This document shows positions 1 to 64,000 of a stretch of 64,000 bases of DNA, piece after piece. The notes below the pieces were generated by a model. The model did no database searches, had not been told where the DNA came from, and saw nothing but the letters and a program-made list of their open reading frames with translations. How positions within the stretch are numbered: position 1 is the stretch's first letter; each line of letters starts with the position of its first letter. Location of the stretch: the NCBI GenBank assembly GCA_022709525.1, contig JAKLIQ010000004.1, positions 73,260 to 137,259 of the forward strand, written 5' to 3'. This stretch comes from Candidatus Omnitrophota bacterium. Its GTDB lineage: Bacteria; Omnitrophota; Omnitrophia; Omnitrophales; Aquincolibacteriaceae. The position numbers and the translations under genes are program-made.

Positions 1-625
1 TGTTTCCAACGAGCTAAAACCGGAGCAGATGATCCACGCAAAAGGCAAAACGGTTCTTGTGATCGGTGGGGGCGATACGGGTTCCGACTGCGTCGGTACT
101 GCGAACCGGCAAGACGCGAAAAAAGTCTATCAATTCGAGATCCTGCCGAAACCAAAGGATTGGAAAGAGACCTGGAATCCTGTTTGGCCGAGTTGGCCGC
201 AGATCCTGCGCACATCGACTTCTCATGAGGAGGGATGCGAGCGGGACTGGGCCATCACAACCAAAATGTTCTCCGGAAAAGACGGAAAAGTCCATCAAGT
301 CCATTGTGCGCGGGTCCAATGGGAACAGGATAAAGCGACGGGACAATATAAGATGAAAGAACTGCCGGGCTCCGAATTCACGCTCCAAGCCGATCTCGTG
401 CTGCTCGCTATGGGATTCGTCCACGTGGAGCACGGGAGGCTTGTCAAAGAGCTCGGTGTGCAGTTGGATTCGCGGGGGAACATCGCGGTCGATGCAGGTT
501 TTGCGACAAGCGTGAAAAATGTTTTTGCGGCCGGTGATACAGTGCGCGGGGCGTCGTTGGTTGTCTGGGCGATCCGGCAGGGCCGCGAGGCCGCCGCCGC
601 TGTCGATTCCTGCCTTAAGTCTTAA
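1..625 (+). CDS. gltD: C-terminal part (5'-truncated at window edge) of glutamate synthase small subunit-like NAD(P)H/FAD oxidoreductase
   Basis: ORF is open to the window start in frame 2. It carries a GGGDTGSDC dinucleotide-binding motif and an AAGD motif, giving a GltD/pyridine-nucleotide-disulfide-oxidoreductase-like C-terminus. Confidence 0.6.
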   Translation, partial: VSNELKPEQMIHAKGKTVLVIGGGDTGSDCVGTANRQDAKKVYQFEILPKPKDWKETWNPVWPSWPQILRTSTSHEEGCERDWAITTKMFSGKDGKVHQVHCARVQWEQDKATGQYKMKELPGSEFTLQADLVLLAMGFVHVEHGRLVKELGVQLDSRGNIAVDAGFATSVKNVFAAGDTVRGASLVVWAIRQGREAAAAVDSCLKS

Positions 626-645
626 CTTCGATTTTTTTATTCTTC

Positions 646-654
646 TGGTATAAT
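646..654 (+). promoter_or_regulatory. Extended -10 element TGgTATAAT upstream of tRNA-Thr
   Basis: TGGTATAAT read directly ~24 nt upstream of the tRNA 5' end, with a T-rich stretch upstream. Confidence 0.4.
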
Positions 655-677
655 TCACGCCTCAATTCTTGCGATAC

Positions 678-749
678 GCTGGAGTAGCTCAGTCGGTAGA
701 GCAGCTGTTTCGTAAACAGCAGGTCGTCGGTTCAAATCCGACCTCCAGC
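678..749 (+). tRNA. tRNA-Thr (anticodon CGU)
   Basis: A 72-nt cloverleaf was folded by hand. Acceptor stem GCTGGAG/CTCCAGC, D-arm GCTC..GAGC, anticodon stem GCTGT/ACAGC with loop TT-CGT-AA, T-arm GTCGG-TTCAAAT-CCGAC. No encoded CCA. Confidence 0.85.
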
Positions 750-759
750 TTTTTATTCT

Positions 760-2190
760 TTACCGGGCGCGCCGCAGGGGAGTCGGCAGGATCTTCAGGA
801 CTTCCCGGTATTTTGTCACGGTGCGCCGCGCGATCTGGATCCCCTCGTCTTTTAGCGCATTCACGATCGCCTGGTCGCTCAAAGGTTTCTTAGGATCCTC
901 CGCTTCCACCAATCTCCGGATCCTTTCCATAATGCTTTTCTGCGATTCCCCTTCACCGTCCCGGGTTTCAAGCTTTTGCGAGAAAAAGCTCTTGTAGGAA
1001 AGCGTGCCTTGAGGGGTCTTCAGATATTTTCCATGGATCGCCCGGCTGATGGTGGATTCATGAAGATTCAATCGCTCGGCGATATCCTTAAGGCGTAGCG
1101 GGCGCAAATAGGCGAATCCGCGCGTGAAGAAAAGCGGTTGGGCGCGAACGATTTCTTCGGTGATCGCGCGGAGCGTAGAGCCCCGGAGTTCGATCGCCTT
1201 CATAAAATCCATCCCGCTCGCAAGGCGGGTTTTGAGGAAGTCTTTGGTTTTGCCGTCGAGATTTTTCTCCCGGAGCATCCGGCGGTATTCGTTATTGATG
1301 CGAAGCTCCGGCACAAAGTCGTTGTGCATTTCGATCTCGAGGCCGTCCTTGGTCCCTTCTTTGATCGAAACGGTCGCGTCAGGAGTTACGGCGATCGGTT
1401 CTTCCGAGTAAAAGCTGCGGCCGGGTTTCGGCTCAAGACGCCCGATAAGTTCGACCGCTTTTTTGATCTCCTGCTCGCTTGCGCAAAAGATCTTGGCGAG
1501 CATTTTCCAGTCGCGTTTCCCAAGCAAGTCGAAATGGTCCCGGATGATGCCTTTAGCGAGCGTCGCTTCTGTGCCTTTTCGTTCCAGCTGGATCAGAAGC
1601 GTTTCCCGGAGGTTCCGCGCGCCGATTCCGGGAGGATCGAGTTTTTGGATCTTAAGGAGGACCTCTTCGACGGCGGTTGTATCCGTTTTGACCGCCGCGG
1701 CGATCTCTTCAGTCGTTGCTTTAAGATAGCCATCCGGATCGATATTGCCGATGATCTCGGCCCCGATGCGTTTTTCGGCGGCGTTCAGATCGAGAAAACG
1801 CAGCTGGAATTCCAGATAATCAAAAAGACTTTCCGGTTTTGTGATCAGCGTTTCTTGGAAGTCCTTGACCTTTCTGGCGTCCTCGGCTCTGCGCCGCGAG
1901 AGGTCGGAAGGGGCCGATGAAAAAGAAAGAGGCTCTTTGGCTGCCCAATCGTCAGGAAGGGTCTCTTCAGGATCCTCTTCCTCAGAATTCGTTCTCGGCG
2001 GTTCGGAGGCGTCGGGGACCTCAGAGTCTTTCGACCGGGAAACCTCCTCGAGCATAGGGTTTTCCTCTAAGGCGGCTTCGACCGCTTTCCGCAGCTCGAG
2101 CACGGGAAGATGAAGCAGGCGCAGATATTCCCGCATCTGGGGCGATAGAACGGTCTTCTGAGATTGGGTCTGATCAAACCTTGGCTCCAT
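760..2190 (-). CDS. rpoN: RNA polymerase sigma-54 factor
   Basis: 476 aa. C-terminal RpoN box (ARRTVTKYRE) and HTH (ESTISRAIHGKYL), a Gln/acidic-rich N-terminus and the sigma-54 core region. Confidence 0.9.
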   Translation of the reverse strand: MEPRFDQTQSQKTVLSPQMREYLRLLHLPVLELRKAVEAALEENPMLEEVSRSKDSEVPDASEPPRTNSEEEDPEETLPDDWAAKEPLSFSSAPSDLSRRRAEDARKVKDFQETLITKPESLFDYLEFQLRFLDLNAAEKRIGAEIIGNIDPDGYLKATTEEIAAAVKTDTTAVEEVLLKIQKLDPPGIGARNLRETLLIQLERKGTEATLAKGIIRDHFDLLGKRDWKMLAKIFCASEQEIKKAVELIGRLEPKPGRSFYSEEPIAVTPDATVSIKEGTKDGLEIEMHNDFVPELRINNEYRRMLREKNLDGKTKDFLKTRLASGMDFMKAIELRGSTLRAITEEIVRAQPLFFTRGFAYLRPLRLKDIAERLNLHESTISRAIHGKYLKTPQGTLSYKSFFSQKLETRDGEGESQKSIMERIRRLVEAEDPKKPLSDQAIVNALKDEGIQIARRTVTKYREVLKILPTPLRRAR

Positions 2191-2261
2191 GCGGAGAACA
2201 TATCACGGTGGGAAATCGTTGTAAAGCTAGGAGATTTGAGGACTTAGGGGGAAGAAAGCAT

Positions 2262-2289
2262 TTGACACCCTTTGCTATTTTTTTATAAT
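2262..2289 (+). promoter_or_regulatory. Near-consensus sigma70 promoter, TTGACA-16 nt-TATAAT, directed at accD
   Basis: TTGACA at 2262-2267 and TATAAT at 2284-2289 read directly. Located in the rpoN/accD divergent intergenic region. Confidence 0.6.
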
Positions 2290-2312
2290 GGTTGACGGTT
2301 TTAGCAAGTTGC

Positions 2313-2358
2313 GCCACGGGATTGGTTCCGGAATCAAGGTCTTTCTCGTGGCTTTTTT
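2313..2358 (+). promoter_or_regulatory. Hairpin (GCCACG...CGTGGC with internal palindrome TTCCGGAA) followed by T6 in the accD leader; attenuator-like element
   Basis: Inverted repeat and T-tract read directly. Lies between the predicted transcription start (~2296) and the accD ribosome-binding site. Confidence 0.35.
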
Positions 2359-2376
2359 GTATGAGGGGGACCCTCT

Positions 2377-3240
2377 TTGCCTCAGAAGGAGAAAGCTGAT
2401 TTAATGACGCAAGCGCCCGCGCTCCTGGTCACAAAAGGCCTCAGAAAGAAAAGCATGCCGGCCGGTCTTTGGACGAAATGTCCAAGCTGCCAGACGGTCA
2501 TGTTCAACAAAACCCTCAAAGAAAATCTCCTTGTTTGCGCGAAATGTTCGTATCACTTCATCATGGGCGCCCTCGAGCGCATCCACCATCTGGCTGATGA
2601 GGGTTCCTTTGTCGAGATCGACGCGAACCTTCGTTCCGAAGACCCGCTCAAATTCTCCGCCGTCAAGGCCTATACCGAAAAGATCAAGCAGGATCAGAAA
2701 AAAACCGGGCTTAAAGAAGCTTGCGTGACGGGGACCGCAAAGATCCTCGGTCATGATTGCGCCTTAGGGGTTACGGATTCGCGTTTCATTATGGGCTCGA
2801 TGGGTTCGGTGGTGGGCGAGAAGATCACGCGTCTTATAGAGCTGGCCTTGGAAAAGAAACTTACCCTGATCATTATTTCCGGTTCCGGAGGCGGCGCGCG
2901 CATGTACGAAGGGGCTCTCAGTTTGATGCAGATGGCCAAGACTTCGGTTGCGCTCGCCCGTTATCAAAAAGAAAAACTCTCCTTTATTTCGGTCCTGACC
3001 AATCCGACGATGGGCGGCGTGATGGCGAGCTTTGCTTCGCTCGGGGATGTCATCATCGCGGAGCCGCGCGCGCTTCTTGGGTTTGCGGGTCCTCGCGTCA
3101 TCGAACAAACGATCCGCCAGAAACTTCCGCCGGATTTTCAGACCTCGGAGTTCCTGTTGGACCATGGCCTTGTCGATATGGTGGTCGATCGCCAGCATCT
3201 AAAACAAAAACTCGGACTTTTACTCGAATATTTGCGCTAA
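2377..3240 (+). CDS. accD: Acetyl-CoA carboxylase carboxyltransferase subunit beta
   Basis: N-terminal C4 zinc finger (WTKCPSCQ...CAKCSYH) and carboxyltransferase domain. TTG start at 2377 preceded by GAGGGGG. An alternative ATG at 2404 is preceded by AAGGAG. Confidence 0.9.
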   Translation: MPQKEKADLMTQAPALLVTKGLRKKSMPAGLWTKCPSCQTVMFNKTLKENLLVCAKCSYHFIMGALERIHHLADEGSFVEIDANLRSEDPLKFSAVKAYTEKIKQDQKKTGLKEACVTGTAKILGHDCALGVTDSRFIMGSMGSVVGEKITRLIELALEKKLTLIIISGSGGGARMYEGALSLMQMAKTSVALARYQKEKLSFISVLTNPTMGGVMASFASLGDVIIAEPRALLGFAGPRVIEQTIRQKLPPDFQTSEFLLDHGLVDMVVDRQHLKQKLGLLLEYLR

Positions 3241-3255
3241 TCCATCGGGGGCACC

Positions 3256-4362
3256 GTGGCGAACGTTACTTTAAAAAGCGTCTCAAAGATCTACAAGGAC
3301 GGCGTGAAGGCCGTCAATAATGTCAGTCTCGAGATCCCGAACCGTGAGTTTGTCGTGCTTGTGGGGCCTTCCGGCTGCGGCAAATCCACCACCCTTCGCA
3401 TGGTAGCCGGCCTCGAAGACATTACCGAAGGGGAGATCTTCATCGAGAACGTCCTCGTCAACCATGTTCCCGCGAAAAACCGCGACATCGCGATGGTGTT
3501 CCAGAATTACGCGCTTTACCCGCACATGACGGTTTATGAGAACCTGGCGTTCGGCCTCAAGCTTCGCCGTTACCCGTTCAAAGAGATCGAACGGCGCGTG
3601 CACGAGGCTGCCGAGATCCTGGGATTGACACTTGAGATCCTGAAGCGCCGGCCCAAAGAACTTTCCGGCGGGGAACGTCAGCGCGTTGCGGTCGGCCGCG
3701 CGATCGTCCGCAAGCCCAAAGTCTTTCTTTTTGACGAACCGTTGAGCAATCTTGATGCCAAACTCCGCGTCCAGATGCGCATGGAGCTCCAAAAGCTGCA
3801 CAATCGGCTGCAATCGACCATGATCTATGTCACGCATGATCAGGTGGAAGCTTTGACGCTCGGAGACCGGATCGTGGTCATGCATCACGGGATCGTCCAG
3901 CAGGTCGCCGACCCCGTCAATCTCTATGAACGCCCGCACAATAAATTCGTCGCGGGTTTTATCGGATCGCCTCCGATGAACTTTCTTAAGGGCACGATCC
4001 AGGCCGAGGATGGCGATTATTATTTCCAGGACCGAAGCATCAAGTTGCGCATCCTCCCGCATTTTTATTCCCGCATCGCCCAGTATAAAGGCCAAACGCT
4101 GACGATGGGGATCCGGCCGGAGGATATTTATGACAAAATTTTCGCTCAGGACGCAAGGCCGGAATTTACGATCACCGCAACGGTCGATGTGGTCGAGCCG
4201 ATGGGTTCGGAGATCTATCTTTATCTCACCAGCGGCAGCAATAATTTTGTCGTACGTGTTTCCAACCAGGACACGGCCGCCATGAACCAGGACTTGCAGG
4301 TGGTGTTCGACATGAGCAAGGCTCATTTCTTCGATCCTCAAACAGGCGTTGCGATCTCATAG
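3256..4362 (+). CDS. ABC transporter ATP-binding protein, MalK/UgpC/MsiK-type sugar importer ATPase
   Basis: Walker A GPSGCGKST, signature LSGGERQRV, Walker B FLFDEPLSNLD, plus a C-terminal TOBE-like regulatory domain. No permease gene is adjacent. Confidence 0.85.
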   Translation: MANVTLKSVSKIYKDGVKAVNNVSLEIPNREFVVLVGPSGCGKSTTLRMVAGLEDITEGEIFIENVLVNHVPAKNRDIAMVFQNYALYPHMTVYENLAFGLKLRRYPFKEIERRVHEAAEILGLTLEILKRRPKELSGGERQRVAVGRAIVRKPKVFLFDEPLSNLDAKLRVQMRMELQKLHNRLQSTMIYVTHDQVEALTLGDRIVVMHHGIVQQVADPVNLYERPHNKFVAGFIGSPPMNFLKGTIQAEDGDYYFQDRSIKLRILPHFYSRIAQYKGQTLTMGIRPEDIYDKIFAQDARPEFTITATVDVVEPMGSEIYLYLTSGSNNFVVRVSNQDTAAMNQDLQVVFDMSKAHFFDPQTGVAIS

Positions 4363-4379
4363 TGACGAGAGTCTAGCAA

Positions 4380-5825
4380 ATGGGCTCACAAACCCGACGT
4401 CAGATCGCTTTTGCGCTCGGCCTGGGAACGGCCCTTCTCCTCGCGTATCTTCTTGTTTATACCCTTGTCCAGCTCAAGAACACCGAAGTTCCTGAGATCT
4501 ATCTCCAGCGTATCGCTCTCATTTTGACCGCCCTTGCCTTGCCGCTTTTTACGACCTGGTGGCGCTTTAAATGGCTTGGCGTCAATCTCATCGCTTCGCT
4601 TTTCCTTGTCCCGCTGGTCCTTTTTGTCGTCTCGATCACAAAGATCCCTGTATTTCTCTGGGTGTTCCTGGCTTACGGTTTCATCATGTTCATGCTTTAT
4701 CGCACGGAACAATATTTTGAGACACAGATCGCGATGATCGGGATCGAGCAGGAAAAATACGAAGATGAAACAAATAACTTAGGGATCGCGTTCAAGGCGA
4801 AGGGCGAAGGGATCAGCACTTTTTTTGAAAAATATTCCACCTACTACAACCTGCGCAAGCTGGCTGAAGAGTTGACGGTCAGTCTTTCCTGGGCTGAACT
4901 CGCGCAAAAAGCCGTGGACCGGGCCATGGACTTTATCCCCCGCGGGGATTTCGCGAAGGTGACCTTGGCGCACGGCGAGGAGCGGAAACTCCCGGTCGTC
5001 GCTAAACGAAGGCTTCGCCCGGTCGGCAGTTGGAGCGGCAAGCAAGGGGACTTGTTCGATTTTTGGTGTATCAAGAACCGTAAGCGCTTGATCGTCATGG
5101 ACGCTCAGGAGGATTTTCGGTTCGCCTTAAGCGATGCGGAAAAGAAAGATAATGTCCGGAGCCTGATCATCGCCCCGCTTTTTCATGAGGGACGCGTCGC
5201 CGGCACCATCGCCATTCACGCGACCCGGCCGAGCGTTTTCAGCCATGACGATCTGCGGCTTCTTGATGCGATCGCCACGCTCGCTTCTTCCGCGATCTCA
5301 AACGCCATTCTCTATGAAAAAACCGAGGAGCTGGCGATCAAGGACTCGCTGACCGGCCTTTTTGTCCGCCGGTATTTTTTCGAGCGTCTGAAAGAAGAGC
5401 ACCGGCGGGCCCTTTTGCACCAGAAAAATCTTTCCTTTTTAATGTGCGACCTCGATCATTTCAAAGAATGTAACGACCGTTTTGGCCATCAGGGCGGCGA
5501 TCTTATGCTGATCCAGTTCGCGGAGATACTTCGCCAATGCCTCAAAGGGTCGCTTTTGGCCCGTTACGGCGGGGAAGAGTTTGCGATCCTTTTACCCGAA
5601 TCGACGAAAGCGGAGGCCGCAAAGATCGCCGAACAGATCCGAAAAGCGGTCGAGAAATCGCCGTTCAATATTCGCCGTGAGCAGGTCCAGATGACGGTCT
5701 CGATCGGCGTCGCAAGTCTTCCGGACGACACCCTAGATCTTGAAAATCTCGTTCGCAAAGCCGATGAAGCGTTGTACCGCGCCAAGAAAGGGGGGAGGAA
5801 TCGCGTATGCGTCGCCACCTCCTGA
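4380..5825 (+). CDS. Membrane-anchored GAF-GGDEF diguanylate cyclase
   Basis: N-terminal transmembrane helices, a GAF-like middle domain and a GGDEF domain with an RYGGEEF active-site motif. Confidence 0.85.
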   Translation: MGSQTRRQIAFALGLGTALLLAYLLVYTLVQLKNTEVPEIYLQRIALILTALALPLFTTWWRFKWLGVNLIASLFLVPLVLFVVSITKIPVFLWVFLAYGFIMFMLYRTEQYFETQIAMIGIEQEKYEDETNNLGIAFKAKGEGISTFFEKYSTYYNLRKLAEELTVSLSWAELAQKAVDRAMDFIPRGDFAKVTLAHGEERKLPVVAKRRLRPVGSWSGKQGDLFDFWCIKNRKRLIVMDAQEDFRFALSDAEKKDNVRSLIIAPLFHEGRVAGTIAIHATRPSVFSHDDLRLLDAIATLASSAISNAILYEKTEELAIKDSLTGLFVRRYFFERLKEEHRRALLHQKNLSFLMCDLDHFKECNDRFGHQGGDLMLIQFAEILRQCLKGSLLARYGGEEFAILLPESTKAEAAKIAEQIRKAVEKSPFNIRREQVQMTVSIGVASLPDDTLDLENLVRKADEALYRAKKGGRNRVCVATS

Positions 5826-7189
5826 CCCTTTCCGTCCTCGCCATCGCGATGTGCTTTGTCGTGTGGCAGTCCCGGCAAACCCTTCTTGTATATTATCTCT
5901 TGTCGACTTTGTGGGTCCTGCCGCTTTATTACTTTTTTAAGGAGCGTGCTTATGGTTTTTTGGTGTTTGCGGCGGCGGCGGTTCTTCTTCTCCATGGATG
6001 GTTTTTTCGCATCAGCCCCCACCCGCGCATGTTCGGATTGTGGTTGGTCCAGGCTCTTCTTTTCTCGGGGCTTTGTTATTACCGTTGGGAATTAAAGCGT
6101 CTTCAGGACCGGGCGCAAGAGGCAAAAGAAAATATCCGGAAAAGCCTGGAATCGTTCCAGGCAAAATACCAGACAAGACTGAGCAGCTTGAGGCACCTCG
6201 AGGTGCAGGTCGCAAGCCTGATGAATCTTTTTGAGATCGCCCGCGATTTCAGTGAATGTATGGATTTCAATACCCTGGCCGAGTTTTTGCTGAAAAAACT
6301 AAGGACCGAACTTGCCTTCGAAAAAATGCAGATCTTTCTTTTGAACCAGGGTTCCGCAGAAAAGAAAGCGGGACTCCCCAAGATCTATTCGATGCTCTCG
6401 GAAGGGGTCCGCGAAGAAGAGCGCGCCCTTACGGAATCCGAGCGGCAGGATTTTAACGCCCTGGAGCAGGCAAAAGGGATGGTCCGCCGGGAGGAAGTTT
6501 GGTATTTTCCGATCTTTGAAGGCAAAGAAATGAGCTCCGTTTTTGCGATCCACGGCATCAAGGAGGAGGATCTGGCCCGCGTCGAGGTCTTAAGCGCCTA
6601 CCTCGTTCTTTTGATCAAGAAGATCAAGCTCTATGAAACCGTCCGCGAACTGGCCATTGTCGATGAATTGACCCAGGTTTTTCTCCGTCACCACTTTTTC
6701 GAGCGTTTGGAGGAGGAGCTTCGCCGGAGCATGCGATTTAAGCTGCCGCTGACGGTATTAATGTTAGACATCGATCATTTCAAAAGATATAATGACGACT
6801 TCGGACACTTGGTCGGGGACGCGACGCTCAAGGAAGTGGCCGATCTCCTGAAACGGAATCTCCGCCGTGTTGATCTTGTGGGACGGTACGGCGGCGAAGA
6901 GTTCGTTGTCGCCATGCCGGAGACCCGCGTGGCGAATGCGGTGGAGGTGGCCGAACGTATCCGTTCCAACATCGCCCGGTATGATTTTCAGCTCTACAAT
7001 GTCAAAACCCGGGTGACCGTCAGCCAGGGATTGATCGTCTTTGACGGGGAAGCCGCCGCGCAACTTGAGAATGTCAATGTAAAAAACCTTGCGGTCGAAC
7101 TGATCCAGAAGGCGGACCAGGCGATGTATCGCGCCAAAGAAGAAGGCCGCAATCGGGTTTGTCTTTATAAGGAAGCCAAGAAATCGTGA
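5807..7189 (+). CDS. Membrane-anchored GAF-GGDEF diguanylate cyclase (paralog of the upstream gene)
   Basis: Same architecture: transmembrane helices, coiled coil, GAF-like domain and GGDEF with RYGGEEF. Overlaps the upstream gene by 19 nt. Confidence 0.85.
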   Translation: MRRHLLTLSVLAIAMCFVVWQSRQTLLVYYLLSTLWVLPLYYFFKERAYGFLVFAAAAVLLLHGWFFRISPHPRMFGLWLVQALLFSGLCYYRWELKRLQDRAQEAKENIRKSLESFQAKYQTRLSSLRHLEVQVASLMNLFEIARDFSECMDFNTLAEFLLKKLRTELAFEKMQIFLLNQGSAEKKAGLPKIYSMLSEGVREEERALTESERQDFNALEQAKGMVRREEVWYFPIFEGKEMSSVFAIHGIKEEDLARVEVLSAYLVLLIKKIKLYETVRELAIVDELTQVFLRHHFFERLEEELRRSMRFKLPLTVLMLDIDHFKRYNDDFGHLVGDATLKEVADLLKRNLRRVDLVGRYGGEEFVVAMPETRVANAVEVAERIRSNIARYDFQLYNVKTRVTVSQGLIVFDGEAAAQLENVNVKNLAVELIQKADQAMYRAKEEGRNRVCLYKEAKKS

Positions 7190-9540
7190 AGCGAATTTCT
7201 GAATTTAAAATTTCCGCAGGCCGCCTTTTTTTCCTTTCAGCGCTCTCCTTTTTTCTGGTTTTCTTCGTTGCCCTTTCTCCGGTCATGAGCGAAGAAGCCG
7301 CGGAAGAGAGCTCTTCCGAAAAACCCGCGCCTCGTGATCTTCCGCTGAAAAATATTTTTAATTCTTCCGACGCCAAAGTCGAAGCCGTGGCGGACACCCT
7401 CGAGTATCAGAAAGATACCGGAAAATTGATCGCTCGCGGCAACGCTGTGATCACCTATCAAGGGACGCGTATTCTGGCTGATTACGCCGAAGTCGAAACG
7501 GACGCCAAAAAAGCCTACGCGAAGGGCCATGTGATGATCTTTAAAGGCGATGAGCCCCAGATCCAGGGCGAGGAGATCTACTATGATTTTGGCAATCACA
7601 CAGGGACTTTCCCGAACGCCCGCGTCATGAGCCCGCCTTGGTACGCGCGCGGGGCGGACGTCCAACAAACTCGCGAAGGGGTTTATAAGGTTCAGAAGGG
7701 CGCGGTGACGACCTGTAATTTTGAAAAACCGCACTATGAGGTCCGCTGCAAAAAAGCGACGCTCTATGTCGACGAGAAGATCCTCATGCGGAATGTGACG
7801 ATCTATGTGCTGGGAAAGCCCGTTTTCTGGCTGCCTTTTATGGACGTTCCGCTTAACTGGCCCAATATTCCTATTCAGGCCACGGCCGGATATTCCAAGC
7901 AGTACGGGCCTTATGTCGGCCTCATGAAGGGGATCACGATCAACAAATATCTCTGGGGGCGGGCCCAAGTCGATTGGCGGCAAAAGCGCGGATTCGGAGC
8001 CGGCTGGGATCAATATTACAATTTCGGCAAATACGCTCATGGCAGCGTGAAACTTTATTTGACGCAGGATAAGAAAGCGCCGACGCCGGGATATGTTAAC
8101 GCTGACGGCGAACTTGATCCTTATGCGGAACGGCGGGATAAAAAACGCGGCAGGATCACGTGGCGGCACCGCACGGATGTTAATGATTACACGCACGTTT
8201 TGCTTCGTTACAGCCGCCTCGCGGATGAATATTTCCTGCAGGATTTTTTTGAAGAAGAGTATCGCGCTGAGATGCAGCCGCGCTCTTTTGTGACGGCGAC
8301 CCATAATTCCCAGCGCTACGGGGCTATGATCCATTTGGAAAAGAAAATGAACGGATTCGAGGCGCTTGTCGAACGCATGCCGGAAGTGCGCCTCGATTGG
8401 AAAAATCAGCCGTTTTTTACCGACAAGATCTTTAACGAAAGCCGCATTCAATTCGACAATCTCGCAAAAACTTACACACGAAGCTCGACGAAACAGGAGG
8501 CGATCCGGACCGACGCCTACACGAATTGGTACATGCCGCTTCGCTGGAACGATGTCAACATCATGCCGTTCGGCGGTTACCGGGGCACCTTTTACAGCCA
8601 ACAGGCCAATTCGAATTCCGCGACTTTTCGCAATATCGGGGAATACGGGATCGACCTAAGGACTCATTTTTACAGGACTTTCGATGTTTCGTTCGATAAG
8701 ATCGGTATTGAAGTCAACCAGCTCCGCCATGTCGCGGTTCCGATCGTTCGGGTTGAAGGCGCCGTATCCTCCGTCGATATGGACCGCTTGACGCGGTTCG
8801 ACACGATTGACGCGATCGACAGTTCTTCCCGCGTCGTGATGGGATTTGAGAACCGGCTTCAGACCAAGCGGGTCGTTGCCGGAAAAACACAGCGCGTCGA
8901 CATCGTAAGCCTTAACACGTATCTTTTTTATGAAATGCAACCGATCGACCCGACGATCGGCAATAATCAATTCACTTTATTCCGCAATGAGTTGACGCTT
9001 CGTCCGTACGAGTGGCTTCAGTATCAGGCAAAAGTTACTTACAGTTTTGCGACGACCTATTTTAAATCCATCACACAGGACCTGTTGATACGGAAGGGGC
9101 CGTGGAAGTTTCTTTTTGGGTACCGCTTTACTCACCGGCAATATGACTGGTATACCGAGCAGACCATCCCCACGAGCCAGCAATTCGTTTTTGATACACG
9201 CTACGTCTTAAATCACCTTTGGGAGGTCGGCGGTTTTATCCGCTGGGATACGAAGCAGCAAAAAGTGAACGAATGGGAAATTTCCGCAGCGCGCGATCTT
9301 CACGATTTCATTCTTGAGTTTGGCTACAACGTTCGTGATTCGTTGATCGACAGCAATAACATCGGAGCTTTCGTTAATTTCCGCATGAAGGCGTTCCCGT
9401 CCTATGTGCTTCGCTCAGGTCAGCGCGCCAGTTTTTCTGAGCCGCGGATCGGCGAAACGGTAGCAGGTGCCAATGAGGGGGCCGGTATGTTTGGAACCCC
9501 CACTATGACGGGCGCGCAACGGCTCATTTCCGAGCAGTGA
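7186..9540 (+). CDS. lptD: LPS-assembly outer-membrane protein LptD (OstA family)
   Basis: 784 aa. Signal peptide, an OstA-like N-terminal domain (GNAVITYQGTRILADYAEVETDAKKAYAKGHV) and a large C-terminal beta-barrel region rich in Y/W/F-ending strands. Confidence 0.75.
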   Translation: MKRISEFKISAGRLFFLSALSFFLVFFVALSPVMSEEAAEESSSEKPAPRDLPLKNIFNSSDAKVEAVADTLEYQKDTGKLIARGNAVITYQGTRILADYAEVETDAKKAYAKGHVMIFKGDEPQIQGEEIYYDFGNHTGTFPNARVMSPPWYARGADVQQTREGVYKVQKGAVTTCNFEKPHYEVRCKKATLYVDEKILMRNVTIYVLGKPVFWLPFMDVPLNWPNIPIQATAGYSKQYGPYVGLMKGITINKYLWGRAQVDWRQKRGFGAGWDQYYNFGKYAHGSVKLYLTQDKKAPTPGYVNADGELDPYAERRDKKRGRITWRHRTDVNDYTHVLLRYSRLADEYFLQDFFEEEYRAEMQPRSFVTATHNSQRYGAMIHLEKKMNGFEALVERMPEVRLDWKNQPFFTDKIFNESRIQFDNLAKTYTRSSTKQEAIRTDAYTNWYMPLRWNDVNIMPFGGYRGTFYSQQANSNSATFRNIGEYGIDLRTHFYRTFDVSFDKIGIEVNQLRHVAVPIVRVEGAVSSVDMDRLTRFDTIDAIDSSSRVVMGFENRLQTKRVVAGKTQRVDIVSLNTYLFYEMQPIDPTIGNNQFTLFRNELTLRPYEWLQYQAKVTYSFATTYFKSITQDLLIRKGPWKFLFGYRFTHRQYDWYTEQTIPTSQQFVFDTRYVLNHLWEVGGFIRWDTKQQKVNEWEISAARDLHDFILEFGYNVRDSLIDSNNIGAFVNFRMKAFPSYVLRSGQRASFSEPRIGETVAGANEGAGMFGTPTMTGAQRLISEQ

Positions 9541-9588
9541 TGTTGATCTCCTTCTAGGCGTTTCAAATATTCCCGAAAGGATATTGCG

Positions 9589-10887
9589 ATGAAGATCGGT
9601 ATTATCGGCTCCGGCTACGTTGGCCTTGTGACCGGCACATGCCTGGCCCATCTCGGACACAAGGTCACCTGCATTGACCAGGACCGACGCAAGATCCAGA
9701 CCCTCAAAAAGGGTAAAATACCCTTTTACGAGCCGGGACTTTTTGAAATGGTCCGGGAAAATGTCGCCGCAAAAAGACTTTCATTCTCGACCGAGATCTC
9801 AAGTGTCGTCAATCGTTGTGAAGTTCTTTTTATCTGCGTTCACACGCCTCCCAAACCTGACGGGGAAGCGGACCTTAGTTTTGTGGAAAAGGTCGCCCGC
9901 CAGATCGCGATCCACCTCCGCAAATATTGTTTGATCGTTGAAAAAAGCACGGTGCCTGTCGAAACAGGGGAATGGGTGCGCCGCACTATCAAGCGGAACG
10001 TCAAAAAAGGCGTTCACTTTGACGTGGCGTCCAATCCGGAGTTTTTAAGGGAAGGTTCGGCGATCCACGATTTTCTTCAGCCGGATCGCATCGTGATCGG
10101 CGTCTCAAGCGAACGGGCGGAAAAAATATTCCGCTCTCTTTACAGCCCGCTCAAGGCCCCGATGATCGTGACCGACATCAAAAGCGCCGAACTGATCAAG
10201 CATGCCGCGAATTCTTTTCTGGCCACCAAGATCTCCTTCGCGAACGCTGTGTCCCGGGTCTGCGATGCCGTCGGAGCCGATATTGAAAAAGTTGCGCTGG
10301 GGATGGGGCTTGATCCCCGCATCGGCAAACAGTTCCTGAAAGCCGGGATCGGTTTCGGCGGATCTTGTTTTCCGAAGGATGTCGGGGCTTTTCTGCATAT
10401 CTCGGAAAAACTAGGTGCGCGCTTCGAACTTCTCGCCGATGTATTGCGTATCAATGAAACCCAGGCCCGTTATTTTTTCGAAAAGATCAAGAATTCCATG
10501 AAAAACTTGCGGGGAAAAACGGTCGGTGTCCTGGGCCTTGCCTTTAAGCCGGACACGGACGATATGCGCTCCGCCCCGTCCATTCCCATCATCCAGATGC
10601 TCCAGAAAGAAGGGGTCAGGGTCAAAGCTTACGATCCCCAAGCCGTCTCAAAAGCGGCCGAGATCCTTCAAAATGTGGATTATACCGCCACGCCTTACGA
10701 AGCGGTTCACGGCGCCCATGCCGTTGCGGTATTGACCGAATGGAGCGAGTTTCTGAATTTAGATTGGGGCCGCATCAAAAAGCTCATGCCGGGACACTTT
10801 TTCTTTGACGGGCGTAACATGTTCCAGCCGGCGGAAATGAAGAAAAACGGTTTCCGCTATTTCAGCGTCGGCCGGCCTTCAGCTTAA
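9589..10887 (+). CDS. ugd: UDP-glucose 6-dehydrogenase (nucleotide-sugar dehydrogenase family)
   Basis: N-terminal Rossmann motif MKIGIIGSGYVGLVTG, the catalytic Cys region (GFGGSCFPKD) and the C-terminal UDP-binding domain. Confidence 0.8.
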   Translation: MKIGIIGSGYVGLVTGTCLAHLGHKVTCIDQDRRKIQTLKKGKIPFYEPGLFEMVRENVAAKRLSFSTEISSVVNRCEVLFICVHTPPKPDGEADLSFVEKVARQIAIHLRKYCLIVEKSTVPVETGEWVRRTIKRNVKKGVHFDVASNPEFLREGSAIHDFLQPDRIVIGVSSERAEKIFRSLYSPLKAPMIVTDIKSAELIKHAANSFLATKISFANAVSRVCDAVGADIEKVALGMGLDPRIGKQFLKAGIGFGGSCFPKDVGAFLHISEKLGARFELLADVLRINETQARYFFEKIKNSMKNLRGKTVGVLGLAFKPDTDDMRSAPSIPIIQMLQKEGVRVKAYDPQAVSKAAEILQNVDYTATPYEAVHGAHAVAVLTEWSEFLNLDWGRIKKLMPGHFFFDGRNMFQPAEMKKNGFRYFSVGRPSA

Positions 10888-10901
10888 AGGAGGTTTATTC
10901 C

Positions 10902-11627
10902 ATGAAAGGCATTATTCTCGCGGGCGGTCTCGGAAGCCGGCTTTTTCCTCTTACCAAGGTTACCAACAAGCACCTTCTCCCGGTCTATGACAAGCCCATG
11001 ATTTATTATCCCATCGAGACGTTGGTGCGCGCCGGCGTCCGGGATATCCTGATCGTGACAGGGGGGTATTCTTCCGGGGATTTTCTAAAGCTCCTCGGGA
11101 ACGGCAAGCAATTCGGCCTCAAGCATATCAACTATACTTATCAGGAAGGGGAAGGCGGCATCGCTCAAGCGCTGGGCCTTGCCGAGCATTTTGCGGGTAA
11201 TGAAAAAATAGTGGTGATCCTAGGCGATAACATCATCCAGGACGACATCACGCCTTACGTCCGCCGTTTTTCCGCGCAGTCTGAGGGCGCGAGACTGCTT
11301 CTCAAAAAAGCTCCGGATCCTGAACGCTTCGGAGTGGCGGTGTTCCAGAATAAAAAGATCGCGGACATCGTCGAAAAGCCCAAAAAGCCCAAGAGCCCTT
11401 ACGTGGTTACCGGCATCTACATGTATGACGCCTCGGTTTTTGATTTCATCAAGACCCTCAAGCCTTCCCGCCGCGGCGAACTGGAGATCACGGATGTCAA
11501 TAACTGGTACCTGAAGCGCGGCCTCCTGGAGTATGACTTCCTAAAAGGTTTCTGGACCGATGCCGGAACTTTTGAATCGCTGCATCACGCCAATGCTCTC
11601 GTGGCGCAACAACATCAGGGCCGCTAG
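10902..11627 (+). CDS. rmlA: Glucose-1-phosphate thymidylyltransferase, short form
   Basis: MKGIILAGGLGSRLFPLT... and an RGELEITD motif. At 241 aa it lacks the long-form C-terminal extension. Confidence 0.75.
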   Translation: MKGIILAGGLGSRLFPLTKVTNKHLLPVYDKPMIYYPIETLVRAGVRDILIVTGGYSSGDFLKLLGNGKQFGLKHINYTYQEGEGGIAQALGLAEHFAGNEKIVVILGDNIIQDDITPYVRRFSAQSEGARLLLKKAPDPERFGVAVFQNKKIADIVEKPKKPKSPYVVTGIYMYDASVFDFIKTLKPSRRGELEITDVNNWYLKRGLLEYDFLKGFWTDAGTFESLHHANALVAQQHQGR

Positions 11628-11631
11628 CGTC

Positions 11632-12612
11632 ATGAAGCGCTTGCTTGTTACGGGGGGTTGCGGGTTCATCGGCTCGAATTTCGTCCGCTATTTTCTCAAA
11701 TCCCGCCCGGATTGGGGCGTCCTCAATCTCGACAAGCTCAGCTATTCGGGCAACCTTGCCAATCTGAGCGATCTGAAAAGTTCATCCCGCTATGAATTCG
11801 TCAGGGGCGATATCGCTGATAAAAAACTGGTCTTAAAACTCATGAAAAAAGTTTCGGCTGTGGCCCACTTTGCGGCCGAAACTCATGTGGACCGTTCCAT
11901 TGAAGCGGCGGATGATTTTCTTAAGACCAATATCCTCGGAACCGCAGCGTTGCTTGAAGTGTCGCTGGCCTGCGGCATCAAGCGTTTTGTGCATATGTCG
12001 ACCGATGAGGTGTACGGTTCTATCGCCAAAGGGCATGTGGATGAAACTGCCCCGCTTCTTCCCAATAGCCCTTATTCGGCCTCCAAAGCCGGCGCCGACC
12101 TTCTTGTGCGCTCTTTTCAGGAGACCTACGGCCATCCTGCGATGATCATGCGGTGCACGAATAATTTCGGGCCCTATCAATTCCCCGAAAAAGTCATTCC
12201 GCTTTTTGTCACGAACCTTCTTGAGGGCAAAACGGTGCCGCTTTACGGTAATGGGAAAAATCGCCGCGACTGGATCTATGTGGAAGATGCCTGCCGCGGG
12301 CTTCTGCTTGTTCTTGAAAAAGGCAAAGCGGGGGAGATCTACAATATGGGCGCCCATCATGAAATGAACAACCTTGAGCTTACGGGCTCGATCCTCCGGG
12401 CGCTCAAAAAAGACAGAAAAATGATCCGTTACGTTCCGGACCGTTTGGGGCATGACCTTCGCTACGCGGTCAATTTCAACAAACTGAAACGCTTGGGGTT
12501 CCGTCCTGCCTGGAGCTTCTCCGAAGGGCTCGCGGCAACCGTGAAGTGGTACAAGGAAAATCCGGATTGGTGGAAACCCCTGAAGCGGGATCAATATACG
12601 GTAAAAAGCTAA
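11632..12612 (+). CDS. rmlB: dTDP-glucose 4,6-dehydratase
   Basis: TGGCGFIGSNFV motif, YSASKA catalytic motif and an extended SDR fold. The internal ATG at 11632 was chosen because the longer track ORF would overlap rmlA. Confidence 0.9.
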   Translation: MKRLLVTGGCGFIGSNFVRYFLKSRPDWGVLNLDKLSYSGNLANLSDLKSSSRYEFVRGDIADKKLVLKLMKKVSAVAHFAAETHVDRSIEAADDFLKTNILGTAALLEVSLACGIKRFVHMSTDEVYGSIAKGHVDETAPLLPNSPYSASKAGADLLVRSFQETYGHPAMIMRCTNNFGPYQFPEKVIPLFVTNLLEGKTVPLYGNGKNRRDWIYVEDACRGLLLVLEKGKAGEIYNMGAHHEMNNLELTGSILRALKKDRKMIRYVPDRLGHDLRYAVNFNKLKRLGFRPAWSFSEGLAATVKWYKENPDWWKPLKRDQYTVKS

Positions 12613-13586
12613 TGACGCAGACCCCCCTCAAGATCCTCATTACCGGCGCCGGCGGCATGCTCGGCACAGATCTCTCCAATGCCCTTGGCCGCGAATTCGA
12701 CGTGGTAGGGCTTGAGCGCCGTCCCGTGACGCATCTGGCCACCCCTTATGACATTTGTGATCTGACTCAGGCCCGGAAAACACGCGAGGCCATTCTCAGT
12801 CACAAGCCCGATCTGATCATCCATGCCGCCGCGATGACGGATGTGGATTATTGCGAAGAACACCATGACGAGGCCTTGGAGAATAACGTCGGCGCGACCG
12901 AAAGCGTCGTGAGCGCCGCGGGGGAGATCGACGCCCCGGTCATTTTTTTTAGTACCGATTATGTGTTCGACGGGAAGAAAAAAGGGGAATATGACGAGAG
13001 TGATGTGCCCGATCCGATCAGTTTTTACGGAAAAACAAAACGAATGGGGGAGGAGATCATTTTGCGCGACGCGAAACGCGCCGTGATCTTCCGCATCACC
13101 TGGCTTTTTGGGATATGGGGCCGGTGTTTTCCGAAGTCGATCCTCCGGCAAGCCGCTGAGGTCAAGACGATGAATGTTGTTCATGATCAGGCGGGACGCC
13201 CAACCTGGTCGTGGGACCTTGCGCTCGCGATCCAAGAGCTCTTGAATAAAAAACGGGAAAAGATCCTGGCTCCGGGGCGCGAGATCTTTCATCTTGGGAA
13301 TTCGGGCAGCGTTCATTGGGCCGATTATGCCCGTTTCGTGCTGAAGGAGGCCGGGCTTTCCACAGTCAAGATCAAGGAAATCTCCAGCGCCGATCTTAAC
13401 CGCCCAGCTCCCCGGCCCGCGAATTCAGTGCTTTCCTTGAAAAAAGCCGAAAAAGTCCTTGGCTTAAAATTGCGTCCCTGGAAAGACGCGGTCACAGAAT
13501 TCCTTCCGAAACTACGAGAGGCATTAGCGGCTCAGGAGGCGAAGGCGAAAGCTCAGGACGCCGAAAAGGAGAATACCGCATCATGA
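12612..13586 (+). CDS. rmlD: dTDP-4-dehydrorhamnose reductase
   Basis: [17 protein letters not shown] and YGKTK motifs, which align with E. coli RmlD. TAATG overlap with rmlB. The C-terminus carries an Ala/Lys/Glu-rich tail. Confidence 0.85.
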
Positions 13587-14527
13587 AAAAAACATGCGTG
13601 ATCACAGGCGGCGGCGGTTTTTTAGGGTCGCACCTCTGCGACCGTTTTTTGCAACGCGGTTGTCGCGTGATCGCGATCGATAATTTTCTGACCGGAAACG
13701 AAAAGAATATTTCCCATTTAAGGAATGATCCCGATTTCAAACTGATCCGCCACGACGTGAGCCGTCCGCTCCGTGTTCCCGGAAGGATCGATCACGTTCT
13801 TCATTTTGCGTCGCCGGCGAGCCCCCTGGATTATCTCCAGTTCCCCATACAAACGTTAAAAGTGGGCGCTCTCGGGACGCACAATGCCCTCGGGCTCGCT
13901 AAAGAGAAAAAAGCGGTATTCCTTCTCGCTTCGACGTCCGAGGTTTACGGCGATCCGCTCGTTCACCCGCAAACGGAATCCTATTGGGGAAACGTCAATC
14001 CCGTGGGCCCCCGGGGTGTTTACGACGAAGCGAAGCGTTATGCCGAAGCCCTGACCATGGCCTATCATCGCAGCCACAAAATGAATACCAAGATCATCCG
14101 CATTTTTAATACTTACGGACCGCGCATGCGCCTTCGCGACGGTCGCGCGATCCCTGCTTTTCTTTCACAAGCGTTAACCGAAAAACCTCTTACTGTGTTC
14201 GGCAGCGGAAAACAAACGCGAAGTCTTTGTTATATCAGCGACATGATCAATGGGATCGAAAAACTTTTATCTTCCAGGATGAACGACCCTGTCAACATCG
14301 GGAACCCGAGCGAAATTTCCATGATGGAGCTTGCGAGAAAGATCATTCAGATCACGGGAAGTTCCAGCAAGATCGTGCGGAAACCTCTTCCGGTCGATGA
14401 CCCTAAGGTCCGCAGGCCCGACATCTCCAAAGCAAAAAAATATCTTTCCTGGACCCCGAAAGTTCCGTTAGATCATGGCCTGCGGCATACGATCGAATAT
14501 TTCAGGGCCGCACTAAGGAGATCCTAA
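13583..14527 (+). CDS. UDP-glucuronate decarboxylase (UDP-xylose synthase)
   Basis: [40 protein letters not shown] and [10 protein letters not shown] motifs closely match the UXS family. Confidence 0.85.
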
Positions 14528-15234
14528 TGGCGATTTATCTTTCAGTGGTGATCCCGGCTTACAACGAAGCGGAACGCTTGCCTCAGACCCTTGATTCGAT
14601 CCTTGGTTTTCTTAAACAGCAGTCCTACGATTCGGAGATCGTTGTTTCCGATGACGGCAGTTCGGATCAAACCGTTCAAGTCGCGGAAGAAAAACTCCGG
14701 GATTTTCCGCACCAAATTCTCAAAACGCCTCGAAACCGTGGTAAAGGACACGCCGTGCGGCAGGGCATGCTGGCAGCGAAAGGGGAATACGTCCTTTTTA
14801 CCGACGCCGACCTTTCGACCCCGATCAGTGAGGTTTTAAGGTTTATCGCTCATCTTCTCAAAGACCAGGATGTGGTGATCGGTTCGCGAGCCCTTCCGGA
14901 ATCTCAAGTGGAGATCCATCAGAATTTCCTTCGAGAAACTATGGGAAAGATCTTCAACCGGATCGCGCGGCTCTGGGCTTTTCAAGGCGTTCATGATTCC
15001 CAATGCGGATTTAAATGCTTTCGCAAAGGCGTCGCCCATGATCTCTTTAGCGCGCAAAAACTGGATGGCTTCAGTTTTGATGTTGAGATCATCTATCTTG
15101 CTCAAAAGCGCGGTTATCGCATCCTGGAGCTTCCGGTCGTGTGGCGAAATTCTCCCAAAAGCCGCGTTCAAGTCCTTCGCGATCCTTTTCTGATGTTCCG
15201 GGATGTCCTAAGGATCCGCAAACTCCATTCATGA
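14527..15234 (+). CDS. GT2 polyprenyl-phosphate sugar synthase (ArnC/GtrB/Dpm1-like)
   Basis: SVVIPAYNE, DDGSSD and a DAD motif. 235 aa, soluble. Confidence 0.8.
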   Translation: MAIYLSVVIPAYNEAERLPQTLDSILGFLKQQSYDSEIVVSDDGSSDQTVQVAEEKLRDFPHQILKTPRNRGKGHAVRQGMLAAKGEYVLFTDADLSTPISEVLRFIAHLLKDQDVVIGSRALPESQVEIHQNFLRETMGKIFNRIARLWAFQGVHDSQCGFKCFRKGVAHDLFSAQKLDGFSFDVEIIYLAQKRGYRILELPVVWRNSPKSRVQVLRDPFLMFRDVLRIRKLHS

Positions 15235-16913
15235 ATAAGGCGTCTTCGCCCCATAGGACTTCACTTGCGATCGCCGGGATCCTGGTCTTAGCGGCCTTTT
15301 TAAGATTATGGGGTGTCGGCTTCGGATTGCCGGACCTTTTCCATGCCGACGAACCTGTGGTCGTCAACCATGCTCTTGCTTTCGGGACCGGCGACCTTAA
15401 CCCACACTTTTTTAATATCCCGCCGCTGGTGAGCTATTTGCTTTTTATTTGTTACGGATGCTATTTTCTGATCGGATCCTTGGCCGGCCTCTTCCATTCA
15501 TTGCGCGATTTTGAGTATCTTTTTTATTTTGACCCCTCCTCTTTTTATTTGATCGCCCGGCTGATCTTCGGCGTCCTGTTTGGCGCCGCTTCCGTCTACG
15601 CGTTTTACCGTCTTGCGCGCCGCCTGGGCGATTCCTCGCTCGGTTTGTGGGCAAGTTTTTTTCTGGCTGTCAACTTCCTTCACGCCAGAGATTCCCACTA
15701 TGTCTATGCGGATATTCCGCTCCTTTTCGCTCTTATTTGCGCCTTCTATCCCATTCTGCGGATATCAGATGAACCCTCCTTTAAAAAATGGCATGTTTTA
15801 GCCGGTTTTTGGATCGGGCTCGCCACGGCAACAAAATACAATGGTGTTTTTCTGGTGATCCCGTATATCTGGATATGCGTCCGGAGCATTTCCTGGAAGA
15901 AATGGCCTGCTCTCTGGAGCTTTGCGTTTCTAACAGCTATTCTTACATTCATCGCGCTCAATCCATTTTCGGTCCTGGATCACGGTTTTTTCTTGAAAGA
16001 AATCTTTGAGCAATCGGCGTCGAATCGCGGGGGATTACCTTGGCATCATCACTTCACTTACTCTCTCGCTGGCGGGATGGGTTGGCCGATGCTTGTGCTG
16101 GCGCTCTGGGGGACCTTGATCGCCCTGTTCCGGGGCGACCGAAAGATCCAAGCAATCGCCATCTTCGCTCTGGCTTATTACGCCGTCCTTTTTTTCTTTG
16201 CCCAGCCCTATGACCGCTACGTCCTTCCGCTCATTCCTTTCGCGCTTTTGCTTGCGGCAAAGGTTTTACTTCAATGGAAGGCGCGTTCCAGTCTTATATT
16301 TTGGGTCCTCATCCCGTTTTTAGTCTTGCCGTCCCTGATCAAGATCATTCATTGGGACAGGATCATGTCGAGACCCGACGTCAGGACCTTGGCTAAAGAA
16401 TGGGTGGAGGCGAACATCCCCGCGGGAAGCCGCCTGGCCCTTGATGGCACGTTTTACATGCCTCGCCTAGCTTTTAGTCCGACGCAACTTGAAGAAAAGA
16501 AAGCAAAAGCCGGAGGCGGCCATCATGGGGAGGTGAAATCCCGCCGCATCGATGCCTTGTTGTCGCGCCCCCGCCATCCTTCCTATGAACTTTATTTTTT
16601 AAACCGCGACCTCGGCGCCAAAGACGCTTTTCTTTTTTCAGAGCCGCGCATTCCATTCGATGTGAGCGCGCTCAAAGAAAATAATATCGAGTATGTATTT
16701 CTTATCGATGGTCTTCATCAGGATGACGATCCGTTCTATCAGACCCTTCAGGACCAAGCCGAGTTGGTCATGATATTTTCGCCCTATCTTGATCAAACGG
16801 ACATGATCATCCGCGATTCCCAGGCCATGACGGGCGGGCCGTTCCTTTGGAGCGATATATTGCCGCGTAAACGAAACGGCTACCCGATCAGCGTTTATCG
16901 CCTCCGTTCGTAA
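15231..16913 (+). CDS. GT-C fold membrane glycosyltransferase (ArnT/PMT_2 family)
   Basis: About 11 transmembrane helices, a HADEP acidic motif in the first periplasmic loop and a C-terminal soluble domain. ATGA overlap with the upstream GT2. Confidence 0.75.
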   Translation: MNKASSPHRTSLAIAGILVLAAFLRLWGVGFGLPDLFHADEPVVVNHALAFGTGDLNPHFFNIPPLVSYLLFICYGCYFLIGSLAGLFHSLRDFEYLFYFDPSSFYLIARLIFGVLFGAASVYAFYRLARRLGDSSLGLWASFFLAVNFLHARDSHYVYADIPLLFALICAFYPILRISDEPSFKKWHVLAGFWIGLATATKYNGVFLVIPYIWICVRSISWKKWPALWSFAFLTAILTFIALNPFSVLDHGFFLKEIFEQSASNRGGLPWHHHFTYSLAGGMGWPMLVLALWGTLIALFRGDRKIQAIAIFALAYYAVLFFFAQPYDRYVLPLIPFALLLAAKVLLQWKARSSLIFWVLIPFLVLPSLIKIIHWDRIMSRPDVRTLAKEWVEANIPAGSRLALDGTFYMPRLAFSPTQLEEKKAKAGGGHHGEVKSRRIDALLSRPRHPSYELYFLNRDLGAKDAFLFSEPRIPFDVSALKENNIEYVFLIDGLHQDDDPFYQTLQDQAELVMIFSPYLDQTDMIIRDSQAMTGGPFLWSDILPRKRNGYPISVYRLRS

Positions 16914-16983
16914 CGTTCTAGTGCTGGCTTTTCGCCGAAATTTCCGTAAAATGACACTCCACACCCAATAAAGAGATCTTTCC

Positions 16984-18054
16984 GTGGAAAATGAAAAAAC
17001 GCTAGTGATGGGGAACGTTGCGATGTCGGAAGCTGCCGTCCGGGCAGGATGCCGCTTCTACGCGGGCTATCCCATTACCCCCCAGAACGAAGTGAGCGAA
17101 TATCTTGCAAAACGGCTTCCGGAGGTGGGTGGAGTTTTTGTCCAGGCGGAATCGGAATTAGCCGCCATCAATATGGTTTTTGGCGCGGCTTCGACCGGGG
17201 AACGCGCGATGACCTCTTCTTCAAGCCCCGGGATCAGTCTTATGCAAGAAGCCATTTCGTATCTCGCCGCGGCCCAGATCCCGTGTCTTATTGCGAATAT
17301 CATGCGTGGCGGTCCCGGCCTCGGTAATATCCAGGGCTCTCAAGCGGACTATTTTCAGGCGACGCGCGGCGGCGGTCACGGGGATTATCGACTGATCGTT
17401 CTGGCGCCATGGTCGGTGCAGGAGATGTATGATCTTACGATCCGCGGATTCGAGCTCGGGGATCAATATCGCAACCCCGTCATGCTCCTGGCGGACGGGA
17501 TCCTGGGCCAGATGGCCGAATCGATCGAACTGAAAAAGCCTGGAAAACAAAAACCCGTTCCAAAGAATTGGGCTCTCACGGGCTGCGCGGGCCGGAAACC
17601 CAACGTGGTCCGGACGCTTTACCTCCAGGAAAAGGATGCCTTGGAACAAAAGAACGCGGAGCTTCAGGCGAAATATGAACTGATCACCCGGGAGCTGCAG
17701 CTTTCCGAGGCGCGTTTTGAAAAAGACGCAGAGATCGCCGTTATCGCTTATGGGACCTCGGCCAGGATCGCTCATTGGGCCGTCAAACGGGCCAGGGAAT
17801 CTGGCATTAAAGTCGGGCTCTTCCGTCCCATCACCCTTTGGCCGTTCCCCGCGACGGCCCTCCGGGAGATCGCGGCCCATTGCCGGAAACTCCTAGTGGT
17901 CGAAATGAGCCAGGGGCAAATGATCGAAGACGTCCGTCTTTCGAGGATCCCCGCGACAGGGGTCGACCCCAAGATCGAATTTTTAGGCCGCGGCGGTGGA
18001 TGGTACCCCAAGCCCAAGGAACTTTTGGCCAAGATCATGGAGATCGCAAAATAA
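16984..18054 (+). CDS. korA: 2-oxoacid:ferredoxin oxidoreductase subunit alpha
   Basis: Pyruvate-flavodoxin/ferredoxin oxidoreductase core domains and domain III. Confidence 0.8.
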   Translation: MENEKTLVMGNVAMSEAAVRAGCRFYAGYPITPQNEVSEYLAKRLPEVGGVFVQAESELAAINMVFGAASTGERAMTSSSSPGISLMQEAISYLAAAQIPCLIANIMRGGPGLGNIQGSQADYFQATRGGGHGDYRLIVLAPWSVQEMYDLTIRGFELGDQYRNPVMLLADGILGQMAESIELKKPGKQKPVPKNWALTGCAGRKPNVVRTLYLQEKDALEQKNAELQAKYELITRELQLSEARFEKDAEIAVIAYGTSARIAHWAVKRARESGIKVGLFRPITLWPFPATALREIAAHCRKLLVVEMSQGQMIEDVRLSRIPATGVDPKIEFLGRGGGWYPKPKELLAKIMEIAK

Positions 18055-18785
18055 TGAATGCTGACGCGAAAACCATCAGATCCGGACGGATGCACTATTG
18101 CCCGGTTTGCGGGCATACGATCGCACAGCGCATGATCGGCGATGTGATCGATGAGCTGGGGATCCGCGAACGAACGATCGGTACGGCGCCGGTCGGATGC
18201 GCCGTGTTGCTCTATGATTATTTTAATTGCGACATCATCGAATGTCCCCACGGAAGGATCCCCGCGGTCGCGACGGGCATCAAGCGGATGCGGCCCGAAA
18301 ATATCGTCTTCGCGTATGGGGGCGACGGAGATCTTCTTTCGATCGGGCTCGCGGAGACCATCCACTGCGCCAATCGGGGAGAGAATATCACCATGATCTT
18401 TATCAATAATGCGGTCTATGGGATGACCGGCGGACAAATGGCGCCGACTACCTTGATCGGCCAAAAAACCATTACAACCCCCGAGGGAAGGATGTCGACC
18501 CTGACCGGCGCGCCTTTGAGGATCTGCGAAATGTTCGACACGCTGGCCAGCCCCGTTTTTATCGAACGCGTGGCGGTCCATGATGCGCCGCATATGCACC
18601 GCGCCAAGCAGGCGATCCGAAAGGCTTTTCAGAATCAGATCGAAGGAAAAGGATTTTCTTTTGTCGAGATCCTTTCGATGTGTCCGACCCACTGGAAAAT
18701 GGCGGGGAAGGATGCCTGTCAGTTCGTGGGGAATGAAATGGCGGGCTATTTTTCGATCAAAAAATTCAGGGATGTGGACGCATGA
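18054..18785 (+). CDS. korB: 2-oxoacid:ferredoxin oxidoreductase subunit beta (TPP-binding)
   Basis: CPVCGH motif and a GDG TPP-binding motif (YGGDGDL). TAATG overlap with korA. Confidence 0.85.
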   Translation: MNADAKTIRSGRMHYCPVCGHTIAQRMIGDVIDELGIRERTIGTAPVGCAVLLYDYFNCDIIECPHGRIPAVATGIKRMRPENIVFAYGGDGDLLSIGLAETIHCANRGENITMIFINNAVYGMTGGQMAPTTLIGQKTITTPEGRMSTLTGAPLRICEMFDTLASPVFIERVAVHDAPHMHRAKQAIRKAFQNQIEGKGFSFVEILSMCPTHWKMAGKDACQFVGNEMAGYFSIKKFRDVDA

Positions 18786-19333
18786 TAGAAGAAAAGATCT
18801 TTGTCGCGGGCTTCGGAGGCCAAGGGGTCGTTGTGGCCGGGAACGTTCTTGCCCATGCGGCTTTGGAAGAAGGCCGTTATATTCTCGGGATGGTCTCCTA
18901 CGGTGTGGAAGTGCGCGGGGGAGCGTCTCACAGTTTCGTGATCATATCGGATCAGGAGATCGACTGCCCCATTATTGATGAGGCGACGCTCGGGTTCGCG
19001 CTCAGCCAGGCCGCTTATGAAAAATTCAAGACAAAAACTCGTCCCGACGGGATCTTTTTTATCGATTCTTCACAAGTAAGTAATATTGACCCCGCGCAAA
19101 CGACCGGCCGCATCATCGAGATCCCCGCGACGCAGATCGCCCGCGAGGTCGGAAATGAAAAAGTAACGAATATGATCATGCTTGGCGCCGCCATCCAGAA
19201 AACAGGGATCGTGAAAATGGCGAGCGCGGTGAAAATCCTCGGAAAAGTATTTAAAGGGCTCCGGAAAGACCTGATCTATGTGAATGAAAAAGCTCTTCAG
19301 GTCGGCGCGGATTTTATGCGCCAAAAAAGATAG
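18782..19333 (+). CDS. korC: 2-oxoacid:ferredoxin oxidoreductase subunit gamma
   Basis: The FVAGFGGQGVV gamma-subunit motif. Confidence 0.8.
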   Translation: MIEEKIFVAGFGGQGVVVAGNVLAHAALEEGRYILGMVSYGVEVRGGASHSFVIISDQEIDCPIIDEATLGFALSQAAYEKFKTKTRPDGIFFIDSSQVSNIDPAQTTGRIIEIPATQIAREVGNEKVTNMIMLGAAIQKTGIVKMASAVKILGKVFKGLRKDLIYVNEKALQVGADFMRQKR

Positions 19334-19361
19334 GCACTATAACTCGTTCAATTTAAAAGAG

Positions 19362-20126
19362 TTATGGCTTTTCAGCTCTGTATTTCTTAGAGCAACGATA
19401 CCGCCAGAATTTCAAACCTTCCCAAAGCGCGGATCCCATGATCTTCATATTCACGGAAGATTTTCCCGCCTGGCGGCCCCGGTGGTTCGAAGGGATCTCC
19501 TTGATGCGGAACCCGAGATCGTGGGCCTTGATGATGATCTCGGGTAAAACAAAAAGCGATTTTGAAGTAAGGTCGATCCGGTCTAAAACTTTCCGGCTCC
19601 AGGCCTGCGACCAGTTGTAGTCGTTGATACGGATCTTAAAAAGATAGTTCAATAAAAAGATATAGATCACGGAAAGAAAGAACCGGAAAAGCTGGTAAGC
19701 ATTCCGCTGCCAGCGCACCCCCAATACAATATCCGCTTCGTCGCGTTGGAAGATCTCGACAAAATTGGGGATTTCGGAGGAATCGAATTCTTCATCGGCG
19801 CCGATGTACATCAGATATTTTCCGTGCGATGCGGCAATCCCGTCCTTGAGGGAGTGGGTATAACCTTGATTTTTTTCATGAACAATCAACTGGGTATTCG
19901 GATATTTAGAAATTTCAGTCTGTAGGACCTCCCGAGTTCTGTCTTTACTGCCGTCTTCAATGAGGATGACTTCCCAATTCCATTCCGGGTGAGCGGTTAG
20001 AATGGTGAAGAGATTGGCGAGCATCCGCGCAATATTTTCCTGCTCGTTATAGACCGGCGTGATAAAGCTGATAAATGGCTGGTTGATCATGCGGATTAAA
20101 TTAATGTTTTTTGCTAGGGATGTCAA
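19362..20126 (-). CDS. GT2 family glycosyltransferase
   Basis: SFITPVYNE, EDGSKD and a DxD motif. Confidence 0.8.
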   Translation of the reverse strand: MTSLAKNINLIRMINQPFISFITPVYNEQENIARMLANLFTILTAHPEWNWEVILIEDGSKDRTREVLQTEISKYPNTQLIVHEKNQGYTHSLKDGIAASHGKYLMYIGADEEFDSSEIPNFVEIFQRDEADIVLGVRWQRNAYQLFRFFLSVIYIFLLNYLFKIRINDYNWSQAWSRKVLDRIDLTSKSLFVLPEIIIKAHDLGFRIKEIPSNHRGRQAGKSSVNMKIMGSALWEGLKFWRYRCSKKYRAEKP

Positions 20127-20189
20127 TGTTATACTGTGCCTGTTTTTGTCATTGAAAGTAAGGTTTTATAAACGGAATAGGGGAACGAA

Positions 20190-21059
20190 GTGCTTATGAG
20201 ACCAGAGGTTAGCGTTATTCTTCCGGCCTATAACGAAGAGGCTGCGATCGGACCCGTAATTGATGCGGTGCAGACTGCCATGAAAGGCTCCCGGTGGTCT
20301 TACGAGATTCTTGTCATCGATGACTGCTCTACAGATCGGACCGCCGAAATCGCCGAAACAAAAAAAGTAAAAGTCATTCGTCGACCGATCAAAGGAGGAT
20401 CGGGCGCATCCCGCCGAACCGGCATACTGTCCGCCGAAGGAGAGATTATTGTTATGCTTGACGCGGACGGCTCCTATGAAGCATCGGACATCCCCAAGCT
20501 TTTGGAGTATTTTCCGATGTATGATCAGGTCAACGGTGCCCGAACCAGCGAGCAAGGAACTTTGAAGATCTTAAGAGCTCCGGCTAAATGGCTTATCCGA
20601 AGCCTGGCATGCTATTTAACAAACACTCATATCCCGGATCTTAATACCGGTCTCAAGGCCTTCAAGAAAGATATTATGAAAAAATACCTCTGGGTTCTGC
20701 CTAACGGGTTTTCCTGCGTCACGACCATGACGCTGGCTTTTCTGACGAACGGTTACGCTGTCAAATACGTCCCGACGACTTATCACAAGCGCATCGGAAA
20801 ATCTAAATTCCATCCCGTCAAAGACACGCTCGCGTATATTAAAACAGTGATCCGTATGGTGATGTATTTTAAGCCCTTGCGGGTTTTCATGCCTGCCGCT
20901 GGTTTTATTTTTGCTCTTGGGATCGTAAAATCCATCTGGAGTTTTAGCGCTACCAATACGCTTCAAGAATCGGATATCATTATTTTTATGGCCGCGATCA
21001 TGCTCACATTCCTCGGATTGATAAGCGATCTGATCGCGACTTATCAAAACCGTTCCTAG
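20190..21059 (+). CDS. GT2 polyprenyl-phosphate sugar synthase with C-terminal TM helices (GtrB/CsbB-like)
   Basis: SVILPAYNE, DDCSTDRT and a DAD motif. Two C-terminal transmembrane helices, typical of GtrB/CsbB. Confidence 0.8.
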   Translation: MLMRPEVSVILPAYNEEAAIGPVIDAVQTAMKGSRWSYEILVIDDCSTDRTAEIAETKKVKVIRRPIKGGSGASRRTGILSAEGEIIVMLDADGSYEASDIPKLLEYFPMYDQVNGARTSEQGTLKILRAPAKWLIRSLACYLTNTHIPDLNTGLKAFKKDIMKKYLWVLPNGFSCVTTMTLAFLTNGYAVKYVPTTYHKRIGKSKFHPVKDTLAYIKTVIRMVMYFKPLRVFMPAAGFIFALGIVKSIWSFSATNTLQESDIIIFMAAIMLTFLGLISDLIATYQNRS

Positions 21060-21082
21060 AAATTTCTCGGGAGCAACTTCCC

Positions 21083-22699
21083 ATGGCGGAACAAAATCTA
21101 AAAGACCTTTATTTTTTGGAAGGGATCCAGTACGTTCCAAAGCTTCTTGAGCTAGCTGACAGGAACCGCCTCAACTCTACCTATGGTTGCTTTGATCGGG
21201 GCTTCTGGCATTATCGAACAATCGATTTTCCAAGTGGCATGTACCAGGAATCTGTATTGCCGTTAGCGCTAGCTTTCACATTAAAACATCCCTCTAATCC
21301 TTACTATCAAAATCAGCGGATTCGAGAGATTGTTCTTGCGGGCATTGATTACGCGCAACGCTCTGCCTACTCCGATGGATCGTGCGATGATTATTTCCCC
21401 TTTGAGCGCGCGGCTGGCGCCACAGCCTTTTCGCTTTATGCCTGCACGGAAGCCCTTCTGGTCCTTGGTGAAAAAGGAACGGAGCGTCACGAATTCCTGA
21501 AATTGCGGGCTAACTATCTCACCGAAGAGGGAATGCGAGAATCCGGCGTTTTATCGAACCACAAAGCCTTGATCGTTCTCGGGCTTTATAATACCTTTCT
21601 ATTGACCCAAGATGCGTCCTTTCGGGATAAAGCTGCGGCATGTTTGAAAAAACTTTTAGATCTGCAAACGGACGAAGGCTGGTTCCCTGAATATGAAGGA
21701 TGTGACCCGGGGTATTTGACATTTACAATCGATTTCTTGGCGAAGTATTATCAAAAATCCTCAGATCCTTCCGTTGTAGAACCGCTTCGTAAAGCGATCG
21801 GTTTTGCTTCCTATTTAATGCATCCTGACGGCAGTTTCGGCGGGGAATATGGGAGCCGTAACACTTTTCATTTTGTGCCGCACGGCTTTGAAATCATGGC
21901 GGCATTAGAGCCCCGGGCCATCTCCCTGACCAATGCGTTCTTGAGATCGCTTCGTCAAAAAACGCGATCATATTTGGAAGATGATCGCATTTTTATTCAT
22001 TACACCTATAATTATCTGCAAAGTTACAAAGATTTTTTTGAGCGAAAAGAATCACAGAACGAAAATACCCCCTCTGTTTTTCAAAAATTTTTTGAAAAAG
22101 CAGGATTTCTTGTCGTTTCTACGCCGCAGGATTACGCGGTCATCGGGATCCGAAAGGGCGGTACCGCCAAGATATTCAAAAAGACCGTTCTAAAATACAG
22201 CGACTCCGGGCTTCTTGGAACCACGGTGTGTGGAAAACGTTTTACTTCACAGGTCATCTCAAACTGGAATTATACGATCGAAAAGGATCTTCTTGTGATC
22301 GAAGGGAATAGCTGCGTCTATAAGCCTCTATTATTTCATCCTCTGTCATTTCTTTGCTTTCGCGCTTTCGTTCTTTTTGTCGCTCGCTTTTTTTCTCCGA
22401 ATTTCATCCGGAAATTTTTACAGACAAAAGCTATCACAAAAAAAGAGAGAAAGCTCCCGGTCCGCGTCCGCAAAGAAATACCTCTCAAAACGCTGGACCG
22501 CATCCGCTACCAGATCTCTCTCGAAGATCCCGCTTTAAAGATCAAAGATCTTTGGATCAGTTCGGATGCGACATTCATCTATGTCGCCACAAGCCAACCC
22601 TTTCAAGGCGCTAATCTTCTGCCATGGATCGATCTGAATGCCGTTTTGCCCGAACTAAACGCAAAACGATCGATCTCATACGAATATCGGATCGCATGA
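21083..22699 (+). CDS. Hypothetical protein (538 aa), function unknown
   Basis: Long ORF, co-directional and tightly packed between the GtrB-like GT2 and the flippase-like gene. One hydrophobic segment near the C-terminus. No motif recognised. Confidence 0.5.
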   Translation: MAEQNLKDLYFLEGIQYVPKLLELADRNRLNSTYGCFDRGFWHYRTIDFPSGMYQESVLPLALAFTLKHPSNPYYQNQRIREIVLAGIDYAQRSAYSDGSCDDYFPFERAAGATAFSLYACTEALLVLGEKGTERHEFLKLRANYLTEEGMRESGVLSNHKALIVLGLYNTFLLTQDASFRDKAAACLKKLLDLQTDEGWFPEYEGCDPGYLTFTIDFLAKYYQKSSDPSVVEPLRKAIGFASYLMHPDGSFGGEYGSRNTFHFVPHGFEIMAALEPRAISLTNAFLRSLRQKTRSYLEDDRIFIHYTYNYLQSYKDFFERKESQNENTPSVFQKFFEKAGFLVVSTPQDYAVIGIRKGGTAKIFKKTVLKYSDSGLLGTTVCGKRFTSQVISNWNYTIEKDLLVIEGNSCVYKPLLFHPLSFLCFRAFVLFVARFFSPNFIRKFLQTKAITKKERKLPVRVRKEIPLKTLDRIRYQISLEDPALKIKDLWISSDATFIYVATSQPFQGANLLPWIDLNAVLPELNAKRSISYEYRIA

Positions 22700-23625
22700 A
22701 ACGCCTTCTTCCGCTGACTTTTTCCGTCCTGATCCTGATCATCATCTTTTCGCGGATCAATCTTGCGGATTTCGGAAACTACATCGCTTCGTTAGATATC
22801 CCGTTATTCGCTGCAGCCCTGCTTTGTTTCATCCCGCAGGTCCTCATTTCGGCCTGGCGCTGGAAATTCCTTATCAGAAAAAAAGCATCGTTGGGCCTCT
22901 TTGAATCCGTCAAGCTGGTGCTCGCGTCTTCTTCGCTAAATGTTTTTCTGCCGTCAAAAATAGGGGATCTTTCAAAAGCCTATTTTCTTAAAAAACAAGG
23001 AAAAATAGAATTAAAGCGGGGAACCAACGTGGTGCTTTTCGAACGTTATATTGATACAGCCTCGCTTTGCAGCATGGCGGTTTTAGGCATCCTGACCGAA
23101 GGGAGCTTTAGCCGTCATTTTTTAATTCTTCTCGGGATCTCATGCGGCGTTATCGCTCTATTTCCGGTCCTCTACTTTTTGAAATTCGAAAAAGAACCGA
23201 AATTTTCGTTTGGCGGAAAACATCCGTGGATGGAAAAACTGCGCCATTTCTTAAAAGACGCTCAGGAATATCTTCTCGAACTTAAGAAAGATCAAAAAAC
23301 GCTTTGGCTCGCTATCGCTGCATCCGTTTTTCTGTGGTCGCTTCATCTTTTTCAATTTTATCTCGTTTTCCTGGCGATCCATGCCCCGGTTGCCTGGTAT
23401 CACGTTTTTTGTTTTGTCCCAGTCTCTATTTTAATAGGCATGATCCCCATAACGCTTGCGGGGATCGGCTCGCGGGACGCGGCGCTCATTCTTTTATTTG
23501 CCCCCTATGCGCCTGCCTCCCAAATGATTTTTATCGGTATTTTCGCTTCCTTGCGATATTTCATACCCGGGATCTGCGGCATTCCGTTCCTCCATCAATA
23601 CATGATCGAAGAACATGCGGAATAA
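22696..23625 (+). CDS. Flippase-like membrane protein (lysylphosphatidylglycerol-synthase TM-region/UPF0104-like)
   Basis: 8 transmembrane helices over ~310 aa and an ATGA overlap with the upstream gene. This family commonly sits beside GtrB-like GT2 genes. Confidence 0.55.
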   Translation: MKRLLPLTFSVLILIIIFSRINLADFGNYIASLDIPLFAAALLCFIPQVLISAWRWKFLIRKKASLGLFESVKLVLASSSLNVFLPSKIGDLSKAYFLKKQGKIELKRGTNVVLFERYIDTASLCSMAVLGILTEGSFSRHFLILLGISCGVIALFPVLYFLKFEKEPKFSFGGKHPWMEKLRHFLKDAQEYLLELKKDQKTLWLAIAASVFLWSLHLFQFYLVFLAIHAPVAWYHVFCFVPVSILIGMIPITLAGIGSRDAALILLFAPYAPASQMIFIGIFASLRYFIPGICGIPFLHQYMIEEHAE

Positions 23626-26600
23626 AACGACCTCCGGCTTTTTTACTGGGGAATCCCTGCCTTTATGTCTTTTAGGGCTCGCGATATTCCTTTTTTTCAT
23701 TGAAGTTTTTTTTCTCAAGGTCGGATTTTTTAGCGGGGATCACCGGGCGCAGCATTATCCTTGGGCCGCATTTTATGCGGCTCACATCAAGAACTTTCAG
23801 CTCCCGTGGTGGACGACGCTCTTCCATTGCGGCTTTCCGCTCCTCGCCGAAGGGCAAGTAGGAGCGCTTTATCCGCTTAACATTGTTTTCTATTTTTTCC
23901 TGCCGTTCCCTTTAGCCTATACTTACAATATCTTGGCGCATTTTTTTATTTCCGCTTTTTTTATTTATATCTTGTTGCGTTCCTTAGGCCTTTCACGAAG
24001 CGCTGCCTTGTTCGGCGGATTGATCTATTTGTTCGGTACGGCTCAAGGCGGCTATTATTACAACATCATTTCACTCAAAGTTCTGACCTGGTTTCCGTTC
24101 GCGCTGTATTTGGTCCGTAAGATCATCGAAGACGATCGCTACGATCTTTTCTCATGGCTCGCCCTTGTCTTTGCCTTTCAGATATTCGCCGGTTATCTGC
24201 AATACGCTGTTTATTCGATCGCATTCACGGCATTCTTTTTTTTCTGGTTTGCCTTCTCTAAATCTAGAGAAACTCATCGGCCGGACCGTTTCTGGAAACA
24301 ATTCGCCGCTTTCGCCGCGGCCCTTTTTTGCGCGATCCTCGTCGCATTGCCGCAATTGGGGAGCGCTCTTGAATTGTCTTTTTTTTCAAACCGCTATGGT
24401 TTCCCCGATGAATTCGCATACCTTGGCTCGCTTAACCCTGCGGCCGTAATGACGCTTTTTTTTCCGCAATGGGACGGCTTCCTTGGCGCTGAGATTTATG
24501 TTGGGGCTATCGGCCTTTTCTTCTTTTTGGTTTCCCTGTTTTTGCCAAAAAACAAACCAGAGCGCTTTTTTTTCTGGATGTTATTGGTAGCGCTGCTATG
24601 CGCGCTCGGAAAATTCAACCCTCTTTTTGTCCTGTTTGTAAAGCTCACGCACTTCACAAGCTTTAGAATACCGACGAAATTCATGTATTTTGCGGCTTTC
24701 GCGAGTTCGGTGCTGTGCGCTTACGGCTTTCAAAAATGGCAGGGTTTGGGACCGACCGCGCCTTCTTTTAAAAAACCATATCGGGCCTTTCTGGTCGTAT
24801 CCGGTCTAGGCATTCTAACGCTCCTCTCCGGCAGCGCGCTTCTTAAGCTTTTTGAAAATCCGATCAAGGATGCCGCGAGACAATTCATGAGCGTGAATTT
24901 TTCCCACTCGGTGGTCCACACCTTGCCGATGGAAGTTTATTTCGAGCGCTTGAACCTCTTCTATGAAAACATCCTAAACGCCATAGCACTTTCCAACCCG
25001 TGGAACCTTGCTTTTCTCTTATTTATGGCCGGAAGTATTATAGCGGTCGCGTATCTTCAAAGCATCGGATGGCGTGCGACGCGCCTCATAAAAATAGCGC
25101 TCTTTCTTTTTTTATTCACAAATCTATATGTTTACAGCTGGACCACCATCAAGGGCAATTACGAAACAGAACGTTTTATAAAAAAACCGTCGAAGCTGAT
25201 CGATGATTTAAAAGATCAAAAAGGAACTTTCCGCGTTCACCGCCTTATCACTGCAGTCCACAAAACGGAAGGATTCCCCATGCCACCGCATACCAACATG
25301 CTGGACCGGCTCTCCATCGTTGGCGGCTATAGCCCTCTGGTTCGGGCAGATTATTACGATCTTCTTGAAGGTATTGGCGACATCGACGATTCGAACCGCC
25401 TTAAGACCGCCACTCAAGAATCCATTGCCAACGAAAAAGCTCTTTTAAATTTTCTAAATGTGCGCTATCTCATCACCGATGAAATCCTGCATGATCCTTC
25501 TTTTGAAAAAATCGCGGAAGAAGGGGATTACTACCTATACCAAAATGCGGACGTCATGCCGCGGGCTTTTTGGGTCGCGAATTCATTCCAAATGAATACC
25601 CAAAAAGATTTTACGGGTCTCGTCCACACGGGGAAATTCGAACCTCAGAGATACGCTTACCTAGCTTCCGCCGATAGCGCTCAAACAACAAATAACTCTC
25701 TGCCATGGCTTCCCGCAACTATCCTTGAAGATCAAGATTCCCGCGCGGTCTTTTTAATCAACGTGCCGGCGCCGGGTTTTTTGGTCACGAGCGATCTTTC
25801 TTATCCGGGGTGGCATGCTTACGTGAACGGCGTTGAAAAACCAGTGCTCCAAGTAAACGGCGTCTTCCGAGGCTTGCAACTCGATGATCCCGGAAATACG
25901 ACGATCGAGTTTCGATACCAGCCTATTTGGCGAACAATCGCCGGATTTTCTGCCGCTTTCGGATTAATCTTGTTCTTAATGCCGCTTGCCCGCGGACAGA
26001 AAGGATCCCGTCAACGCTCTTTACCTACCGAAAAAACTAGCGACTTCATCCGAACGCTAAAACCCTATCTCGTCACTCGAGAGACTTGTCCGTCCTGTCA
26101 GTGTTCCACAAAAGGACTTCGAACATATCGACTTGAGCATTTTAATCTCTACCGTTGCTTGTGCGGTTTGCGATTTATCGATCCCTCTTTGAACGCCGAA
26201 GGTCAAATGATGATCTATCAATCCTCCGAGGCACTAAAAAAGATCAATCCAGCCCTTGAACATTACTACGAATATGAAACATTAAAAAAGGGAGGTCGGA
26301 CCCGTAACGATTACGAGAAATCCCTTGGAGCGCTAAGAAAAGCGGGCGCTCACGGACAAATGCTCGAAGTGGGGTGCGGCACCGGTTCTTTTCTGCGATT
26401 TGCGCATGAACGCGGGTGGCAAGTGCTCGGTATTGATTCGAGCAAGCCAAATATCGAATTGCTAGCACGGCAAAATATTCCGGCGATCTGTGAAGATTTT
26501 TTGAACTTGAAATCGGAAAAAAAATTTGGCGTTATCGTTCTTTGGGATGTCCTTGAGCATTTTCAAGACCCTTCGACGTTCATTAAAAAAAGCTTTGAGC

Positions 26601-26944
26601 TTCTCGAATCAGAGGGCTTGATCCTGATCGCCGCGCCGCTCTATCCTAATCTCTTGAGCTCGCTGGCTGAGCTCGTATACCGGGTGAGTTTTGGAAAAAT
26701 ACGGGGACCTATGGAGAAAATGTACATGGTAGAACATGCCTTGTATTTCAGCGAGAAATCACTTGCTGACATTTTAATGCGGCATGGTTTTACGAAAAAG
26801 ATCTCTTGGCGAACGGAAACAGATTTAAGACGTTATGCTTTTGGACCAATGACCCGCTTTCTTTTAGCCTGTTTTTTCATCTTGGCGCGACTTCTAAAAC
26901 AGCAAAATCGAACTATTTTCATCGGACAAAAAAAAGTTTTTTGA
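23615..26944 (+). CDS. YfhO-like GT-C membrane glycosyltransferase fused to a C-terminal Zn-ribbon plus class I SAM methyltransferase
   Basis: N-terminal ~780 aa is polytopic with a large extracytoplasmic domain, YfhO-like. The C-terminus has CPSCQC...CLCG and a methyltransferase motif I (LEVGCGTGSF). Confidence 0.6.
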   Translation: MRNKTTSGFFTGESLPLCLLGLAIFLFFIEVFFLKVGFFSGDHRAQHYPWAAFYAAHIKNFQLPWWTTLFHCGFPLLAEGQVGALYPLNIVFYFFLPFPLAYTYNILAHFFISAFFIYILLRSLGLSRSAALFGGLIYLFGTAQGGYYYNIISLKVLTWFPFALYLVRKIIEDDRYDLFSWLALVFAFQIFAGYLQYAVYSIAFTAFFFFWFAFSKSRETHRPDRFWKQFAAFAAALFCAILVALPQLGSALELSFFSNRYGFPDEFAYLGSLNPAAVMTLFFPQWDGFLGAEIYVGAIGLFFFLVSLFLPKNKPERFFFWMLLVALLCALGKFNPLFVLFVKLTHFTSFRIPTKFMYFAAFASSVLCAYGFQKWQGLGPTAPSFKKPYRAFLVVSGLGILTLLSGSALLKLFENPIKDAARQFMSVNFSHSVVHTLPMEVYFERLNLFYENILNAIALSNPWNLAFLLFMAGSIIAVAYLQSIGWRATRLIKIALFLFLFTNLYVYSWTTIKGNYETERFIKKPSKLIDDLKDQKGTFRVHRLITAVHKTEGFPMPPHTNMLDRLSIVGGYSPLVRADYYDLLEGIGDIDDSNRLKTATQESIANEKALLNFLNVRYLITDEILHDPSFEKIAEEGDYYLYQNADVMPRAFWVANSFQMNTQKDFTGLVHTGKFEPQRYAYLASADSAQTTNNSLPWLPATILEDQDSRAVFLINVPAPGFLVTSDLSYPGWHAYVNGVEKPVLQVNGVFRGLQLDDPGNTTIEFRYQPIWRTIAGFSAAFGLILFLMPLARGQKGSRQRSLPTEKTSDFIRTLKPYLVTRETCPSCQCSTKGLRTYRLEHFNLYRCLCGLRFIDPSLNAEGQMMIYQSSEALKKINPALEHYYEYETLKKGGRTRNDYEKSLGALRKAGAHGQMLEVGCGTGSFLRFAHERGWQVLGIDSSKPNIELLARQNIPAICEDFLNLKSEKKFGVIVLWDVLEHFQDPSTFIKKSFELLESEGLILIAAPLYPNLLSSLAELVYRVSFGKIRGPMEKMYMVEHALYFSEKSLADILMRHGFTKKISWRTETDLRRYAFGPMTRFLLACFFILARLLKQQNRTIFIGQKKVF

Positions 26945-26946
26945 CC

Positions 26947-28428
26947 ATGATCCCTTTTTCCATTCTTCTCTTCGCATTTTTGCTAAAAATCCCGTTCCTC
27001 GCCAAACCCTTGGTCGGTTACTTTGGGAGCTACCAGACCATCAACGCGATGATGGCCCAAATGATGCTGCATGGTCCTTGGCAAAACCTCACCGCGCCAC
27101 GCACCTTTATCCTATTCGATGGACATCCGGGGCTTCATTTAATTTACTATCCCATCGGTTCTTTAGCTGCGGCGGTTTTGAATTCGTTTTTTAGCGGGTC
27201 CCTTGTTTTTTGGGGACGCTTCCAAGCAGCCTTATTCGCATTACTGGCAGGAGTCTTCTTTTTCAAAAGTACTGAAAAGATACTCAATCGCCGGATCGCC
27301 CTTATTTCGCTCTTCATCTTCTCGCTTTCACCTACGGTTATGACCATGGGGACTAGCTTCCAGAATGAGGCGCCGGCTCTTTTTTTTCTGAGTTTCGCTT
27401 TTTGGCTATTTTTATCAGAAAAGATTTATGCCGGGTTCCTGGCCGGGCTTTTATTTGCTTTTGCCGTCGCGGCCCGTCTTCATTTCTTATCTGTTGCGCC
27501 GGTTTTTTTATTTGTCTGGGGTTCGGAAAAAAGAAAGGGGCGCCAGCTTCTAGTTTTTATATTAGGGTTATTGATCCCGATTTTCTTGCTCTACGGATAT
27601 TACTATTTGCTTGAAAAAAATTTTCCAACGCAGGTGATGACCAGCCTTTTCAGCCAATCCCATGAAGGCCGCCTTTTACCGGATTTCTTGGGGTTTACAA
27701 AAGATTTCTACTCACGATTACTGATGATTATGATCGGTCCTTGGCTGACCCCGGTCATTCTGCCTCTATTGCTATTGCAGAACCCTGCCCGATGGAAAAA
27801 GGAACGGATTTTTGGGATTTGGCTTGTTTTCTCTCTTTCCGTGATCGTTCTTCTGCCTAAAAAAGTTGCTGATCATCCTTTTTATCTGATCCATTGCGTC
27901 CCCGCAGCAGCGGTCTTAGCTGCATCCGCCTATGAGACATTTAAAGGCTTGATACGGAAAAGCATCCGTGTTTTGTTTTGGAGCGCTTTTCTTTTTTGCG
28001 CTTTACGCTATTATGTGCCGACCGCGTTATCGGGAGGAATGGACAAAAAGAAAATCCCAGCGATAGGGAAGCAGGTCCAGGCTTTAACGCAACCTCAAGA
28101 CAAGATCATTGCTTCCCATGGTTCGTCGCCCGATCTTTTATATTACGCGAACAGATGGGGCTGGCCCTTTAGTTTGACGATGAGGGAAAGCTATGTCCTG
28201 ACGAGCCCGCAGCCGCGCCATCAACGATTGGTCGGGAAAGGATACGGCGATCCAGTTCTCTGGCTTGAAAAATTACGCTCTGAGGGAGCCGCTTATTTAG
28301 TGCTTACAGAACCCGATGTCTTTCGCGCGCAAAAAGATTTTTTTGATCATGTTATGAAGAATTATCCACTTGTACAAAAAAGCGATAGATCGTTCTTGCT
28401 TTTTGATCTGAGAGAAAAACGCACATGA
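26947..28428 (+). CDS. GT-C fold membrane glycosyltransferase (ArnT/PMT_2-like)
   Basis: Polytopic N-terminal region with a C-terminal soluble domain. TGA/ATG coupling with the upstream gene. Confidence 0.6.
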   Translation: MIPFSILLFAFLLKIPFLAKPLVGYFGSYQTINAMMAQMMLHGPWQNLTAPRTFILFDGHPGLHLIYYPIGSLAAAVLNSFFSGSLVFWGRFQAALFALLAGVFFFKSTEKILNRRIALISLFIFSLSPTVMTMGTSFQNEAPALFFLSFAFWLFLSEKIYAGFLAGLLFAFAVAARLHFLSVAPVFLFVWGSEKRKGRQLLVFILGLLIPIFLLYGYYYLLEKNFPTQVMTSLFSQSHEGRLLPDFLGFTKDFYSRLLMIMIGPWLTPVILPLLLLQNPARWKKERIFGIWLVFSLSVIVLLPKKVADHPFYLIHCVPAAAVLAASAYETFKGLIRKSIRVLFWSAFLFCALRYYVPTALSGGMDKKKIPAIGKQVQALTQPQDKIIASHGSSPDLLYYANRWGWPFSLTMRESYVLTSPQPRHQRLVGKGYGDPVLWLEKLRSEGAAYLVLTEPDVFRAQKDFFDHVMKNYPLVQKSDRSFLLFDLREKRT

Positions 28429-29141
28429 AAACTTTGATCGTAATGCCCACCTATAATGAACGCGACAATATCGAGCGCCTTGTGGGCCGCCTGATGAACG
28501 TCGATTCCGGCATCGATGTTCTCATAGTTGACGACAATTCGCCTGACGGAACAGGGGATCTTGCAGAAAGACTCGCGCAAAAGAATCCGAGAATTCATGT
28601 GCTTCGACGGCCCGGCAAACAAGGTCTTGGGCCCGCGTATATCGCCGGCTTCCAATGGGGATTGTCGCGCGATTACGACGCTTTCATGGAAATGGATGCG
28701 GATCTATCGCATCGCCCTCGCTATATTCCGCGTTTTTTACAGGAAATCAAAGATGCGGATATCGTCGTAGGGTCTCGGTGGATCAAAGGGGGAGGTATCG
28801 CGAATTGGCCTCTATCCCGTGTTTTTCTTAGCCGTATGGCGAGCCTCTATGCAAAGCTTATTCTTGGCGTATCGATCGCCGACATGACCGCCGGCTACAT
28901 CTGTTATCGCCGTAAAGTTTTGGAAGAGCTCGGACTTGATCGTATTCATTCTGACGGTTATTGCTTTCAAATCGAAATGAAATATCGCGCCCTTTGCCGC
29001 GGCTTCAAGATCGTCGAGATCCCCATCATTTTCACCGATCGTAAGGCGGGGAATTCTAAAATCTCACGTCATATCGTTCTTGAAGCCCTGATTATCACCT
29101 GGATACTACGATTCAGAAAAAAGCTATTTGAACGACCATGA
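28425..29141 (+). CDS. Polyprenol/dolichol-phosphate mannosyltransferase-like GT2 (Dpm1/Ppm1 family)
   Basis: LIVMPTYNERDNI, VDDNSPDGT and a DAD motif. 238 aa, soluble. Confidence 0.85.
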   Translation: MKTLIVMPTYNERDNIERLVGRLMNVDSGIDVLIVDDNSPDGTGDLAERLAQKNPRIHVLRRPGKQGLGPAYIAGFQWGLSRDYDAFMEMDADLSHRPRYIPRFLQEIKDADIVVGSRWIKGGGIANWPLSRVFLSRMASLYAKLILGVSIADMTAGYICYRRKVLEELGLDRIHSDGYCFQIEMKYRALCRGFKIVEIPIIFTDRKAGNSKISRHIVLEALIITWILRFRKKLFERP

Positions 29142-29263
29142 GAAAAGAATTTCCAAAAAATCATCGTTTTCGCCGCGATTTTTGGACCATTCTTTGGTTT
29201 TTATGGCTCCTGATCGTCGCGAGTTTTTATTTCTTCGATCTTTTTATCTCAAAACTCAAATAG
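29138..29263 (+). CDS. Candidate 41-aa single-TM micro-protein (MRKEFPKNHRFRRDFWTILWFLWLLIVASFYFFDLFISKLK)
   Basis: Hand-translated; below the 60-aa cut-off of the ORF track. ATGA overlap with the Dpm1-like gene. Basic N-terminus followed by one hydrophobic helix. An in-frame TAG lies 6 nt before the next gene's ATG. Confidence 0.3.
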   Translation: MRKEFPKNHRFRRDFWTILWFLWLLIVASFYFFDLFISKLK

Positions 29264-29269
29264 ATCCCT

Positions 29270-31066
29270 ATGGACCAATTTGCCGCGTTTGTTCATGTTG
29301 TATGGATTGTCGCTCTCGGAAATTTCTGGGGCCAACGGATCCTTGTTTGGGCAAAGTATAAGTTTGATTCCGAACTCGAACGAACTGCTTTTGGTTTTGC
29401 GGCCGGATTCGGCTCTTTTGGCCTTCTCTTGGCGATCCTCGGCTCCTTGGGTTTCTTTTCCGCTTCGGCTTGTTATTTATTTTTCATCTCTCTGACCGTT
29501 CTTCTTTTTTTTGGCTGGAAAGACCTACCCCCCTGGAACCCAAGGTTGATTTTTGAAGCATTACAAAAAAGCCCGCTTCTTTGGGCGCTAAGCGCTGTGC
29601 TGGCTCTAGCCATCATTCAATCCATGACCCCTTCAACTGCTCATGACGCGCTTGCTTACCAGCTTGAAATACCAAAACGCTTTGCACTGGCTCATCGTAT
29701 TTGCTATGTGCCATACGGCGTCAATTCCGTATTCCCGCTACTCATGAACATGTTCTATGTTCTTTCATTGCTTTGGGACGGAACCCGCATGGCAAATCTG
29801 TTCCATTGCGTGACCGGCCTTGGCATCGTTATCGGATTACTTGCGATCGAGAGAAGATTCATTCCAAAGTCTTGGCTCGGAATAAGCGCTTTGATTTTCG
29901 CGTTGACCCCCGGTATTTTTGGTCAAATGTCACTGGCCTACACCGATGTCGCTTTGAGTTTTTTTATTTTCTTTGTTTTTTATTCGATTTTAAAATGGCA
30001 GGAAACCGCGGATCTGAAATGGTTCGTTCTGGCTGGCATCTACTTGGGCTTTGCCTTCGGAGTAAAATACCTTGCGGCGCTCGCCGCAATTTCGGTTACG
30101 GCGTATTTGATTGTCCTTGCGTCTTTAAGGAAAATAAAACTAGGGCCAGCGCTTGCGGGGCTTTTTTTGATGGCTTCCATTTCCTTCTTGATCGGATTCG
30201 CTTGGTATTTTCGTTCTTTTCTCTACGAAGGAAGCTTTCTTTACTTTGGAGAAAAAGGCTACATCGCCAAAAATCTGGGATATCTCAATTCATTTGCGCT
30301 TCCTTGGTCGATGACAATGCATCCACAATACTTTGGAGGCTCGTGGACGCGGCTTGGCATCATATTCCTAGCTTTTTTGCCCGGTTTGTTTCTGATTCGA
30401 AAGAAACCGGCGGCCGCTAACACTTTTCTTTTTTGGGGGATCATTTATTTTTGCTTGTGGACCCTTCTACCGAGACAGAATCTTCGCTTCCTTTTTCCGG
30501 TCTGCGCGCTGTGGTCGTTACCCATCGGCCATCTGATCGCATCCGGTTTTCCTGAGAAATGGCTCACGAAATGGTCCCGAATTTTTATTTTTGCCATTCT
30601 TATAATCGAGGCGGGTGCAGCTTTTTATCACGGAAGGAACAGCTACCGGGTCGCCCTGGGATTAGAGACTGAGGAGGATTATTTAAAACGAACGGAGCGA
30701 ACTTATGCGGTTGCTCAATTTGTGAACACGAATCTCCCTGAAAATGCAAAGATTCTAAATGCTTACGAGGTCCGGATGTTCCATTTTCGGCCGGAAGTGA
30801 TACGTGAGCCGGAATTTCGCCAAAAAACACACTACGACACTCGCTTCGCAACTTCCGAAGAAACCGTCGATTTTTTAAAACGTGCCGGCATCACCCATGT
30901 TTTGATCGCCCCGAGCGATGCTGCGGAGAAGCAAATCTTTCCGCCAAGAAATATCCGCCAACTTGTTTCCGATGCTCAAGTCGGGAAGAGCCGCTTTAAG
31001 GAGCTCTATCGAGAACCTTCCCAAAAAGATTCCGAATCAGGATATACGGTCCTGAGCCTTATATAA
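29270..31066 (+). CDS. GT-C fold membrane glycosyltransferase (PMT_2/ArnT family)
   Basis: Polytopic membrane protein with a STAHDALAYQLEIPKRF acidic-loop motif and a C-terminal soluble domain. Confidence 0.7.
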   Translation: MDQFAAFVHVVWIVALGNFWGQRILVWAKYKFDSELERTAFGFAAGFGSFGLLLAILGSLGFFSASACYLFFISLTVLLFFGWKDLPPWNPRLIFEALQKSPLLWALSAVLALAIIQSMTPSTAHDALAYQLEIPKRFALAHRICYVPYGVNSVFPLLMNMFYVLSLLWDGTRMANLFHCVTGLGIVIGLLAIERRFIPKSWLGISALIFALTPGIFGQMSLAYTDVALSFFIFFVFYSILKWQETADLKWFVLAGIYLGFAFGVKYLAALAAISVTAYLIVLASLRKIKLGPALAGLFLMASISFLIGFAWYFRSFLYEGSFLYFGEKGYIAKNLGYLNSFALPWSMTMHPQYFGGSWTRLGIIFLAFLPGLFLIRKKPAAANTFLFWGIIYFCLWTLLPRQNLRFLFPVCALWSLPIGHLIASGFPEKWLTKWSRIFIFAILIIEAGAAFYHGRNSYRVALGLETEEDYLKRTERTYAVAQFVNTNLPENAKILNAYEVRMFHFRPEVIREPEFRQKTHYDTRFATSEETVDFLKRAGITHVLIAPSDAAEKQIFPPRNIRQLVSDAQVGKSRFKELYREPSQKDSESGYTVLSLI

Positions 31067-31112
31067 TCCTTGAGCTTTGCTCCTTTTTTGTTTTTGTTTG
31101 ATTTCAAGGATT
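31065..31112 (+). terminator. Terminator-like structure: 9-bp inverted repeat AATCCTTGA/TCAAGGATT enclosing a GAGC-TTT-GCTC hairpin plus T-tract
   Basis: Read directly, immediately after the GT-C stop codon and before the phosphoramidate module. Confidence 0.4.
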
Positions 31113-31169
31113 CTCCAGAGTACGCTATTCGCTCAAATGTCTTATTTTGAATCATTAAGAGGATTTTGC

Positions 31170-33518
31170 ATGGTCACGGAATTAATGGGAACAAAAGCTG
31201 AGACTCTGGAGCGAATCGCTTCGCTTTTGACGAGATCGATCGTACAACCTGTCTGCAAATTTACCGTGAGTGAATGGCGTTCGGATGAGAGCGGGTGCCT
31301 CGCTCGCATTCAAAGCCATTTTGCCCATCAGCCTGGTCCTTTTATCGTCCGTTCTTCTGCGATCGAAGAGGATCTGGCCAACCTTTCGAACGCCGGAAAA
31401 TTCACTTCGATCGCAGGGGTCGAGCTAAAAGATCGGTCCAAACTTCGACATGCTATTCAATCAGTAATCGCCTCCTACGGAGAGCTTTCTTCGGGACAAA
31501 ACCAGTTCTTCCTCCAACCCATGGTCAAAGATGTTGCTATAAGCGGCGTTGTTTTCACCCGCGATCTTGACACGCTGTCACCGTACTACATTATCAATTA
31601 CGACGACGCTTCCCATCGCACTGACAGCGTGACATCAGGCAGATCGAATAAACTTAAAACTTTTGTAAAGTTCCGGAATTTCAAGACAAAGAATAGAAAA
31701 TTCGAAAAACTTATGGAGGCAATCGCGGAAGTTGAAACGGTCTGCAAAAGCGACTGTCTTGACATCGAATTCGCCATTGAAAAGACAGGGCAGATCCATC
31801 TTTTGCAGGTTCGGCCTATCGTAACTCGAGGCCGGACACTTCCTAAAGTATTCATGGTTGGTCATTATCTGCACAAGATCTTCATGAAAATCGACCATAT
31901 TAATGCGCCTCACCCCTATCTTCACGGCTGGCGCACCTTTTTAGGCGTTATGCCGGATTGGAATCCGGCCGAGATGATCGGTGTAAAACCGCGGCCTTTA
32001 GCGCTTTCTCTCTATAAGGAGTTGATCACCGATAAGACGTGGTCCTACCAACGTGATGACTACGGTTATCGAAATGTCCGTTCTTACCCGCTTCTGGTGA
32101 CGCTGATCGGTCATCCTTATATCGATGTGCGGGTCAGTTTCAATTCATTCATACCCAAAGGGATCGATGAAGAATTGGCGTCGCGCTTGGCAAATTATTT
32201 CTTGACAAAGCTGCAGGATTCTCCGGCCAGCCATGACAAAGTGGAATTTGATGTTGTTTTTTCCTGCTTCTTTCTCAATCTTGAAGACAAGCTTCAAGGG
32301 CTCAAAAAAAATGGTTTTACGGAAAGCGACCTCAAAAAAATCAAGGACGCGCTGATTGAATTAACCAACAACATTCTGACCCATCATAATGGGATTTTTG
32401 CCAACGATCTCAATAAGATCACCGAATTAGAGGAAAGGCAGCAAAAAGTCCTGACGTCTTCATTGAACCCGATTGAAAAAATTTACTGGCTTTTGGAAGA
32501 TTGCCGCCGTTACGGTACGCTTCCATTCGCCGGGTTGGCGCGGGCAGGATTTGTCGCCGTTCAATTCCTCCGTTCCATGGTTGAAACGAAAGTGATTTCC
32601 CGCGAAGATTTTGATGACTTCATGGCGTCGCTTGATACGATCGCAAAGCAAATGGCGCGGGATCGCAGCGCGCTTTCAAAAGAAAAATTTCTCGCCCGCT
32701 ATGGGCACCTCCGTCCCGGAACTTATGATATCCTCTCCTTAAACTACCGCGAAGGTTATGACCTCTACTTTTCAAATCAGCCTCTTCCCCAGGATCCTCC
32801 TGCTAAGAAAGATTTCCGCTTCAAAGATTCTCAACTCCGAACCCTTGATCTTCTTCTTAAAAAAGAGGGGATTCAAGTAAGCGCTGAGGATCTCATTACT
32901 TTCTTAAGGCAAGCCATCGAGGGAAGAGAATACTCGAAATTCGTTTTTACTAAAAGCGTGAGCGAAATCTTAGGGCTTGTAAAAGAATTGGCGGCCTTTT
33001 ACGAACTCACCCCCGAAGACGCTTCTTTCATTGATATCAAAACCATCTTGCATTTGTATGCAACGCTCGACCATCGCGATCTCTCCTGCATCTTGGCCGA
33101 AGAAATCGAGCGCAACCGCAGTTTCTATGAAATCACCAAATTGATCAAATTGCCGGCATTTATCGTTGAACCTGATAATGCTTTTGAATTCGAACTTGAA
33201 GAGGGAAAACCCAACTACATTACCTTGGGGCGCGCTCGTGGAGAGACGATACTGGAAGAAAATATTTTGACGAGCAATCTCGACGGCAAAGTCGTTCTTA
33301 TCCCAAGCGCTGACCCGGGATATGACTGGATATTCACGCGCCCGCTGGCCGGACTTATTACGATGTACGGAGGCGCTAATTCCCATATGGCCATCCGCGC
33401 GGCTGAACTGCGCATCCCGTCCGTCATCGGTGCCGGTGAAAAAAATTATTCCGAATGGTCCCGCGCCAAATACCTTGAGATTGATTGCGCTAATCAACAA
33501 GTAACGGTGCTCCGATGA
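31170..33518 (+). CDS. PEP-utilising-enzyme-family ATP-dependent kinase (ATP-grasp N-domain plus C-terminal phosphohistidine mobile domain); candidate L-glutamine kinase (Cj1418-like)
   Basis: C-terminal GGANSHMAIRAAELRIPSVIGAG phosphohistidine motif and a PPDK_N-like N-terminus. The ATG at 31170 has an AAGAGGA site upstream; the longer track ORF would run into the terminator. Confidence 0.65.
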   Translation: MVTELMGTKAETLERIASLLTRSIVQPVCKFTVSEWRSDESGCLARIQSHFAHQPGPFIVRSSAIEEDLANLSNAGKFTSIAGVELKDRSKLRHAIQSVIASYGELSSGQNQFFLQPMVKDVAISGVVFTRDLDTLSPYYIINYDDASHRTDSVTSGRSNKLKTFVKFRNFKTKNRKFEKLMEAIAEVETVCKSDCLDIEFAIEKTGQIHLLQVRPIVTRGRTLPKVFMVGHYLHKIFMKIDHINAPHPYLHGWRTFLGVMPDWNPAEMIGVKPRPLALSLYKELITDKTWSYQRDDYGYRNVRSYPLLVTLIGHPYIDVRVSFNSFIPKGIDEELASRLANYFLTKLQDSPASHDKVEFDVVFSCFFLNLEDKLQGLKKNGFTESDLKKIKDALIELTNNILTHHNGIFANDLNKITELEERQQKVLTSSLNPIEKIYWLLEDCRRYGTLPFAGLARAGFVAVQFLRSMVETKVISREDFDDFMASLDTIAKQMARDRSALSKEKFLARYGHLRPGTYDILSLNYREGYDLYFSNQPLPQDPPAKKDFRFKDSQLRTLDLLLKKEGIQVSAEDLITFLRQAIEGREYSKFVFTKSVSEILGLVKELAAFYELTPEDASFIDIKTILHLYATLDHRDLSCILAEEIERNRSFYEITKLIKLPAFIVEPDNAFEFELEEGKPNYITLGRARGETILEENILTSNLDGKVVLIPSADPGYDWIFTRPLAGLITMYGGANSHMAIRAAELRIPSVIGAGEKNYSEWSRAKYLEIDCANQQVTVLR

Positions 33519-34150
33519 AAAAAATCCTCTTAAGCCAACGTTTAATTCAAAATCCAAGTTATCCTGAGATTCGGGAAGCGCTCGACATCCAATGGGGCGC
33601 ATTTCTTTCTAAATGCGGTCTGCTTCCGATCGCATTATCATTCAAAGCCCCGCTTGACGAATATTTCCGTTTGATCAAGCCGGATGGGGTCCTTTTAACG
33701 GGAGGGAACGATCTTGCTTCGCTCAATCCCACGGATCCATTATGCAAGATGCGCGATGAGTTCGAAAGTCGGTTGATCGAGATTGCCGTAAAATCCAAGA
33801 TCCCTCTGCTGGGAGTTTGCCGTGGGGCGCAAATGGTCGCTCATTTCTTTGGATCAACCTTTAAAAAGCGGGATGGCCATGTCGGCATCAACCATCGGGT
33901 GCGTTTCCAAGGACGCGGGATCTTCGAAGCAAACTATTCCCAAAAGACTTTGGTCAATTCGTACCACGGTTTTTGCATTCAAAGCACCGGCAAAGAACTT
34001 CTGACTGAAGGGATTGTGGAGACCGATCAGACCGTGGAAGCCTTTTCTCATAAATCACTTCCGATCTTTGGTATGATGTGGCATCCAGAACGCGTCGACC
34101 CGTTTTTAGTTTCCGATATTTCTTTTTTTAAAAAAATCTTTAAAGCTTAA
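33515..34150 (+). CDS. Class I glutamine amidotransferase-like / peptidase C26 hydrolase; candidate gamma-glutamyl-CDP-amidate hydrolase (Cj1417-like)
   Basis: Cys nucleophile (GVCRGAQM) and His (MWHPER) motifs. 211 aa. ATGA overlap with the upstream kinase. Confidence 0.7.
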   Translation: MKKILLSQRLIQNPSYPEIREALDIQWGAFLSKCGLLPIALSFKAPLDEYFRLIKPDGVLLTGGNDLASLNPTDPLCKMRDEFESRLIEIAVKSKIPLLGVCRGAQMVAHFFGSTFKKRDGHVGINHRVRFQGRGIFEANYSQKTLVNSYHGFCIQSTGKELLTEGIVETDQTVEAFSHKSLPIFGMMWHPERVDPFLVSDISFFKKIFKA

Positions 34151-34158
34151 GGGGTTCC

Positions 34159-34893
34159 ATGCGAGCAATCATATTGGCGGCGGGGGAAGGACAACGCCTT
34201 CGCCCCTTAACACTTGATCGGCCTAAATGCCTTGTGGAATATCAAGGAAAACCGATCATTGATTACCAGATCGACACCATGCGCTCCTGCGGCATCAAAG
34301 ATATCGTTTTGATCAAAGGCTATAAACAGGAAACCCTCCAGCGCCCTAAAGTCCGCTATGTGATCAATCCCGAATATGCAACGACCAATATGGTGGCGAC
34401 TTTATTTTGCGCCGAATCTTATTTTGACGATGATCTTTTGATCAGCTATGGCGATATTCTTTATGGCCGGTCGATCCTGGAACCGGTGCTTGCTTCCAAT
34501 GAGGATTTTGCCGTAGCGGTATCAATGAATTGGAAAGAGCTTTGGCTCAAACGCATGGATGACCCTCTGAAGGATGCCGAGACCATGAAACTCGATGACC
34601 GCGGATTCATCCGGGAGTTGGGCAAAAAACCAAAATCCTACGATGAGATCCAAGGTCAATACATGGGGCTTTTTAAGATCAAGAAAAAAATGCTTCCAAA
34701 GGTCAGAGCTGCTTATCATGATGCAGACAAAAATGCGGTTTATGACGGTAAAAATTATCGGAATATGTTCATGACGAGTTTTATTCAGCTGATGATCGAT
34801 AAAGGTTTTCCGGTCAAAGCCGTCCAAGTCACGGGGGAGTGGCTTGAGATCGATCATCTGGAAGATCTTAAAGTTTCCTGCAAATTCGACTGA
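34159..34893 (+). CDS. LicC-like nucleotidyltransferase; candidate CTP:phosphoglutamine cytidylyltransferase (Cj1416-like)
   Basis: MRAIILAAGEGQRLRPLT nucleotidyltransferase signature. 244 aa. Confidence 0.7.
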   Translation: MRAIILAAGEGQRLRPLTLDRPKCLVEYQGKPIIDYQIDTMRSCGIKDIVLIKGYKQETLQRPKVRYVINPEYATTNMVATLFCAESYFDDDLLISYGDILYGRSILEPVLASNEDFAVAVSMNWKELWLKRMDDPLKDAETMKLDDRGFIRELGKKPKSYDEIQGQYMGLFKIKKKMLPKVRAAYHDADKNAVYDGKNYRNMFMTSFIQLMIDKGFPVKAVQVTGEWLEIDHLEDLKVSCKFD

Positions 34894-34955
34894 ATGCCAA
34901 TCTTTTTAATGCCATTTTATTTGATAATTTTTGTATACTATCGGCCTGAAAACCT

Positions 34956-35681
34956 ATGAAAACTAACGCAAAAACCCAAGTGGTTGCGATCGATGGACCG
35001 TCTTACGTGGGGAAGAGCACCATCTCCAGAGAGTTGGCCGACCGGATGGGGTTCCTTTATGTCAACACCGGACACATGTATCGTGCGATCGGCCGCATCG
35101 CGATCGAAAACAAGATCGACCCCAAAGATGAGACTGCTATTGTCAAAATCGCAAAAACGACCGATTTTAAATTTTTCAGCGGCAAAGGTTTCTGCGGCAC
35201 TGTTGTCAACGGCAAAGACTGGACGCGGGAGCTGGACCATCAAGATATCGTCTTTTTCGCCTCGCGGATCTCGGTCATCCGGGAATTAAGGGATATCCTC
35301 ACAGCTAAACAGCGGGAGTTCTCGCAAGAACATCCAATCGTTATGGAGGGGCGCGACATCGGTACCATTGTGTTCCCTGATGCCATGTGGAAGTTTTACA
35401 TCACCGCTTCCGTTGAGATCCGGGCCTGGCGCATGTTCAAGATAATGACGGAGGAAGAAAAGAAGAAATGCCCTGACTATCACGTCTTGATCCCCAAGAT
35501 CGAAAAACTGGATGAGATCGACCGTAATCGTGAAATCGCCCCCTTGAAACTTGCTGCCGACGCCGTAATCTATGACAATTCAGACAGCCCGACGGAAGTC
35601 CAGGATGCGATCATCCTGCAATATTACATGAATCACAGAGATGAGATCTGTCGAAACTCAGCTCTTCTGAAAAACAAGTAA
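34956..35681 (+). CDS. cmk: Cytidylate kinase-family P-loop kinase
   Basis: IDGPSYVGKST P-loop, NTGHMYRA and GRDIGTIVFPDA motifs; the last closely matches E. coli Cmk (GRDMGTVVFPDA). Confidence 0.8.
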   Translation: MKTNAKTQVVAIDGPSYVGKSTISRELADRMGFLYVNTGHMYRAIGRIAIENKIDPKDETAIVKIAKTTDFKFFSGKGFCGTVVNGKDWTRELDHQDIVFFASRISVIRELRDILTAKQREFSQEHPIVMEGRDIGTIVFPDAMWKFYITASVEIRAWRMFKIMTEEEKKKCPDYHVLIPKIEKLDEIDRNREIAPLKLAADAVIYDNSDSPTEVQDAIILQYYMNHRDEICRNSALLKNK

Positions 35682-35698
35682 ATCGGAAGGGTAAGGCC

Positions 35699-36577
35699 TT
35701 GGAGACTATCGCGGAATTAAGAAAGATCTGCCAAACAACCGCAAAAAAGGACGTTTCAAATGTTTACATGCGGTATGTTTCCCGTTTTTTTTCCATCTAT
35801 CTGACGCGGCTTATCCTTCCTTATCCGGTCACTCCCAATCAGGTCAGTTTCGCCATGATCGTTACCGGAGTGATTGCGACATTCTTTTTCTTAAACCCCT
35901 CAAACCTGATCTTTTTGACCGGCGCACTGCTTCTGCAGCTTTGGTACATCATCGATTGCATGGACGGGGAAGTGGCGCGATACCGACAATACCAGCAAAA
36001 AAAGATCGTTGTTACCGATAAACGGCAATCCGGCATGTCGGGAAAATATTATGACGTGATCAATCACTATATTATCAACCTGCTTGTTCCTGCCATGATC
36101 GGCGTCGGTCTGTTCGAACAAACTGCTAATAAATTCTACATCGTCCTTGGGATTTTCGGCGCCCTTGGGCAGGTACTCACGCTTGCCATGCATGACGGCG
36201 GACATCGAATCACGATCGATAAGCTTATGAAATTCCGCTCGGTTCGAATTTCGGGCGAAATGAGCGGAGATCCTGAAAATCCCATCGATAACTCGAAAGA
36301 GAAACGTAGCCTGGCGCATTGGGCATTCATGATCGTCCATTACACCACAACATATCCGACCGTCATGAACCTCGTTTTGATCGCGGCAATCTTTGAAATC
36401 TTACTGCCGGGCTGGAATTGGCGGATCTCGCTTTTATGGTACCTAACCGCCGCATCCCTCCTTGTCTCGGCGACGATCATCACACGAACGATTGGCCAGA
36501 ATATCTTGGACCGGGAATTTCAAAAGAATTTTCAAGAGATCGAATCTGATGACCCTTCAGGGCCCTCCGGGTCCTGA
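35699..36577 (+). CDS. CDP-alcohol phosphatidyltransferase-family membrane protein (divergent motif)
   Basis: DCMDGEVAR matches D-x2-D-G-x2-A-R. The second half of the motif is divergent (insertion; G-x3-D-x3-H). About 6-8 transmembrane helices. TTG start with a GGAAGGG site upstream; an alternative ATG lies at 35768. Confidence 0.55.
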   Translation: METIAELRKICQTTAKKDVSNVYMRYVSRFFSIYLTRLILPYPVTPNQVSFAMIVTGVIATFFFLNPSNLIFLTGALLLQLWYIIDCMDGEVARYRQYQQKKIVVTDKRQSGMSGKYYDVINHYIINLLVPAMIGVGLFEQTANKFYIVLGIFGALGQVLTLAMHDGGHRITIDKLMKFRSVRISGEMSGDPENPIDNSKEKRSLAHWAFMIVHYTTTYPTVMNLVLIAAIFEILLPGWNWRISLLWYLTAASLLVSATIITRTIGQNILDREFQKNFQEIESDDPSGPSGS

Positions 36578-36616
36578 AGGATGGCTATTTTGCCCTTTCC
36601 CTTAAAACCCTCACGC

Positions 36617-36645
36617 TTGCACTGGATGCCATGTTGCTTTATAAT
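36617..36645 (+). promoter_or_regulatory. Near-consensus sigma70 promoter, TTGCAC-17 nt-TATAAT, directed at the epimerase/heptose genes
   Basis: Hexamers read directly, within a 192-nt intergenic region. Leaves a ~118-nt leader before the ATG at 36770. Confidence 0.55.
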
Positions 36646-36769
36646 CCATCCGGTCCGCGTCTGGCACTTGCCTTGGAAGGTGTTCATTTGATTGCGGTTA
36701 CAGCGTTTTCCTTCCGAATGGTTATTTTCAGATACCAATATGATTCATTAACGGAGAAAGCGATTATTT

Positions 36770-37759
36770 ATGATTAATGCGATGGTGACAGGCGGCGCCG
36801 GTTTTATTGGAAGCCACTTGACCGAATTATTGATCCGCGAGGGGTGTCGCGTAACGGTCCTTGATAATTTTTCGACCGGACGGCGGCAAAATCTGCGATC
36901 TCTAGAAAAAACAAAGAACCTGACCATTCACAAGGCGGATATAAGCCGGTTTGACGCTATTAAGACCCTTTTTAAGGGAGTCGATTATGTGTTCCATCTT
37001 GCGGCCTTAGCGGATATTGTGCCCTCGATCGAAAGGCCGTTAGATTATTACAAGTCTAACGTCAGCGGTACGGTTTCCGTGCTTGAAGCAAGCCGGCGGG
37101 CCGGCGTGAAGCGGTTCCTTTATGCCGCATCTTCTTCATGTTACGGTATTGCGCGGGAATATCCGACCAAAGAGACCGCTGAGATCCGTCCCGAATATCC
37201 TTACGCTCTGACAAAAAATCTCGGTGAACAATGCGCGATGCATTGGAGCAAAGTCTACGGTCTTCCAACCGTATCGCTTCGTCTCTTTAATGTCTATGGG
37301 CCAAGAGCGCGCACTTCTGGAACTTATGGCGCTGTCTTCGGCGTTTTTTTAGCTCAAATGCTTCACAAGAAACCTTTTACGGTAGTCGGGGATGGAACTC
37401 AAACAAGGGATTTTGTTTTTGTAACCGATGTCGCAAAAGCGTTTTGGAAAGCCGCCAATGCCGATATTTCGGGCGAGATCTTCAATATTGGCTCCGGATC
37501 TCCGGTCAGTGTTAATCGGATCACCGAAATCCTTGGAGGTGATGTCGTTTTTGTTCCCAAGCGGCCAGGAGAACCGGATGTGACGCATGCAGATATCACA
37601 AAGGCGAGAAAGGTTCTCGGATGGGAGCCGGTCATAAAGATCGAGGAAGGAATCCAGACGTTGAAAAAAAATATTAATGATTTTAAAAATGCGCCGGTTT
37701 GGACTCCGGACTCAATAAAAGAGGCTACAAAAACGTGGTTCGCTTATTTGAAAGGCTAA
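36770..37759 (+). CDS. NAD-dependent epimerase/dehydratase-family protein (UDP-sugar 4-epimerase-like)
   Basis: VTGGAGFIGSH Rossmann motif and YxxxK. 329 aa, extended SDR fold. Confidence 0.85.
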   Translation: MINAMVTGGAGFIGSHLTELLIREGCRVTVLDNFSTGRRQNLRSLEKTKNLTIHKADISRFDAIKTLFKGVDYVFHLAALADIVPSIERPLDYYKSNVSGTVSVLEASRRAGVKRFLYAASSSCYGIAREYPTKETAEIRPEYPYALTKNLGEQCAMHWSKVYGLPTVSLRLFNVYGPRARTSGTYGAVFGVFLAQMLHKKPFTVVGDGTQTRDFVFVTDVAKAFWKAANADISGEIFNIGSGSPVSVNRITEILGGDVVFVPKRPGEPDVTHADITKARKVLGWEPVIKIEEGIQTLKKNINDFKNAPVWTPDSIKEATKTWFAYLKG

Positions 37760-37760
37760 C

Positions 37761-39326
37761 ATGAGCTCCAAAACCAAGGAAGCAAAGCGTCTTAAGGTCG
37801 ACCATTTCGCTGAAAAAATCAAATCGCTCAACACCCTCGAAAAAACCATCGCAAAAATCAAAAAGAGCGGTAAAAAGGTCGTCCACTGTCATGGTGTTTT
37901 TGACCTGATGCACCCGGGACATATCCATCACTTTTACGCTGCACGTAAAAAAGGGGATTACCTTGTTGTCACTTTGACCAAAGATGAATATGTCGGAAAA
38001 GGGCCTGGACGTCCCGTTTTCAATCAAAGATTAAGAGCGGAATCGGTCGCTGCGGTCGAGTGCGTCGATTATGTTGCCATCAATGAATGGCCTACGGCCG
38101 TGGAAACCATTCGAAAGCTGAAGCCGAACTTTTACGTTAAAGGTATCGAATACGCGGCGCCGGATGAGGATATCACGGGCAATATCCGTCCGGAGCGGGA
38201 AGCGGTTGAAAGTATCGGCGGAAAGCTTGTATTCACAGATGAAGTGCGCTTCAGTTCGAGTAATATCCTTAACACTTATTTCAGCGTCTTTTCCGAAGAA
38301 ACGCGCCTTTTTCTTCAGCAATTCCATAAACGCTACAGCGAAGAAGACGTCATAAAACACTTAAAGGACCTTGAGGGCTTGAAGATCCTTGTTATTGGCG
38401 ATACGATCATCGATGAATACCATTACTGCAAAGCGCTCGGAAAATCTCCGAAAGAAACCATGGTCACTACCAAATATCTCAACTCCGAATCTTTTGCCGG
38501 CGGCGTTCTGGCTTGCGCGAACCATGCGGCTTCATTCTGCGGAAATGTGGATTTGGTTACCTGCCTTGGCCGCGAGAACTCCCATGAAGAATTCATTCGA
38601 AAACATTTAAAACCCAATATCAAGCCCCATTTTTTCTACCGCGAAAATGCTCCAACGATCGTCAAGCGGCGTTTTGTCGAACCGGTCTTTCTTTCCAAAA
38701 TGTTCCAGGTCAGCTTTCTGGAAGATTCCTCGCTTCCCCCTCAAACAGACGAGGCTCTGCGCGCCCATCTTCTTAAGATCCTTCCGAAGTATGACGCTGT
38801 GTTGGTGGCGGATTATGGCCACGGCTTTCTTAGCCCGGCAACGATCGCGCTTTTAGGTAAAAAAGCGAAGTTTCTTGCGGTCAATACTCAAACCAACAGC
38901 GCGAATCTTGGCTTTAACCTTGTCACAAAATATCGTCATGTCGATTATATTTGCATCGATGAACCCGAGATCCGGCTTGCGATGCATGACAAGAGCGGAC
39001 CTTTAGAGCCGCTTATCGAGCGAGTCAGCAAGCTGTTGAAAACAAAAATGGTCATGATCACAAGAGGCCACCTCGGCTCAATCGCTCACAGAAACGGTGA
39101 GGCATTCGCCGCAACGCCTATTTTTTCAAGCGAGATCGTCGACCGCGTAGGGGCGGGAGACGCTTTCTTCGCCGTAACTGCCCCGTGCGCGGCTAAAGGA
39201 TACCCTTCGGATCTGATCGGTTTTATCGGCAATGCAGTGGGAGCTATGGCGGTCCGGATCGTTTGTAACCGTTCCTTCATCGAATCGGTACCATTGTGCC
39301 GTTTTATTTCAACCTTGCTCAAATGA
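37761..39326 (+). CDS. Bifunctional nucleotidyltransferase (HxGH cytidylyltransferase-like, N-terminal) / PfkB-family sugar kinase (C-terminal); HldE/RfaE-like with reversed domain order
   Basis: N-terminus has HCHGVFDLMHPGHI (HxGH nucleotidyltransferase motif). The C-terminus has PfkB motifs (GDTIIDEY..., DRVGAGDAF). Confidence 0.7.
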   Translation: MSSKTKEAKRLKVDHFAEKIKSLNTLEKTIAKIKKSGKKVVHCHGVFDLMHPGHIHHFYAARKKGDYLVVTLTKDEYVGKGPGRPVFNQRLRAESVAAVECVDYVAINEWPTAVETIRKLKPNFYVKGIEYAAPDEDITGNIRPEREAVESIGGKLVFTDEVRFSSSNILNTYFSVFSEETRLFLQQFHKRYSEEDVIKHLKDLEGLKILVIGDTIIDEYHYCKALGKSPKETMVTTKYLNSESFAGGVLACANHAASFCGNVDLVTCLGRENSHEEFIRKHLKPNIKPHFFYRENAPTIVKRRFVEPVFLSKMFQVSFLEDSSLPPQTDEALRAHLLKILPKYDAVLVADYGHGFLSPATIALLGKKAKFLAVNTQTNSANLGFNLVTKYRHVDYICIDEPEIRLAMHDKSGPLEPLIERVSKLLKTKMVMITRGHLGSIAHRNGEAFAATPIFSSEIVDRVGAGDAFFAVTAPCAAKGYPSDLIGFIGNAVGAMAVRIVCNRSFIESVPLCRFISTLLK

Positions 39327-39925
39327 AAGCGACCATGAATATCCGAGACTATTTCTCAAATTTGAAACTTTGCTTAGATGCGGTAGAAGTGCGCGACGAG
39401 AAGCAAAATCTGCTCGCCCCGGACCCCGGCTTTCAACGCGCGATCGAATGGATCGCGGCCGCAGGAAAAAAACATGCTAAAGTGATCTTTGTCGGTAACG
39501 GCGGCAGCGCGGCGATCGCGAGCCATCAGGCGGTGGACCTCTGGAAAAACGGAGGCATTCGTGCGATCGCCTTTAATGATGCGTCGTTGCTCACCTGCGT
39601 CGGCAACGATTACAGTTATCCGGAAATTTTTGAAAAACCGGTCGCTATGTTCGCGGACGCAGACGACGTCCTAATCGCGATAAGTTCTTCCGGCCGATCG
39701 TCCAACATCCTTAAGGCCGCGCAAAAAGCCAAAGAACTTGGCTGCCGCGTTATCACGATGTCGGGATTCAAATCTGACAACCCGCTGCGCCAAGCGGGCC
39801 ACGTGAATTTTTATATACCATCCGATAGTTACGGATTCGTCGAAATCGCACATCTCACCCTTTGCCACTATCTGACGGATCATTTCGTTTCGGCCGCGCA
39901 AAAATTCCGGAAAAGCGGGGATTAA
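39323..39925 (+). CDS. gmhA: D-sedoheptulose-7-phosphate isomerase (SIS domain)
   Basis: SIS-domain motifs (VGNGGSAAIASH, ISSSGRS). ATGA overlap with the upstream gene. Confidence 0.8.
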   Translation: MKATMNIRDYFSNLKLCLDAVEVRDEKQNLLAPDPGFQRAIEWIAAAGKKHAKVIFVGNGGSAAIASHQAVDLWKNGGIRAIAFNDASLLTCVGNDYSYPEIFEKPVAMFADADDVLIAISSSGRSSNILKAAQKAKELGCRVITMSGFKSDNPLRQAGHVNFYIPSDSYGFVEIAHLTLCHYLTDHFVSAAQKFRKSGD

Positions 39926-39938
39926 CCTTCTTCTGAAT

Positions 39939-41006
39939 ATGGATAAATACCGGATCGATAGCCATAAGTTGCTCTATCACGTTGACAGGACCAGTGACTG
40001 GCTTGCCGGAAAGAATATTTATCCTATTTATGCCGAAATTTCTCCCTGCGGGGCATGTAATCACCGGTGCATTTATTGCGGCCTTGATTTCATGAAGTAT
40101 CAATCGCGCCGGCTTGAGACGGCGCTTCTAAAAGAAAGATTGACTGAACTCGGCCGGCTCGGCCTCAAAAGCATCATGTATGCAGGAGAAGGCGAGCCTT
40201 TCCTTCACAAGGATATGGCCGAGATCATTGAACACACAAAAAAATCCGGCATTGATGTGGGAGTTACTTCGAACGCCGTGCTCTTTGATGAAAAAACGGC
40301 GGAACGGACGCTTTCGTGCATGGCTTGGATCAAAGTGAGCATTAACGGCGCCACGCCGGAGACTTACGCGAAAATCCACCAAACTAAACCCGAAGACCTT
40401 GACCGGGTCTTTAAGAATATGGCTTTTGCGGCTCAAACTAAAAAGAAAAACAATTATGCATGCACTTTGGGAATGCAGCTTCTCCTGCTTCCCGAAAATC
40501 ACCATGAAGCTAAGCTGCTCGCCCAAAAAGCCAAAGAAATCGGAATGGACTATCTTGTGATCAAGCCCTACTCCCAGCACCCTTCGAGCTTGACCAAAAT
40601 CTATCAGAACATCCGCTACAGCGACTACGATTATCTTGAGAACGAGCTTAAGGATCTGAACGATAAAAATTTCAACGTGATCTTTCGAGCCCGATCGATG
40701 AAAAAATGGGACGAGGCCGCCCGTAATTACAAGCGTTGTCTGGCGCTGCCATTCTGGACTTATATTGACGCCGGCGGGGATGTGTGGGGGTGCAGCATTT
40801 ATCTTGGGAATAAAGATTTTCTTTACGGAAATATTTATAAGAATACTTTCAAGGAGATCTGGGAAAGCGACGCGAGGAAAAAATCCCTCGAAAAAGTCGC
40901 GACTTGCCTTAATGTTGAAAACTGCCGGGTCAACTGCCGGATGGACGAGATCAACCGCTATCTCTGGGAATTAAAAAATCCTCCGGCTCACGCGAATTTC
41001 ATCTGA
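39939..41006 (+). CDS. Radical SAM protein with C-terminal Cys-rich (SPASM/twitch-like) region
   Basis: CX3CX2C (CNHRCIYCG) near the N-terminus. C-terminal CLNVENCRVNCRMD. Confidence 0.8.
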   Translation: MDKYRIDSHKLLYHVDRTSDWLAGKNIYPIYAEISPCGACNHRCIYCGLDFMKYQSRRLETALLKERLTELGRLGLKSIMYAGEGEPFLHKDMAEIIEHTKKSGIDVGVTSNAVLFDEKTAERTLSCMAWIKVSINGATPETYAKIHQTKPEDLDRVFKNMAFAAQTKKKNNYACTLGMQLLLLPENHHEAKLLAQKAKEIGMDYLVIKPYSQHPSSLTKIYQNIRYSDYDYLENELKDLNDKNFNVIFRARSMKKWDEAARNYKRCLALPFWTYIDAGGDVWGCSIYLGNKDFLYGNIYKNTFKEIWESDARKKSLEKVATCLNVENCRVNCRMDEINRYLWELKNPPAHANFI

Positions 41007-41818
41007 TGAAAAACCAGCTTCTTGCAAAAGCCAACGCGATTCGCGACGAGATCCTCAGGGTCTCAATCAAAAATAAAGCCGGCCACATCGCCCCCTCGCT
41101 TTCATCGGTGGATATCCTGACCGCGCTCTACTACAAGATCTTATCCTACAACCCCAAAAAACCTTTATGGGAAGACCGGGATCGAGTGGTTTTTTCAAAA
41201 GCGCACGGTTGTTACGCGCTTTACGCGATCCTTGCCGATCTTAACGTGATTCCCCGGAAAGAATGGGAAGGCTTTTATACATCGGAAAGTTCGCTTTTGG
41301 GCTGCATGGAGCACCGTCCGGAATATGGCCTTGAGGCAGGATGCGGATCGCTCGGGCATGGGTTGCCGATCGCGGTCGGCATTGCTTACGGCGCTAAGCT
41401 CCAAGAAAAAAAATATACGACATATTGCGTGATGGGGGACGGTGAATTCCAGGAAGGTTCGGCCTGGGAAGCGATCCTTTTTGCGATTAAGCATCAAGTT
41501 TCGAATCTTACGATCCTGGTGGACCACAATCGACTTCAAGCTATGGATTTTGTAAAAAACGTTCTTGATTCCGAGGAAAAAGAACTGATCAAGCGGTTGA
41601 AAGGATTCGGGCTTAATCCGATGCTTTGCCCCGGCCATGATCCTAAGGAGATCGCCGACTGCATCCATGCCGCGCAAAAATCAAATGCTTCGGTACCGGC
41701 GATCGTCGTCGCAGAAACGATCAAAGGATTTGGCCTAAAATGCATGGAAAACGTTCCGAAGTTCCATTTCAGAATCCCGAGCGATGAAGAATTAGCTAAA
41801 GGGAAAAGCTATGGATGA
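41006..41818 (+). CDS. Transketolase, N-terminal (TPP-binding) subunit
   Basis: TPP-binding GDGE and HGxxALY-type motifs. 270 aa, split-type transketolase. Confidence 0.85.
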   Translation: MKNQLLAKANAIRDEILRVSIKNKAGHIAPSLSSVDILTALYYKILSYNPKKPLWEDRDRVVFSKAHGCYALYAILADLNVIPRKEWEGFYTSESSLLGCMEHRPEYGLEAGCGSLGHGLPIAVGIAYGAKLQEKKYTTYCVMGDGEFQEGSAWEAILFAIKHQVSNLTILVDHNRLQAMDFVKNVLDSEEKELIKRLKGFGLNPMLCPGHDPKEIADCIHAAQKSNASVPAIVVAETIKGFGLKCMENVPKFHFRIPSDEELAKGKSYG

Positions 41819-42302
41819 AGCCGTTAACTACCGCAAAGATATTCTAGATCTGTTGATCCCTTATTTCCGGAAAGATAAACGGTATTATCTGCTTCTCTGT
41901 GATATGGGATTTGGAGCTGTGGATAAAATACGCGCGGAGTTCCCGGACCGGGTAATCAATTGCGGCATCATGGAGCAGGGAACGGTCGGCATTGCGGCCG
42001 GTATGAGCCTAAGCGGTCTGATCCCGGTTGTTTATTCGATCGTCAATTTCTTGGTCTATCGCGCTATCGAGCAGGTTCGCAATGACGTTATCCTGCAGGG
42101 CCTGAACGTTAAATTCGTCTCGACCGGCGTGAACGATTATTTTAAATTTCTCGGCCCGTCCCATTGTTGCGGCCAAGACGACATCCGTCTTATGGAATTG
42201 ATCCACATGAAAGTCTACGACCCCTACCAAACAAAAGCCCCTTTTCCTGAATTGGTCAATGATTGGATCCGAGATGCAAAGGCGGGATATCTTCGGGTTT
42301 AA
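41811..42302 (+). CDS. Transketolase C-terminal-side subunit reduced to the pyrimidine-binding domain (163 aa)
   Basis: IMEQGTVGIAAGMSL Pyr-domain motif. Lacks the usual C-terminal TKC domain. Overlaps the N-terminal subunit by 8 nt. Confidence 0.65.
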   Translation: MDEAVNYRKDILDLLIPYFRKDKRYYLLLCDMGFGAVDKIRAEFPDRVINCGIMEQGTVGIAAGMSLSGLIPVVYSIVNFLVYRAIEQVRNDVILQGLNVKFVSTGVNDYFKFLGPSHCCGQDDIRLMELIHMKVYDPYQTKAPFPELVNDWIRDAKAGYLRV

Positions 42303-42308
42303 ACGGGT

Positions 42309-44033
42309 TCAGGCCGTTGTTCGCTGTAATTTGTAGACAAAAATACTTGTGCTCGGAAGTTTACGCGAAACAGCGGGGATTTTGCTAAGCATTTTAAAAA
42401 ACCGGAAAAGAAGAGGCTTTGAATCGAAAAGATCGTATTGCTTCCATAGAGACGCCTCAATCCCGGCGTCCTTGAGGGCGACCAACCTCTCTGGCTGAAG
42501 CGTCCGCGAATAAAGAAAAACAGCCGGCTCCTCCGCTAATCGGTCCTTAACGATCTCGATCCAATCGGACGGCAGATCATACCAATCAACGATCACGGCG
42601 CGACGCTCCAATTCCGTATGGCGTTCATAAAGACTTGTATCCGTCGGCGCTTCGCCGTAAACCAAAGGAAAAATATCTTTCTCCGCCCGCACAAGGGCAT
42701 CCTGCATCCCGCCATAATGACCAAGAAGCTTCGAATAAGTGAAAAAATTTAATAAACACGTCGCGACCACAAGCAGAATTAATGCGCTGAGGAAGACTCT
42801 CGACCTCTTTAGAGATGAGAAGAAAGCCTTTTGCAGCTCATCAAGCGCCAAAAAAAATACGATCAGCGACGGCAAATACGCAAAATTAAGAAAACGGCTG
42901 TCAGTTAACGGCATGCTGGAACAAAATCCGCAGAGGATCGCGACGAACCAGACAAGAAACAGATTGAAATGATGACGCCGGATCTCAAAATCCGGCGGGC
43001 CGGTCGGTGAAGGTTTTCGGAGGTTGAAGAGAAAAAAAGCGACAAAAAGACCGAGCCAGAAAAGAACGCCTAAAAAAAGACCGTAATTTTCGGTAAATGA
43101 AAGCGGATTTCTGCTTCGCCGAAAGATCGATTTAAAGGAAAATTCTCCGTCCGGCACAAAAAAGGTTCGTTGCAAACCATTTTGCCATTTCAACGAAAAC
43201 ATTTTTTTGTCTTTAGGAGCTTCCACTTTGCTGGCTGCGAGATTGTCTTCCGGATTGATCTTCCTCGCAATCTCATTAAAAAAAGTTTTGGAAGGAACAA
43301 CAAGAAAAAAGCTTACCGCCACAACAAAAACCGCGATCGCGGTCTTCAAAAAGCCGATCCTTCGGTAAATCGAACGGCATTGCCAAATAAGGAATCCAAG
43401 ACAAACGACCGGAAGAATCTTCTCGGAGGACTTTAATTTGATCGCAAGCCATACCGAAATAAGCCATAAAAACGCGAGGAAAGAGAATGCGATCACGGAC
43501 TTGGAACGCTGCAAGGTCAAACGGCCGAATAAAAGGATCGCCGTGAGCGACAGAATGGAGATGTAGAATTGAAAATCGGCCGAAAAATCCGAAATAAGCA
43601 TGAAGACATTGCTCGGAAAGGTCAGGTAGAGCGCTACGGCAAGCCAGCCCCAGAGCTTGCGTTTTGTCCAATGTGCGATGATGCCGAATAAAAGAGCGGA
43701 TAAAAGACCGCAGCCGACCGCTGTCACCACGTGGAGAGGCGGCAAGGTGTAGCCCAAGCTATCAAATTCGAATTTCAAAAACAAGAATTGCAGAGGGCGC
43801 AGATAGACCATGAGATCGGTCCGCGAAGTCGGCGGATAAAACCAGGATGGCGTGCTCGGATTCAGTGTAAGCTTGACAAGCTCCCCATAGCTAACCGCGC
43901 CGGTACCGCGAACAACCAGCGGATAGTCCGCATTGAAATCGTAAGGAAGACCGACATAACAGGTAAAAAAGAAAGCGAAGGCGACCAGCGCGACCAAACA
44001 TAGATGAACCGTCAAAGTATCTTTTCTTTCCAT
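42309..44033 (-). CDS. Polytopic membrane protein with C-terminal soluble domain; possible GT-C-type glycosyltransferase/polymerase
   Basis: 574 aa with 10 or more hydrophobic helices. No family motif recognised with confidence. Confidence 0.45.
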   Translation of the reverse strand: MERKDTLTVHLCLVALVAFAFFFTCYVGLPYDFNADYPLVVRGTGAVSYGELVKLTLNPSTPSWFYPPTSRTDLMVYLRPLQFLFLKFEFDSLGYTLPPLHVVTAVGCGLLSALLFGIIAHWTKRKLWGWLAVALYLTFPSNVFMLISDFSADFQFYISILSLTAILLFGRLTLQRSKSVIAFSFLAFLWLISVWLAIKLKSSEKILPVVCLGFLIWQCRSIYRRIGFLKTAIAVFVVAVSFFLVVPSKTFFNEIARKINPEDNLAASKVEAPKDKKMFSLKWQNGLQRTFFVPDGEFSFKSIFRRSRNPLSFTENYGLFLGVLFWLGLFVAFFLFNLRKPSPTGPPDFEIRRHHFNLFLVWFVAILCGFCSSMPLTDSRFLNFAYLPSLIVFFLALDELQKAFFSSLKRSRVFLSALILLVVATCLLNFFTYSKLLGHYGGMQDALVRAEKDIFPLVYGEAPTDTSLYERHTELERRAVIVDWYDLPSDWIEIVKDRLAEEPAVFLYSRTLQPERLVALKDAGIEASLWKQYDLFDSKPLLFRFFKMLSKIPAVSRKLPSTSIFVYKLQRTTA

Positions 44034-44169
44034 AGAATGACGGGGATTGTATCACAGAGAATGCGAAAAAAGAATCTTTGGCTTGGCTTTTTCCGGCATC
44101 TTTGTTATAGTCGGTCCCGAACTTGCTTTTGCAGCAACGCGTGTTTTAAAATAAAAATGAGGCCATATT

Positions 44170-44916
44170 TTGGAAAGAACGATCACTGTCATTATCCCTT
44201 CGTTGAACGAAGAAGGGAATATTGAGAATACATTTACCGAAGTTTTGGAAGCGATCGACGACCGGTTTTCTGATCACGAAATCCTTCTCTTTGATGACGG
44301 CTCTACCGACCGGACCGGCGCCATTATCGATGAATTGGCCGCCCGCCACAAGAACGTCAAAGCCATCCATAACGGGAAAAATATGGGGTTCGGCTATAAC
44401 TTCAAAAAGGGCGTCTCGATGGCCCGAATGAATTATGTGTCCATTATTCCGGGAGACAATGAGATTCTAGGCAGTTCCATCAAAGCCATGTTCTCTCTCG
44501 TTGGATCGGCGGACATTGTGATCCCTTTTACCATGAATATGGAAGTCCGGCCTTTTTCCCGGTGCCTGCTATCCCACCTTTTTACTTTGATTCTGAATAG
44601 CATCTTCCGCTGCATGCTTCATTACTACAATGGTCCCATCATTCACCGGCGCGACGTGATCACGAAAGTTCCGATACAAACCAACGGTTTTGCTTTTCAG
44701 GCCATGGCGCTCGTAAAACTCATCCGAAGCGGTCATTCGTTTGTGGAGGTCGGCATGTATTTGCGGCCGCGGCGATCCAGCCGATCAACGGCTCTTAAGT
44801 TTAAAAATGTGGTCAGCGTCTTCGGAGCCATCGCGAGACTTTTCTGGGAAGTTTGCATTACCAACCGCAACCAATACAGTGTCAGCGTTCAACGCGTAAT
44901 GCCGCAAAAAAATTAA
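44170..44916 (+). CDS. GT2 family glycosyltransferase
   Basis: TVIIPSLNE, DDGSTDRT and PGDNE motifs. Confidence 0.8.
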   Translation: MERTITVIIPSLNEEGNIENTFTEVLEAIDDRFSDHEILLFDDGSTDRTGAIIDELAARHKNVKAIHNGKNMGFGYNFKKGVSMARMNYVSIIPGDNEILGSSIKAMFSLVGSADIVIPFTMNMEVRPFSRCLLSHLFTLILNSIFRCMLHYYNGPIIHRRDVITKVPIQTNGFAFQAMALVKLIRSGHSFVEVGMYLRPRRSSRSTALKFKNVVSVFGAIARLFWEVCITNRNQYSVSVQRVMPQKN

Positions 44917-44924
44917 CCTGCCCC

Positions 44925-45797
44925 ATGGCCGAAACCTGCCCTTTCTGCCTCCAACCTGATACTAAGATCTATTTGACCGCAAAAGAGGGGATCCTGCGAA
45001 AATGCAGACGTTGCCATTGCGTCTTTAATCCGCAGCGAGCAAACGAGTTTGACGCGGATTCTGAGGAATTAAATACCGGTTACAATGCTCTGATCGAAAA
45101 GATGGCCGGCCTTGACGCGCAGATCGGGAAAAAGATCGCCAACTTCATGGCAGCTCATCTTGAAATGTCAGGAAATTTCCTGGAGATCGGTTGCGGCACT
45201 TGCTTTTTAAGTAAGGTTTTTCGCGAAAACTACCCCCGGATCCGTTATACCGGCATTGAAAGCTCCTCAAAGTTCTTTGACGCGCTCAGCCACGAACTTA
45301 AAAAACAGGTTTTTTTTGACAAAGACCTTTCCGCTGCCCTTGATCGTATCCCCGATCATTCCCAGAACGCGATCATCCTAAACCATGTCCTTGAGCATTT
45401 GCCGGATCCCCGCGCGACCATGCTGGAATTGAAGAAAAAACTTTCAGAGAACGGAGGGATTTATCTCGAAGTACCCAATGAGCAATGGAAAAAAGCCCAG
45501 ATTATGGTCCGGAATATCCTGAAACCCAATGCGCCGGCATGGTTCGCTGGACACATTAATTTCTTCACGAAGGAAAATCTGGGTCATTTTCTGGATCATT
45601 GCGGTTTTCGCGTTGCGGCTTTAAAAAGGGAATCTATCGCCGATAACCAGGCTACTTTCATCAAGATGTTGGGAGGAGAGGAAGTTTATCGCGACAATCG
45701 TCTTGCGCAATTTGCTTATCATCTTTTGCGCTTAACAGCATTTGAAAAATTGATCCGCTATGGAATTGTTCTGCGCTGCATCTGCAAGAAAAATTAA
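44925..45797 (+). CDS. Class I SAM-dependent methyltransferase with N-terminal Zn-ribbon
   Basis: CPFC...CRRCHC Zn-ribbon, then motif I LEIGCGTCF. The ATG at 44925 was chosen because the longer track ORF overlaps the GT2. Confidence 0.8.
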   Translation: MAETCPFCLQPDTKIYLTAKEGILRKCRRCHCVFNPQRANEFDADSEELNTGYNALIEKMAGLDAQIGKKIANFMAAHLEMSGNFLEIGCGTCFLSKVFRENYPRIRYTGIESSSKFFDALSHELKKQVFFDKDLSAALDRIPDHSQNAIILNHVLEHLPDPRATMLELKKKLSENGGIYLEVPNEQWKKAQIMVRNILKPNAPAWFAGHINFFTKENLGHFLDHCGFRVAALKRESIADNQATFIKMLGGEEVYRDNRLAQFAYHLLRLTAFEKLIRYGIVLRCICKKN

Positions 45798-45812
45798 TCC
45801 CGCACCGCTTCG

Positions 45813-46610
45813 TTAGGAACGGCTCCGCTTCATCAGGGCCCGCAAGATCATCGCAAAAGCTTTCGAGGGAAGACATCGAGCGGCGAAAACTTTCCAGGGA
45901 TGGGAGAATTTCGTAAAAAAGGTACAACGATTTTTTGAAAGATGAGCGAGCGTTTTTCTGGCAATATCCCCGGGAGTTTCTCCCGGGAAAAGATGGACGC
46001 CGTGCGGCTCGGCAGAAACTTTTTCAAAGTTGGTCTTCGTATATCCCGGGCATAACGCCACGATCTTGACCCCTTTTTCCTGATTTTCAGCCCAAATGGC
46101 ATTCGTAAAGATCCGGACAAAGCTTTTTGCGGCCGAATAAAGAGCGGCAAAAGGATAGGGAAGAAAACCGGCGATCGACGCGACATTGATGATCGCGCCA
46201 TACCGGCGGGTTTGCATCGGCGGCAAAAAAAGACGGCACATATGAGCGATCACGGCTGAATCGACCTGGATCAGATTCTGGATCTGTTCATGGCTCATCG
46301 CGCCAAAATCGCCGAAATAACCGAACCCGGCCGCATTCACAAGCACATCGATTTGCTTCTCGCCAACCGCTTGGCGGATCTTTTGAACAGCATCATTCCG
46401 GGAAAGGTCGAGCGAAAGGACCGCCACTTCGATCCCGAAGGTATGCGACCAACTTGCAGCGATCTCCCCGAGCCTTTCCGCTTCAAGCGCCACGAGAAAA
46501 AGATTCATGCCTCGGGCGGCCAGCTGTTCGGCGAAAGCACGGCCGATGCCGGAGGTAGCTCCCGTCACCAGCGCCCAACGGCCTCTTTGAAGAATGGTCA
46601 GCTGTTCCAT
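45813..46610 (-). CDS. SDR-family oxidoreductase
   Basis: ALVTGATSGIGRA and YSAAKS catalytic motifs. Confidence 0.85.
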   Translation of the reverse strand: MEQLTILQRGRWALVTGATSGIGRAFAEQLAARGMNLFLVALEAERLGEIAASWSHTFGIEVAVLSLDLSRNDAVQKIRQAVGEKQIDVLVNAAGFGYFGDFGAMSHEQIQNLIQVDSAVIAHMCRLFLPPMQTRRYGAIINVASIAGFLPYPFAALYSAAKSFVRIFTNAIWAENQEKGVKIVALCPGYTKTNFEKVSAEPHGVHLFPGETPGDIARKTLAHLSKNRCTFFTKFSHPWKVFAARCLPSKAFAMILRALMKRSRS

Positions 46611-46617
46611 CAGAGGC

Positions 46618-47394
46618 TCAGCTCCTTTTCCTTCCTCGATAAAATCCAGGGATCAATTGTTGAGCGAGCCAAATCCCGCGGAAAAGGATTCTCGCCCGGA
46701 AAGGGAATATCATGGAAACGCGGTTTGAAACTGCAAATTTGGCAATGGCTTTAACGGTTCGATCCACTGAGACCGAAAACCAATTTTTAATCTGCGTCAT
46801 GATCTTCGGAAATTTATCCGAACTTGAAACGATCGGAGTCAATACAGGGCCCAGCACGACCCATTTAAATTTCAAGTTTGTTTTGCGATACATTTCGCAA
46901 AAAACTTTAAAACTCTGGGTCAGGGCTTTTTTGCTGATGTAATAACCCAAACAATAAGGGTTCGCGGCATAATTTGTCACGGAGGAAATGGCGACGATCT
47001 TTGTTTCGGGCAATTGATGTCGCAACGCAACAAGAGGGGCGACAAAATTCAAGGCACCGAACAGATTGGTGTTAAGGACTTCGCGGAACCCATCGAGAGA
47101 AAAAAACTCATCATTATCGACTTTATTAATACCGGCATTCAAAACGAATATGGACGGGACTTTTTTCCGATCTACAAGATCGGCAATAAGCTTTTTGACC
47201 GCGGCAGCATCCTGGATATCCACTTTATGGAATTCCACAGTAGGATAAAGAGCTTCGAGAGCGGCGTCTTGACGCCGGTTCACCGCGAAGACTTTGATGC
47301 CTTTCTTGACGTAAAAATCCATTAACCCGCGGCCGATGCCCGAAGTCGTACCCGTGATCAAAACAGAACTGCTATCATTTTGTGTGAACGCCAT
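46618..47394 (-). CDS. SDR-family oxidoreductase
   Basis: VLITGTTSGIGRG and YYISKKA motifs. Confidence 0.85.
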   Translation of the reverse strand: MAFTQNDSSSVLITGTTSGIGRGLMDFYVKKGIKVFAVNRRQDAALEALYPTVEFHKVDIQDAAAVKKLIADLVDRKKVPSIFVLNAGINKVDNDEFFSLDGFREVLNTNLFGALNFVAPLVALRHQLPETKIVAISSVTNYAANPYCLGYYISKKALTQSFKVFCEMYRKTNLKFKWVVLGPVLTPIVSSSDKFPKIMTQIKNWFSVSVDRTVKAIAKFAVSNRVSMIFPFRARILFRGIWLAQQLIPGFYRGRKRS

Positions 47395-47544
47395 GGCCCA
47401 CTTATAATGAAAAGGCCCAAAATCGTCAATGATAAACTTGACGCCCCCATTAAGAAAGGGCAGCGCTCAAAACGCGTTGACGCGGCACCGTGTTAAAAGT
47501 AAACTCTCAACGAGCCTCGATTTTTTATAAGCAAAACAATAAAA

Positions 47545-48063
47545 GTGGATGAAACTATGTCGGCACCGGCAAGCATTTTGGCGTTCGGTTTTAGTACTTT
47601 TTTTTGTTGTTTATGCCTGCACGTCCTCCTATGGCGCTTGCGACATCCCCATCATCATGTCGGAGCTCTATTGAGCGTGTTCTTTATCCCTGGCGCTGTT
47701 CTGATTGGGCTCATTGCCCTTGGATGTCGTCAGCTTACTCTTGCCGACCTTGCGGCAATCGCCATTCTTCATACCGCGCTCAGTTGCGCTTATATCCAAA
47801 TTTATCCGGCAAGCCAGGCGGATAGCCCATCGCTAAAAATACTTGTCTTGGTCGGGAGGTCCGAAACAGGACTAACTGCCGAAGAAATCCGGTCTTTTTT
47901 TGATCCAAAAACCCTATTCTCGGACCGGATCCATGATCTTTTAAATGCCAAACTTATTTATCAAAGCGGAGAAAAGCTGGCCCTTAGCTCGAAAGGTGAA
48001 AAAATGATCGCGCCGTTTTTAATGCTTCGAAAAGCCCTGGGCCTTCCGGCGGGGAGGGGTTAA
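47545..48063 (+). CDS. Hypothetical small membrane protein (172 aa)
   Basis: 2-3 N-terminal transmembrane helices and a C-terminal soluble ~70-aa domain. First of two equal-length tandem genes. Confidence 0.45.
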   Translation: MDETMSAPASILAFGFSTFFCCLCLHVLLWRLRHPHHHVGALLSVFFIPGAVLIGLIALGCRQLTLADLAAIAILHTALSCAYIQIYPASQADSPSLKILVLVGRSETGLTAEEIRSFFDPKTLFSDRIHDLLNAKLIYQSGEKLALSSKGEKMIAPFLMLRKALGLPAGRG

Positions 48064-48064
48064 G

Positions 48065-48583
48065 ATGACTTCCCGCTATCTTTTTCTACTGCTCTTATTA
48101 ATAAGTTCGCCCTTCTGCATCTTTTTGCTTCATATCTTCCTTTCAAGGATCTTGCGGAAATTCAAACCTCATATCGCCCCGCTTCCCGTCGCGGCTTTTT
48201 CGGTCCTTTGCAGCTATCCTTTGATGGGTTATGCATTATGGATGTGTTTTCTTAAATTTTTAACAGGAAGCGATGTTTTGGGATTCGGATTATATGCATT
48301 GATCGTTTATACATGTTTTTCGTTCTGCTATTTCATACTTTTTACCATGAGTGAAACGGCCAGAAGGATCCACATCCTTCGAAAGCTCAGGGAAACCGGC
48401 CCTCTTTCCGAAGATGCTCTGGCTGCCGATTATGCCGCTGAGGATATGCTGGATGTGCGCCTAAGACGCATGGTCGAGTTAAAACAGCTGCGCCTCGTTA
48501 AAGACCGTTTTATACTTAAAAACCGGTTGCTCTGGTTAGCAGGGACTGCGCTTTCGGCCTGGGCCAAAGCGCTCGGGTTCTAA
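48065..48583 (+). CDS. Hypothetical small membrane protein (172 aa), probable paralog of the upstream gene
   Basis: Same length and topology. Starts 2 nt after the upstream stop codon. Confidence 0.45.
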   Translation: MTSRYLFLLLLLISSPFCIFLLHIFLSRILRKFKPHIAPLPVAAFSVLCSYPLMGYALWMCFLKFLTGSDVLGFGLYALIVYTCFSFCYFILFTMSETARRIHILRKLRETGPLSEDALAADYAAEDMLDVRLRRMVELKQLRLVKDRFILKNRLLWLAGTALSAWAKALGF

Positions 48584-48666
48584 CTTCGCTTCCTCTTAAT
48601 CGTTCACCGTTAAACTATCTACATCCCCCCTGCGGCAATCAAAACTCAGAATACAATGACATCATA

Positions 48667-48684
48667 TGACTATTGTTGACTATT
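48667..48684 (+). promoter_or_regulatory. Tandem direct repeat TGACTATT(10-bp phasing)TGACTATT, overlapping a TTGACT -35-like hexamer; candidate operator/promoter
   Basis: Read directly, in an AT-rich intergenic region ~50 nt upstream of the HTH gene. Confidence 0.3.
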
Positions 48685-48735
48685 ATTGAATCCATGTTAC
48701 GATATCCCATATTCTAATCACGGAAAGGGAATATC

Positions 48736-49003
48736 ATGCAAATCAATGAATTTGAGGTCTATACCCCTAAGGAAACGCAGGCGCTGCTCAAAGTAAGTCC
48801 GAGCACGATGATGCGTATGATCAAAAACGGCCTTATAGGGGCCGCAAAGGTTGGGAAGCAATACCGCATCCTGGGTAAAGAGATATTGCGGGTGATCTCT
48901 CCAAAACTCGAGGATAAAGTCGGCAAAGCCTACAATAAGGCACGCCATTGGGTACACGAAGGCATCGATGAGAAACCGTCCCCCAAAAATAAGCACAATT
49001 CTC

Positions 49004-49020
<17 letters not shown>
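48736..49020 (+). CDS. Excisionase/MerR-type helix-turn-helix DNA-binding protein (94 aa)
   Basis: LLKVSPSTMMRMIKNGLIGAAKVGKQYRI has the HTH_17/Xis-family pattern. Confidence 0.55.
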
Positions 49021-51898
<2,878 letters not shown>

Positions 51899-51899
51899 T

Positions 51900-52976
51900 A
51901 TGCATAACGCTCATCATTTACCACTTTTTTTTCGCGTGGATGCCGGCCTCCAAATGGGAACAGGGCATCTGATGCGTTGTCTGGCCCTTGCGCAGGCCTG
52001 GCATGCTCTTGGCGGTAAAACATTTTTTATAACAAAACGGATCGCTCCGGCCCTGCGTCGCCATCTTCGAACCGCCGGCGTTTCTGGAATATGCGAGATC
52101 GCTGCGGCTCGAAATGACGCAAGGAAAACTATTCGGTTTATTCAGGCAAACACGAAGGGGCGAAACCCCTGGATGGTCGTTGATGGCTATCATTTTGGAG
52201 CAAATTACTTAAAACAGCTTCGATCGGCGGGCATGCGCCTGCTTGTAATCGATGATCACGCTAAAATGCCGATTACCTATGCGGATCTTTTATTAAATCA
52301 AAATGCCTACGCCTCCAAGAAACTTTATTCGTTTAAAAAGTTAAAACGTCCGCCCCAGTTTTTATTGGGAGGAAAATATTGCCTGCTTCGGCGCGAATTC
52401 TGGAAGCGGGGAAAAAACCCGGAAAATCAAGATGCCGCCGAAAAAGTCCTGGTCACCATGGGCGGCGCGGACCCGTACGGCGCGACAATAAAGATACTCA
52501 AAATGCTCGCGGCGGCCGGGGATCACCGTTTGAAGCTTACCGTGATCGTGGGGGCGAATAATCCGCGCGTATCGCTTATCCGGCATTTTGCTCAATGCTC
52601 AAAGCTGTCGATTCGGGTTGTGAAGAATGTAAAAAATATGACCCGATGGTACCGCTGGGCGGATCTTGCGATTACCGGCGGGGGAACGACCTGTTGGGAA
52701 CTTGCCTGGGCAGGAGTCCCGATGATGACGGTTACCTTAGCAGACAACCAGCTTATGATCACACGCTGCCTGCACCGCGGAGGATTTGCGATCTCTTTAG
52801 GTTGGCATGACCTTCTCGACCAAAAAAAATTCAACCGGGCTTTAAATCAATTGAGATCGGATGGCTTACGGAGACGCCGTATGAGACAGGCTTTGCAAAA
52901 AATCATCGATGGGCAAGGGGCGCTCCGCACCGCTCGGGCGATTATGACGCGTGCAAAAACAATAACGGGGGCATGA
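51900..52976 (+). CDS. pseG: UDP-2,4-diacetamido-2,4,6-trideoxy-beta-L-altropyranose hydrolase (PseG; MurG-like GT-B)
   Basis: FRVDAGLQMGTGHLMRCLALAQ matches the PseG N-terminal signature. 358 aa. Confidence 0.75.
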   Translation: MHNAHHLPLFFRVDAGLQMGTGHLMRCLALAQAWHALGGKTFFITKRIAPALRRHLRTAGVSGICEIAAARNDARKTIRFIQANTKGRNPWMVVDGYHFGANYLKQLRSAGMRLLVIDDHAKMPITYADLLLNQNAYASKKLYSFKKLKRPPQFLLGGKYCLLRREFWKRGKNPENQDAAEKVLVTMGGADPYGATIKILKMLAAAGDHRLKLTVIVGANNPRVSLIRHFAQCSKLSIRVVKNVKNMTRWYRWADLAITGGGTTCWELAWAGVPMMTVTLADNQLMITRCLHRGGFAISLGWHDLLDQKKFNRALNQLRSDGLRRRRMRQALQKIIDGQGALRTARAIMTRAKTITGA

Positions 52977-52977
52977 T

Positions 52978-53748
52978 ATGCGCATCCTTTATTTAGCAAA
53001 TAACCGATTAGGGCTGGAAGTGCTGCGATGGCTTAAAAACCGGGGAGAGAATATTGTTGGACTCGTCCTTCACCCTCCTCAAAAACAAAAATATGCCAAA
53101 GAAATAAAACAGATCGCCAAACTTGCTTCGCGGCTTGTGCTTGACGGTTCAAAACTCCACACAAGTCGCTCCCAAAACACACTGCGGGAAATGAATGCTG
53201 ATGTCGCTATTTCGGTTCTTTTTGATTACATCTTAAAACCCGATTTCCTCGCTCTTTTTCCCAAAGGCGTGCTGAATCTACATCCGGCCCTCTTGCCTTA
53301 TAACCGAGGACAATACCCGAATGTGTGGAGCATTGTTGAAAACACGCCCGCCGGCACAACGCTGCATTATATCGACGCCGGCATTGACACCGGAGCGATC
53401 CTTGCTCAAAAGAAAGTTTTGATGGAACCGGTTGATACCGGAAAAACGCTTTACCAAAAATTAGAGAAGGCCTCTCTGGACCTTTTCAAAGAATCCTGGC
53501 CGCGTTTTATTAGAGGAAAATTGAAGGCTAAGACCCAAAAAAATAAAAAAGGCACCTACCACCGCACTCTCGATGTGAACAAAATCGATTTGATTGATCT
53601 CAATAAAAAATATAAAGCCGGTGATCTGATCAATATCCTTCGGGCACGCACTTTTGAGCCATATCCCGGGGCTTATTTCATCAGCAAAGGAAAGCGTGTT
53701 TATTTAAGTCTCGCGTTAAATTATGATCCAAAGGGGCGCCGATCCTGA
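52978..53748 (+). CDS. Formyltransferase-family protein (Fmt/PurN-like catalytic domain)
   Basis: NLHPALLPYNRG (Asn/His) and HYIDAGIDTGAIL (Asp) catalytic motifs. Confidence 0.7.
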   Translation: MRILYLANNRLGLEVLRWLKNRGENIVGLVLHPPQKQKYAKEIKQIAKLASRLVLDGSKLHTSRSQNTLREMNADVAISVLFDYILKPDFLALFPKGVLNLHPALLPYNRGQYPNVWSIVENTPAGTTLHYIDAGIDTGAILAQKKVLMEPVDTGKTLYQKLEKASLDLFKESWPRFIRGKLKAKTQKNKKGTYHRTLDVNKIDLIDLNKKYKAGDLINILRARTFEPYPGAYFISKGKRVYLSLALNYDPKGRRS

Positions 53749-53749
53749 C

Positions 53750-54379
53750 ATGGCCAATCTTTTTATGGGCACTTTTGAAACGGTTCTTTCCGAAGTGATC
53801 AATTTTATTCCCATCGACTGCATTCTGGCGGAGGACAAACCCGCTAGCGCTAAAGTCGTCGCGTTGGGGAAAAAACTTGGCCTTGAGGTGCGGATGTTCC
53901 GAACTTATGACGAATTAGTTGCTCAAACCGGCGATTTTAAAAAAATCGGAATTTGTTTTATTGCAGGCTTCGGTACAATCCTTCGAAATGATTTTATCCA
54001 GAAATGCGATGCCGTCGTAAACATGCATCTTGGAGATGTCGCGGATTGCCGCGGACGGCATCCTCTGCCAACCGCCATCTTAAGAAAGGATCGTATGATG
54101 ACGGCGACGATCCATCTGATCGACTCTGAAAAGATCGATGCGGGCCCGATCCTCGGAAAAACAAGTCTCCCGATCGATTATGACAAGAACTATACAGCCA
54201 ATGAAATAGAACTTCTTAAAGCCGCTGTCCAATTAACGCGTGAAGTTCTGAACCAATACAAACGTACGGGCTCTTTCCGGGGACAACCCTGGAAAGCGCC
54301 CGACGGAAGTTACCAACCAAAAGTCCCGTCTGAAACGCTTGAACGTGTATTTAGAGCGAGGACGCTCAAGGAGCTTTGA
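53750..54379 (+). CDS. Second formyltransferase-family protein (paralog)
   Basis: NMHLGDVADCRGRHPL and TIHLIDSEKIDAGPILG motifs. TGA/ATG coupling with the upstream gene. Confidence 0.6.
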   Translation: MANLFMGTFETVLSEVINFIPIDCILAEDKPASAKVVALGKKLGLEVRMFRTYDELVAQTGDFKKIGICFIAGFGTILRNDFIQKCDAVVNMHLGDVADCRGRHPLPTAILRKDRMMTATIHLIDSEKIDAGPILGKTSLPIDYDKNYTANEIELLKAAVQLTREVLNQYKRTGSFRGQPWKAPDGSYQPKVPSETLERVFRARTLKEL

Positions 54380-54380
54380 T

Positions 54381-55103
54381 ATGAAGGTCGTGATCAGCCA
54401 GCCGCGCTACCTTCCGGCTCTCAATTACTTACAACGGCTTTGTTTTGCGGACTTGTTCGTATTTCTTGATACGGTACAGCGTCAATCGCGGGGATGGGAG
54501 AACAGGAACCAAATCCTGAACGGCGACCAAGCTAAGTGGCTTACCGTGCCCATTCGTTCTTCTTCACGTGAATTGATCAAACATTCGATCATCGATCATC
54601 CTGACTGGATCAAAGAGCATAAGCTTTCACTTGTCAAAGCTTACGAAAAGCATCCGTTCTTTGAAAAAAAATCGATCGATGCTTTTTACAAAGACGCCGA
54701 GATCGTTTTTCAAAATTCAGAAGGAAGATTCGGCGCCGTGATAACTCATTTATTAAAAAACGCGTGCGCTCTTTTTGGCTTTTCTCCAAAAATTATTTTG
54801 GCGAGCGAATTACCGCACACCTTTGACCTAAGTCACGGACCGGCAAAATTGGCCGACATTTGCAAAGAGATAAAGGCGACCGCCTATATTTCAGGGCCTA
54901 ACGGCCGCGCGTACGGGGTTCGCGAGGCGTTTGAGGGAAGCCCCATCAAAGTTTATTTTCATGATTTCAAACACCCCCAGTACCGCCAACAAGGGCGGTC
55001 GGGATTTACGCCCTATCTTGCTTTTTTCGATGCTCTCTTCAATGTCGGTTTTGAAAAAACAAAGGAGTGGATCCATGATAAACCTGTCCTCTCGGAAACA
55101 TAA
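54381..55103 (+). CDS. WbqC-like family protein
   Basis: N-terminal MKVVISQPRYLPALNYLQRL...FLDTVQ pattern typical of WbqC-like proteins. AAGGAG site upstream. Confidence 0.6.
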   Translation: MKVVISQPRYLPALNYLQRLCFADLFVFLDTVQRQSRGWENRNQILNGDQAKWLTVPIRSSSRELIKHSIIDHPDWIKEHKLSLVKAYEKHPFFEKKSIDAFYKDAEIVFQNSEGRFGAVITHLLKNACALFGFSPKIILASELPHTFDLSHGPAKLADICKEIKATAYISGPNGRAYGVREAFEGSPIKVYFHDFKHPQYRQQGRSGFTPYLAFFDALFNVGFEKTKEWIHDKPVLSET

Positions 55104-55773
55104 GATCCTCGTAGTGGCCGCACACCCGGATGACGAAATCCTGGGTTGCGGCGGAACAATAGCGCGCTTGTCAAAGGAAGGGCATGAAGTGCATATTCTC
55201 ATTTTAGGGGAGGGCGCAACCTCTCGCGACCAATCCCGGAATATCGCAAAACGAAGTGCCGCGCTTAAAAAACTCCGGCTTTCCGCGGAAAAAGCCGCAA
55301 AGGTCTTGGGGGCGTGTCGTGTTCATTTCCATGACTTTCCGGATAATCGTTTTGACAGTGTCGCCTTGCTTGATATTGTAAAAGCGGTCGAGCAGGTCAA
55401 AGAAAAAATTCGTCCTTCGATAATTCTGACGCATTTTGCACATGATCTTAATATCGATCATCAAAAGACCTTTAAAGCGGTATTGACGGCCACGCGGCCG
55501 ATGAAAAACGAAACCGTGAGAGCCGTTTATTCCTTCGAAATTCTTTCCTCTACCGAATGGCAGTACGCACACCCTTTTCCGGCGGATACTTTCATGGATA
55601 TTTCGGACTTCTTCGCCCGCAAACTTAGAGCATTAAAGGAATATGCGCAGGAAATGAGAGGGCCGGACCATCCGCGCTCATCCCGAGGAGTAACGCTTAA
55701 TGCGGAACTTTGGGGGCTTAAGACGGGGACTCAATACGCGGAAGCATTACAACTAGTGAGGCAGATCATTTAA
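55075..55773 (+). CDS. PIG-L/LmbE-family N-acetylglucosaminyl deacetylase
   Basis: ILVVAAHPDDEILGCGGT metal-binding motif and an HxxH region. AAGGAG site upstream. Overlaps the upstream gene by 29 nt. Confidence 0.8.
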   Translation: MINLSSRKHKILVVAAHPDDEILGCGGTIARLSKEGHEVHILILGEGATSRDQSRNIAKRSAALKKLRLSAEKAAKVLGACRVHFHDFPDNRFDSVALLDIVKAVEQVKEKIRPSIILTHFAHDLNIDHQKTFKAVLTATRPMKNETVRAVYSFEILSSTEWQYAHPFPADTFMDISDFFARKLRALKEYAQEMRGPDHPRSSRGVTLNAELWGLKTGTQYAEALQLVRQII

Positions 55774-55775
55774 AT

Positions 55776-56840
55776 ATGAAAAAAACTTTAAAGATCGGAC
55801 ACAAGATCGTCGGAGAAGGGCGGCCGGTATTTTGTATTGCCGAACTCTCGGCGAACCATCTGCAGAATTACGGACTCGCGGTTAAAATGGTCCGCGCCGC
55901 AAAAAGGGCGGGAGCAGACGCCGTAAAGGTGCAAACCCTCACGCCGGACACCATGACCCTGGATTGCCATAACCAACACTTCCGGATTAAGGGAAACACG
56001 CCGTGGGATGGCCAAACCTATTACCAGCTTTACAGTCAGACCTGCATGCCGTGGGCCTGGCATCAAAAACTCGCGCGACTGGCGAAATCGCTCGGGCTCG
56101 TTTTTTTCTCTACGCCCTATGACACAAGCTCTTCCGATTTTCTTGCAAAACTCAAAATGCCAGCCTACAAGATCGCGTCGTTCGAATTAACCGACATCCC
56201 TTTCATCCGGCATGTCGCAAAAAAGAAAAAGCCGATGTTGATGTCCACCGGGATCGCTACGCTCGCGGAGATCGATGACGCCATCCGCGCTTGCCGATCT
56301 GCCGGAAACTCAAAACTGATCCTTTTAAAATGCACCTCGATGTATCCTACCCCGTTGACCGAATTGAACCTGCGCCATATTCAAGAACTCCGTAAGCATT
56401 ACGGCGCTTTGGTCGGTCTTTCCGACCACACGCTGGACTCGTCGGTCTCTGTAGCCGCGGTAGCGCTCGGGATCTGTGTGATCGAAAAACACTTCACATT
56501 GGATCGGAAGCTGGGGGGGCCGGACGCCGCCTTTTCTATGGAGCCGCATGAATTCAAAGAAATGGTCCGCTTGATCCGGAAAACGGAAGCCATGCTGGGA
56601 GAGAAACGTTTCCGCTTGAGCGCCTCGGTGAAAAAGAACCGTCAATTTTGCCGTTCGCTTTTTGCAGTCCAGGATATCAAGCGCCATGAACGCTTTTCTC
56701 CGAAAAATATCCGTTCGATACGCCCAGGATCCGGGCTTCCGCCGAAATATTACGATTTCATATTGAAAAAAAAGGCAGGCAAGGACATCCGCCGGGGAAC
56801 ACCCCTGGCTTGGTCCATGATCTCAACCCGAACTCATTAA
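55776..56840 (+). CDS. pseI: Pseudaminic acid synthase (NeuB family with C-terminal SAF domain)
   Basis: GEGRPVFCIAELSANH, KVQT and SDHT motifs of the NeuB/PseI family. 354 aa. Confidence 0.85.
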   Translation: MKKTLKIGHKIVGEGRPVFCIAELSANHLQNYGLAVKMVRAAKRAGADAVKVQTLTPDTMTLDCHNQHFRIKGNTPWDGQTYYQLYSQTCMPWAWHQKLARLAKSLGLVFFSTPYDTSSSDFLAKLKMPAYKIASFELTDIPFIRHVAKKKKPMLMSTGIATLAEIDDAIRACRSAGNSKLILLKCTSMYPTPLTELNLRHIQELRKHYGALVGLSDHTLDSSVSVAAVALGICVIEKHFTLDRKLGGPDAAFSMEPHEFKEMVRLIRKTEAMLGEKRFRLSASVKKNRQFCRSLFAVQDIKRHERFSPKNIRSIRPGSGLPPKYYDFILKKKAGKDIRRGTPLAWSMISTRTH

Positions 56841-56853
56841 CCCGGAGGTTACC

Positions 56854-57927
56854 GTGACAAAAGTCAACGAACAAAAGATCACCACCAATCCTTTTTATCA
56901 CTATCAAGACTTGTGGAAATCCGAAAATTTCAAAAAATGGGAAGCGGAACAGTCGGATGAATTCAAAAAATACCGTCGATTATGGCAAGAATGCCCGCGC
57001 CTGCGGAAAGCGCCTCCGGCCCCGATCAGCATCAATCTTGAATTGACGGATGTTTGTAATGCCGGCAATAAGCCTTGCATCATGTGCCCGAAATGGTTCC
57101 TGAAACCCCATAATCAATTCATGGCCTATGAAGATGCGGTTCGCGTTCTTGATGAAGCGAGATCGCTCGGCGTCTACGCCGTAAACTTGAACGGGGCCGG
57201 AGAATCGCTCTTGCATAAGGATTTCCCGAAAATCGTTCAATATGCCCGAAAAATCGGCTTTCTGGATGTGATGGTTCACACGAATGGAACGATGCTGACC
57301 CGTGAAATGTCGGAAAAGCTGATCGACGCGGGCCTGACGCGCCTCATCGTTTCGGTGGATTCGCACATTCCGGAGATCTACCAGACCATCCGACCCAATT
57401 TTAAATTTTCGACGGTCTATCAGAACGTAAAAAATTTTATCGCCGTCCGCGACCAGAAAGGGAAGCGCGAGCCTATTTTGCGTTTGACCATGGTCGTTAT
57501 GAAACACAATGTCGATACTATCAAAGACACGATCAAGTTCTGGTCCTTCGCCGATTACATCACGATCAATGATTGTATGTACTTTGACGATTTTAAGGTC
57601 TTTGATTTCGATAAGCAGAAAATCAACAGCGAGGCGAAACAAAAAGGCCTTATCTACGCCTGCGCGCCGCTTTATCAGCAGCTAACGGTAACGATCGACT
57701 TCAAGATCATCTCTTGCAGCACCATTTACGCAAAAAACTACAAGATCCTTGGCCATTACGGCAAACAATCACTCAAAGAGGCCTGGGAGGGAAGAGAGCT
57801 TGCCGAAATGCGCAAAGCTCACGAAAGCGGGCGCTGCACCGACATCCCATGCTGCGAAAAATGCGATCTTCCCCAGATTGAACTTTTGAAAAAGATTCGT
57901 GAACAAGATGGAGTAATGCTGCGCTAG
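56854..57927 (+). CDS. Radical SAM-like protein with unusual CX6CX2C cluster motif and C-terminal Cys-rich region
   Basis: ELTDVCNAGNKPCIMCPKW, with C-terminal CTDIPCCEKC. GTG start preceded by GGAGG. Confidence 0.65.
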   Translation: MTKVNEQKITTNPFYHYQDLWKSENFKKWEAEQSDEFKKYRRLWQECPRLRKAPPAPISINLELTDVCNAGNKPCIMCPKWFLKPHNQFMAYEDAVRVLDEARSLGVYAVNLNGAGESLLHKDFPKIVQYARKIGFLDVMVHTNGTMLTREMSEKLIDAGLTRLIVSVDSHIPEIYQTIRPNFKFSTVYQNVKNFIAVRDQKGKREPILRLTMVVMKHNVDTIKDTIKFWSFADYITINDCMYFDDFKVFDFDKQKINSEAKQKGLIYACAPLYQQLTVTIDFKIISCSTIYAKNYKILGHYGKQSLKEAWEGRELAEMRKAHESGRCTDIPCCEKCDLPQIELLKKIREQDGVMLR

Positions 57928-57936
57928 ATCGCAGCA

Positions 57937-59649
57937 ATGCCGGCTCTTATCGAGAAAAATATAATGAGCACAAAAAAGGTCGCCATCCTGGAAACAAAAG
58001 CGCAAGCGGACTTTTTCTGCGCCCAACGGCAAGCCCAGGAGTTTTCACGTGTTGCGATTTTCTTTCCTAAGCGGTTCATTCGCGCCGCCTCCGCCTGGCC
58101 GCTCGCTTACGAAGATGGCTATACGGACAACCGACATCTTTACCGTCAACAAATGGTGCTCTGCCGCTACGTCCAAGATCTATGCCGCGATCTCGTCGGA
58201 ATCCATCCCGATCTGATCGTTAACGGCATTAATCTACTCAATTGTTTTTTTAGGGATCTCTTTTATTTCGTTTATGCTCTATACCGAAACGAAAAGTTCT
58301 TCCACGCTTTTCTCGAAAAAGAGCGCTTTGAGCGAGCTGTGATCCTTAAAGAAAAATTCCAGACCGCGGAAAATAATCCCTTGAATCAACACTTTGAGGA
58401 ATTCTGCCATCGAGAAAGGATCCCGACAGATATCCTCGAACTACCGCTTAAGAAAAAAAATCCAGACAAAAACGCCGATTCGGATTTATTGAAAAAAATC
58501 TTAAATTTTCTCACGCGATTGCGTTACAGGACCGGCCCGCAAACCCTTCTGGCTATGAAAGATTCTTTGTTTTTTCTCTTGGCAGATACGATGCGAGGTC
58601 AGGCACTTGCGGCTTTCCCTTCTAAGGTCAATTACCGACGTTTTTTTGAATATTTTTCGCGCGACATTCAAATCCATCATCTCATTAAAACTGCCATCCC
58701 TGAACAAAAACCACTGCTACCTTTCGAGCTCCCCGAACCAAGGATTGATAATGTGGTCATACCGCTTCGCTCAGAGCTTTTTCGCCGTTTCATTTCTGAA
58801 AAAGCAGCCTTGGTTCGAAGTATTTTACCGTCACTTTCCGATTTTTTAATCCGGAGCAAACCGGAAAAAATCATTCTTGATGAAGATATGACCGTGATCG
58901 CTCGCACTTTAGCGTTGCTGGCGCGAAAAAACCGAATTCCCACTACCGTCGTCCAACATGGTTCTTTGATCCGAGAAGATGCAGCGCCCGGCTTCTTTCC
59001 CCTCGAAGCCGACAAATTGGTCGTTATGGATAAGATGATTCATCGTGAACTATGCGACATTATTCCTTCAGAACGGATGGAGATTAATGACTATGGTTAT
59101 TTCAATAATTTGACCACCTACGCCGGCCCAGCCCGCTCAACTGCACTGCTAAAACAACATGGCCTCGAATCCCAAAAATATATCCTTGTTATCAATCCGA
59201 ACAATAAATGGACCGGCATGCGCGGCATTCCGATCCGTCATATGACGCCGGCGGTCTATGAACGCTTCCTGGAAGGACTTTTGTCCCTTGTTCAGCGATT
59301 CCCGAAAATGATTTTTGCTCTCAAATTAAGGCCCGGCGATCTCGCGCCTGAAAAATATGCTTACTTGGACGCGGATTTTCAAAAACTCCCTAATTTCCAT
59401 CTCGTCGCGGGAAATCAAGAAGCGGCATGGGGACTTTTAGCCACCGCTTCTTGCGTGATCTCACCCGTATGGTCAACCGCCGTGGTTGAAGCGATAAAAT
59501 TGAACCGGCCCGTTTTTTTCTGGGATCTGCAGGAAGCTTACGAAAAACTCGATAGCCTGTTGCTTGATCCTAACTTTCATCGCGTCAAAACAAAAGAGGA
59601 GCTTGAATCCGCCCTCTTAAAACTGTCGGCTAATGAGATCTTTCGATGA
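57937..59649 (+). CDS. Hypothetical protein (570 aa); possible GT-B/capsule-synthesis-like transferase
   Basis: The C-terminal third resembles GT-B/TagF/KpsS-type C-domains (VISPVWSTAVVEAIKLNRPVFF). No definitive motif. Confidence 0.45.
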   Translation: MPALIEKNIMSTKKVAILETKAQADFFCAQRQAQEFSRVAIFFPKRFIRAASAWPLAYEDGYTDNRHLYRQQMVLCRYVQDLCRDLVGIHPDLIVNGINLLNCFFRDLFYFVYALYRNEKFFHAFLEKERFERAVILKEKFQTAENNPLNQHFEEFCHRERIPTDILELPLKKKNPDKNADSDLLKKILNFLTRLRYRTGPQTLLAMKDSLFFLLADTMRGQALAAFPSKVNYRRFFEYFSRDIQIHHLIKTAIPEQKPLLPFELPEPRIDNVVIPLRSELFRRFISEKAALVRSILPSLSDFLIRSKPEKIILDEDMTVIARTLALLARKNRIPTTVVQHGSLIREDAAPGFFPLEADKLVVMDKMIHRELCDIIPSERMEINDYGYFNNLTTYAGPARSTALLKQHGLESQKYILVINPNNKWTGMRGIPIRHMTPAVYERFLEGLLSLVQRFPKMIFALKLRPGDLAPEKYAYLDADFQKLPNFHLVAGNQEAAWGLLATASCVISPVWSTAVVEAIKLNRPVFFWDLQEAYEKLDSLLLDPNFHRVKTKEELESALLKLSANEIFR

Positions 59650-61157
59650 CATCACGCGGTACGGTTAAAACACGCGTTTTTAAAGATACGGCGATCTATT
59701 CTGTCGCCAATTACATCGCGCAGGGGATCGGCGTTATCAACAGCATTATTCTCCGACAGTTCATGGGCCCACAAGCCATGGGGGTTTGGAGCGTGCTTCA
59801 GGTGATCTTGGGTTATTGCGGCTATGCTAGCATGGGAACAACGCGAGCGATGGCGCGAGATTATCCGTTGCTCCGTGGACGCGGAGATTTTGAAAAAGCT
59901 GAAAAAATGAAGAATCTTACGCTGACCTTCAGCATGGTTATGTCGATCATTCCGGCGCTGCTCCTCGCAGGCTACGCGATTTTTAAAAGCGGGTCCCTTG
60001 AGCGATCCTTTTTGATCGGTATCCTTTTTCTGGTCTTTTTCCTTTTTATTCAACGCTTCTACGATTTTGTACTGACCCTATTGCGGACCGAAAAGAAATT
60101 TAACCTTCTTAGCGGCATTGTGGTCATTAATGCCGTCGTCGGTCTTATCGTAACTCTGACTTTCGTAAAATTCTGGAACATCTACGGACTTCTAGCCGGC
60201 ACTTTTGTTACGACTATGCTGTTGATCTTTGTGATTTTCCGCTATGACGCCTACGATTTTAAGTTTTTCTGGCATCTTCCAAGCATTTGGAGCGAATTGA
60301 AGCTAGGGGTCCCTCTCGTTGGATCGGCTTTTCTTCTGACCATTCTATCGGGGATCGATAAACTTATTATCGCTAAAAAGCTCGGATTTTATGACGCCGG
60401 TCTCTATTCCATCGCAATGATGTGCAGTAATTATATCTTCACCCTTCCGATGATGTTCTCTCATGTCGTGTACCCGAACCTCATGGAATCCTTCGGCAAG
60501 ACCGGTGATTCACGTCAGGTGCTGGGATATCTAACCAAACCCATCCTTGTTTTTTCGGTGATGGTCCCATTCTTCTGCGGGCTAGCGATCTTCCTCATGC
60601 CAATCATCACTCAATTGTTCCTGCCGAAATTTATTCCGGGGCTACCTGCGATGGCTATCTACCTGATCGGCATTTATTTCATGCTGATGGGACAATTCGC
60701 CAACAATTACTTGGTAGCACTGGATAAATATTTGATCACTATTCCCATCTTAGGAGTAGCGATCGCCATAAATTACTTTTTAGGCCTTTTTTTGATCCAT
60801 TTAGGGTGGGGGATCTCCGGCGTCGCTCTTTCCACGGTTTTCGCTTACGCAGCCTACGGCATCATGACTTTCATCGCCGCTCTTCTCAAAGCCATGACCC
60901 CGAGAGAAAGCGTCATTACCATTTTGGAGAATTTAGCCCTTTTCATTTTGTATTTTACCGGCATCCTGTTCTTGGACCGGTATCTGAAATTGGACAATCT
61001 CTATATGACGGCGGGATTGAAATGCTTCGGCCTGGTCTTATACGCGCTGCCTTTTTGCAGGATCCTTGAAAAGAAAACGGGGGTCATCTCCACGCTCCTT
61101 TTGACAAAAAAAATCCATTTTGAAAAAAACCCGGAACTCGACGATCAGGGAGCATGA
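59646..61157 (+). CDS. wzx: Oligosaccharide flippase (Wzx; MOP superfamily polysaccharide biosynthesis protein)
   Basis: 503 aa, ~14 transmembrane helices, with the N-terminal pattern typical of PST-family flippases. Confidence 0.8.
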   Translation: MTSRGTVKTRVFKDTAIYSVANYIAQGIGVINSIILRQFMGPQAMGVWSVLQVILGYCGYASMGTTRAMARDYPLLRGRGDFEKAEKMKNLTLTFSMVMSIIPALLLAGYAIFKSGSLERSFLIGILFLVFFLFIQRFYDFVLTLLRTEKKFNLLSGIVVINAVVGLIVTLTFVKFWNIYGLLAGTFVTTMLLIFVIFRYDAYDFKFFWHLPSIWSELKLGVPLVGSAFLLTILSGIDKLIIAKKLGFYDAGLYSIAMMCSNYIFTLPMMFSHVVYPNLMESFGKTGDSRQVLGYLTKPILVFSVMVPFFCGLAIFLMPIITQLFLPKFIPGLPAMAIYLIGIYFMLMGQFANNYLVALDKYLITIPILGVAIAINYFLGLFLIHLGWGISGVALSTVFAYAAYGIMTFIAALLKAMTPRESVITILENLALFILYFTGILFLDRYLKLDNLYMTAGLKCFGLVLYALPFCRILEKKTGVISTLLLTKKIHFEKNPELDDQGA

Positions 61158-61268
61158 ATCGTTGGGGATTTCTTTGTTTTAATTGAGTATTTCGAGAGCA
61201 TTTGCTAGATTACCTGGCATTCTGCTTAAACGGTCTATTTTTCAAACACCTAGGAAGGCGATTCGACC

Positions 61269-62303
61269 ATGAAAACGCGGCTTTTACGGTATTTAAGATG
61301 TCCTCATTGCCAAAGCGCCGAACTCGGGTCTCACGCTTTCAAAACCCATGATTCCGAGATCGAAAGCGGACTGATCATTTGTCAGACATGCCGCGTATGG
61401 TACCCGATCACGGAAACCATCCCGATCGTTTCAACCAATCCCTTGCTTGTGGAAGAGATTAAAAAAGAAATGCGAGCCGTTTGGGGCCATGAATTCGATT
61501 TCAAGAATCTCGTTACTTCAAGAAACGCCGCATCAGACCAAACTTTCGCTTTAACGCAACGGGAACAAATCGAACACTATAACGAAGAGGCCGTGCGTTA
61601 TGATGCCGAAATCGCCGATACGGTTTTTTGGCGATCGGTGGTCGATCAAACCATTTGCCAATGGGCCCGATCCGAAAAAGTCCGCGAGGGAATCATTCTC
61701 GAGATCGGATGCGGCACGGGCGCTTCGACCGTAAAACTTGCCAAAATGGGCTGCCGCCTGATCGCTTTGGATATCTGCCTCACAGCCGCTAAACGCGCGC
61801 TTGCGAAGGTTCGCGATCAGGGTCTTGGTGAAAATGTCGACCTGCTTGTCACTGAGGCGGAATCCCTGCCGTTCCGCCATGATATTTTTACAGCCAGCGT
61901 TTTTACGGGCGTGCTTCATCATGTCGCCAGTCCAAGCCAGGTACTCAAAGAAATGTCGCGGGTCTTAAAAAGCGGCGGATGGGTCTACGGGCATGAAAAT
62001 AACGCGTCCGCCTTTCGCTTTCTTTTCGATTTGATGATGAAAATGAAACAGCTCTGGCATGAAGAGGCGGGAACCCATCCGCTTCTCGAATCTAAAAAAA
62101 CAAAAGAGTGGGGACGCCAAGCGGGCCTGGATATTCAAACCGACAGCATCGTTTTCCTGCCGCCTCATTTCTTTAATCTGCTTTCGCAGCGAACAGCCCA
62201 AAAGCTTTTGCGTATGACCAATAAATTTTTCGGATGGATCCCATGGCTTAAAGATCAGGGAGGGCTTTTAATCATTTCGGGAATCAAGACGGGTCCGGCG
62301 TAA
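61269..62303 (+). CDS. Class I SAM-dependent methyltransferase with N-terminal Trm112-like Zn-ribbon
   Basis: CPHCQS...CQTCRVWYPITETIPI (Trm112/DUF343-like), then motif I LEIGCGTGAS. Confidence 0.8.
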   Translation: MKTRLLRYLRCPHCQSAELGSHAFKTHDSEIESGLIICQTCRVWYPITETIPIVSTNPLLVEEIKKEMRAVWGHEFDFKNLVTSRNAASDQTFALTQREQIEHYNEEAVRYDAEIADTVFWRSVVDQTICQWARSEKVREGIILEIGCGTGASTVKLAKMGCRLIALDICLTAAKRALAKVRDQGLGENVDLLVTEAESLPFRHDIFTASVFTGVLHHVASPSQVLKEMSRVLKSGGWVYGHENNASAFRFLFDLMMKMKQLWHEEAGTHPLLESKKTKEWGRQAGLDIQTDSIVFLPPHFFNLLSQRTAQKLLRMTNKFFGWIPWLKDQGGLLIISGIKTGPA

Positions 62304-62307
62304 AATC

Positions 62308-63720
62308 ATGATTATTTGGAACGCGTTTTATAAATATTTCCTTGAGCGAGGAAACACCCCTAAATATATCGCCCTCGGGATACTCATCGGACTTTTTCTT
62401 TTTAAACGATGGGGGATATCGGAATGGTGCCGGACTCATTTTTCAAAAATCTCCCAGAAAAAATGGCTTTTGCTCATCCTGGTCATCGGATTCTTGCTGC
62501 GTTTAGCATGGATCTTCTGGTCCCCGTATAGTCCTCCGGCGGCAGGGACCGAGGACTACGTCATGATCCGGCATGCTCAAGACCTTGTTGCGGGTAACGG
62601 CTATGTCACAACCGAAGGCGCTCCAAGCGCAGACCGTCCGATCGGATACGCCATTCTACTCGCCGGGATCTTTAAAGCGTTCGGAGAGAATCTTGATTGG
62701 GTGGCTCTTATGAACGCCTTTTTAAGCCTCGTCACGATCTGGCTTGTCTACCGGCTGGGTCTTTTGTTAAAAAATGAGCTCGTCGGGTTGCTGGCTGCGT
62801 TTTTTGTTGCGATCTATCCGACATCCATTTTCGCCTCACGGATCGTTCTGGAAGAGCATGTTTTTATCCCGATGTGGCTTGGGGGGATTTATCTTCTGAT
62901 CCGAGATTATCAAAATCCGTCCTGGAAAAAACTAATTGGCGCGGGACTTCTTTTTGGGATCGGTGCCCATATGCGGACTTTCTCCTTCGCTATGGGACTA
63001 GTGGTTTTCCTGATGTGGTTGTTCGCTAAAAAGAAACCTGGGCAGGCGATCCTGCGGGCGCTGATAATCCAGGCGATCATTTTGATCTTCGCGGTGCCCT
63101 GGGCGATTCGCAATCAACAAAAACTCGGCGAGCCGGTCCTTTACACAACTTGGATCGGAGCCGCGCTCTATTTCTCCAATAACGATACGAGCGATGTCCG
63201 CTATCCCATCAATCCTACGCGTGAACAAGGCGGGGATCTGGCCTTTTCAAAAGCACAAACAGAGATTGAAAGGAATCGCGCTGGAAAAAATGCCGCTTTT
63301 GAATGGATAAAAACACATCCTGTCACTTTCTTGCAAAAAGCTATTGGCCGTCTCATTTATATGCTTGGTCTTACGCGGGAAGGCTGGACCGTGACCGATA
63401 ACTTCAACACCATTAAAGCCGGCCGAACACGCCCCTCCGACAAGGCGATCAAAAAACTCAATAAGGCGGACAATGATTATTATGGGACCATTTTTCTTCT
63501 CGCGGTCTTTGGAACGATCATTTTTCTCCTTCCAGGAGAAATGCGCTCGCATCAGGCCGGGATCGGTTATCTGTTTCTAACATTAGCCTATTATTTTTCG
63601 ATCATTGCCCTCACAATGGGACACCGAAAATATCGCTTTGCGATAGAACCGTTTTTCTGCCTGTTGGCGGCTTATGGCATTTCCTTTTTCTTTACACCTC
63701 CTAAACGCATCGAGTCGTGA
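62308..63720 (+). CDS. GT-C fold membrane glycosyltransferase (PMT_2/ArnT-like)
   Basis: Polytopic membrane protein with an acidic motif (TEDY) in the first periplasmic loop. Confidence 0.65.
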   Translation: MIIWNAFYKYFLERGNTPKYIALGILIGLFLFKRWGISEWCRTHFSKISQKKWLLLILVIGFLLRLAWIFWSPYSPPAAGTEDYVMIRHAQDLVAGNGYVTTEGAPSADRPIGYAILLAGIFKAFGENLDWVALMNAFLSLVTIWLVYRLGLLLKNELVGLLAAFFVAIYPTSIFASRIVLEEHVFIPMWLGGIYLLIRDYQNPSWKKLIGAGLLFGIGAHMRTFSFAMGLVVFLMWLFAKKKPGQAILRALIIQAIILIFAVPWAIRNQQKLGEPVLYTTWIGAALYFSNNDTSDVRYPINPTREQGGDLAFSKAQTEIERNRAGKNAAFEWIKTHPVTFLQKAIGRLIYMLGLTREGWTVTDNFNTIKAGRTRPSDKAIKKLNKADNDYYGTIFLLAVFGTIIFLLPGEMRSHQAGIGYLFLTLAYYFSIIALTMGHRKYRFAIEPFFCLLAAYGISFFFTPPKRIES

Positions 63721-63726
63721 TCTTTT

Positions 63727-64000
63727 ATGGAACAAAACCGAAAATTGAAAATCTCACTTTTTATCCCGGTCTATAACGCGTTCGCTTATATCCCGCACGC
63801 CCTTAACGAATCCTACCGGGCGCTTTCTGAATGCTGCGAAGCCTTCGAAATCGTGGTTGTCGATGATAATTCGAACGATCAAACTGCCTCTTTCCTGCAA
63901 AACATTGAGCAGGCGCAATACCCGCAGGATAAAAGAATACGCGTCGTTAAAAACACAACAGGCCCTTCGCGACGCGAAAACCTGGCAACTGCTTTTGCTT
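63727..64000 (+). CDS. GT2 family glycosyltransferase (3'-truncated at window end)
   Basis: LFIPVYNA and VVDDNSNDQT motifs. Runs off the window. Confidence 0.75.
   Translation, partial: MEQNRKLKISLFIPVYNAFAYIPHALNESYRALSECCEAFEIVVVDDNSNDQTASFLQNIEQAQYPQDKRIRVVKNTTGPSRRENLATAFA

What the first reader, a model, noticed from the sequence alone, without database searches (positions are those of the whole stretch)
14527..64000. Exceptional density of polyprenyl-phosphate GT2 synthases and GT-C transferases
Within ~50 kb there are six GT2 genes of the Dpm1/ArnC/GtrB type (14527, 19362 on the minus strand, 20190, 28425, 44170, 63727). There are also at least six GT-C-type polytopic transferases (15231, 23615, 26947, 29270, 62308 and probably 42309 on the minus strand), often as adjacent GT2/GT-C pairs.
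This implies several different lipid-linked monosaccharide donors used for periplasmic glycosylation. Possible targets are LPS/lipid A, an S-layer, or protein O-glycosylation of the PMT type. Such a glycan-heavy envelope is unusual for a single locus.
Basis: partly seen in the sequence, partly recalled or inferred. Interest (0 to 1): 0.55.

Follow-up and report, generated by a model that had tools for sequence, protein, structure and literature searches.

The report
Omnitrophota envelope-glycosylation locus rich in GT-C enzymes
A stretch of an uncultured Omnitrophota genome packs six lipid-sugar-donor synthases and six membrane transferases, with up to three more transferases just past the window, so the cell probably builds or decorates a surface glycan outside the cytoplasmic membrane; the machinery is a known kind, its density is unusual, and the same density recurs in relatives.

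Summary
All six GT2 genes pass Pfam PF00535. Five of them are most similar in the PDB to DPMS and ArnC. For 63727 this needed the full-length copy from the same organism. The sixth, 44170, is ambiguous by sequence. It is tied by conserved synteny to a GT-C.

All six polytopic proteins are GT-C enzymes, not transporters. Four pass Pfam PMT_2, one of them by only 0.1 bit. 23615 belongs to the YfhO family and carries a fused C-terminal methyltransferase. 42309c founds a rare family with no Pfam model. Predicted structures of the last two match only GT-C structures.

The window comes from a Candidatus Omnitrophota MAG. The locus runs about 10 kb beyond the window. That stretch adds one PMT_2 protein, one DUF2079 protein and a distant 42309c relative. 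It also adds two GT2 genes that do not look DPMS-like.

Related Omnitrophota loci carry the same gene sets, so the density is a lineage trait. The best reading is several multi-component transmembrane glycosylation systems. They sit beside dTDP-rhamnose, pseudaminic-acid, heptose-derivative and phosphoramidate-like pathways. Donor sugars, flippases and acceptors are inferred, not shown.

Verdict: new members of a known kind, of moderate interest.

The parts
9589..14527 (+).
   Evidence: Pfam. RmlB scores 437.7 bits on TIGR01181, above its cutoff of 365. The 13583 SDR could not be assigned to a specific reaction.
14527..15234 (+). GT2_14527: 235 aa, no TM helix, DPMS/ArnC-like candidate polyprenyl-P-sugar synthase.
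   Evidence: PF00535 109 bits. Best PDB hits are 5mlz DPMS at 9e-18 and ArnC at 1.5e-14. Carries a DAD motif and 'DSQCGFKCFRK'. No TM helix.
15231..16913 (+). GTC_15231: 560 aa, PMT_2-type GT-C, translationally coupled to GT2_14527 through an ATGA overlap.
   Evidence: PMT_2 47.8 bits and PMT 40.9 bits. 9 TM peaks. H38-A-D40-E41 after TM1 is invariant in 3 orthologues. The overlap is seen.
19362..20126 (-). GT2_19362c: 254 aa, ArnC/DPMS-like GT2, the only one without an adjacent GT-C.
   Evidence: PF00535 97 bits. Best PDB hits are ArnC at 7e-14 and DPMS at 4e-13, both over the full length. The DXD motif is reduced to GAD-EE.
20190..21059 (+). GT2_20190: 289 aa with two C-terminal TM helices (GtrB/ArnC/AglJ architecture). 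First gene of a cassette conserved across phyla.
   Evidence: PF00535 92 bits. NCBIfam AglJ 118 bits and dolichyl-P-hexose transferase 98 bits, both below their cutoffs. PDB hits DPMS 6e-14 and ArnC 2e-11. TM helices at 232-250 and 263-281. 71% identical to its counterpart in L008.
21083..22699 (+). unk538: 538-aa protein of unknown function, apparently cytoplasmic. Middle gene of the GT2-unk538-flippase-like cassette.
   Evidence: No Pfam family. At least 1842 homologues in several phyla, all annotated hypothetical. The same three-gene order occurs in L008, L024 and L025.
22624..23625 (+). MprF-flippase-domain homologue (LPG_synthase_TM). Candidate flippase for a polyprenyl-P-sugar; this role is inferred.
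   Evidence: PF03706 159 bits. TIGR00374 'flippase-like domain' 94 bits, above its cutoff of 43.
23615..26944 (+). YfhO-family GT-C (aa 1-800) fused to a cytoplasmic SAM methyltransferase (aa ~807-1109).
   Evidence: Homologues are 770-800 aa, and 31 of 45 hit Pfam YfhO. AF2 gives pLDDT >90 for residues 10-800. The Foldseek top 9 are all GT-C, led by AftD at 1.3e-5. Methyltransf_23 77 bits. The C-terminal part is homologous to a free-standing 306-aa gene in L013, E 2e-54.
26947..28428 (+). GTC_26947: 493 aa, borderline PMT_2 GT-C, with a 4-nt overlap onto GT2_28425.
   Evidence: PMT_2 26.2 bits against a gathering score of 26.1. Its L009 orthologue (E 3e-37) carries an unmarked PMT_2 hit. No conserved acidic residue was found after TM1.
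28425..29141 (+). GT2_28425: 238 aa, no TM helix. The clearest Dpm1-type synthase in the window.
   Evidence: PF00535 110 bits. PDB 5mlz DPMS at 1.8e-38, 136 bits, over residues 1-222. DAD motif. Orthologues lie next to GT-C sets in L009 and L013.
29270..31066 (+). GTC_29270: 598 aa, PMT_2-type GT-C.
   Evidence: PMT_2 31.4 bits and PMT 23.7 bits. 9 TM peaks. D126 is invariant in 3 orthologues.
31077..36577 (+). Phosphoramidate-like precursor module: PPDK-like kinase, gamma-glutamyl-CDP-amidate-hydrolase-like GATase, nucleotidyltransferase, cmk, and a 6-TM CDP-alcohol-phosphotransferase-like protein.
   Evidence: NF004508 953 bits, above its cutoff of 501. NF045546 187.5 bits, E 2.8e-55, below its cutoff of 250. 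Pfam families.
36770..42302 (+). Heptose-derivative pathway: epimerase, domain-permuted HldE-like protein, GmhA-like SIS protein, radical SAM/SPASM enzyme and a split transketolase.
   Evidence: Pfam and NCBIfam. 69-88% identical and syntenic in L005.
42309..44033 (-). GTC_42309c: 574 aa, founding member of a rare GT-C family with no Pfam model.
   Evidence: No Pfam hit. AF2 pLDDT 83.5, pTM 0.85. The Foldseek top 16 are all GT-C, led by ArnT 5f15 at 7.6e-5. G28, P30, D32, F33 and D36 after TM1 are invariant. Only 116 clusters at 50% identity among 1.84 billion proteins.
44170..44916 (+). GT2_44170: 248 aa, divergent GT2, syntenic partner of the 42309c family.
   Evidence: PF00535 76 bits over the N-terminal half. 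The best PDB hit covers the N-terminal half only; the longest alignments are to DPMS at 5e-7 (residues 4-230) and ArnC at 1e-4 (residues 4-179). DXD is degenerate, PGDNE. Orthologues lie beside 42309c homologues in L005, L006, L014 and L016.
47545..48583 (+). sm172a and sm172b: two 172-aa proteins with 2-3 N-terminal TM helices and a soluble C-terminal part. Conserved partners of 42309c and 44170.
   Evidence: TM prediction. No Pfam hit. Homologues next to 42309c-type genes in L005, L006, L014 and L016.
48968..57927 (+). Pseudaminic-acid pathway: PseC, PseB, a CMP-sugar synthetase, PseG, two formyltransferases, WbqC, PIG-L, PseI and a radical SAM/SPASM enzyme.
   Evidence: NCBIfam PseC 513, PseB 507, PseG 205 and PseI 457 bits, all above their cutoffs. 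Pfam families.
59646..61157 (+). Wzx/MOP-type flippase. It may flip a lipid-linked oligosaccharide, or the donor for the 62308/63727 pair.
   Evidence: Polysacc_synt_3 45 bits and Polysacc_synt 34.5 bits. 10 TM peaks.
62308..63720 (+). GTC_62308: 470 aa, PMT_2-type GT-C.
   Evidence: PMT_2 55.5 bits. 8 TM peaks.
63727..64000 (+). GT2_63727, truncated by the window. The full gene is 256 aa and DPMS/ArnC-like.
   Evidence: PF00535 46 bits for the fragment. The full length comes from L021, the same organism (1 mismatch in 11.7 kb). Best PDB hits are DPMS at 8.9e-12 and ArnC at 2e-9. Carries DVD and 'DHQCGLKVFRR' motifs.

Best explanation
The window is part of a chromosomal envelope-glycan locus of at least about 65 kb in a Candidatus Omnitrophota bacterium. 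The organism is a diderm; an LptD gene lies 5 kb upstream.

The locus encodes several multi-component transmembrane glycosylation systems. These are the GtrABC, ArnC/E/F/T and CsbB/GtcA/YfhO kind of system.

Proposed mechanism:
1. On the cytoplasmic face, small DPMS/ArnC-like GT2 enzymes load a sugar from a nucleotide sugar onto polyprenyl phosphate. Pathways for dTDP-rhamnose, UDP-glucuronate, a heptose derivative and CMP-pseudaminic acid are encoded alongside.
2. The lipid-linked monosaccharide is flipped across the membrane. Candidate flippases are the MprF-flippase-like protein at 22624 and the Wzx-like protein at 59646.
3. Polytopic GT-C enzymes transfer the sugar to an envelope acceptor on the periplasmic face. 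There are six in the window and up to three more just downstream.

Shown here: the family and fold of every GT2 and GT-C, the gene pairing, and the recurrence of the same modules in other genomes.

Inferred: that the GT2 products are polyprenyl-P-sugars, which sugar each one carries, which proteins flip, and the acceptor.

The likeliest acceptor is LPS or another surface polysaccharide. It is possibly built stepwise in the periplasm, because relatives carry several GT-Cs per GT2.
For: - GT2 identity.
- GT-C identity.
- Coupled gene pairs.
- Conserved modules in other Omnitrophota. These include the four-gene set 42309c + 44170 + sm172a + sm172b. They also include the set 15231-like + YfhO + 29270-like + 26947-like + 28425-like.
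- Flippase-like proteins.
- Sugar pathways in the same gene strings.
- Organism and diderm status.
- The general scheme (GT-A synthase, flippase, GT-C; PMT_2 and YfhO types; GT-Cs without any Pfam domain; GacJ-type small partners; Wzx- or MATE-type flippases) is described in PMC8035078 and PMC11127046.
- No GT4/GT1-type Leloir transferase occurs between 10 and 64 kb. This fits periplasmic rather than cytoplasmic glycan extension.
Against: - No biochemical evidence exists, and every assignment is by homology.
- No GtrA-type or ArnE/F-type flippase was found.
- 44170 and 19362c have degenerate DXD motifs.
- 26947 is borderline for PMT_2 and shows no conserved acidic loop residue.
- The PMT_2 proteins have no detectable sequence similarity to any solved GT-C.
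- No initiating phosphoglycosyltransferase, Wzy polymerase or WaaL ligase lies in the window, so the acceptor pathway is not visible.
- The GT2-unk538-flippase-like cassette also occurs in Patescibacteria, which are generally regarded as lacking an outer membrane (own knowledge). That cassette's acceptor is therefore unlikely to be LPS-specific.
Confidence: 0.75

Rival explanations
1. The GT-C enzymes are protein O-glycosyltransferases of the PMT, TMTC or streptococcal kind. They would glycosylate Ser/Thr-rich regions of secreted, S-layer or giant surface proteins, and would not act on LPS or polysaccharide.
For: - 15231 and 29270 also pass the Pfam PMT model PF02366, at 40.9 and 23.7 bits against a gathering score of 22.7.
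- GT2_28425 is very close to a Dol-P-Man synthase.
- Omnitrophota are reported to encode many giant surface-associated proteins (bioRxiv 10.64898/2026.06.07.730766).
- The GT2-unk538-flippase-like cassette with a PMT/PMT_2 GT-C occurs in Patescibacteria, which are generally regarded as lacking LPS (own knowledge).
Against: - No MIR or TPR domains were found in any of the GT-Cs.
- PMT_2 scores exceed PMT scores.
- The locus is embedded in typical polysaccharide-type sugar pathways with a Wzx flippase, and lies near lptD.
- No acceptor protein gene is evident.
Confidence: 0.15
2. The small GT2s are ordinary Leloir transferases that extend an Und-PP-linked repeat unit in the cytoplasm. The GT-Cs work independently, for example with donors made elsewhere, so the adjacency reflects only co-location in a glycan island.
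For: - NCBIfam gives no GT2 a score above any family cutoff, and several non-synthase GT2 families score similarly.
- For 44170 the best PDB match is a generic GT2, 3bcv.
- Two further GT2s downstream look conventional.
Against: - Five of the six have DPMS or ArnC as best PDB hit. For 28425, 19362c and 20190 the best-scoring alignment also reaches the post-catalytic region, about residue 222-238.
- 4-nt start/stop overlaps join GT2 and GT-C genes.
- GT2/GT-C synteny is conserved across divergent genomes while the flanking genes change.
- 20190 has the two-TM C-terminus of the GtrB/ArnC type.
Confidence: 0.07
3. The apparent density is an assembly or binning artefact, in which glycan islands from several organisms were joined into a chimeric contig.
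For: - GC content drops from about 0.53 to about 0.47 near 20 kb.
- The source is a metagenome.
Against: - The same sequence was assembled independently in several samples and by several pipelines (Logan, ENA, JGI, NCBI), with 0-1 mismatches across 11.7 kb.
- The contig is 188 kb long.
- Related MAGs show the same gene orders.
- Lower GC in surface-glycan loci is usual (own knowledge).
Confidence: 0.02

Closest known systems
Multi-component (three-component) transmembrane glycosylation systems. Examples: GtrA/GtrB/GtrC for O-antigen glucosylation, CsbB/GtcA/YfhO and GtlA/GtcA/GtlB for teichoic acids, GacI/J/K/L for the group A carbohydrate (PMC8035078), and the PPPRS/MATE/GT136 systems (PMC11127046).
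   Same: - A small GT-A/GT2 synthase is encoded next to a polytopic GT-C.
- The GT-Cs are of the PMT_2 type, the YfhO type, or have no Pfam domain.
- Flippase candidates include non-GtrA types such as Wzx/MOP.
- TM-less GT2s sit with small membrane partner proteins, as GacI does with GacJ.
   Different: - Six, and possibly nine, GT-Cs lie in one locus, against one to three pairs per whole genome in the reviewed organisms.
- No GtrA homologue is present.
- An MprF-flippase-domain protein sits in the flippase position.
- One YfhO is fused to a methyltransferase.
- Relatives have more GT-Cs than GT2s.
Arn pathway: ArnC, ArnE/ArnF and ArnT, which modify lipid A with L-Ara4N.
   Same: - GT2s with ArnC among their best structural relatives.
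- The four-gene module of GT2 + two small membrane proteins + GT-C parallels ArnC/E/F/T in composition.
- A UDP-glucose dehydrogenase and an SDR lie upstream of the 14527/15231 pair.
   Different: - No sequence similarity of the GT-Cs to ArnT at E<=0.1.
- The small proteins have 2-3 TM helices plus a soluble domain, unlike the four-TM SMR-like ArnE/F.
- No ArnA, ArnB or ArnD set lies beside the pair.
- The sugar pathway next to the four-gene module is heptose-based.
Polyprenyl-P-mannose-dependent periplasmic or luminal assembly. Examples: mycobacterial Ppm1 with PimE, MptA, MptB and MptC, and the AftA-D/Emb enzymes; ER Dpm1 with ALG3/9/12 and the PMTs.
   Same: - A TM-less Dpm1-like synthase (28425; 1.8e-38 to Pyrococcus DPMS).
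- It lies beside several different GT-Cs, a set conserved in L009 and L013.
- The 23615 model is closest to AftD and AftA.
   Different: - The organism is an Omnitrophota diderm with LptD.
- None of the GT-Cs belongs by sequence to the mycobacterial GT87, GT53 or GT85 families as far as tested.
- No GDP-mannose pathway lies in the window.
- The acceptor is unknown.
Campylobacter jejuni capsule decoration genes: Cj1415-Cj1418 for the O-methyl-phosphoramidate precursor, plus the heptose and pseudaminic-acid pathways (PMC11800397, PMC6429109).
   Same: - A PPDK-like kinase, a GATase closest to the gamma-glutamyl-CDP-amidate hydrolase family (E 2.8e-55) and a nucleotidyltransferase lie in a row.
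- Complete PseB/C/G/I genes and a heptose pathway sit in the same locus.
   Different: - The hydrolase score (187.5 bits) is below the NCBIfam cutoff of 250.
- No APS-kinase-like Cj1415 is present; a bona fide cmk sits in its place.
- A CDP-alcohol-phosphotransferase-like membrane protein follows, instead of Cj1421/1422-type transferases.
- Direct homology to Cj1418 was not tested.

Membership tests
GT2 polyprenyl-phosphate glycosyl synthases (Dpm1/DPMS, ArnC, GtrB type) | GT-A fold GT2 catalytic domain | tested here: met
   PF00535 is above the gathering score for all six: 109, 97, 92, 110, 76 and 46 bits.
GT2 polyprenyl-phosphate glycosyl synthases (Dpm1/DPMS, ArnC, GtrB type) | Closer to solved DPMS, ArnC or GtrB than to other GT2 structures, with the alignment reaching past the catalytic core | tested here: inconclusive
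DPMS or ArnC is the best PDB hit for five. Values: 28425 (1.8e-38, residues 1-222), 14527 (9e-18, 4-207), 19362c (7e-14, 19-226), 20190 (6e-14, 6-226) and full-length 63727 (8.9e-12, 6-180). The best-scoring stretches of 14527 and 63727 stop nearer the end of the catalytic core. For 14527 a chondroitin synthase is a close second at 2.5e-16. Not met for 44170: its best hit is the generic 3bcv over the N-terminal half, with DPMS at only 5e-7.
GT2 polyprenyl-phosphate glycosyl synthases (Dpm1/DPMS, ArnC, GtrB type) | DXD metal-binding motif | tested here: inconclusive
   DAD or DVD in 14527, 20190, 28425 and 63727. Reduced to GAD-EE in 19362c and to PGDNE in 44170.
GT2 polyprenyl-phosphate glycosyl synthases (Dpm1/DPMS, ArnC, GtrB type) | Membrane attachment through C-terminal TM helices or a small membrane partner | tested here: inconclusive
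   20190 has two C-terminal TM helices. 14527, 28425 and 63727 have none, as in Dpm1/Ppm1. 19362c and 44170 each show one hydropathy peak inside the catalytic region, probably not a TM helix. 44170 is syntenic with the two small membrane proteins sm172a/b.
GT2 polyprenyl-phosphate glycosyl synthases (Dpm1/DPMS, ArnC, GtrB type) | Product is a polyprenyl-monophosphate sugar | not testable with these tools
   Needs an enzyme assay.
GT-C glycosyltransferase superfamily | Polytopic membrane protein with 8 or more TM helices | tested here: met
   7-9 hydropathy peaks by a crude Kyte-Doolittle scan. The AF2 models of 42309c and 23615 show helical bundles.
GT-C glycosyltransferase superfamily | Match to a GT-C clan sequence family | tested here: met
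   PMT_2 at or above the gathering score for 15231, 29270 and 62308, and marginally for 26947. 23615 qualifies only through its homologues, 31 of 45 of which hit YfhO. 42309c has no family hit.
GT-C glycosyltransferase superfamily | GT-C fold | tested here: met
   Tested for the two proteins that lack a Pfam hit. 42309c: the Foldseek top 16 are all GT-C, including ArnT, DPY19, STT3/PglB, AftA and Pmt4. 23615: the top 9 are all GT-C, including AftD, DPY19, AftA, PglB and Pmt. TM-scores are modest, 0.3-0.45. The four PMT_2 proteins were not modelled.
GT-C glycosyltransferase superfamily | Conserved acidic (DxD-like) motif in the first extracytoplasmic loop | tested here: inconclusive
   Present in 42309c (D32, D36 invariant in 18 sequences) and 23615 (D42 invariant in 45). 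Also present in 15231 (D40-E41) and 29270 (D126), each from only 3 sequences. None was seen in 26947. 62308 was not examined.
ArnT (GT83, lipid A L-Ara4N transferase) | Sequence similarity to ArnT, plus an adjacent Arn pathway (ArnA, ArnB, ArnD) | tested here: not met
   phmmer of 15141, 29270 and 62308 against all PDB chains gave no hit at E<=0.1. No ArnA/B/D set lies beside any pair. Only the fold of 42309c resembles ArnT.
PMT (GT39, protein O-mannosyltransferase) | PF02366 match plus luminal MIR domains | tested here: not met
   PF02366 scores: 15231 40.9, 29270 23.7 and 62308 21.5 bits, against a gathering score of 22.7. No MIR domain was detected. There was no PDB hit to Pmt1, Pmt2 or Pmt4 by sequence.
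YfhO family (PF09586) | Match to the YfhO profile | tested here: inconclusive
   The window protein itself gives no PF09586 hit even at E<=5. Of 45 aligned homologues, 31 hit, with a best E of 3.6e-36. Identity to those homologues is 22-46% over about 70% of the query.
Gtr-type three-component system | GtrA-family small flippase encoded with the pair | tested here: not met
   No GtrA family hit in any ORF of 100 aa or more between 10 and 64 kb. ORFs shorter than 100 aa were not scanned. The flippase-position genes are LPG_synthase_TM and Wzx-like.

The most novel reading that the evidence does not exclude
Omnitrophota assemble a major envelope glycan largely in the periplasm. An array of up to nine GT-C enzymes would be fed by a few polyprenyl-P-sugar donors, in the manner of mycobacterial LM/LAM/arabinan or ER-lumen assembly. 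The machinery would include:
- a previously unrecognised GT-C family (42309c and unk555);
- a four-gene GT2 + two-anchor + GT-C module that loads an unusual heptose-derived sugar;
- an MprF-like protein acting as a polyprenyl-P-sugar flippase, within a cassette shared with Patescibacteria and other phyla.
Probability: 0.2. Interest if true: 0.7.

Novelty: new member of a known kind. Interest (0 to 1): 0.42.

Why it matters
Omnitrophota are widespread, uncultured and often very small bacteria. Some are thought to live attached to other cells or to prey on them, so their surface chemistry probably governs those contacts. It is unknown.

This locus gives concrete and testable candidates:
- a set of Dpm1/ArnC-like synthases;
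- at least six GT-C transferases, one of a family with no existing profile;
- a YfhO-methyltransferase fusion;
- a GT2-unknown-MprF-like cassette that is conserved across several phyla and uncharacterised.

If the MprF-like protein flips polyprenyl-P-sugars, it would add a flippase type to these systems. For genome annotation, the 42309c family and its distant relative unk555 are currently labelled hypothetical and would be missed by profile-based GT-C counts.

Tried and rejected
- **Sequence searches of the PMT_2-type GT-Cs against the PDB.** 15141, 29270 and 62308 gave nothing at E<=0.1. A YfhO-family profile also gave nothing at E<=1. An ArnT, PMT or Emb assignment by sequence was therefore not possible.
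- **NCBIfam on the GT2s and GT-Cs.** No hit reached a family cutoff, so no equivalog name can be given.
- **Relaxed Pfam scan at E<=5.** sm172a, sm172b, unk538, unk570, 42309c and the YfhO part of 23615 gave nothing usable.
- **Profiles of the 42309c and YfhO families against all locus proteins.** No significant cross-hits appeared. Only profile-profile comparison linked unk555 to the 42309c family.
- **Pfam scan of ten remote 42309c relatives.** No family was found, apart from one faint PMT_2 hit.
- **Literature searches.** Nothing was found on Omnitrophota glycosyltransferases, or on a role of LPG_synthase_TM proteins with GT2/GT-C.
- **Transporter identity for the polytopic proteins.** Rejected, because transporters appear only at Foldseek probabilities of 0.2 or less.
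- **Assembly chimera.** Rejected.
- **Arn pathway for 14527/15231.** The 13583 SDR could not be assigned as a UDP-GlcA decarboxylase or 4-epimerase.
- **Paper PMC5938751** (nucleoside diphosphoramidate biosynthesis) is not held.

Full report
**Gene map.** The window is gene-dense and almost entirely on the plus strand. I translated 57 ORFs and scanned them against Pfam and NCBIfam.

Upstream of the finding lie rpoN, accD, an ABC ATPase, two GGDEF genes and lptD at 7186-9540. Next come UDP-glucose dehydrogenase, rmlA, rmlB, rmlD and an SDR. From 14.5 kb to the window end nearly every gene concerns glycan synthesis. The one exception is a 2-oxoacid:ferredoxin oxidoreductase operon at 16984-19333. 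GC content falls from about 0.53 to about 0.47 near 20 kb.

**Source.** The window's RpoN is identical to HOW87463.1, 'MAG TPA: Candidatus Omnitrophota bacterium', on a 188-kb contig. The same DNA was assembled independently in Logan, ENA and JGI data with 0-1 mismatches. The locus is therefore not a chimera.

**The six GT2 genes.** All six pass PF00535. NCBIfam gives no equivalog. Its hit lists are headed or heavily populated by polyprenyl-phosphate synthase families: ArnC, PpgS, AglJ, dolichyl-P-hexose transferase and PgfS.

Against all PDB sequences:
- 28425 matches Pyrococcus DPMS at 1.8e-38 over residues 1-222.
- 14527, 20190 and full-length 63727 have DPMS first and ArnC close behind.
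- 19362c has ArnC first, then DPMS, over its full length.
- 44170 is the exception. Its best hit is a generic GT2 over the N-terminal half. DPMS (5e-7) and ArnC (1e-4) are its only long alignments.

Other features:
- Motifs. 14527, 20190, 28425 and 63727 carry DAD or DVD, followed by a D-x-x-x-G-(F/L/Y)-x-x-(F/Y)-(K/R)-(K/R) stretch. 19362c (GAD-EE) and 44170 (PGDNE) are degenerate.
- Membrane helices. 20190 has two C-terminal TM helices. 14527, 28425 and 63727 have none. 19362c and 44170 each show one hydropathy peak inside the catalytic region.
- Paralogy. The six are old paralogues, 22-29% identical.

**The six polytopic proteins.**
- 15231, 29270 and 62308 pass PMT_2. 26947 passes by 0.1 bit in its 493-aa form. 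Its orthologue in L009 has a clear PMT_2 hit.
- 23615 has about 90 homologues. Most are 770-800 aa, several are named YfhO by NCBI, and 31 of 45 aligned ones hit Pfam YfhO. Its model has pLDDT above 90 for residues 10-800. The nine best Foldseek/PDB matches are AftD, DPY19, AftA, PglB and Pmt proteins.
- 42309c has only 17 close homologues, none with a Pfam domain, and all that carry a name are from Omnitrophota. Its model (pLDDT 83.5, pTM 0.85) matches ArnT, DPY19, STT3/PglB, AftA and Pmt4 in the top 16 positions. Transporters appear only at probability 0.2 or less.

Acidic residues are conserved just after the first TM helix:
- D32/D36 in 42309c;
- D42 in 23615;
- D40-E41 in 15231;
- D126 in 29270.

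26947 shows none.

**A rare GT-C family.** A profile of the 42309c family finds only 116 clusters at 50% identity among 1.84 billion proteins, and 42 at E<=1e-30. Ten remote members have no Pfam family. A scan of 185,579 species genomes returned nine loci. All are Omnitrophota or unnamed MAGs.

**The locus is larger than described.** A contig from the same organism (L021) shows what follows GT2_63727:
- a UDP-GlcNAc 2-epimerase-like gene and a GT4;
- a DUF2079 membrane protein;
- a 10-TM protein, unk555;
- a 654-aa PMT_2 protein;
- two conventional-looking GT2s.

unk555 aligns to the 42309c profile over 412 columns (hhalign probability 77%, E 2e-5). It shares the GLP-x-x-D-x-x-D and IK-x-K-x-x-E-x-x-LP motifs. 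One YfhO homologue also hits DUF2079, which hints that the two families are related. The tally is thus up to nine GT-Cs and six DPMS-like GT2s in about 60 kb.

**Comparison with relatives.**
- L008 has GT2_14527-like, GT2_20190-like (71% identity), unk538, LPG_synthase_TM, 15231-like GT-C, a sulfatase, YfhO and Wzx in one string.
- L009 lies on a 2.17-Mb contig beside ATP synthase and enolase genes. It has a Pfam-less 550-aa relative of 42309c. It also has 15231-like, YfhO, 29270-like and 26947-like GT-Cs, one 28425-like GT2, and then Pse genes.
- L013 has 42309c-like, 26947-like, 28425-like, a free methyltransferase, 29270-like and YfhO.
- L005, L006, L014 and L016 place a 42309c homologue next to a 44170-like GT2 and to homologues of the two 172-aa proteins. 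L005 adds the same heptose-pathway genes at 69-88% identity.

The density is therefore typical of this lineage. Some relatives have several GT-Cs per GT2.

**Fusion.** Residues 807-1109 of 23615 are homologous over their whole length to a separate 306-aa methyltransferase gene that sits among the GT-C genes of L013 (E 2e-54). A weaker match exists in L009. The last TM helix (774-792) is followed by a basic stretch, so the methyltransferase should be cytoplasmic. This gene fusion ties the methyltransferase functionally to the YfhO-type enzyme.

**Flippase candidates and partners.** No GtrA family hit was found among ORFs of 100 aa or more. 22624 is a strong LPG_synthase_TM/TIGR00374 'flippase-like' protein. 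It always follows GT2_20190-like and unk538 genes. That triad is also present in a Yanofskybacteria (Patescibacteria) contig beside a PMT/PMT_2 GT-C, and in a Tectimicrobiota genome. 59646 is Wzx-like.

The two 172-aa proteins could be a flippase pair. More likely, given their 2-3 TM helices plus a soluble domain, they are anchors or activators of the TM-less GT2. GacJ plays that role for GacI (PMC8035078), and DPM2/3 for DPM1 (own knowledge).

**Sugar supply.**
- rmlA, rmlB and rmlD are present. RmlB is above its NCBIfam cutoff.
- A complete pseudaminic-acid core is present: PseB, PseC, PseG and PseI, all above cutoff. It comes with two formyltransferases, WbqC and PIG-L.
- A heptose module comprises a GmhA-like protein, a domain-permuted HldE-like protein and an epimerase. 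A radical SAM/SPASM enzyme and a split transketolase accompany it.
- No GT4/GT1-type transferase occurs between 10 and 64 kb.

[quoted passage not shown] GT2 synthases make polyprenyl-P-sugars, a flippase moves them, and GT-Cs transfer them outside the membrane. Family and fold assignments, pairing and synteny are shown. Donors, flippases and acceptors are inferred.

LPS or another surface polysaccharide is the likeliest acceptor, given lptD, Wzx and the sugar pathways. Protein O-glycosylation cannot be excluded. The cross-phylum triad argues that at least one module is not LPS-specific.

**Verdict.** 'Exceptional' holds against model organisms, which have three pairs per genome in B. subtilis or L. 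lactis (PMC8035078). It does not hold within Omnitrophota.

The parts are new members of known kinds. Four points deserve follow-up:
- the Pfam-less GT-C family;
- the YfhO-methyltransferase fusion;
- the GT2-unk538-MprF-like cassette;
- the four-gene 42309c module.

Noticed in passing
window 31077-36577: A gene row resembling the Campylobacter jejuni phosphoramidate (MeOPN) precursor pathway. It comprises an 813-aa PPDK_N + PEP-utilizers protein (NF004508, 953 bits) and a GATase closest to the gamma-glutamyl-CDP-amidate hydrolase family (NF045546, E 2.8e-55, below cutoff). It also has an NTP_transf_3 nucleotidyltransferase, a bona fide cmk and a 6-TM CDP-alcohol-phosphotransferase-like protein. 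This would be a phosphoramidate-type glycan decoration outside Campylobacter.
   Followed up: partly
window 23615-26944 (aa 807-1109); L013 10671-11588; L009 5565-6482: A YfhO-type GT-C is fused to a SAM methyltransferase with an N-terminal Cys-rich stretch. Among about 90 homologues the fusion is seen only in this organism. In relatives the methyltransferase is a separate neighbouring gene.
   Followed up: yes
window 20190-23625; L008 2509-5956; L024 6116-9517; L025 6121-9546: A three-gene cassette: a GT2 of about 290 aa (two C-terminal TM helices in the window copy), a 530-545-aa protein of unknown function with at least 1842 homologues, and an LPG_synthase_TM flippase-like protein. It is conserved in Omnitrophota, Patescibacteria and Tectimicrobiota. 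unk538 homologues alone also occur in Hydrogenedentota and Sumerlaeota/BRC1. A GT-C or an unassigned large protein often lies next to it. It is uncharacterised as far as I could find.
   Followed up: partly
window 36770-42302; L005 15922-21457: A heptose-type module with a domain-permuted HldE-like protein (nucleotidyltransferase at aa 18-171, PfkB kinase at aa 202-499). It also has a GmhA-like SIS protein, a radical SAM/SPASM enzyme and a split transketolase. It is 69-88% identical in another Omnitrophota MAG and suggests a chain-extended or rearranged heptose. No GmhB-like phosphatase was seen.
   Followed up: no
window 16984-19333: A 2-oxoacid:ferredoxin oxidoreductase alpha/beta/gamma operon (GC about 0.55) sits in the middle of the glycan genes. 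It separates GT2_14527/GTC_15231 from GT2_20190, which are contiguous in L008. It looks like a rearrangement or insertion.
   Followed up: no
window 57937-59649: A 570-aa soluble protein with no Pfam or NCBIfam hit lies between the pseudaminic-acid genes and the Wzx-like flippase. It is a candidate Pse transferase or other GT-B-like enzyme.
   Followed up: no
window 52978-55773: Two formyltransferase-like genes, one with the N-formyltransferase C-terminal dimerisation domain, plus WbqC and PIG-L deacetylase genes, lie inside the Pse cluster. No PseH-type acetyltransferase was seen. This suggests an N-formylated or otherwise re-acylated pseudaminic acid.
   Followed up: no
L021 12199-21276 (same organism, downstream of the window end): The locus continues with Epimerase_2, GT4, DUF2079 (551 aa), a 10-TM protein distantly related to the 42309c family, a 654-aa PMT_2 protein and two more GT2 genes.
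   Followed up: partly
window 4380-9540: Two diguanylate cyclase (GGDEF) genes, one with a GAF domain and one membrane-anchored, lie directly upstream of lptD and the glycan locus. This hints at c-di-GMP control of envelope functions.
   Followed up: no

Follow-up and report, generated by a model that had tools for sequence, protein, structure and literature searches.

A candidate envelope-glycosylation unit with a widespread uncharacterised enzyme at its core in an Omnitrophota bacterium

Introduction

Which envelope process is served by a gene cluster that encodes, in succession, a family-2 glycosyltransferase (GT2), an uncharacterised protein of 538 aa, a flippase-like membrane protein and a 1109-aa protein? 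This question is raised by a locus in a window of 64,000 nucleotides (the whole stretch of DNA that was analysed) from Candidatus Omnitrophota bacterium. A preliminary description of the locus followed the logic of the CsbB-GtcA-YfhO systems, with the 538-aa protein as an extra component and a methyltransferase fused to the last protein.

Results

Direct reading of the sequence located the GT2a, GT2b, 538-aa, flippase-like and 1109-aa genes, as well as both overlaps reported for them, exactly where they had been described. GT2b is separated from the 538-aa gene by 23 nt, the stop codon of the 538-aa gene and the start codon of the flippase-like gene share ATGA at 22696-22699, the flippase-like and 1109-aa genes overlap by 11 nt (23615-23625), and 2 nt lie between the 1109-aa stop codon and the next gene, which encodes a GT-C and starts at 26947. 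The features of the locus are as follows.

14527-16913, plus strand: upstream pair of a GT2 (235 aa; PF00535, 2.5e-31) and a PMT_2 GT-C (590 aa; PMT_2, 2.4e-12)
19362-20126, minus strand: GT2a, 254-aa family-2 glycosyltransferase (PF00535, 1.8e-27), divergent from the operon
20190-21059, plus strand: GT2b, 289 aa (287 aa from ATG), membrane-anchored polyprenyl-phosphate sugar synthase type (PF00535, 4.7e-26)
21083-22699, plus strand: 538-aa uncharacterised enzyme (AF2 fold, Foldseek, conserved neighbours)
22696-23625, plus strand: flippase-like polytopic membrane protein, 309 aa (PF03706, 2.3e-46, model positions 2-300 of 302)
23615-26944, plus strand: whole 1109-aa protein, GT-C plus methyltransferase (ORF)
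23615-26005, plus strand: YfhO-family GT-C, residues 1-797 of the 1109-aa protein (transitive homology, AF2/Foldseek, hydropathy)
26078-26944, plus strand: class-I SAM methyltransferase domain, residues 822-1109 (Methyltransf_23, 1.4e-21, residues 909-1060)
26947-28428, plus strand: PMT_2-type GT-C, 493 aa (PMT_2, 1.4e-5, 25.8 bits, just below the cutoff of 26.1)
28425-29141, plus strand: GT2c, DPM1-like GT2, 238 aa (PF00535, 1.3e-31)
29270-31066, plus strand: PMT/PMT_2-type GT-C, 598 aa (PMT_2, 2.7e-7; PMT, 4.1e-5; both over cutoffs)
31077-34893, plus strand: PPDK-family protein (813 aa), GATase (211 aa) and nucleotidyltransferase (244 aa), same operon (profiles below)

The unit had been taken to end at 26944; its functional block continues to at least 31066, and the unit is the 5' part of a single long, tightly packed co-directional operon that extends from 20190 to at least 36577. 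The operon is part of a super-locus for envelope glycans that exceeds 50 kb; the host is an uncultivated, Omnitrophota-like diderm. The window contains no fewer than five GT2/GT-C sets, one of which is the operon block, and the window total amounts to at least five GT-C-type proteins, five DPM1-like GT2s and two Methyltransf_23 proteins. A Wzx-like protein, rml genes and further glycan genes are also encoded in the window, and a UDP-glucose dehydrogenase (Ugd) gene lies ~10 kb upstream. An LptD homologue (7186-9540; PF04453, 4.6e-13) is indicative of a diderm host; it is located ~10 kb upstream of the unit, which had been placed next to lptD, and is thus present without being an immediate neighbour. 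The suggestion that the divergent GT2a gene shares a promoter region with the operon was not borne out, as a promoter scan returned fewer sites than shuffled sequences and none in the spacer between GT2a and GT2b.

The arrangement was shown to be fully syntenic in an Omnitrophica MAG (locus L003), whose 538-aa orthologue is 66% identical, and the GT2-538-flippase trio was found again across phyla, which together argue against a chance arrangement.

For GT2a, the first of the two GT2 enzymes, the ATG at residue 13 (near 20090) is the likely start; hydropathy shows a single hydrophobic stretch and no C-terminal transmembrane (TM) pair in this protein, which gave partial NCBIfam matches to PgaC, ArnC and PgfS. 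GT2b consists of a GT-A domain and two C-terminal TM segments (231-250 and 257-285, from hydropathy). Among NCBIfam models it matched AglJ over its full length (TIGR04182, 4.7e-34, residues 6-287), the Dol-P-hexose transferase model (3.6e-28), PpgS and ArnC, while its best solved relatives are DPMS (5mlz, 6.4e-14), ArnC and GtrB. This combination of a C-terminal TM pair with similarity to DPMS, ArnC, GtrB and AglJ confirms the GtrB-type architecture that had been proposed for GT2b.

The 538-aa protein matched no Pfam or NCBIfam family, including the lyase and heparinase families of Pfam. Its AF2 model (pLDDT 92, pTM 0.93) is represented by an (α/α) toroid (~1-316) and an antiparallel β-sandwich (~333-536), with a hydrophobic and basic helical hairpin at ~420-450. 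Foldseek matches comprised PL8 chondroitin/hyaluronate/xanthan lyases, PL33, PL12, heparinase III and human dermatan sulfate (DS) epimerase 1, with E-values of 1e-8 to 1e-6, TM scores of 0.45-0.56 and ~10% identity, a likeness at the level of architecture only. The N-terminal toroid and C-terminal β-sandwich are thus shared with PL8, PL33 and heparinase II/III lyases and with the epimerase, from which the 538-aa protein differs in its low identity, its predicted cytoplasmic location and the hairpin inserted in its β-sandwich. Neither the protein nor its family carries a signal peptide. More than 1842 homologues, every one unnamed, were found, the family being present in at least 579 GTDB species, and 56 columns of the family alignment are invariant, with Asp, Glu, His, Tyr or Arg in a large share.

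Unbiased clustering of the neighbours of this family in ~78 loci ranked a GT2 (33 loci) and a flippase-like gene (30 loci) far above all others, usually in the order GT2-538-flippase and with -2 to about 200 nt between genes. Rather than an extra, the 538-aa protein is accordingly the anchor of a trio kept in many phyla. Approximately half of the loci, for example cyanobacterial ones, lack the GT2 and flippase-like genes at BLAST sensitivity, and some polysaccharide loci combine a family member with GT4, Wzx-type and asparagine-synthase genes. Of the 24 strictly defined trio loci, 15 encode a large polytopic membrane protein within 6 kb.

The ATGA junction places the start of the flippase-like protein at 22696, giving 309 aa, in agreement with public gene calls. 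Besides PF03706 it matched TIGR00374 (9.6e-27), and this domain constitutes the whole protein, as expected from the LPG_synthase_TM-type assignment made earlier. A bona fide MprF-type lysyl-PG synthase was excluded, since only 15 bits were scored against the bifunctional MprF model and the synthase domain is absent. The score against the GlcN-PG flippase model was 16.5 bits (cutoff 320), and no GtrA match was obtained among the window ORFs scanned. Judging from NCBIfam model names, the characterised or proposed substrates of LPG_synthase_TM proteins are modified phospholipids or glycolipids, and we know of no member of the family that flips polyprenyl-phosphate sugars.

Hydropathy of the 1109-aa protein revealed ~13 TM segments in residues 8-509, followed by a 260-aa soluble domain, which is extracytoplasmic, and a last TM segment at 771-793. 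The earlier assignment of a YfhO-like GT-C holds for family and fold, whereas a direct match to PF09586 was not obtained, even at E≤10. Homologues of the N-terminal part (21-47% identity) do match PF09586 in 28 of 37 cases (best 6.4e-35), which by sequence identifies the N-terminal 800 aa as a divergent YfhO-family GT-C. Asp42 is invariant within a conserved 'SGDHRxQHYPW' loop. In the AF2 model, pLDDT exceeds 90 over most of residues 10-800, and Foldseek matches included AftD (1.8e-5), the closest solved fold, as well as STT3, EmbA/B, AftA and Pmt4. A Wzy or O-antigen-ligase identity was rejected, since the fold is that of a GT-C and the Foldseek matches listed include neither Wzy nor WaaL structures. 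The order flippase-YfhO is the same in L003 and L001, and the loci in which YfhO adjoins the trio (3 of ~78) are all from Omnitrophota.

The methyltransferase domain carries a Cys-rich motif at its N-terminal side and a hydrophobic helix at its C-terminal side (1076-1094), and AF2 confidence is low in this part of the model. As it follows the last TM segment of a crude hydropathy count, it is predicted to be cytoplasmic. The fusion reported earlier is real, being present in two 1109-aa sequence variants from separate assemblies, and it is unique among the best 150 of 1.84 billion representatives. In L003, the methyltransferase is encoded by a separate 293-aa gene adjacent to YfhO (45% identity over 285 aa), and stand-alone homologues measure 295-311 aa. 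The fusion in this genome would be explained simply by the adjacency of two genes. The methyltransferase always adjoins GT-C genes in L002, L083, L084 and L086, and an orthologue of the downstream PMT_2-type GT-C directly follows it in L083 (43% identity), L084 (37%), L002 (29%) and L003. In relatives, the methyltransferase is therefore coupled to this GT-C, and not specifically to YfhO.

Further downstream, GT2c gave AglJ, Dol-P-hexose transferase and ArnC-type NCBIfam matches and has no TM segment by hydropathy, and the 598-aa GT-C is kept in L003, L040 and L086. YfhO, methyltransferase, GT-C (~493 aa), GT2 and 598-aa GT-C constitute a conserved block. The block is followed by a glutamine-kinase-like PPDK-family protein (PRK05849, 9.5e-287), a γ-glutamyl-CDP-amidate hydrolase-like GATase (NF045546, 2.8e-55, 187 bits, cutoff 250) and a nucleotidyltransferase (NTP_transf_3, NTP_transferase; LicC 1jyk, 1.3e-16), whose genes are adjacent in 62 and 57 of 80 related metagenomic loci. 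From these profiles, the three proteins represent a Cj1418/Cj1417/Cj1416-type triad, which would make cytidine diphosphoramidate. The three functions, encoded here in one block, are those of Campylobacter jejuni Cj1416-Cj1418, which serve the synthesis of O-methyl phosphoramidate. Neither a Cj1415-type kinase nor a Cj1421/1422-type transferase was recognised here. Next to the triad, a cytidylate kinase and a CDP-alcohol phosphotransferase-family membrane protein are encoded, which are conserved neighbours in 0 of the 80 loci.

Discussion

The reading that we favour, and to which we assign an about even chance, is an envelope-glycosylation unit in which a lipid-linked sugar is made, modified, flipped and then transferred by GT-Cs outside. 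Based on its homology to DPMS, ArnC, GtrB and AglJ, GT2b, held by its two C-terminal helices, would use a nucleotide sugar to load polyprenyl phosphate with a hexose-type sugar at the cytoplasmic face. The cytoplasmic 538-aa enzyme, probably membrane-held by its hairpin, may then alter the lipid-linked sugar prior to export, its fold suggesting chemistry that involves proton abstraction, such as epimerisation. Family membership and gene position point to the 309-aa protein as the candidate for carrying the lipid-linked sugar across to the periplasmic leaflet. Sugars would then be passed to an acceptor in the periplasm or the outer membrane by the YfhO-family GT-C and by the two PMT_2-type GT-Cs after it, which have a DPM1-like GT2 of their own; this transfer is proposed on the basis of the fold and family described above. 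The methyltransferase, acting on the cytoplasmic side with its supply of SAM, would most likely O-methylate a lipid-linked sugar donor of these GT-Cs. What is said here of the sugar, of its acceptor and of the chemistry of the 538-aa enzyme is inferred.

ArnD and DprE1/DprE2 act on a polyprenyl-phosphate sugar that is flipped, and serves a GT-C, only after this modification. By analogy, the 538-aa protein may occupy the same pathway position as these enzymes and as GpgD and HexD, although its fold is unrelated to those of ArnD and DprE1/DprE2. A GT-A enzyme, a candidate flippase and a GT-C are likewise encoded together in CsbB-GtcA-YfhO of Bacillus, Staphylococcus and Listeria, and in GtrA/B/V and ArnC/E/F/T of Gram-negatives. 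As in the former, the GT-C is of the YfhO family, with PMT_2-type GT-Cs present here too. The CsbB/GtcA/YfhO logic invoked earlier consequently applies to GT2b and the GT-C, and not to the flippase, since characterised three-component systems use GtrA or Wzx (PMC8035078), whereas the candidate here is of the MprF flippase-domain type rather than GtrA, Wzx or ArnE/F. Unlike those systems, the unit moreover contains a fourth conserved component, the toroid enzyme between synthase and flippase, and a methyltransferase fused to the GT-C. Teichoic acids are absent from the diderm host, so the acceptor must also differ from that of CsbB-GtcA-YfhO.

It is possible, at a clearly lower probability, that the trio is a self-contained membrane-glycolipid operon with the flipped lipid as end product and the GT-Cs as neighbours that draw on donors of their own. 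In this case, the GT2 would add a sugar to a phospholipid or a diacylglycerol glycolipid, and the MprF-like protein would flip the product to the outer leaflet once the 538-aa enzyme had modified its head-group sugar. The order of glycosyltransferase, modifier of the lipid-bound sugar and MprF-type flippase is indeed that of gpgSDF (P. aeruginosa GlcN-phosphatidylglycerol) and hexSDF (C. difficile aminohexosyl glycolipid), the lipid substrates named for LPG_synthase_TM models fit, and GT2a, GT2c and GT2d in the window could serve the GT-Cs. The trio outside Omnitrophota is usually without an adjacent YfhO, suggesting that GT-C coupling may be lineage-specific. However, GT2b aligns over its full length with polyprenyl-phosphate sugar synthases (AglJ, DPMS, ArnC, PpgS, GtrB) rather than resembling phospholipid glycosyltransferases, and the flippase is remote from GpgF at 16.5 bits. 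A further difference from gpgSDF and hexSDF is the modifier, a toroid/β-sandwich protein and not a deacetylase. The trio is also translationally coupled to the GT-C genes, with the 11-nt overlap and an order kept in L003 and L001, and the large polytopic membrane protein found near 15 of the 24 trios likewise argues against a self-contained operon.

Mycobacterial GT-Cs build arabinan and mannan. A comparable role here, in which several GT-Cs (one of YfhO type, two or more of PMT_2 type) successively polymerise polyprenyl-phosphate-donated sugars in the periplasm into a new, partly O-methylated polymer instead of decorating one that is already there, is considered unlikely; it would accord with the numbers of GT-C-type, DPM1-like and Methyltransf_23 proteins in one window, with the conserved block and with AftD, a polymer-building GT-C, as closest solved fold, but the Wzx-like, rml and other glycan genes suggest a conventional polymer as a possible acceptor, and the YfhO proteins that have been characterised decorate teichoic acids with single sugars (PMC8035078).

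More doubtful still is a role of the 538-aa protein as a polysaccharide lyase or C5-epimerase that works at the polymer level on a uronic-acid glycan, and not on a lipid-linked monosaccharide, with its trio position reflecting co-regulation only: the Foldseek matches, the upstream Ugd gene and the family members in polysaccharide loci fit this idea, yet the family has neither a signal peptide nor a sequence match to lyase or heparinase families, the order GT2-538-flippase is strongly conserved from phylum to phylum, its invariant residues are mostly acidic, which would be atypical of carboxylate-binding sites, and Ugd is found near the toroid gene in just 3 of 81 loci, leaving a uronic-acid substrate without support from context.

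Within the envelope-glycosylation unit favoured here, we propose that the 538-aa protein modifies the lipid-linked sugar. This widespread uncharacterised enzyme, as the core of the unit, represents its most interesting part.

A widespread protein family between a GT2 and a flippase-like protein

The preliminary description regarded the 538-aa protein as an extra to a three-component glycosylation system composed of a CsbB/GtrB-like GT2, a flippase-like protein and a YfhO-like GT-C. This view was overturned by a neighbour census of the 538-aa family, in which all genes within 5 kb were subjected to unbiased clustering across ~78 loci: the most frequent neighbour families were a DPM1-like GT2 (33 loci) and a flippase-like protein (30 loci), so that the 538-aa protein belongs to the conserved core of the unit. 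Uncharacterised polytopic membrane proteins ranked next (14 and 10 loci), and YfhO was found beside the family in just 3 of the ~78 loci. The common gene order was GT2-538-flippase, with tiny gaps. The corresponding genes in the window are as follows; those up to 26944 were present where the preliminary description had placed them.

Genes of the glycosylation locus
19362-20126, minus strand: GT2a
20190-21059, plus strand: GT2b
21083-22699: 538-aa protein
22696-23625: flippase-like protein
23615-26944: 1109-aa protein, putative YfhO-type GT-C part and C-terminal methyltransferase
26947-28428: 493-aa PMT_2-type GT-C (GT-C492 in block order), followed by a further GT2
29270-31066: GT-C598

Direct reading of the sequence confirmed the reported ATGA and 11-nt overlaps. 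GT2b and the 538-aa gene are separated by a 23-nt gap; the ATGA overlap at 22696-22699 between the 538-aa and flippase-like genes sets the start of the latter at 22696 and its length at 309 aa, in agreement with public gene calls; the 11-nt overlap at 23615-23625 joins the flippase-like gene to the 1109-aa ORF, whose stop lies 2 nt before the start of the next gene.

No family was assigned to the 538-aa protein in profile searches, and none of its more than 1842 homologues is named. A pattern scan located the family in at least 579 GTDB species, including Omnitrophota, Sumerlaeota, Myxococcota, Desulfobacterota, cyanobacteria, Planctomycetota, Gemmatimonadota and, for the archaea, at least one MAG (Methanosarcinales), and its alignment contained 56 invariant columns, with Asp, Glu, His, Tyr and Arg abundant. 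The 538-aa protein represents a widespread family of enzymes that is genuinely uncharacterised.

Structure prediction using AF2 (pLDDT 92, pTM 0.93) yielded a model consisting of an N-terminal (α/α) toroid and a C-terminal β-sandwich, with a short hydrophobic/basic helical hairpin at ~420-450. Foldseek neighbours of this model were PL8 chondroitin/hyaluronate/xanthan lyases, PL33, heparinase III and human dermatan sulfate epimerase 1 (E 1.5e-8 to 1e-6, probability 1.0, TM 0.45-0.56, identity ~10%), and the predicted toroid and β-sandwich would thus be shared with PL8, heparinase II-III and DS-epimerase 1. Comparison with the Lyase_8, Hepar_II_III and Alginate_lyase profiles indicated no membership, returning sub-threshold Pec_lyase and Alginate_lyase fragments alone, and profile searches of PDB sequences with both family alignments (538-aa and YfhO-like) gave nothing significant. 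Whereas PL lyases are secreted or periplasmic, a signal peptide or N-terminal signal-like hydrophobic segment was absent from both the 538-aa query and the family consensus. A uronic-acid substrate, suggested by the fold, was dropped as a supported claim, as just 3 of the 81 loci have Ugd in the vicinity of a family member.

Six cyanobacterial loci (L064, L046, L050, L054, L058 and L067, from Lyngbya, Limnoraphis and relatives) carry the toroid gene, beside which BLAST detected neither a GT2 nor a flippase-like gene; within ~1.5 kb on each side, they encode 570-590-aa proteins with 9-11 TM helices, one with no Pfam match and another matching EamA only. In a Tectomicrobia MAG (L015, 11628-13856), a 742-aa fusion of a flippase-like N-terminal third and a C-terminal GT4 is encoded 3' of the toroid homologue.

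The GT2 and flippase-like components

Both GT2a and GT2b were shown to contain PF00535 (Pfam). GT2b aligned over its full length with AglJ (4.7e-34) and likewise with a Dol-P-hexose transferase, with further similarity to PpgS and ArnC; the closest solved structures were Pyrococcus DPMS, ArnC and GtrB, and hydropathy indicated two hydrophobic helices at the C-terminus. As judged from its sequence, GT2b is a membrane-linked GT-A with the architecture of polyprenyl-phosphate sugar synthases, which bears out the earlier recognition of a GtrB/CsbB-like GT2 with C-terminal TM helices.

The flippase-like protein matched PF03706 across the whole model (2.3e-46), as well as TIGR00374, consistent with its previous designation as LPG_synthase_TM-type. 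It shares the flippase TM domain of MprF, but this domain makes up the entire 309-aa protein; the C-terminal aminoacyl-PG synthase domain is absent, and the protein is therefore not a bona fide MprF lysyl-PG synthase (bifunctional MprF model NF033480, 15 bits, cutoff 600). Nor is it an equivalog of GpgF, as it scored 16.5 bits against the GlcN-PG flippase model NF053789 (cutoff 320). Among the window ORFs scanned, no GtrA-type small membrane protein was found.

A divergent YfhO-like GT-C fused to a methyltransferase

The N-terminal 830 residues of the 1109-aa protein gave zero Pfam matches, including to PF09586 (YfhO), even at E<=10, and the earlier YfhO assignment was thus not recovered directly. 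It was, however, supported through homologues: 78 proteins of 700-900 aa were found among 5.8 billion proteins, most of them with PF09586, and in our own scan 28 of 37 aligned full-length homologues (21-47% identical) matched this family, the best at 6.4e-35. The AF2 model was confident over most of residues 10-800, and its nearest solved folds were the GT-C enzymes AftD, STT3, EmbA/B, AftA and Pmt4; Wzy or WaaL structures, which would have pointed to a polymerase- or O-antigen-ligase-like N-terminus, did not appear among the fold matches listed. Asp42 was invariant among homologues and sits in the first loop, in a conserved SGDHRxQHYPW motif. Based on the PF09586 matches of homologues, the GT-C fold neighbours and Asp42, we therefore treat the N-terminal part as a predicted divergent YfhO-family GT-C. 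Hydropathy and AF2 secondary structure indicated that this part starts with a polytopic GT-C module, continues into a large extracytoplasmic domain and closes with a TM helix. One YfhO-family homologue (P0214, 1178 aa) bears an N-terminal extension of ~390 aa.

A Methyltransf_23 domain (1.4e-21) was detected at residues 909-1060. Since it follows the last TM helix (771-793), as inferred from hydropathy, this domain should be cytoplasmic. Residues 822-1109 shared 45% identity with a 293-aa protein that is encoded separately, 3' of the YfhO gene, in an Omnitrophica MAG (L003), whose 538-aa orthologue is 66% identical to that of the window. In a search of 1.84 billion representatives, the window protein was the only one of the best 150 matches to span both parts, and the methyltransferase homologues were stand-alone proteins of 295-311 aa. 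The fusion noted in the preliminary description is real, and an assembly artefact is unlikely, as two 1109-aa variants differing by one residue were obtained from different sources.

The stand-alone methyltransferase lies directly 5' of the orthologue of the 493-aa PMT_2-type GT-C in four related loci (L083, L084, L002 and L003), and in a fifth (L086) it comes after YfhO-like and GT-C598-like genes. These arrangements place the methyltransferase in a conserved block of the order YfhO - methyltransferase - GT-C492 - GT2 - GT-C598 and tie it to the downstream GT-C. This block extends to at least 31066, beyond the boundary at 26944 originally drawn for the unit, which was incorrect. As the conserved neighbours of the methyltransferase are genes for GT-Cs and GT2s and not the phosphoramidate-type triad downstream, its service in a MeOPN-like pathway was rejected as the main reading.

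Genomic surroundings

The genes analysed form part of a far more extensive locus. The window encodes at least five proteins of GT-C type, and the best relatives of several of the proteins derive from Omnitrophota MAGs.

Further features of the window
7186-9540: LptD homologue (PF04453, 4.6e-13)
9589-16913: upstream glycan genes (Ugd, rmlA/rmlB/rmlD-type, a further epimerase, DPM1-like GT2, PMT_2 GT-C)
14527-15234: upstream DPM1-like GT2, overlapping a 590-aa PMT_2 GT-C at 15141-16913
31077-34893: Cj1418/Cj1417/Cj1416-type triad, same operon, downstream
34956-36577: cytidylate kinase and 292-aa CDP-alcohol phosphotransferase-family (CDP-OH_P_transf) membrane protein, directly 3' of the triad
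36770-42302: GalE/LegB-like epimerase, heptose-type genes for an HldE-like and a GmhA-like SIS protein, radical SAM/SPASM enzyme, split transketolase
42309-45797: second module of like style, a 574-aa polytopic protein (minus strand, no Pfam match) divergent from a GT2 and a Methyltransf_23 protein
44170-44916: GT2 of the second module
44853-45797: Methyltransf_23 protein of the second module
59646-61157: Wzx-type Polysacc_synt protein, 36 kb away
62308-63720: further PMT_2 GT-C

The LptD homologue indicates that the host is a diderm, as had been proposed, but lptD lies 10 kb away from the locus and not next to it. Two neighbouring GGDEF diguanylate cyclases, of which one also carries GAF domains, are encoded directly upstream of lptD (4380-7189), and genes for 2-oxoacid:ferredoxin oxidoreductase subunits (16984-19333) break up the glycan locus between the upstream GT2/GT-C pair and GT2a. 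The G+C content was 0.50-0.55 over 1-20 kb and 0.45-0.48 through the rest of the window, the drop beginning with the glycosylation locus at ~20000; it could reflect either acquisition of the DNA or the base composition of genes for membrane proteins. A promoter/terminator scan, uninformative in that its overall count fell below that of shuffles, gave no promoter-like sites in the GT2a/GT2b spacer.

In the triad, the glutamine-kinase candidate is PPDK-like and matched PRK05849 (9.5e-287), which we take to be Cj1418; the GATase resembles γ-glutamyl-CDP-amidate hydrolase (NF045546, 187 bits, under the cutoff of 250), and the third member is a LicC-like nucleotidyltransferase. Based on profile similarity and adjacency, the triad would supply cytidine diphosphoramidate, from which the 'rare' O-methyl phosphoramidate of Campylobacter capsules is derived. 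Its distribution in metagenomes is wide (at least 584 stretches); of 80 loci, 62 have the hydrolase gene adjacent and 57 the NTP transferase gene. As in the O-methyl phosphoramidate pathway (Cj1415-Cj1418), a putative kinase, cytidylyltransferase and hydrolase occur together; among the genes scanned, no match was found to a Cj1415-like CDP-amidate 3'-kinase or to Cj1421/1422-like phosphoramidate transferases. Use or recycling of CDP-amidate by the cytidylate kinase (TIGR00017, 202 bits, cutoff 136) and the CDP-alcohol phosphotransferase-like protein (35699-36577) was discarded, as neither neighbours the triad in 80 related loci, and the pair is retained as a local feature only. The genes at 36770-42302 are suggestive of a route by which a ketose phosphate would be converted into an unusual nucleotide-activated sugar or alditol; their HldE-like protein has a reversed domain order, with the cytidylyltransferase preceding the PfkB kinase.

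Discussion

Overall, the component identities of the preliminary description were retained, with no Wzy or WaaL structure among the fold matches listed and no true MprF, while the bounds of the unit, the role of the 538-aa protein, the flippase family and the partner of the methyltransferase were revised. With multi-component transmembrane glycosylation systems (PMC8035078), the locus appears to share a polyprenyl-phosphate synthase-like GT-A, and it shares a GT-C fold transferase, predicted to have its active site on the extracytoplasmic side and with Asp42 invariant in the first loop, here followed by two PMT_2-type proteins. The logic of a three-component system is supported to that extent; however, characterised systems employ a GtrA or Wzx flippase (PMC8035078), whereas the adjacent candidate is of the PF03706/TIGR00374 MprF flippase-domain type. 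As the host is a diderm, an acceptor other than teichoic acid, to which YfhO adds GlcNAc, is expected.

A precedent for the trio of GT2b, 538-aa protein and flippase-like protein is found in the literature on gpgSDF of P. aeruginosa, solved through heterologous-expression lipidomics, and hexSDF of C. difficile, operons that encode a glycosyltransferase, a modifier acting on the sugar once it is lipid-bound, and a flippase of the MprF type. The gene order is the same as in the trio, but the modifier is a deacetylase, whereas that of the trio has a predicted toroid/β-sandwich fold. ArnD and DprE1/E2 occupy the same pathway position, acting on polyprenyl-phosphate sugars that are later used by GT-C enzymes.

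From the observed families, folds and synteny, and following the layout of gpgSDF/hexSDF and the pathway position of ArnD and DprE1/E2, we infer a sequence of steps in which GT2b would make a polyprenyl-phosphate sugar, the 538-aa enzyme would re-tailor this lipid-linked sugar at the cytoplasmic face and the MprF-type flippase-like protein would flip the product. The YfhO- and PMT_2-type GT-Cs would then use such donors in the periplasm, and the methyltransferase may methylate a donor on the cytoplasmic side. More generally, we tentatively suggest, at rather less than even confidence, that the 538-aa family founds a new group of enzymes that re-tailor lipid-linked sugars cytoplasmically, for example by epimerisation through lyase/epimerase-like proton abstraction, with export by the MprF-type flippase, and that GT2-toroid-flippase is a general cassette feeding varied GT-Cs with modified polyprenyl-phosphate sugars or glycolipids.

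Alternatively, the product of the trio could be a complete membrane glycolipid, as with gpgSDF, formed independently of the GT-Cs. The substrates known for PF03706 proteins and the scarcity of YfhO beside the trio outside Omnitrophota favour this reading; the polyprenyl-phosphate type of GT2b and the 11-nt translational coupling to the YfhO gene argue against this. The many GT-Cs could also build a periplasmic glycan instead of decorating one. That the 538-aa protein is a lyase or epimerase acting on a polymer could be envisaged, but the lack of a signal peptide and the conservation of its gene position speak against it.

Under the proposed route through a tailored polyprenyl-phosphate sugar, the fixed position that this large, strongly conserved and wholly unannotated family takes up between the synthase and the flippase is indicative of a new means of tailoring lipid-linked sugars. 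Polyprenyl-phosphate sugar flippases are still poorly settled, and a conserved operon pairing a DPMS/ArnC-type synthase with a flippase domain of the MprF type provides a candidate that can be tested; if true, this would be the first time that the flipping of polyprenyl-phosphate sugars is assigned to an MprF-domain protein. For the Omnitrophota, an uncultivated phylum, the locus shows an envelope whose construction is largely the work of GT-C enzymes and includes methylation and possibly the chemistry of phosphoramidates.

Follow-up and report, generated by a model that had tools for sequence, protein, structure and literature searches.

A glutamine kinase-hydrolase-cytidylyltransferase trio coupled to a cytidylate kinase and a divergent CDP-alcohol phosphotransferase-like protein: a candidate phosphoramidate head-group unit in Omnitrophota

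The systems closest to the locus reported here build a small head group on a CMP carrier. The MeOPN system of Campylobacter jejuni: this comprises the glutamine kinase Cj1418, the cytidylyltransferase Cj1416, the hydrolase Cj1417 and the kinase Cj1415, along with the methyltransferases Cj1419/20 and the transferases Cj1421/22 (PMC3907429; Raushel papers cited in PMC6429109). The Pnt pathways: here the CMP-2-aminoethylphosphonate used for phosphonoglycans of the cell surface is made by Ppm-PntC fusions (Rice et al. 2019, PMC6697681); the named neighbors of such cassettes are LicD-like phosphotransferases and glycosyltransferases, and the searched text of that paper makes no mention of a cytidylate kinase, NUDIX or CDP-alcohol enzyme. 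The FtaABCD system of Clostridioides difficile: this synthesizes and transfers CDP-threonine, with flagellin GlcNAc as the acceptor (bioRxiv 10.64898/2026.02.12.704994).

The window, i.e. the whole 64-kb stretch of Omnitrophota DNA analyzed here, contains a block of five genes:

31170..33518, + strand: gene 1, L-glutamine kinase homologue (Cj1418 family), 782 aa
33515..34150, + strand: gene 2, gamma-glutamyl-CDP-amidate hydrolase homologue (Cj1417-like), class I amidotransferase / C26, 211 aa
34159..34893, + strand: gene 3, LicC/PntC-like cytidylyltransferase (Cj1416 by position and family), 244 aa
34956..35681, + strand: gene 4, dedicated cytidylate (CMP) kinase (Cmk) paralogue of a cassette-linked subclade, 241 aa
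35699..36577, + strand: gene 5, divergent CDP-alcohol phosphotransferase-like integral membrane protein, 292 aa

The original prediction had described the first four as a translationally coupled unit matching cj1418-cj1415 and ending at 35681. All four open reading frames are present on the + strand as it described, and their translations contain every motif it had quoted (GGANSHMAIRAAELRIPSVIGAG, GVCRGAQM, MWHPER and GRDIGTIVFPDA). Coupling holds for genes 1 and 2, where the start of the hydrolase lies over the stop of the kinase in a 4-base ATGA overlap, but the remaining gaps are of 8 bases (genes 2-3) and 62 bases (genes 3-4). The proposed end of the unit is too early: gene 5 follows the Cmk after 17 bases and is part of the same conserved block, which is set off from its neighbors by 103 and 192 bases. 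The ATG of gene 1 has the Shine-Dalgarno sequence AAGAGGA upstream; gene 5 starts at a TTG preceded by GGAAGGG, and its N-terminus is conserved in its family.

The likeness of genes 1-3 to the C. jejuni enzymes was judged via NCBIfam models and orthologues from Campylobacterales MAGs. Gene 1 combines an ATP-grasp PPDK_N domain (PF01326) with a PEP-utilizers domain (PF00391), and the Pfam scan detected no PEP-utilizers_C barrel in it. It matches NF004508 over its full length with 953 bits (cut-off 501), as against at most 45 bits for PEP-synthase and PPDK models, which rules out a PEP synthase; H739 and the GGxNSHM motif of its C-terminal phosphohistidine swivel domain are invariant in 36 homologues. 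Gene 2 has Peptidase_C26 and GATase matches, and its match to the Cj1417 model NF045546 (E 2.8e-55) rules out a generic amidotransferase; the score of 187.5 bits lies under the cut-off of 250 and equals that of the hydrolase orthologues of the Campylobacterales MAGs (185-190 bits). Conservation of its triad Cys102, His190, Glu192 across 77 syntenic homologues is 95% or more. Gene 3 has domain matches to NTP_transf_3 and NTP_transferase, counts LicC (1jyk, E 1.3e-16) among its best PDB relatives, keeps a LAAGxGxR...PK signature conserved to 95% or more across 85 homologues, and scores 270-290 bits with the same-position genes of the Campylobacterales MAG loci. The kinase-hydrolase-cytidylyltransferase order is kept across many phyla. 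By these measures genes 1-3 are good orthologues of Cj1418, Cj1417 and Cj1416 with their catalytic residues kept, as had been predicted.

Among enzymes of the trio only those of Campylobacter are characterized, and the hydrolase is under its equivalog cut-off; with CDP-threonine as precedent for a CDP-amino-acid donor (bioRxiv 10.64898/2026.02.12.704994), one could envisage a trio that does not make cytidine diphosphoramidate at all: the kinase might have another substrate, or phosphoglutamine might be transferred from CDP-L-glutamine, with the hydrolase acting later or elsewhere. We regard this as improbable, as the full-length kinase match far over its cut-off, a hydrolase with the score and triad of the Campylobacterales orthologues and the conserved three-gene order together argue for conserved chemistry.

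The window thus shares with C. jejuni three orthologous first enzymes in identical order; common to both are the kinase's catalytic His, the hydrolase's Cys-His-Glu triad and the signature of the nucleotidyltransferase, and each set of genes is embedded in a locus for surface glycan. The module was thought unusual outside Campylobacter; this does not hold, as the glutamine kinase is carried by at least 566 GTDB species representatives, its homologues are already named 'glutamine kinase' by JGI, and a cluster of the trio type is described in the Borg preprint. Hence, the three-gene route to cytidine diphosphoramidate is widespread rather than rare.

What follows the trio is different. In 76 of the 88 loci analyzed, the glutamine kinase has a Cj1415-type APS kinase no more than 10 kb away, which is a separate gene in 48 and is fused to it in 28 (fusion confirmed by Pfam). 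The window falls into a small clade, probably of Omnitrophota, of six loci that each have the trio, a Cmk and the transferase, and none of the six has an APS kinase or the methyltransferase type that neighbors the kinase in canonical MeOPN loci; nor was an APS kinase found anywhere in the 64-kb window. No kinase locus among those analyzed combines an APS kinase with the Cmk-transferase pair. The six loci form a single clade, with L122 and L123 of the APS-kinase type as sisters, and the distribution hence reflects one evolutionary event and not six independent ones. Given how frequently the APS kinase neighbors or is fused to the glutamine kinase, its absence from the whole clade is conspicuous. 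As the search covered 64 kb of the genome, a Cj1415-type kinase could be encoded elsewhere in it, and with a Cj1421/22-like transferase likewise elsewhere the pathway would be of the canonical MeOPN type, leaving the Cmk and gene 5 to serve an unrelated CDP-alcohol reaction in the same glycan locus, e.g. for a phospholipid or polyol-phosphate head group. The Borg preprint indeed assigns a CDP-alcohol phosphotransferase encoded nearby to phospholipid metabolism. We consider this unlikely, both from the distribution of the APS kinase and because the Cmk-transferase cassette stands directly 3' of the cytidylyltransferase on the same strand in all six loci.

Gene 4 is a cytidylate kinase, as predicted, and is not CysC/APS-kinase-like: it matches Cytidylate_kin, scores 202 bits on TIGR00017 (cut-off 135.6) and has the conserved P-loop, NTGxMYR and EGRDIGxxVFPDA motifs. 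The predicted domains of genes 1-4 are thereby all recovered. In a tree of 139 Cmks the cassette-linked versions form one clade of 22 with a C-terminal extension; against the reading favored below, the Cmk phylogeny does not cleanly follow donor class. The relatives of gene 4 score 285 bits, then 167-199 bits in about ten representatives, before the scores level off at about 130-155 bits for hundreds of others. Its sequence hence places it in a distinct subclade rather than among generic Cmks. The match to the C. jejuni cluster ends with gene 3: we rejected gene 4 as a counterpart of Cj1415, as it is half of an autonomous (NUDIX)-Cmk-CDP-alcohol phosphotransferase cassette that is found also without the trio. 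Could it nevertheless be a non-homologous replacement of Cj1415, phosphorylating cytidine diphosphoramidate or another CMP conjugate to give a different activated donor? The distinct subclade with its extension, and the divergence of L001-type Cmks, which fall under the TIGR00017 cut-off (130.7), would allow it. The window Cmk, however, is above this (d)CMP kinase equivalog cut-off with its motifs kept, and the same kinase and transferase occur together at loci of the phosphonate type and at those lacking a donor cassette, neither of which should produce a diphosphoramidate. Moreover, a Cmk phosphorylates the free 5'-phosphate of CMP, which in CMP conjugates is already substituted. Such a role is accordingly doubtful at best.

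Gene 5 barely exceeds the Pfam threshold for CDP-alcohol phosphotransferases (PF01066, 23.0 bits, cut-off 22), but its family profile matches AF2299 (4o6m, E 1.3e-12), and a Foldseek search with its AlphaFold model (pLDDT 91.7) has only CDP-alcohol phosphotransferases as top matches (probability 1.0). With AF2299 (4o6m/4o6n), IPCT-DIPPS (4mnd) and the PIP synthases it shares the fold, the signature as far as DxxDGxxAR...GxxxD, and a similar membrane topology in which the N-terminal helix is juxtamembrane, at an identity of only 13-18%. Nine residues are invariant: D86, D89, G90, A93, R94, G115, D119, N122 and H123. Unlike the enzymes of known structure, gene 5 lacks a cytosolic N-terminal domain, has an AR-to-G spacing of 20 residues instead of 8 and has an invariant His (N122-H123) in place of the fourth, last catalytic Asp; its chemistry may hence differ. 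The family is small (about 72 clusters), with a gap from 189 to 102 bits before generic members. Its phylogeny largely tracks donor class: the glutamine-kinase-linked transferases are monophyletic with the private residues Q97 (beside the signature AR) and T161, a pattern that suggests co-evolution of transferase and donor cassette and again speaks against an unrelated reaction. We propose gene 5 as the phosphoramidate transferase from its sequence and predicted structure.

The same (NUDIX)-Cmk-transferase cassette adjoins Pnt-type genes, namely PEP mutase-cytidylyltransferase fusions, phosphonopyruvate decarboxylase and Fe-ADH, in L093, L099, L119, L120 and L121. PEP mutase-cytidylyltransferase cassettes produce CMP-activated phosphonates (PMC6697681), and the logic is that of the window, with a LicC-like cytidylyltransferase placing a small phosphorus head group on CMP for a surface molecule; the head group is P-C, from PEP mutase, in the former and P-N, from glutamine, in the latter. 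The donor cassette is thus exchanged, with the transfer cassette kept. The NUDIX proteins present in relatives of the locus resemble NDP-X pyrophosphatases such as NudE and YffH, which fits CDP-linked intermediates. A further six cassette loci (L097, L098, L100, L102, L104, L105) have no donor cassette in the available DNA, which includes full 10-kb flanks in three of them, and at L098 a Pfam scan showed no nucleotidyltransferase to a distance of 10 kb. The transferase may hence use another CDP-linked donor or CDP itself. These loci favor the canonical pathway with an unrelated Cmk-transferase reaction, in that the trio is not strictly needed and adjacency to it may not mean a common substrate.

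Upstream of the block lie further genes with counterparts at cassette loci:

23615..26944, + strand: 1109-aa membrane protein, relatives match YfhO; C-terminal SAM methyltransferase domain
26947..28428, + strand: PMT_2-like (GT-C) membrane glycosyltransferase (weak PMT_2 match; start from the L085 gene call)
28425..29141, + strand: small GT2 (Glycos_transf_2), resembling a polyprenyl-phosphate glycosyltransferase by its size and position
29270..31066, + strand: PMT_2 (GT-C) membrane glycosyltransferase (PMT_2 and PMT), directly upstream of the kinase

The first of these has Methyltransf_23 at residues 909-1060 and scores 164-196 bits with the methyltransferases beside NUDIX-Cmk in L097, L098, L100, L102 and L104, and 388 bits with a 792-aa gene after the transferase in L119; on these scores its methyltransferase domain is homologous to the stand-alone cassette methyltransferase of other loci. 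Homologues of the second adjoin the cassette in L119, L120, L121, L001, L027 and L090; the GT2 scores 204 bits with the cassette-adjoining GT2 of L119 and has homologues in L027, L090, L120 and L121; homologues of the last precede the kinase in L001, L027, L090 and L092.

We therefore favor, at about even odds (probability roughly 0.5), a reading of 31170-36577 as one P-N head-group unit, in which cytidine diphosphoramidate would be transferred without 3'-phosphorylation and the released CMP re-phosphorylated. The LicC-like enzyme would join the product of the preceding step to CMP from CTP, giving CDP-L-glutamine, from which the C26 hydrolase would remove glutamate to leave cytidine diphosphoramidate. 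With the Cj1415-type APS kinase absent, 3'-phosphorylation would be too, and the implied donor is cytidine diphosphoramidate itself as opposed to its 3'-phosphate in C. jejuni. Enzymes of the CDP-alcohol phosphotransferase class release CMP from CMP-P-X donors. On the cytoplasmic side of the membrane, the gene 5 protein would let an acceptor hydroxyl attack the beta-phosphorus, which is amidated, yielding an O-phosphoramidate ester and CMP; the dedicated cytidylate kinase would convert CMP to CDP, pulling the reversible transfer forward and allowing CTP to be regenerated. More speculatively, the acceptor might be a lipid-linked sugar later moved onto a surface glycoconjugate, given the adjoining GT2 and GT-C (PMT_2-, YfhO-like) proteins, and O-methylation of the product could fall to the fused methyltransferase domain. 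FtaABCD resembles such a unit in that a single operon provides for assembly of an unusual CDP-linked head group, its methylation and its transfer to a glycan by a phosphotransferase, with release of CMP; its donor, however, is a CDP-amino acid and not a diphosphoramidate, its FtaD is TagF-like without the CDP-alcohol phosphotransferase motif, and it has no dedicated Cmk. The replacement of the usual next enzyme by a Cmk and a membrane transferase suggests a second, undescribed route by which such head groups may be attached to surface molecules.

The genes in question form a block of five on the forward strand, of which the first three make up a trio and the fourth is termed Cmk:

31170-33518, + strand, predicted L-glutamine kinase
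33515-34150, + strand, C26-type hydrolase
34159-34893, + strand, LicC-like cytidylyltransferase
34956-35681, + strand, cytidylate kinase (Cmk)
35699-36577, + strand, proposed membrane transferase

The original prediction had read the first four as a module equivalent to cj1418-cj1415, which makes the precursor of O-methyl phosphoramidate (MeOPN) in Campylobacter. Their existence, coordinates and motifs were confirmed by the four plus-strand ORFs and their translations. The translational coupling proposed for all four applies to the first pair, in which the hydrolase, directly after the kinase, starts 4 bases before the end of the kinase stop; the remaining gaps measure 8 and 62 bases. The fifth ORF begins 17 bases past Cmk with a TTG start, a Shine-Dalgarno sequence and an N-terminus conserved in its family. 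Gaps of 103 and 192 bases separate the block from its neighbours. Scans for promoters and terminators gave no information, their counts being no higher than shuffle expectation.

The first product (782 aa) matches the NCBIfam model NF004508/PRK05849, which we take to be the Cj1418 family model, over residues 5-781 at 953 bits (cut-off 501). Its only Pfam domains are PF01326 (PPDK_N, the ATP-grasp) and PF00391 (the C-terminal phosphohistidine swivel), and in the same Pfam comparison the PEP/pyruvate-binding barrel (PEP-utilizers_C) is absent. The catalytic His, His739 within the motif GGANSHM, is invariant across 36 homologues, and JGI gives the name ‘glutamine kinase’ to close homologues. A PEP synthase or pyruvate-phosphate dikinase identity is rejected: those models reach at most 45 bits against 953 for NF004508, and the PEP-utilizers_C domain is missing. 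The rifampin phosphotransferase models of NCBIfam likewise score no more than 45 bits. Hence, we predict this protein to be an L-glutamine kinase homologue.

The second and third products were compared with their Campylobacter counterparts by proxy, through NCBIfam models and orthologues from Campylobacterales MAGs; a PDB sequence search returned no matching structures of Cj1415-Cj1418. The second (211 aa) is a Peptidase_C26/GATase protein with its best specific match to NF045546, the gamma-glutamyl-CDP-amidate hydrolase (E 2.8e-55), although its 187.5 bits fall below the equivalog cut-off of 250. Orthologues from canonical loci, i.e. those of the Campylobacter MeOPN-like type, obtain 185-190 bits (Campylobacterales MAGs), 147 (Sulfuricurvum) and 98 (Pseudomonas); since the Campylobacterales orthologues score like the window protein, the cut-off seems too strict outside the narrow group of the model. 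The class I amidotransferase triad of C102, H190 and E192 is at least 95% conserved across 77 syntenic homologues. The third product (244 aa) belongs to NTP_transf_3, has LicC among its nearest solved structures, conserves the GxGxR...PK signature and aligns with the same-position genes of Campylobacterales MAGs at 270-290 bits; NCBIfam has no specific match for it, nor even for the Campylobacterales orthologues. The Cj1417- and Cj1416-like identities proposed for these two genes are thus upheld, and the reading of the trio as Cj1418/1417/1416-type stands because specific family matches, catalytic residues and order are all conserved. By homology, the trio is predicted to make cytidine diphosphoramidate.

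The trio is widespread. The kinase family comprises at least 7,856 matching clusters, several of them called ‘glutamine kinase’ by JGI, and, with each GTDB species represented by one genome, relatives were detected in at least 566 species, including Campylobacterales, Geobacter, Pseudomonas, Paenibacillus, Anaerotruncus, Acidobacteriota, Bacteroidota, Spirochaetes and Chlamydiales. With a Borg-element preprint already describing a trio-like cluster, the occurrence of such a module outside Campylobacter comes as no surprise. We called ORFs in fetched homologous loci from other genomes and metagenomes (L-numbers below) and searched them with the window proteins and with canonical APS-kinase and methyltransferase queries. 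The kinase-hydrolase-cytidylyltransferase order is kept almost everywhere among these loci, and in most of them a small methyltransferase adjoins the kinase. An APS kinase is present in 76 of 88 loci, either as a separate Cj1415-type gene within 10 kb (48) or as an N-terminal fusion with the glutamine kinase (28; Pfam-confirmed in two Acidobacteriota proteins). These fusions of about 975 aa (L035 9386-12310, L063 9374-12313 and 26 further loci; Acidobacteriota, Bryobacterales and some others) connect the initial and final steps of donor synthesis in Rosetta-stone fashion.

Several variants accompany this common form. In L123 (7994-14284) a glutamine kinase homologue occurs with a 415-aa APS-kinase protein and a formyltransferase, has no adjacent C26 hydrolase or LicC-like gene, and is followed by a Pfam-less 644-aa protein: possibly another version of the pathway. 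An HTH_3/HTH_19 domain is fused to a 915-aa glutamine kinase homologue (P0004, 66% identical to the window kinase), and HTH-fused nucleotidyltransferases of about 380 aa are found in phosphonate-type loci (L119 2868-4019, L121 2836-3951); such pathway enzymes may double as regulators. A TagF-like Glyphos_transf gene adjoins the trio in canonical loci (L004 13707-14765, also L006, L056, L070 and L073), and is a candidate for the soluble transferase of the 3'-phosphorylated donor, and so for the functional counterpart of the membrane transferase in the window. In the search for the canonical transferase the large Pfam-less proteins that follow the trio in L122 and L123 were also used as probes; both proved to be singletons.

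The window departs from this pattern at the fourth gene. Its product (241 aa) scores 202 bits against TIGR00017, the (d)CMP kinase equivalog (cut-off 135.6), and keeps the P-loop GxxxxGKS, NTGxMYR and EGRDIGxxVFPDA motifs; two queries against all ORFs of at least 70 aa found no APS kinase in the window, an absence that covers 64 kb of this genome. The gene is therefore cytidylate-kinase-like and not of the Cj1415 type, as had been proposed. A query for the canonical-type methyltransferase (from L004) likewise had no match in the window, where other methyltransferase domains lie at 23615-26944 (C-terminus) and 44853-45797. The combination of a missing APS kinase with a Cmk in its place is confined to six loci (the window, L001, L005, L027, L090 and L092), the kinases of which are at least 60% identical to that of the window and group as a single clade by neighbour joining. 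All six have the fifth gene after Cmk, and four also have a NUDIX gene in front of Cmk. The sister loci L122 and L123, with kinases 55-56% identical, are of the APS-kinase type, and the exclusive distribution of APS kinase versus the Cmk-transferase pair reflects one evolutionary event. The window locus itself recurs at 100% protein identity in five independent assemblies (L085-L089: two JGI samples, two ENA, one Logan SRA), which indicates that the organism recurs across datasets. A protein sharing a cluster, at 90% identity or more, with the neighbouring epimerase carries the annotation Candidatus Omnitrophota.

Another reading would be that Cmk is the housekeeping cmk, placed here by chance. 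We reject this as the main reading because the cassette Cmks occur with the transferase at 17 or more distinct loci and, in a comparison of 139 cytidylate kinases, fall into a clade of their own; in an exhaustive search they also score above the plateau of generic Cmks.

The protein encoded by the fifth gene has a weak match to PF01066 (CDP-OH_P_transf; 23.0 bits, cut-off 22). Its AlphaFold model has a pLDDT of 91.7, and the top 17 PDB matches to this model in Foldseek are all CDP-alcohol phosphotransferases, with probability 1.0 and a TM score of about 0.5; the family profile matches AF2299 (4o6m) at E 1.3e-12, and also IPCT-DIPPS. The family is small, with about 72 clusters at 90% identity and a drop from 189 to 102 bits at the generic CDP-alcohol phosphotransferases, and its few named members come from Omnitrophota and Verrucomicrobiae. 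Its invariant residues are D86-x2-D89-G90-E-x-A93-R94, followed by G115-x3-D119-x2-N122-H123. Most of the CDP-alcohol phosphotransferase signature is therefore kept, the DxxDG..AR...GxxxD residues being invariant, but the full form, D-x2-D-G-x2-A-R-x8-G-x3-D-x3-D, is absent: the AR-to-G spacing is 20 residues, with a loop longer by 12, and an invariant His123 occupies the position of the final Asp, which is usually taken as the catalytic base. From the helix predicted at 113-142 of the model, G115, D119 and H123 would lie on one face of helix 3.

When metagenomes were scanned with the profile of the transferase family and gene contexts were looked up, (NUDIX)-Cmk-transferase emerged as a unit, here the cassette, found in three kinds of neighbourhood.

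Neighbourhood classes of the cassette
Class A: trio neighbourhood; six loci
Class B: PEP mutase-cytidylyltransferase fusion, phosphonopyruvate decarboxylase, Fe-ADH and HTH-nucleotidyltransferase; L093, L099, L119, L120, L121
Class C: one or two methyltransferases upstream, no donor cassette (genes for a CMP-activated head group) in the available DNA; L097, L098, L100, L102, L104, L105

The transferase tree largely tracks the donor class; the class A transferases form a monophyletic group marked by two private residues, Q97 (beside the signature) and T161. The class B locus L119 (4734-8732 and 18437-20014) holds the PEP mutase-cytidylyltransferase fusion, the decarboxylase, Fe-ADH and a B12-binding radical SAM enzyme in a surface-glycan context; this gene set is similar to that for the early steps of fosfomycin synthesis (Fom1, Fom2, FomC, Fom3). 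CMP-activated phosphonates are established products of PEP mutase-cytidylyltransferase systems (PMC6697681). The expectation that every cassette locus would carry a cytidylyltransferase was not borne out, given the six loci lacking a donor cassette in the DNA at hand; in L098 a Pfam scan found no nucleotidyltransferase within 10 kb of the cassette. The cassette with its methyltransferase(s) spans 7128-10873 in L098, 7133-10879 in L102 and 7835-10852 in L100. One possibility for class C is that CDP from Cmk itself is the donor, giving a (methyl)phosphate. The cassette NUDIX resembles NDP-X pyrophosphatases.

Three further components keep recurring next to the cassette: GT-C proteins (PMT_2 and YfhO types), a small GT2 and a methyltransferase. 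In the window these neighbours lie upstream (23615-31066), with the methyltransferase fused to a 1109-aa membrane protein (23615-26944). Relatives of this protein match YfhO, and its C-terminal SAM methyltransferase domain is a stand-alone gene beside NUDIX-Cmk in other loci; such a GT-C-like/methyltransferase fusion is unusual. Directly downstream of the block, 36770-42302 holds an uncommon sugar-nucleotide gene set: an SDR epimerase/dehydratase, a GmhA-like SIS isomerase, a radical SAM/SPASM enzyme, a split transketolase and an HldE-like bifunctional protein with reversed domains (cytidylyltransferase-like first, PfkB kinase second). This set points to a modified heptose or higher sugar and could supply the acceptor sugar. 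The first 9 kb of the window contain rpoN, accD, an ABC ATPase and two GGDEF genes, followed by UDP-glucose dehydrogenase, rmlA, rmlB and rmlD. The G+C content falls from about 0.50-0.55 (1-20000) to 0.45-0.49 (20000-64000); the drop, near 20 kb, coincides with the start of the long same-strand glycan locus, which may be a horizontal acquisition.

We propose that cytidine diphosphoramidate itself would serve the membrane enzyme as the CMP-P(NH2) donor for forming an O-phosphoramidate on the acceptor at the cytoplasmic face. The dedicated Cmk would then re-phosphorylate the CMP set free, and a 3'-phosphorylated donor would not be needed. More speculatively, the acceptor would be a lipid-linked sugar, later brought to a surface glycoconjugate by the GT2/GT-C enzymes, and O-methylation of the product may fall to the fused methyltransferase. 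Three observations argue for direct transfer: APS kinase and the Cmk-transferase pair exclude each other, the transfer cassette stays the same while the donor cassette beside it changes, and the transferase appears to have co-evolved with the class of its donor. The main weaknesses of this proposal are the class C cassettes, which exist without an adjacent donor pathway, the single event behind the exclusion, and the 64-kb extent of the search in this genome. Taken more broadly, we tentatively give a probability of roughly 35% to an as yet undescribed modular system of uncultured Omnitrophota-like bacteria, in which methyltransferase, NUDIX, Cmk, His-variant transferase and GT2/GT-C components would install head groups onto lipid-linked surface glycans by CMP displacement, the donor cassette setting whether these are phosphoramidate, phosphonate or possibly plain/methyl phosphate; the window would then represent the first route to phosphoramidate glycoconjugates free of 3'-phosphorylation.

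To our knowledge, Campylobacter is the one genus in which genes have been assigned to P-N surface decorations; there these groups influence resistance to serum, recognition by phages and the design of vaccines. With the donor-forming trio present across many phyla, such decorations are probably far commoner than known structures suggest; non-methylated phosphoramidates are known in the lipopolysaccharides of Xanthomonas and Shewanella (PMC3907429). The window shares the first half of its pathway with Campylobacter (PMC3907429), whereas the second half differs. It follows the same logic as phosphonate tailoring, except that its head group is P-N; the searched text of the phosphonate-tailoring paper (PMC6697681) does not mention the Cmk-transferase cassette. 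The Borg preprint notes a CDP-alcohol phosphotransferase a few genes from MeOPN-like and phosphonate genes and reads it as a phospholipid enzyme, and our literature search found no paper tying a cytidylate kinase or the fifth-gene family to phosphoramidate or phosphonate transfer. At least one lineage seems to have swapped the activation-and-transfer half for an enzyme of the CDP-alcohol-phosphotransferase type, common to phosphonate pathways. If correct, this would provide a function for an orphan subfamily of membrane enzymes, explain how CMP-activated phosphonates and phosphoramidates get to their acceptors in these bacteria, and offer a simpler enzyme set, dispensing with the 3'-phosphorylated donor, for the chemoenzymatic installation of P-N groups.
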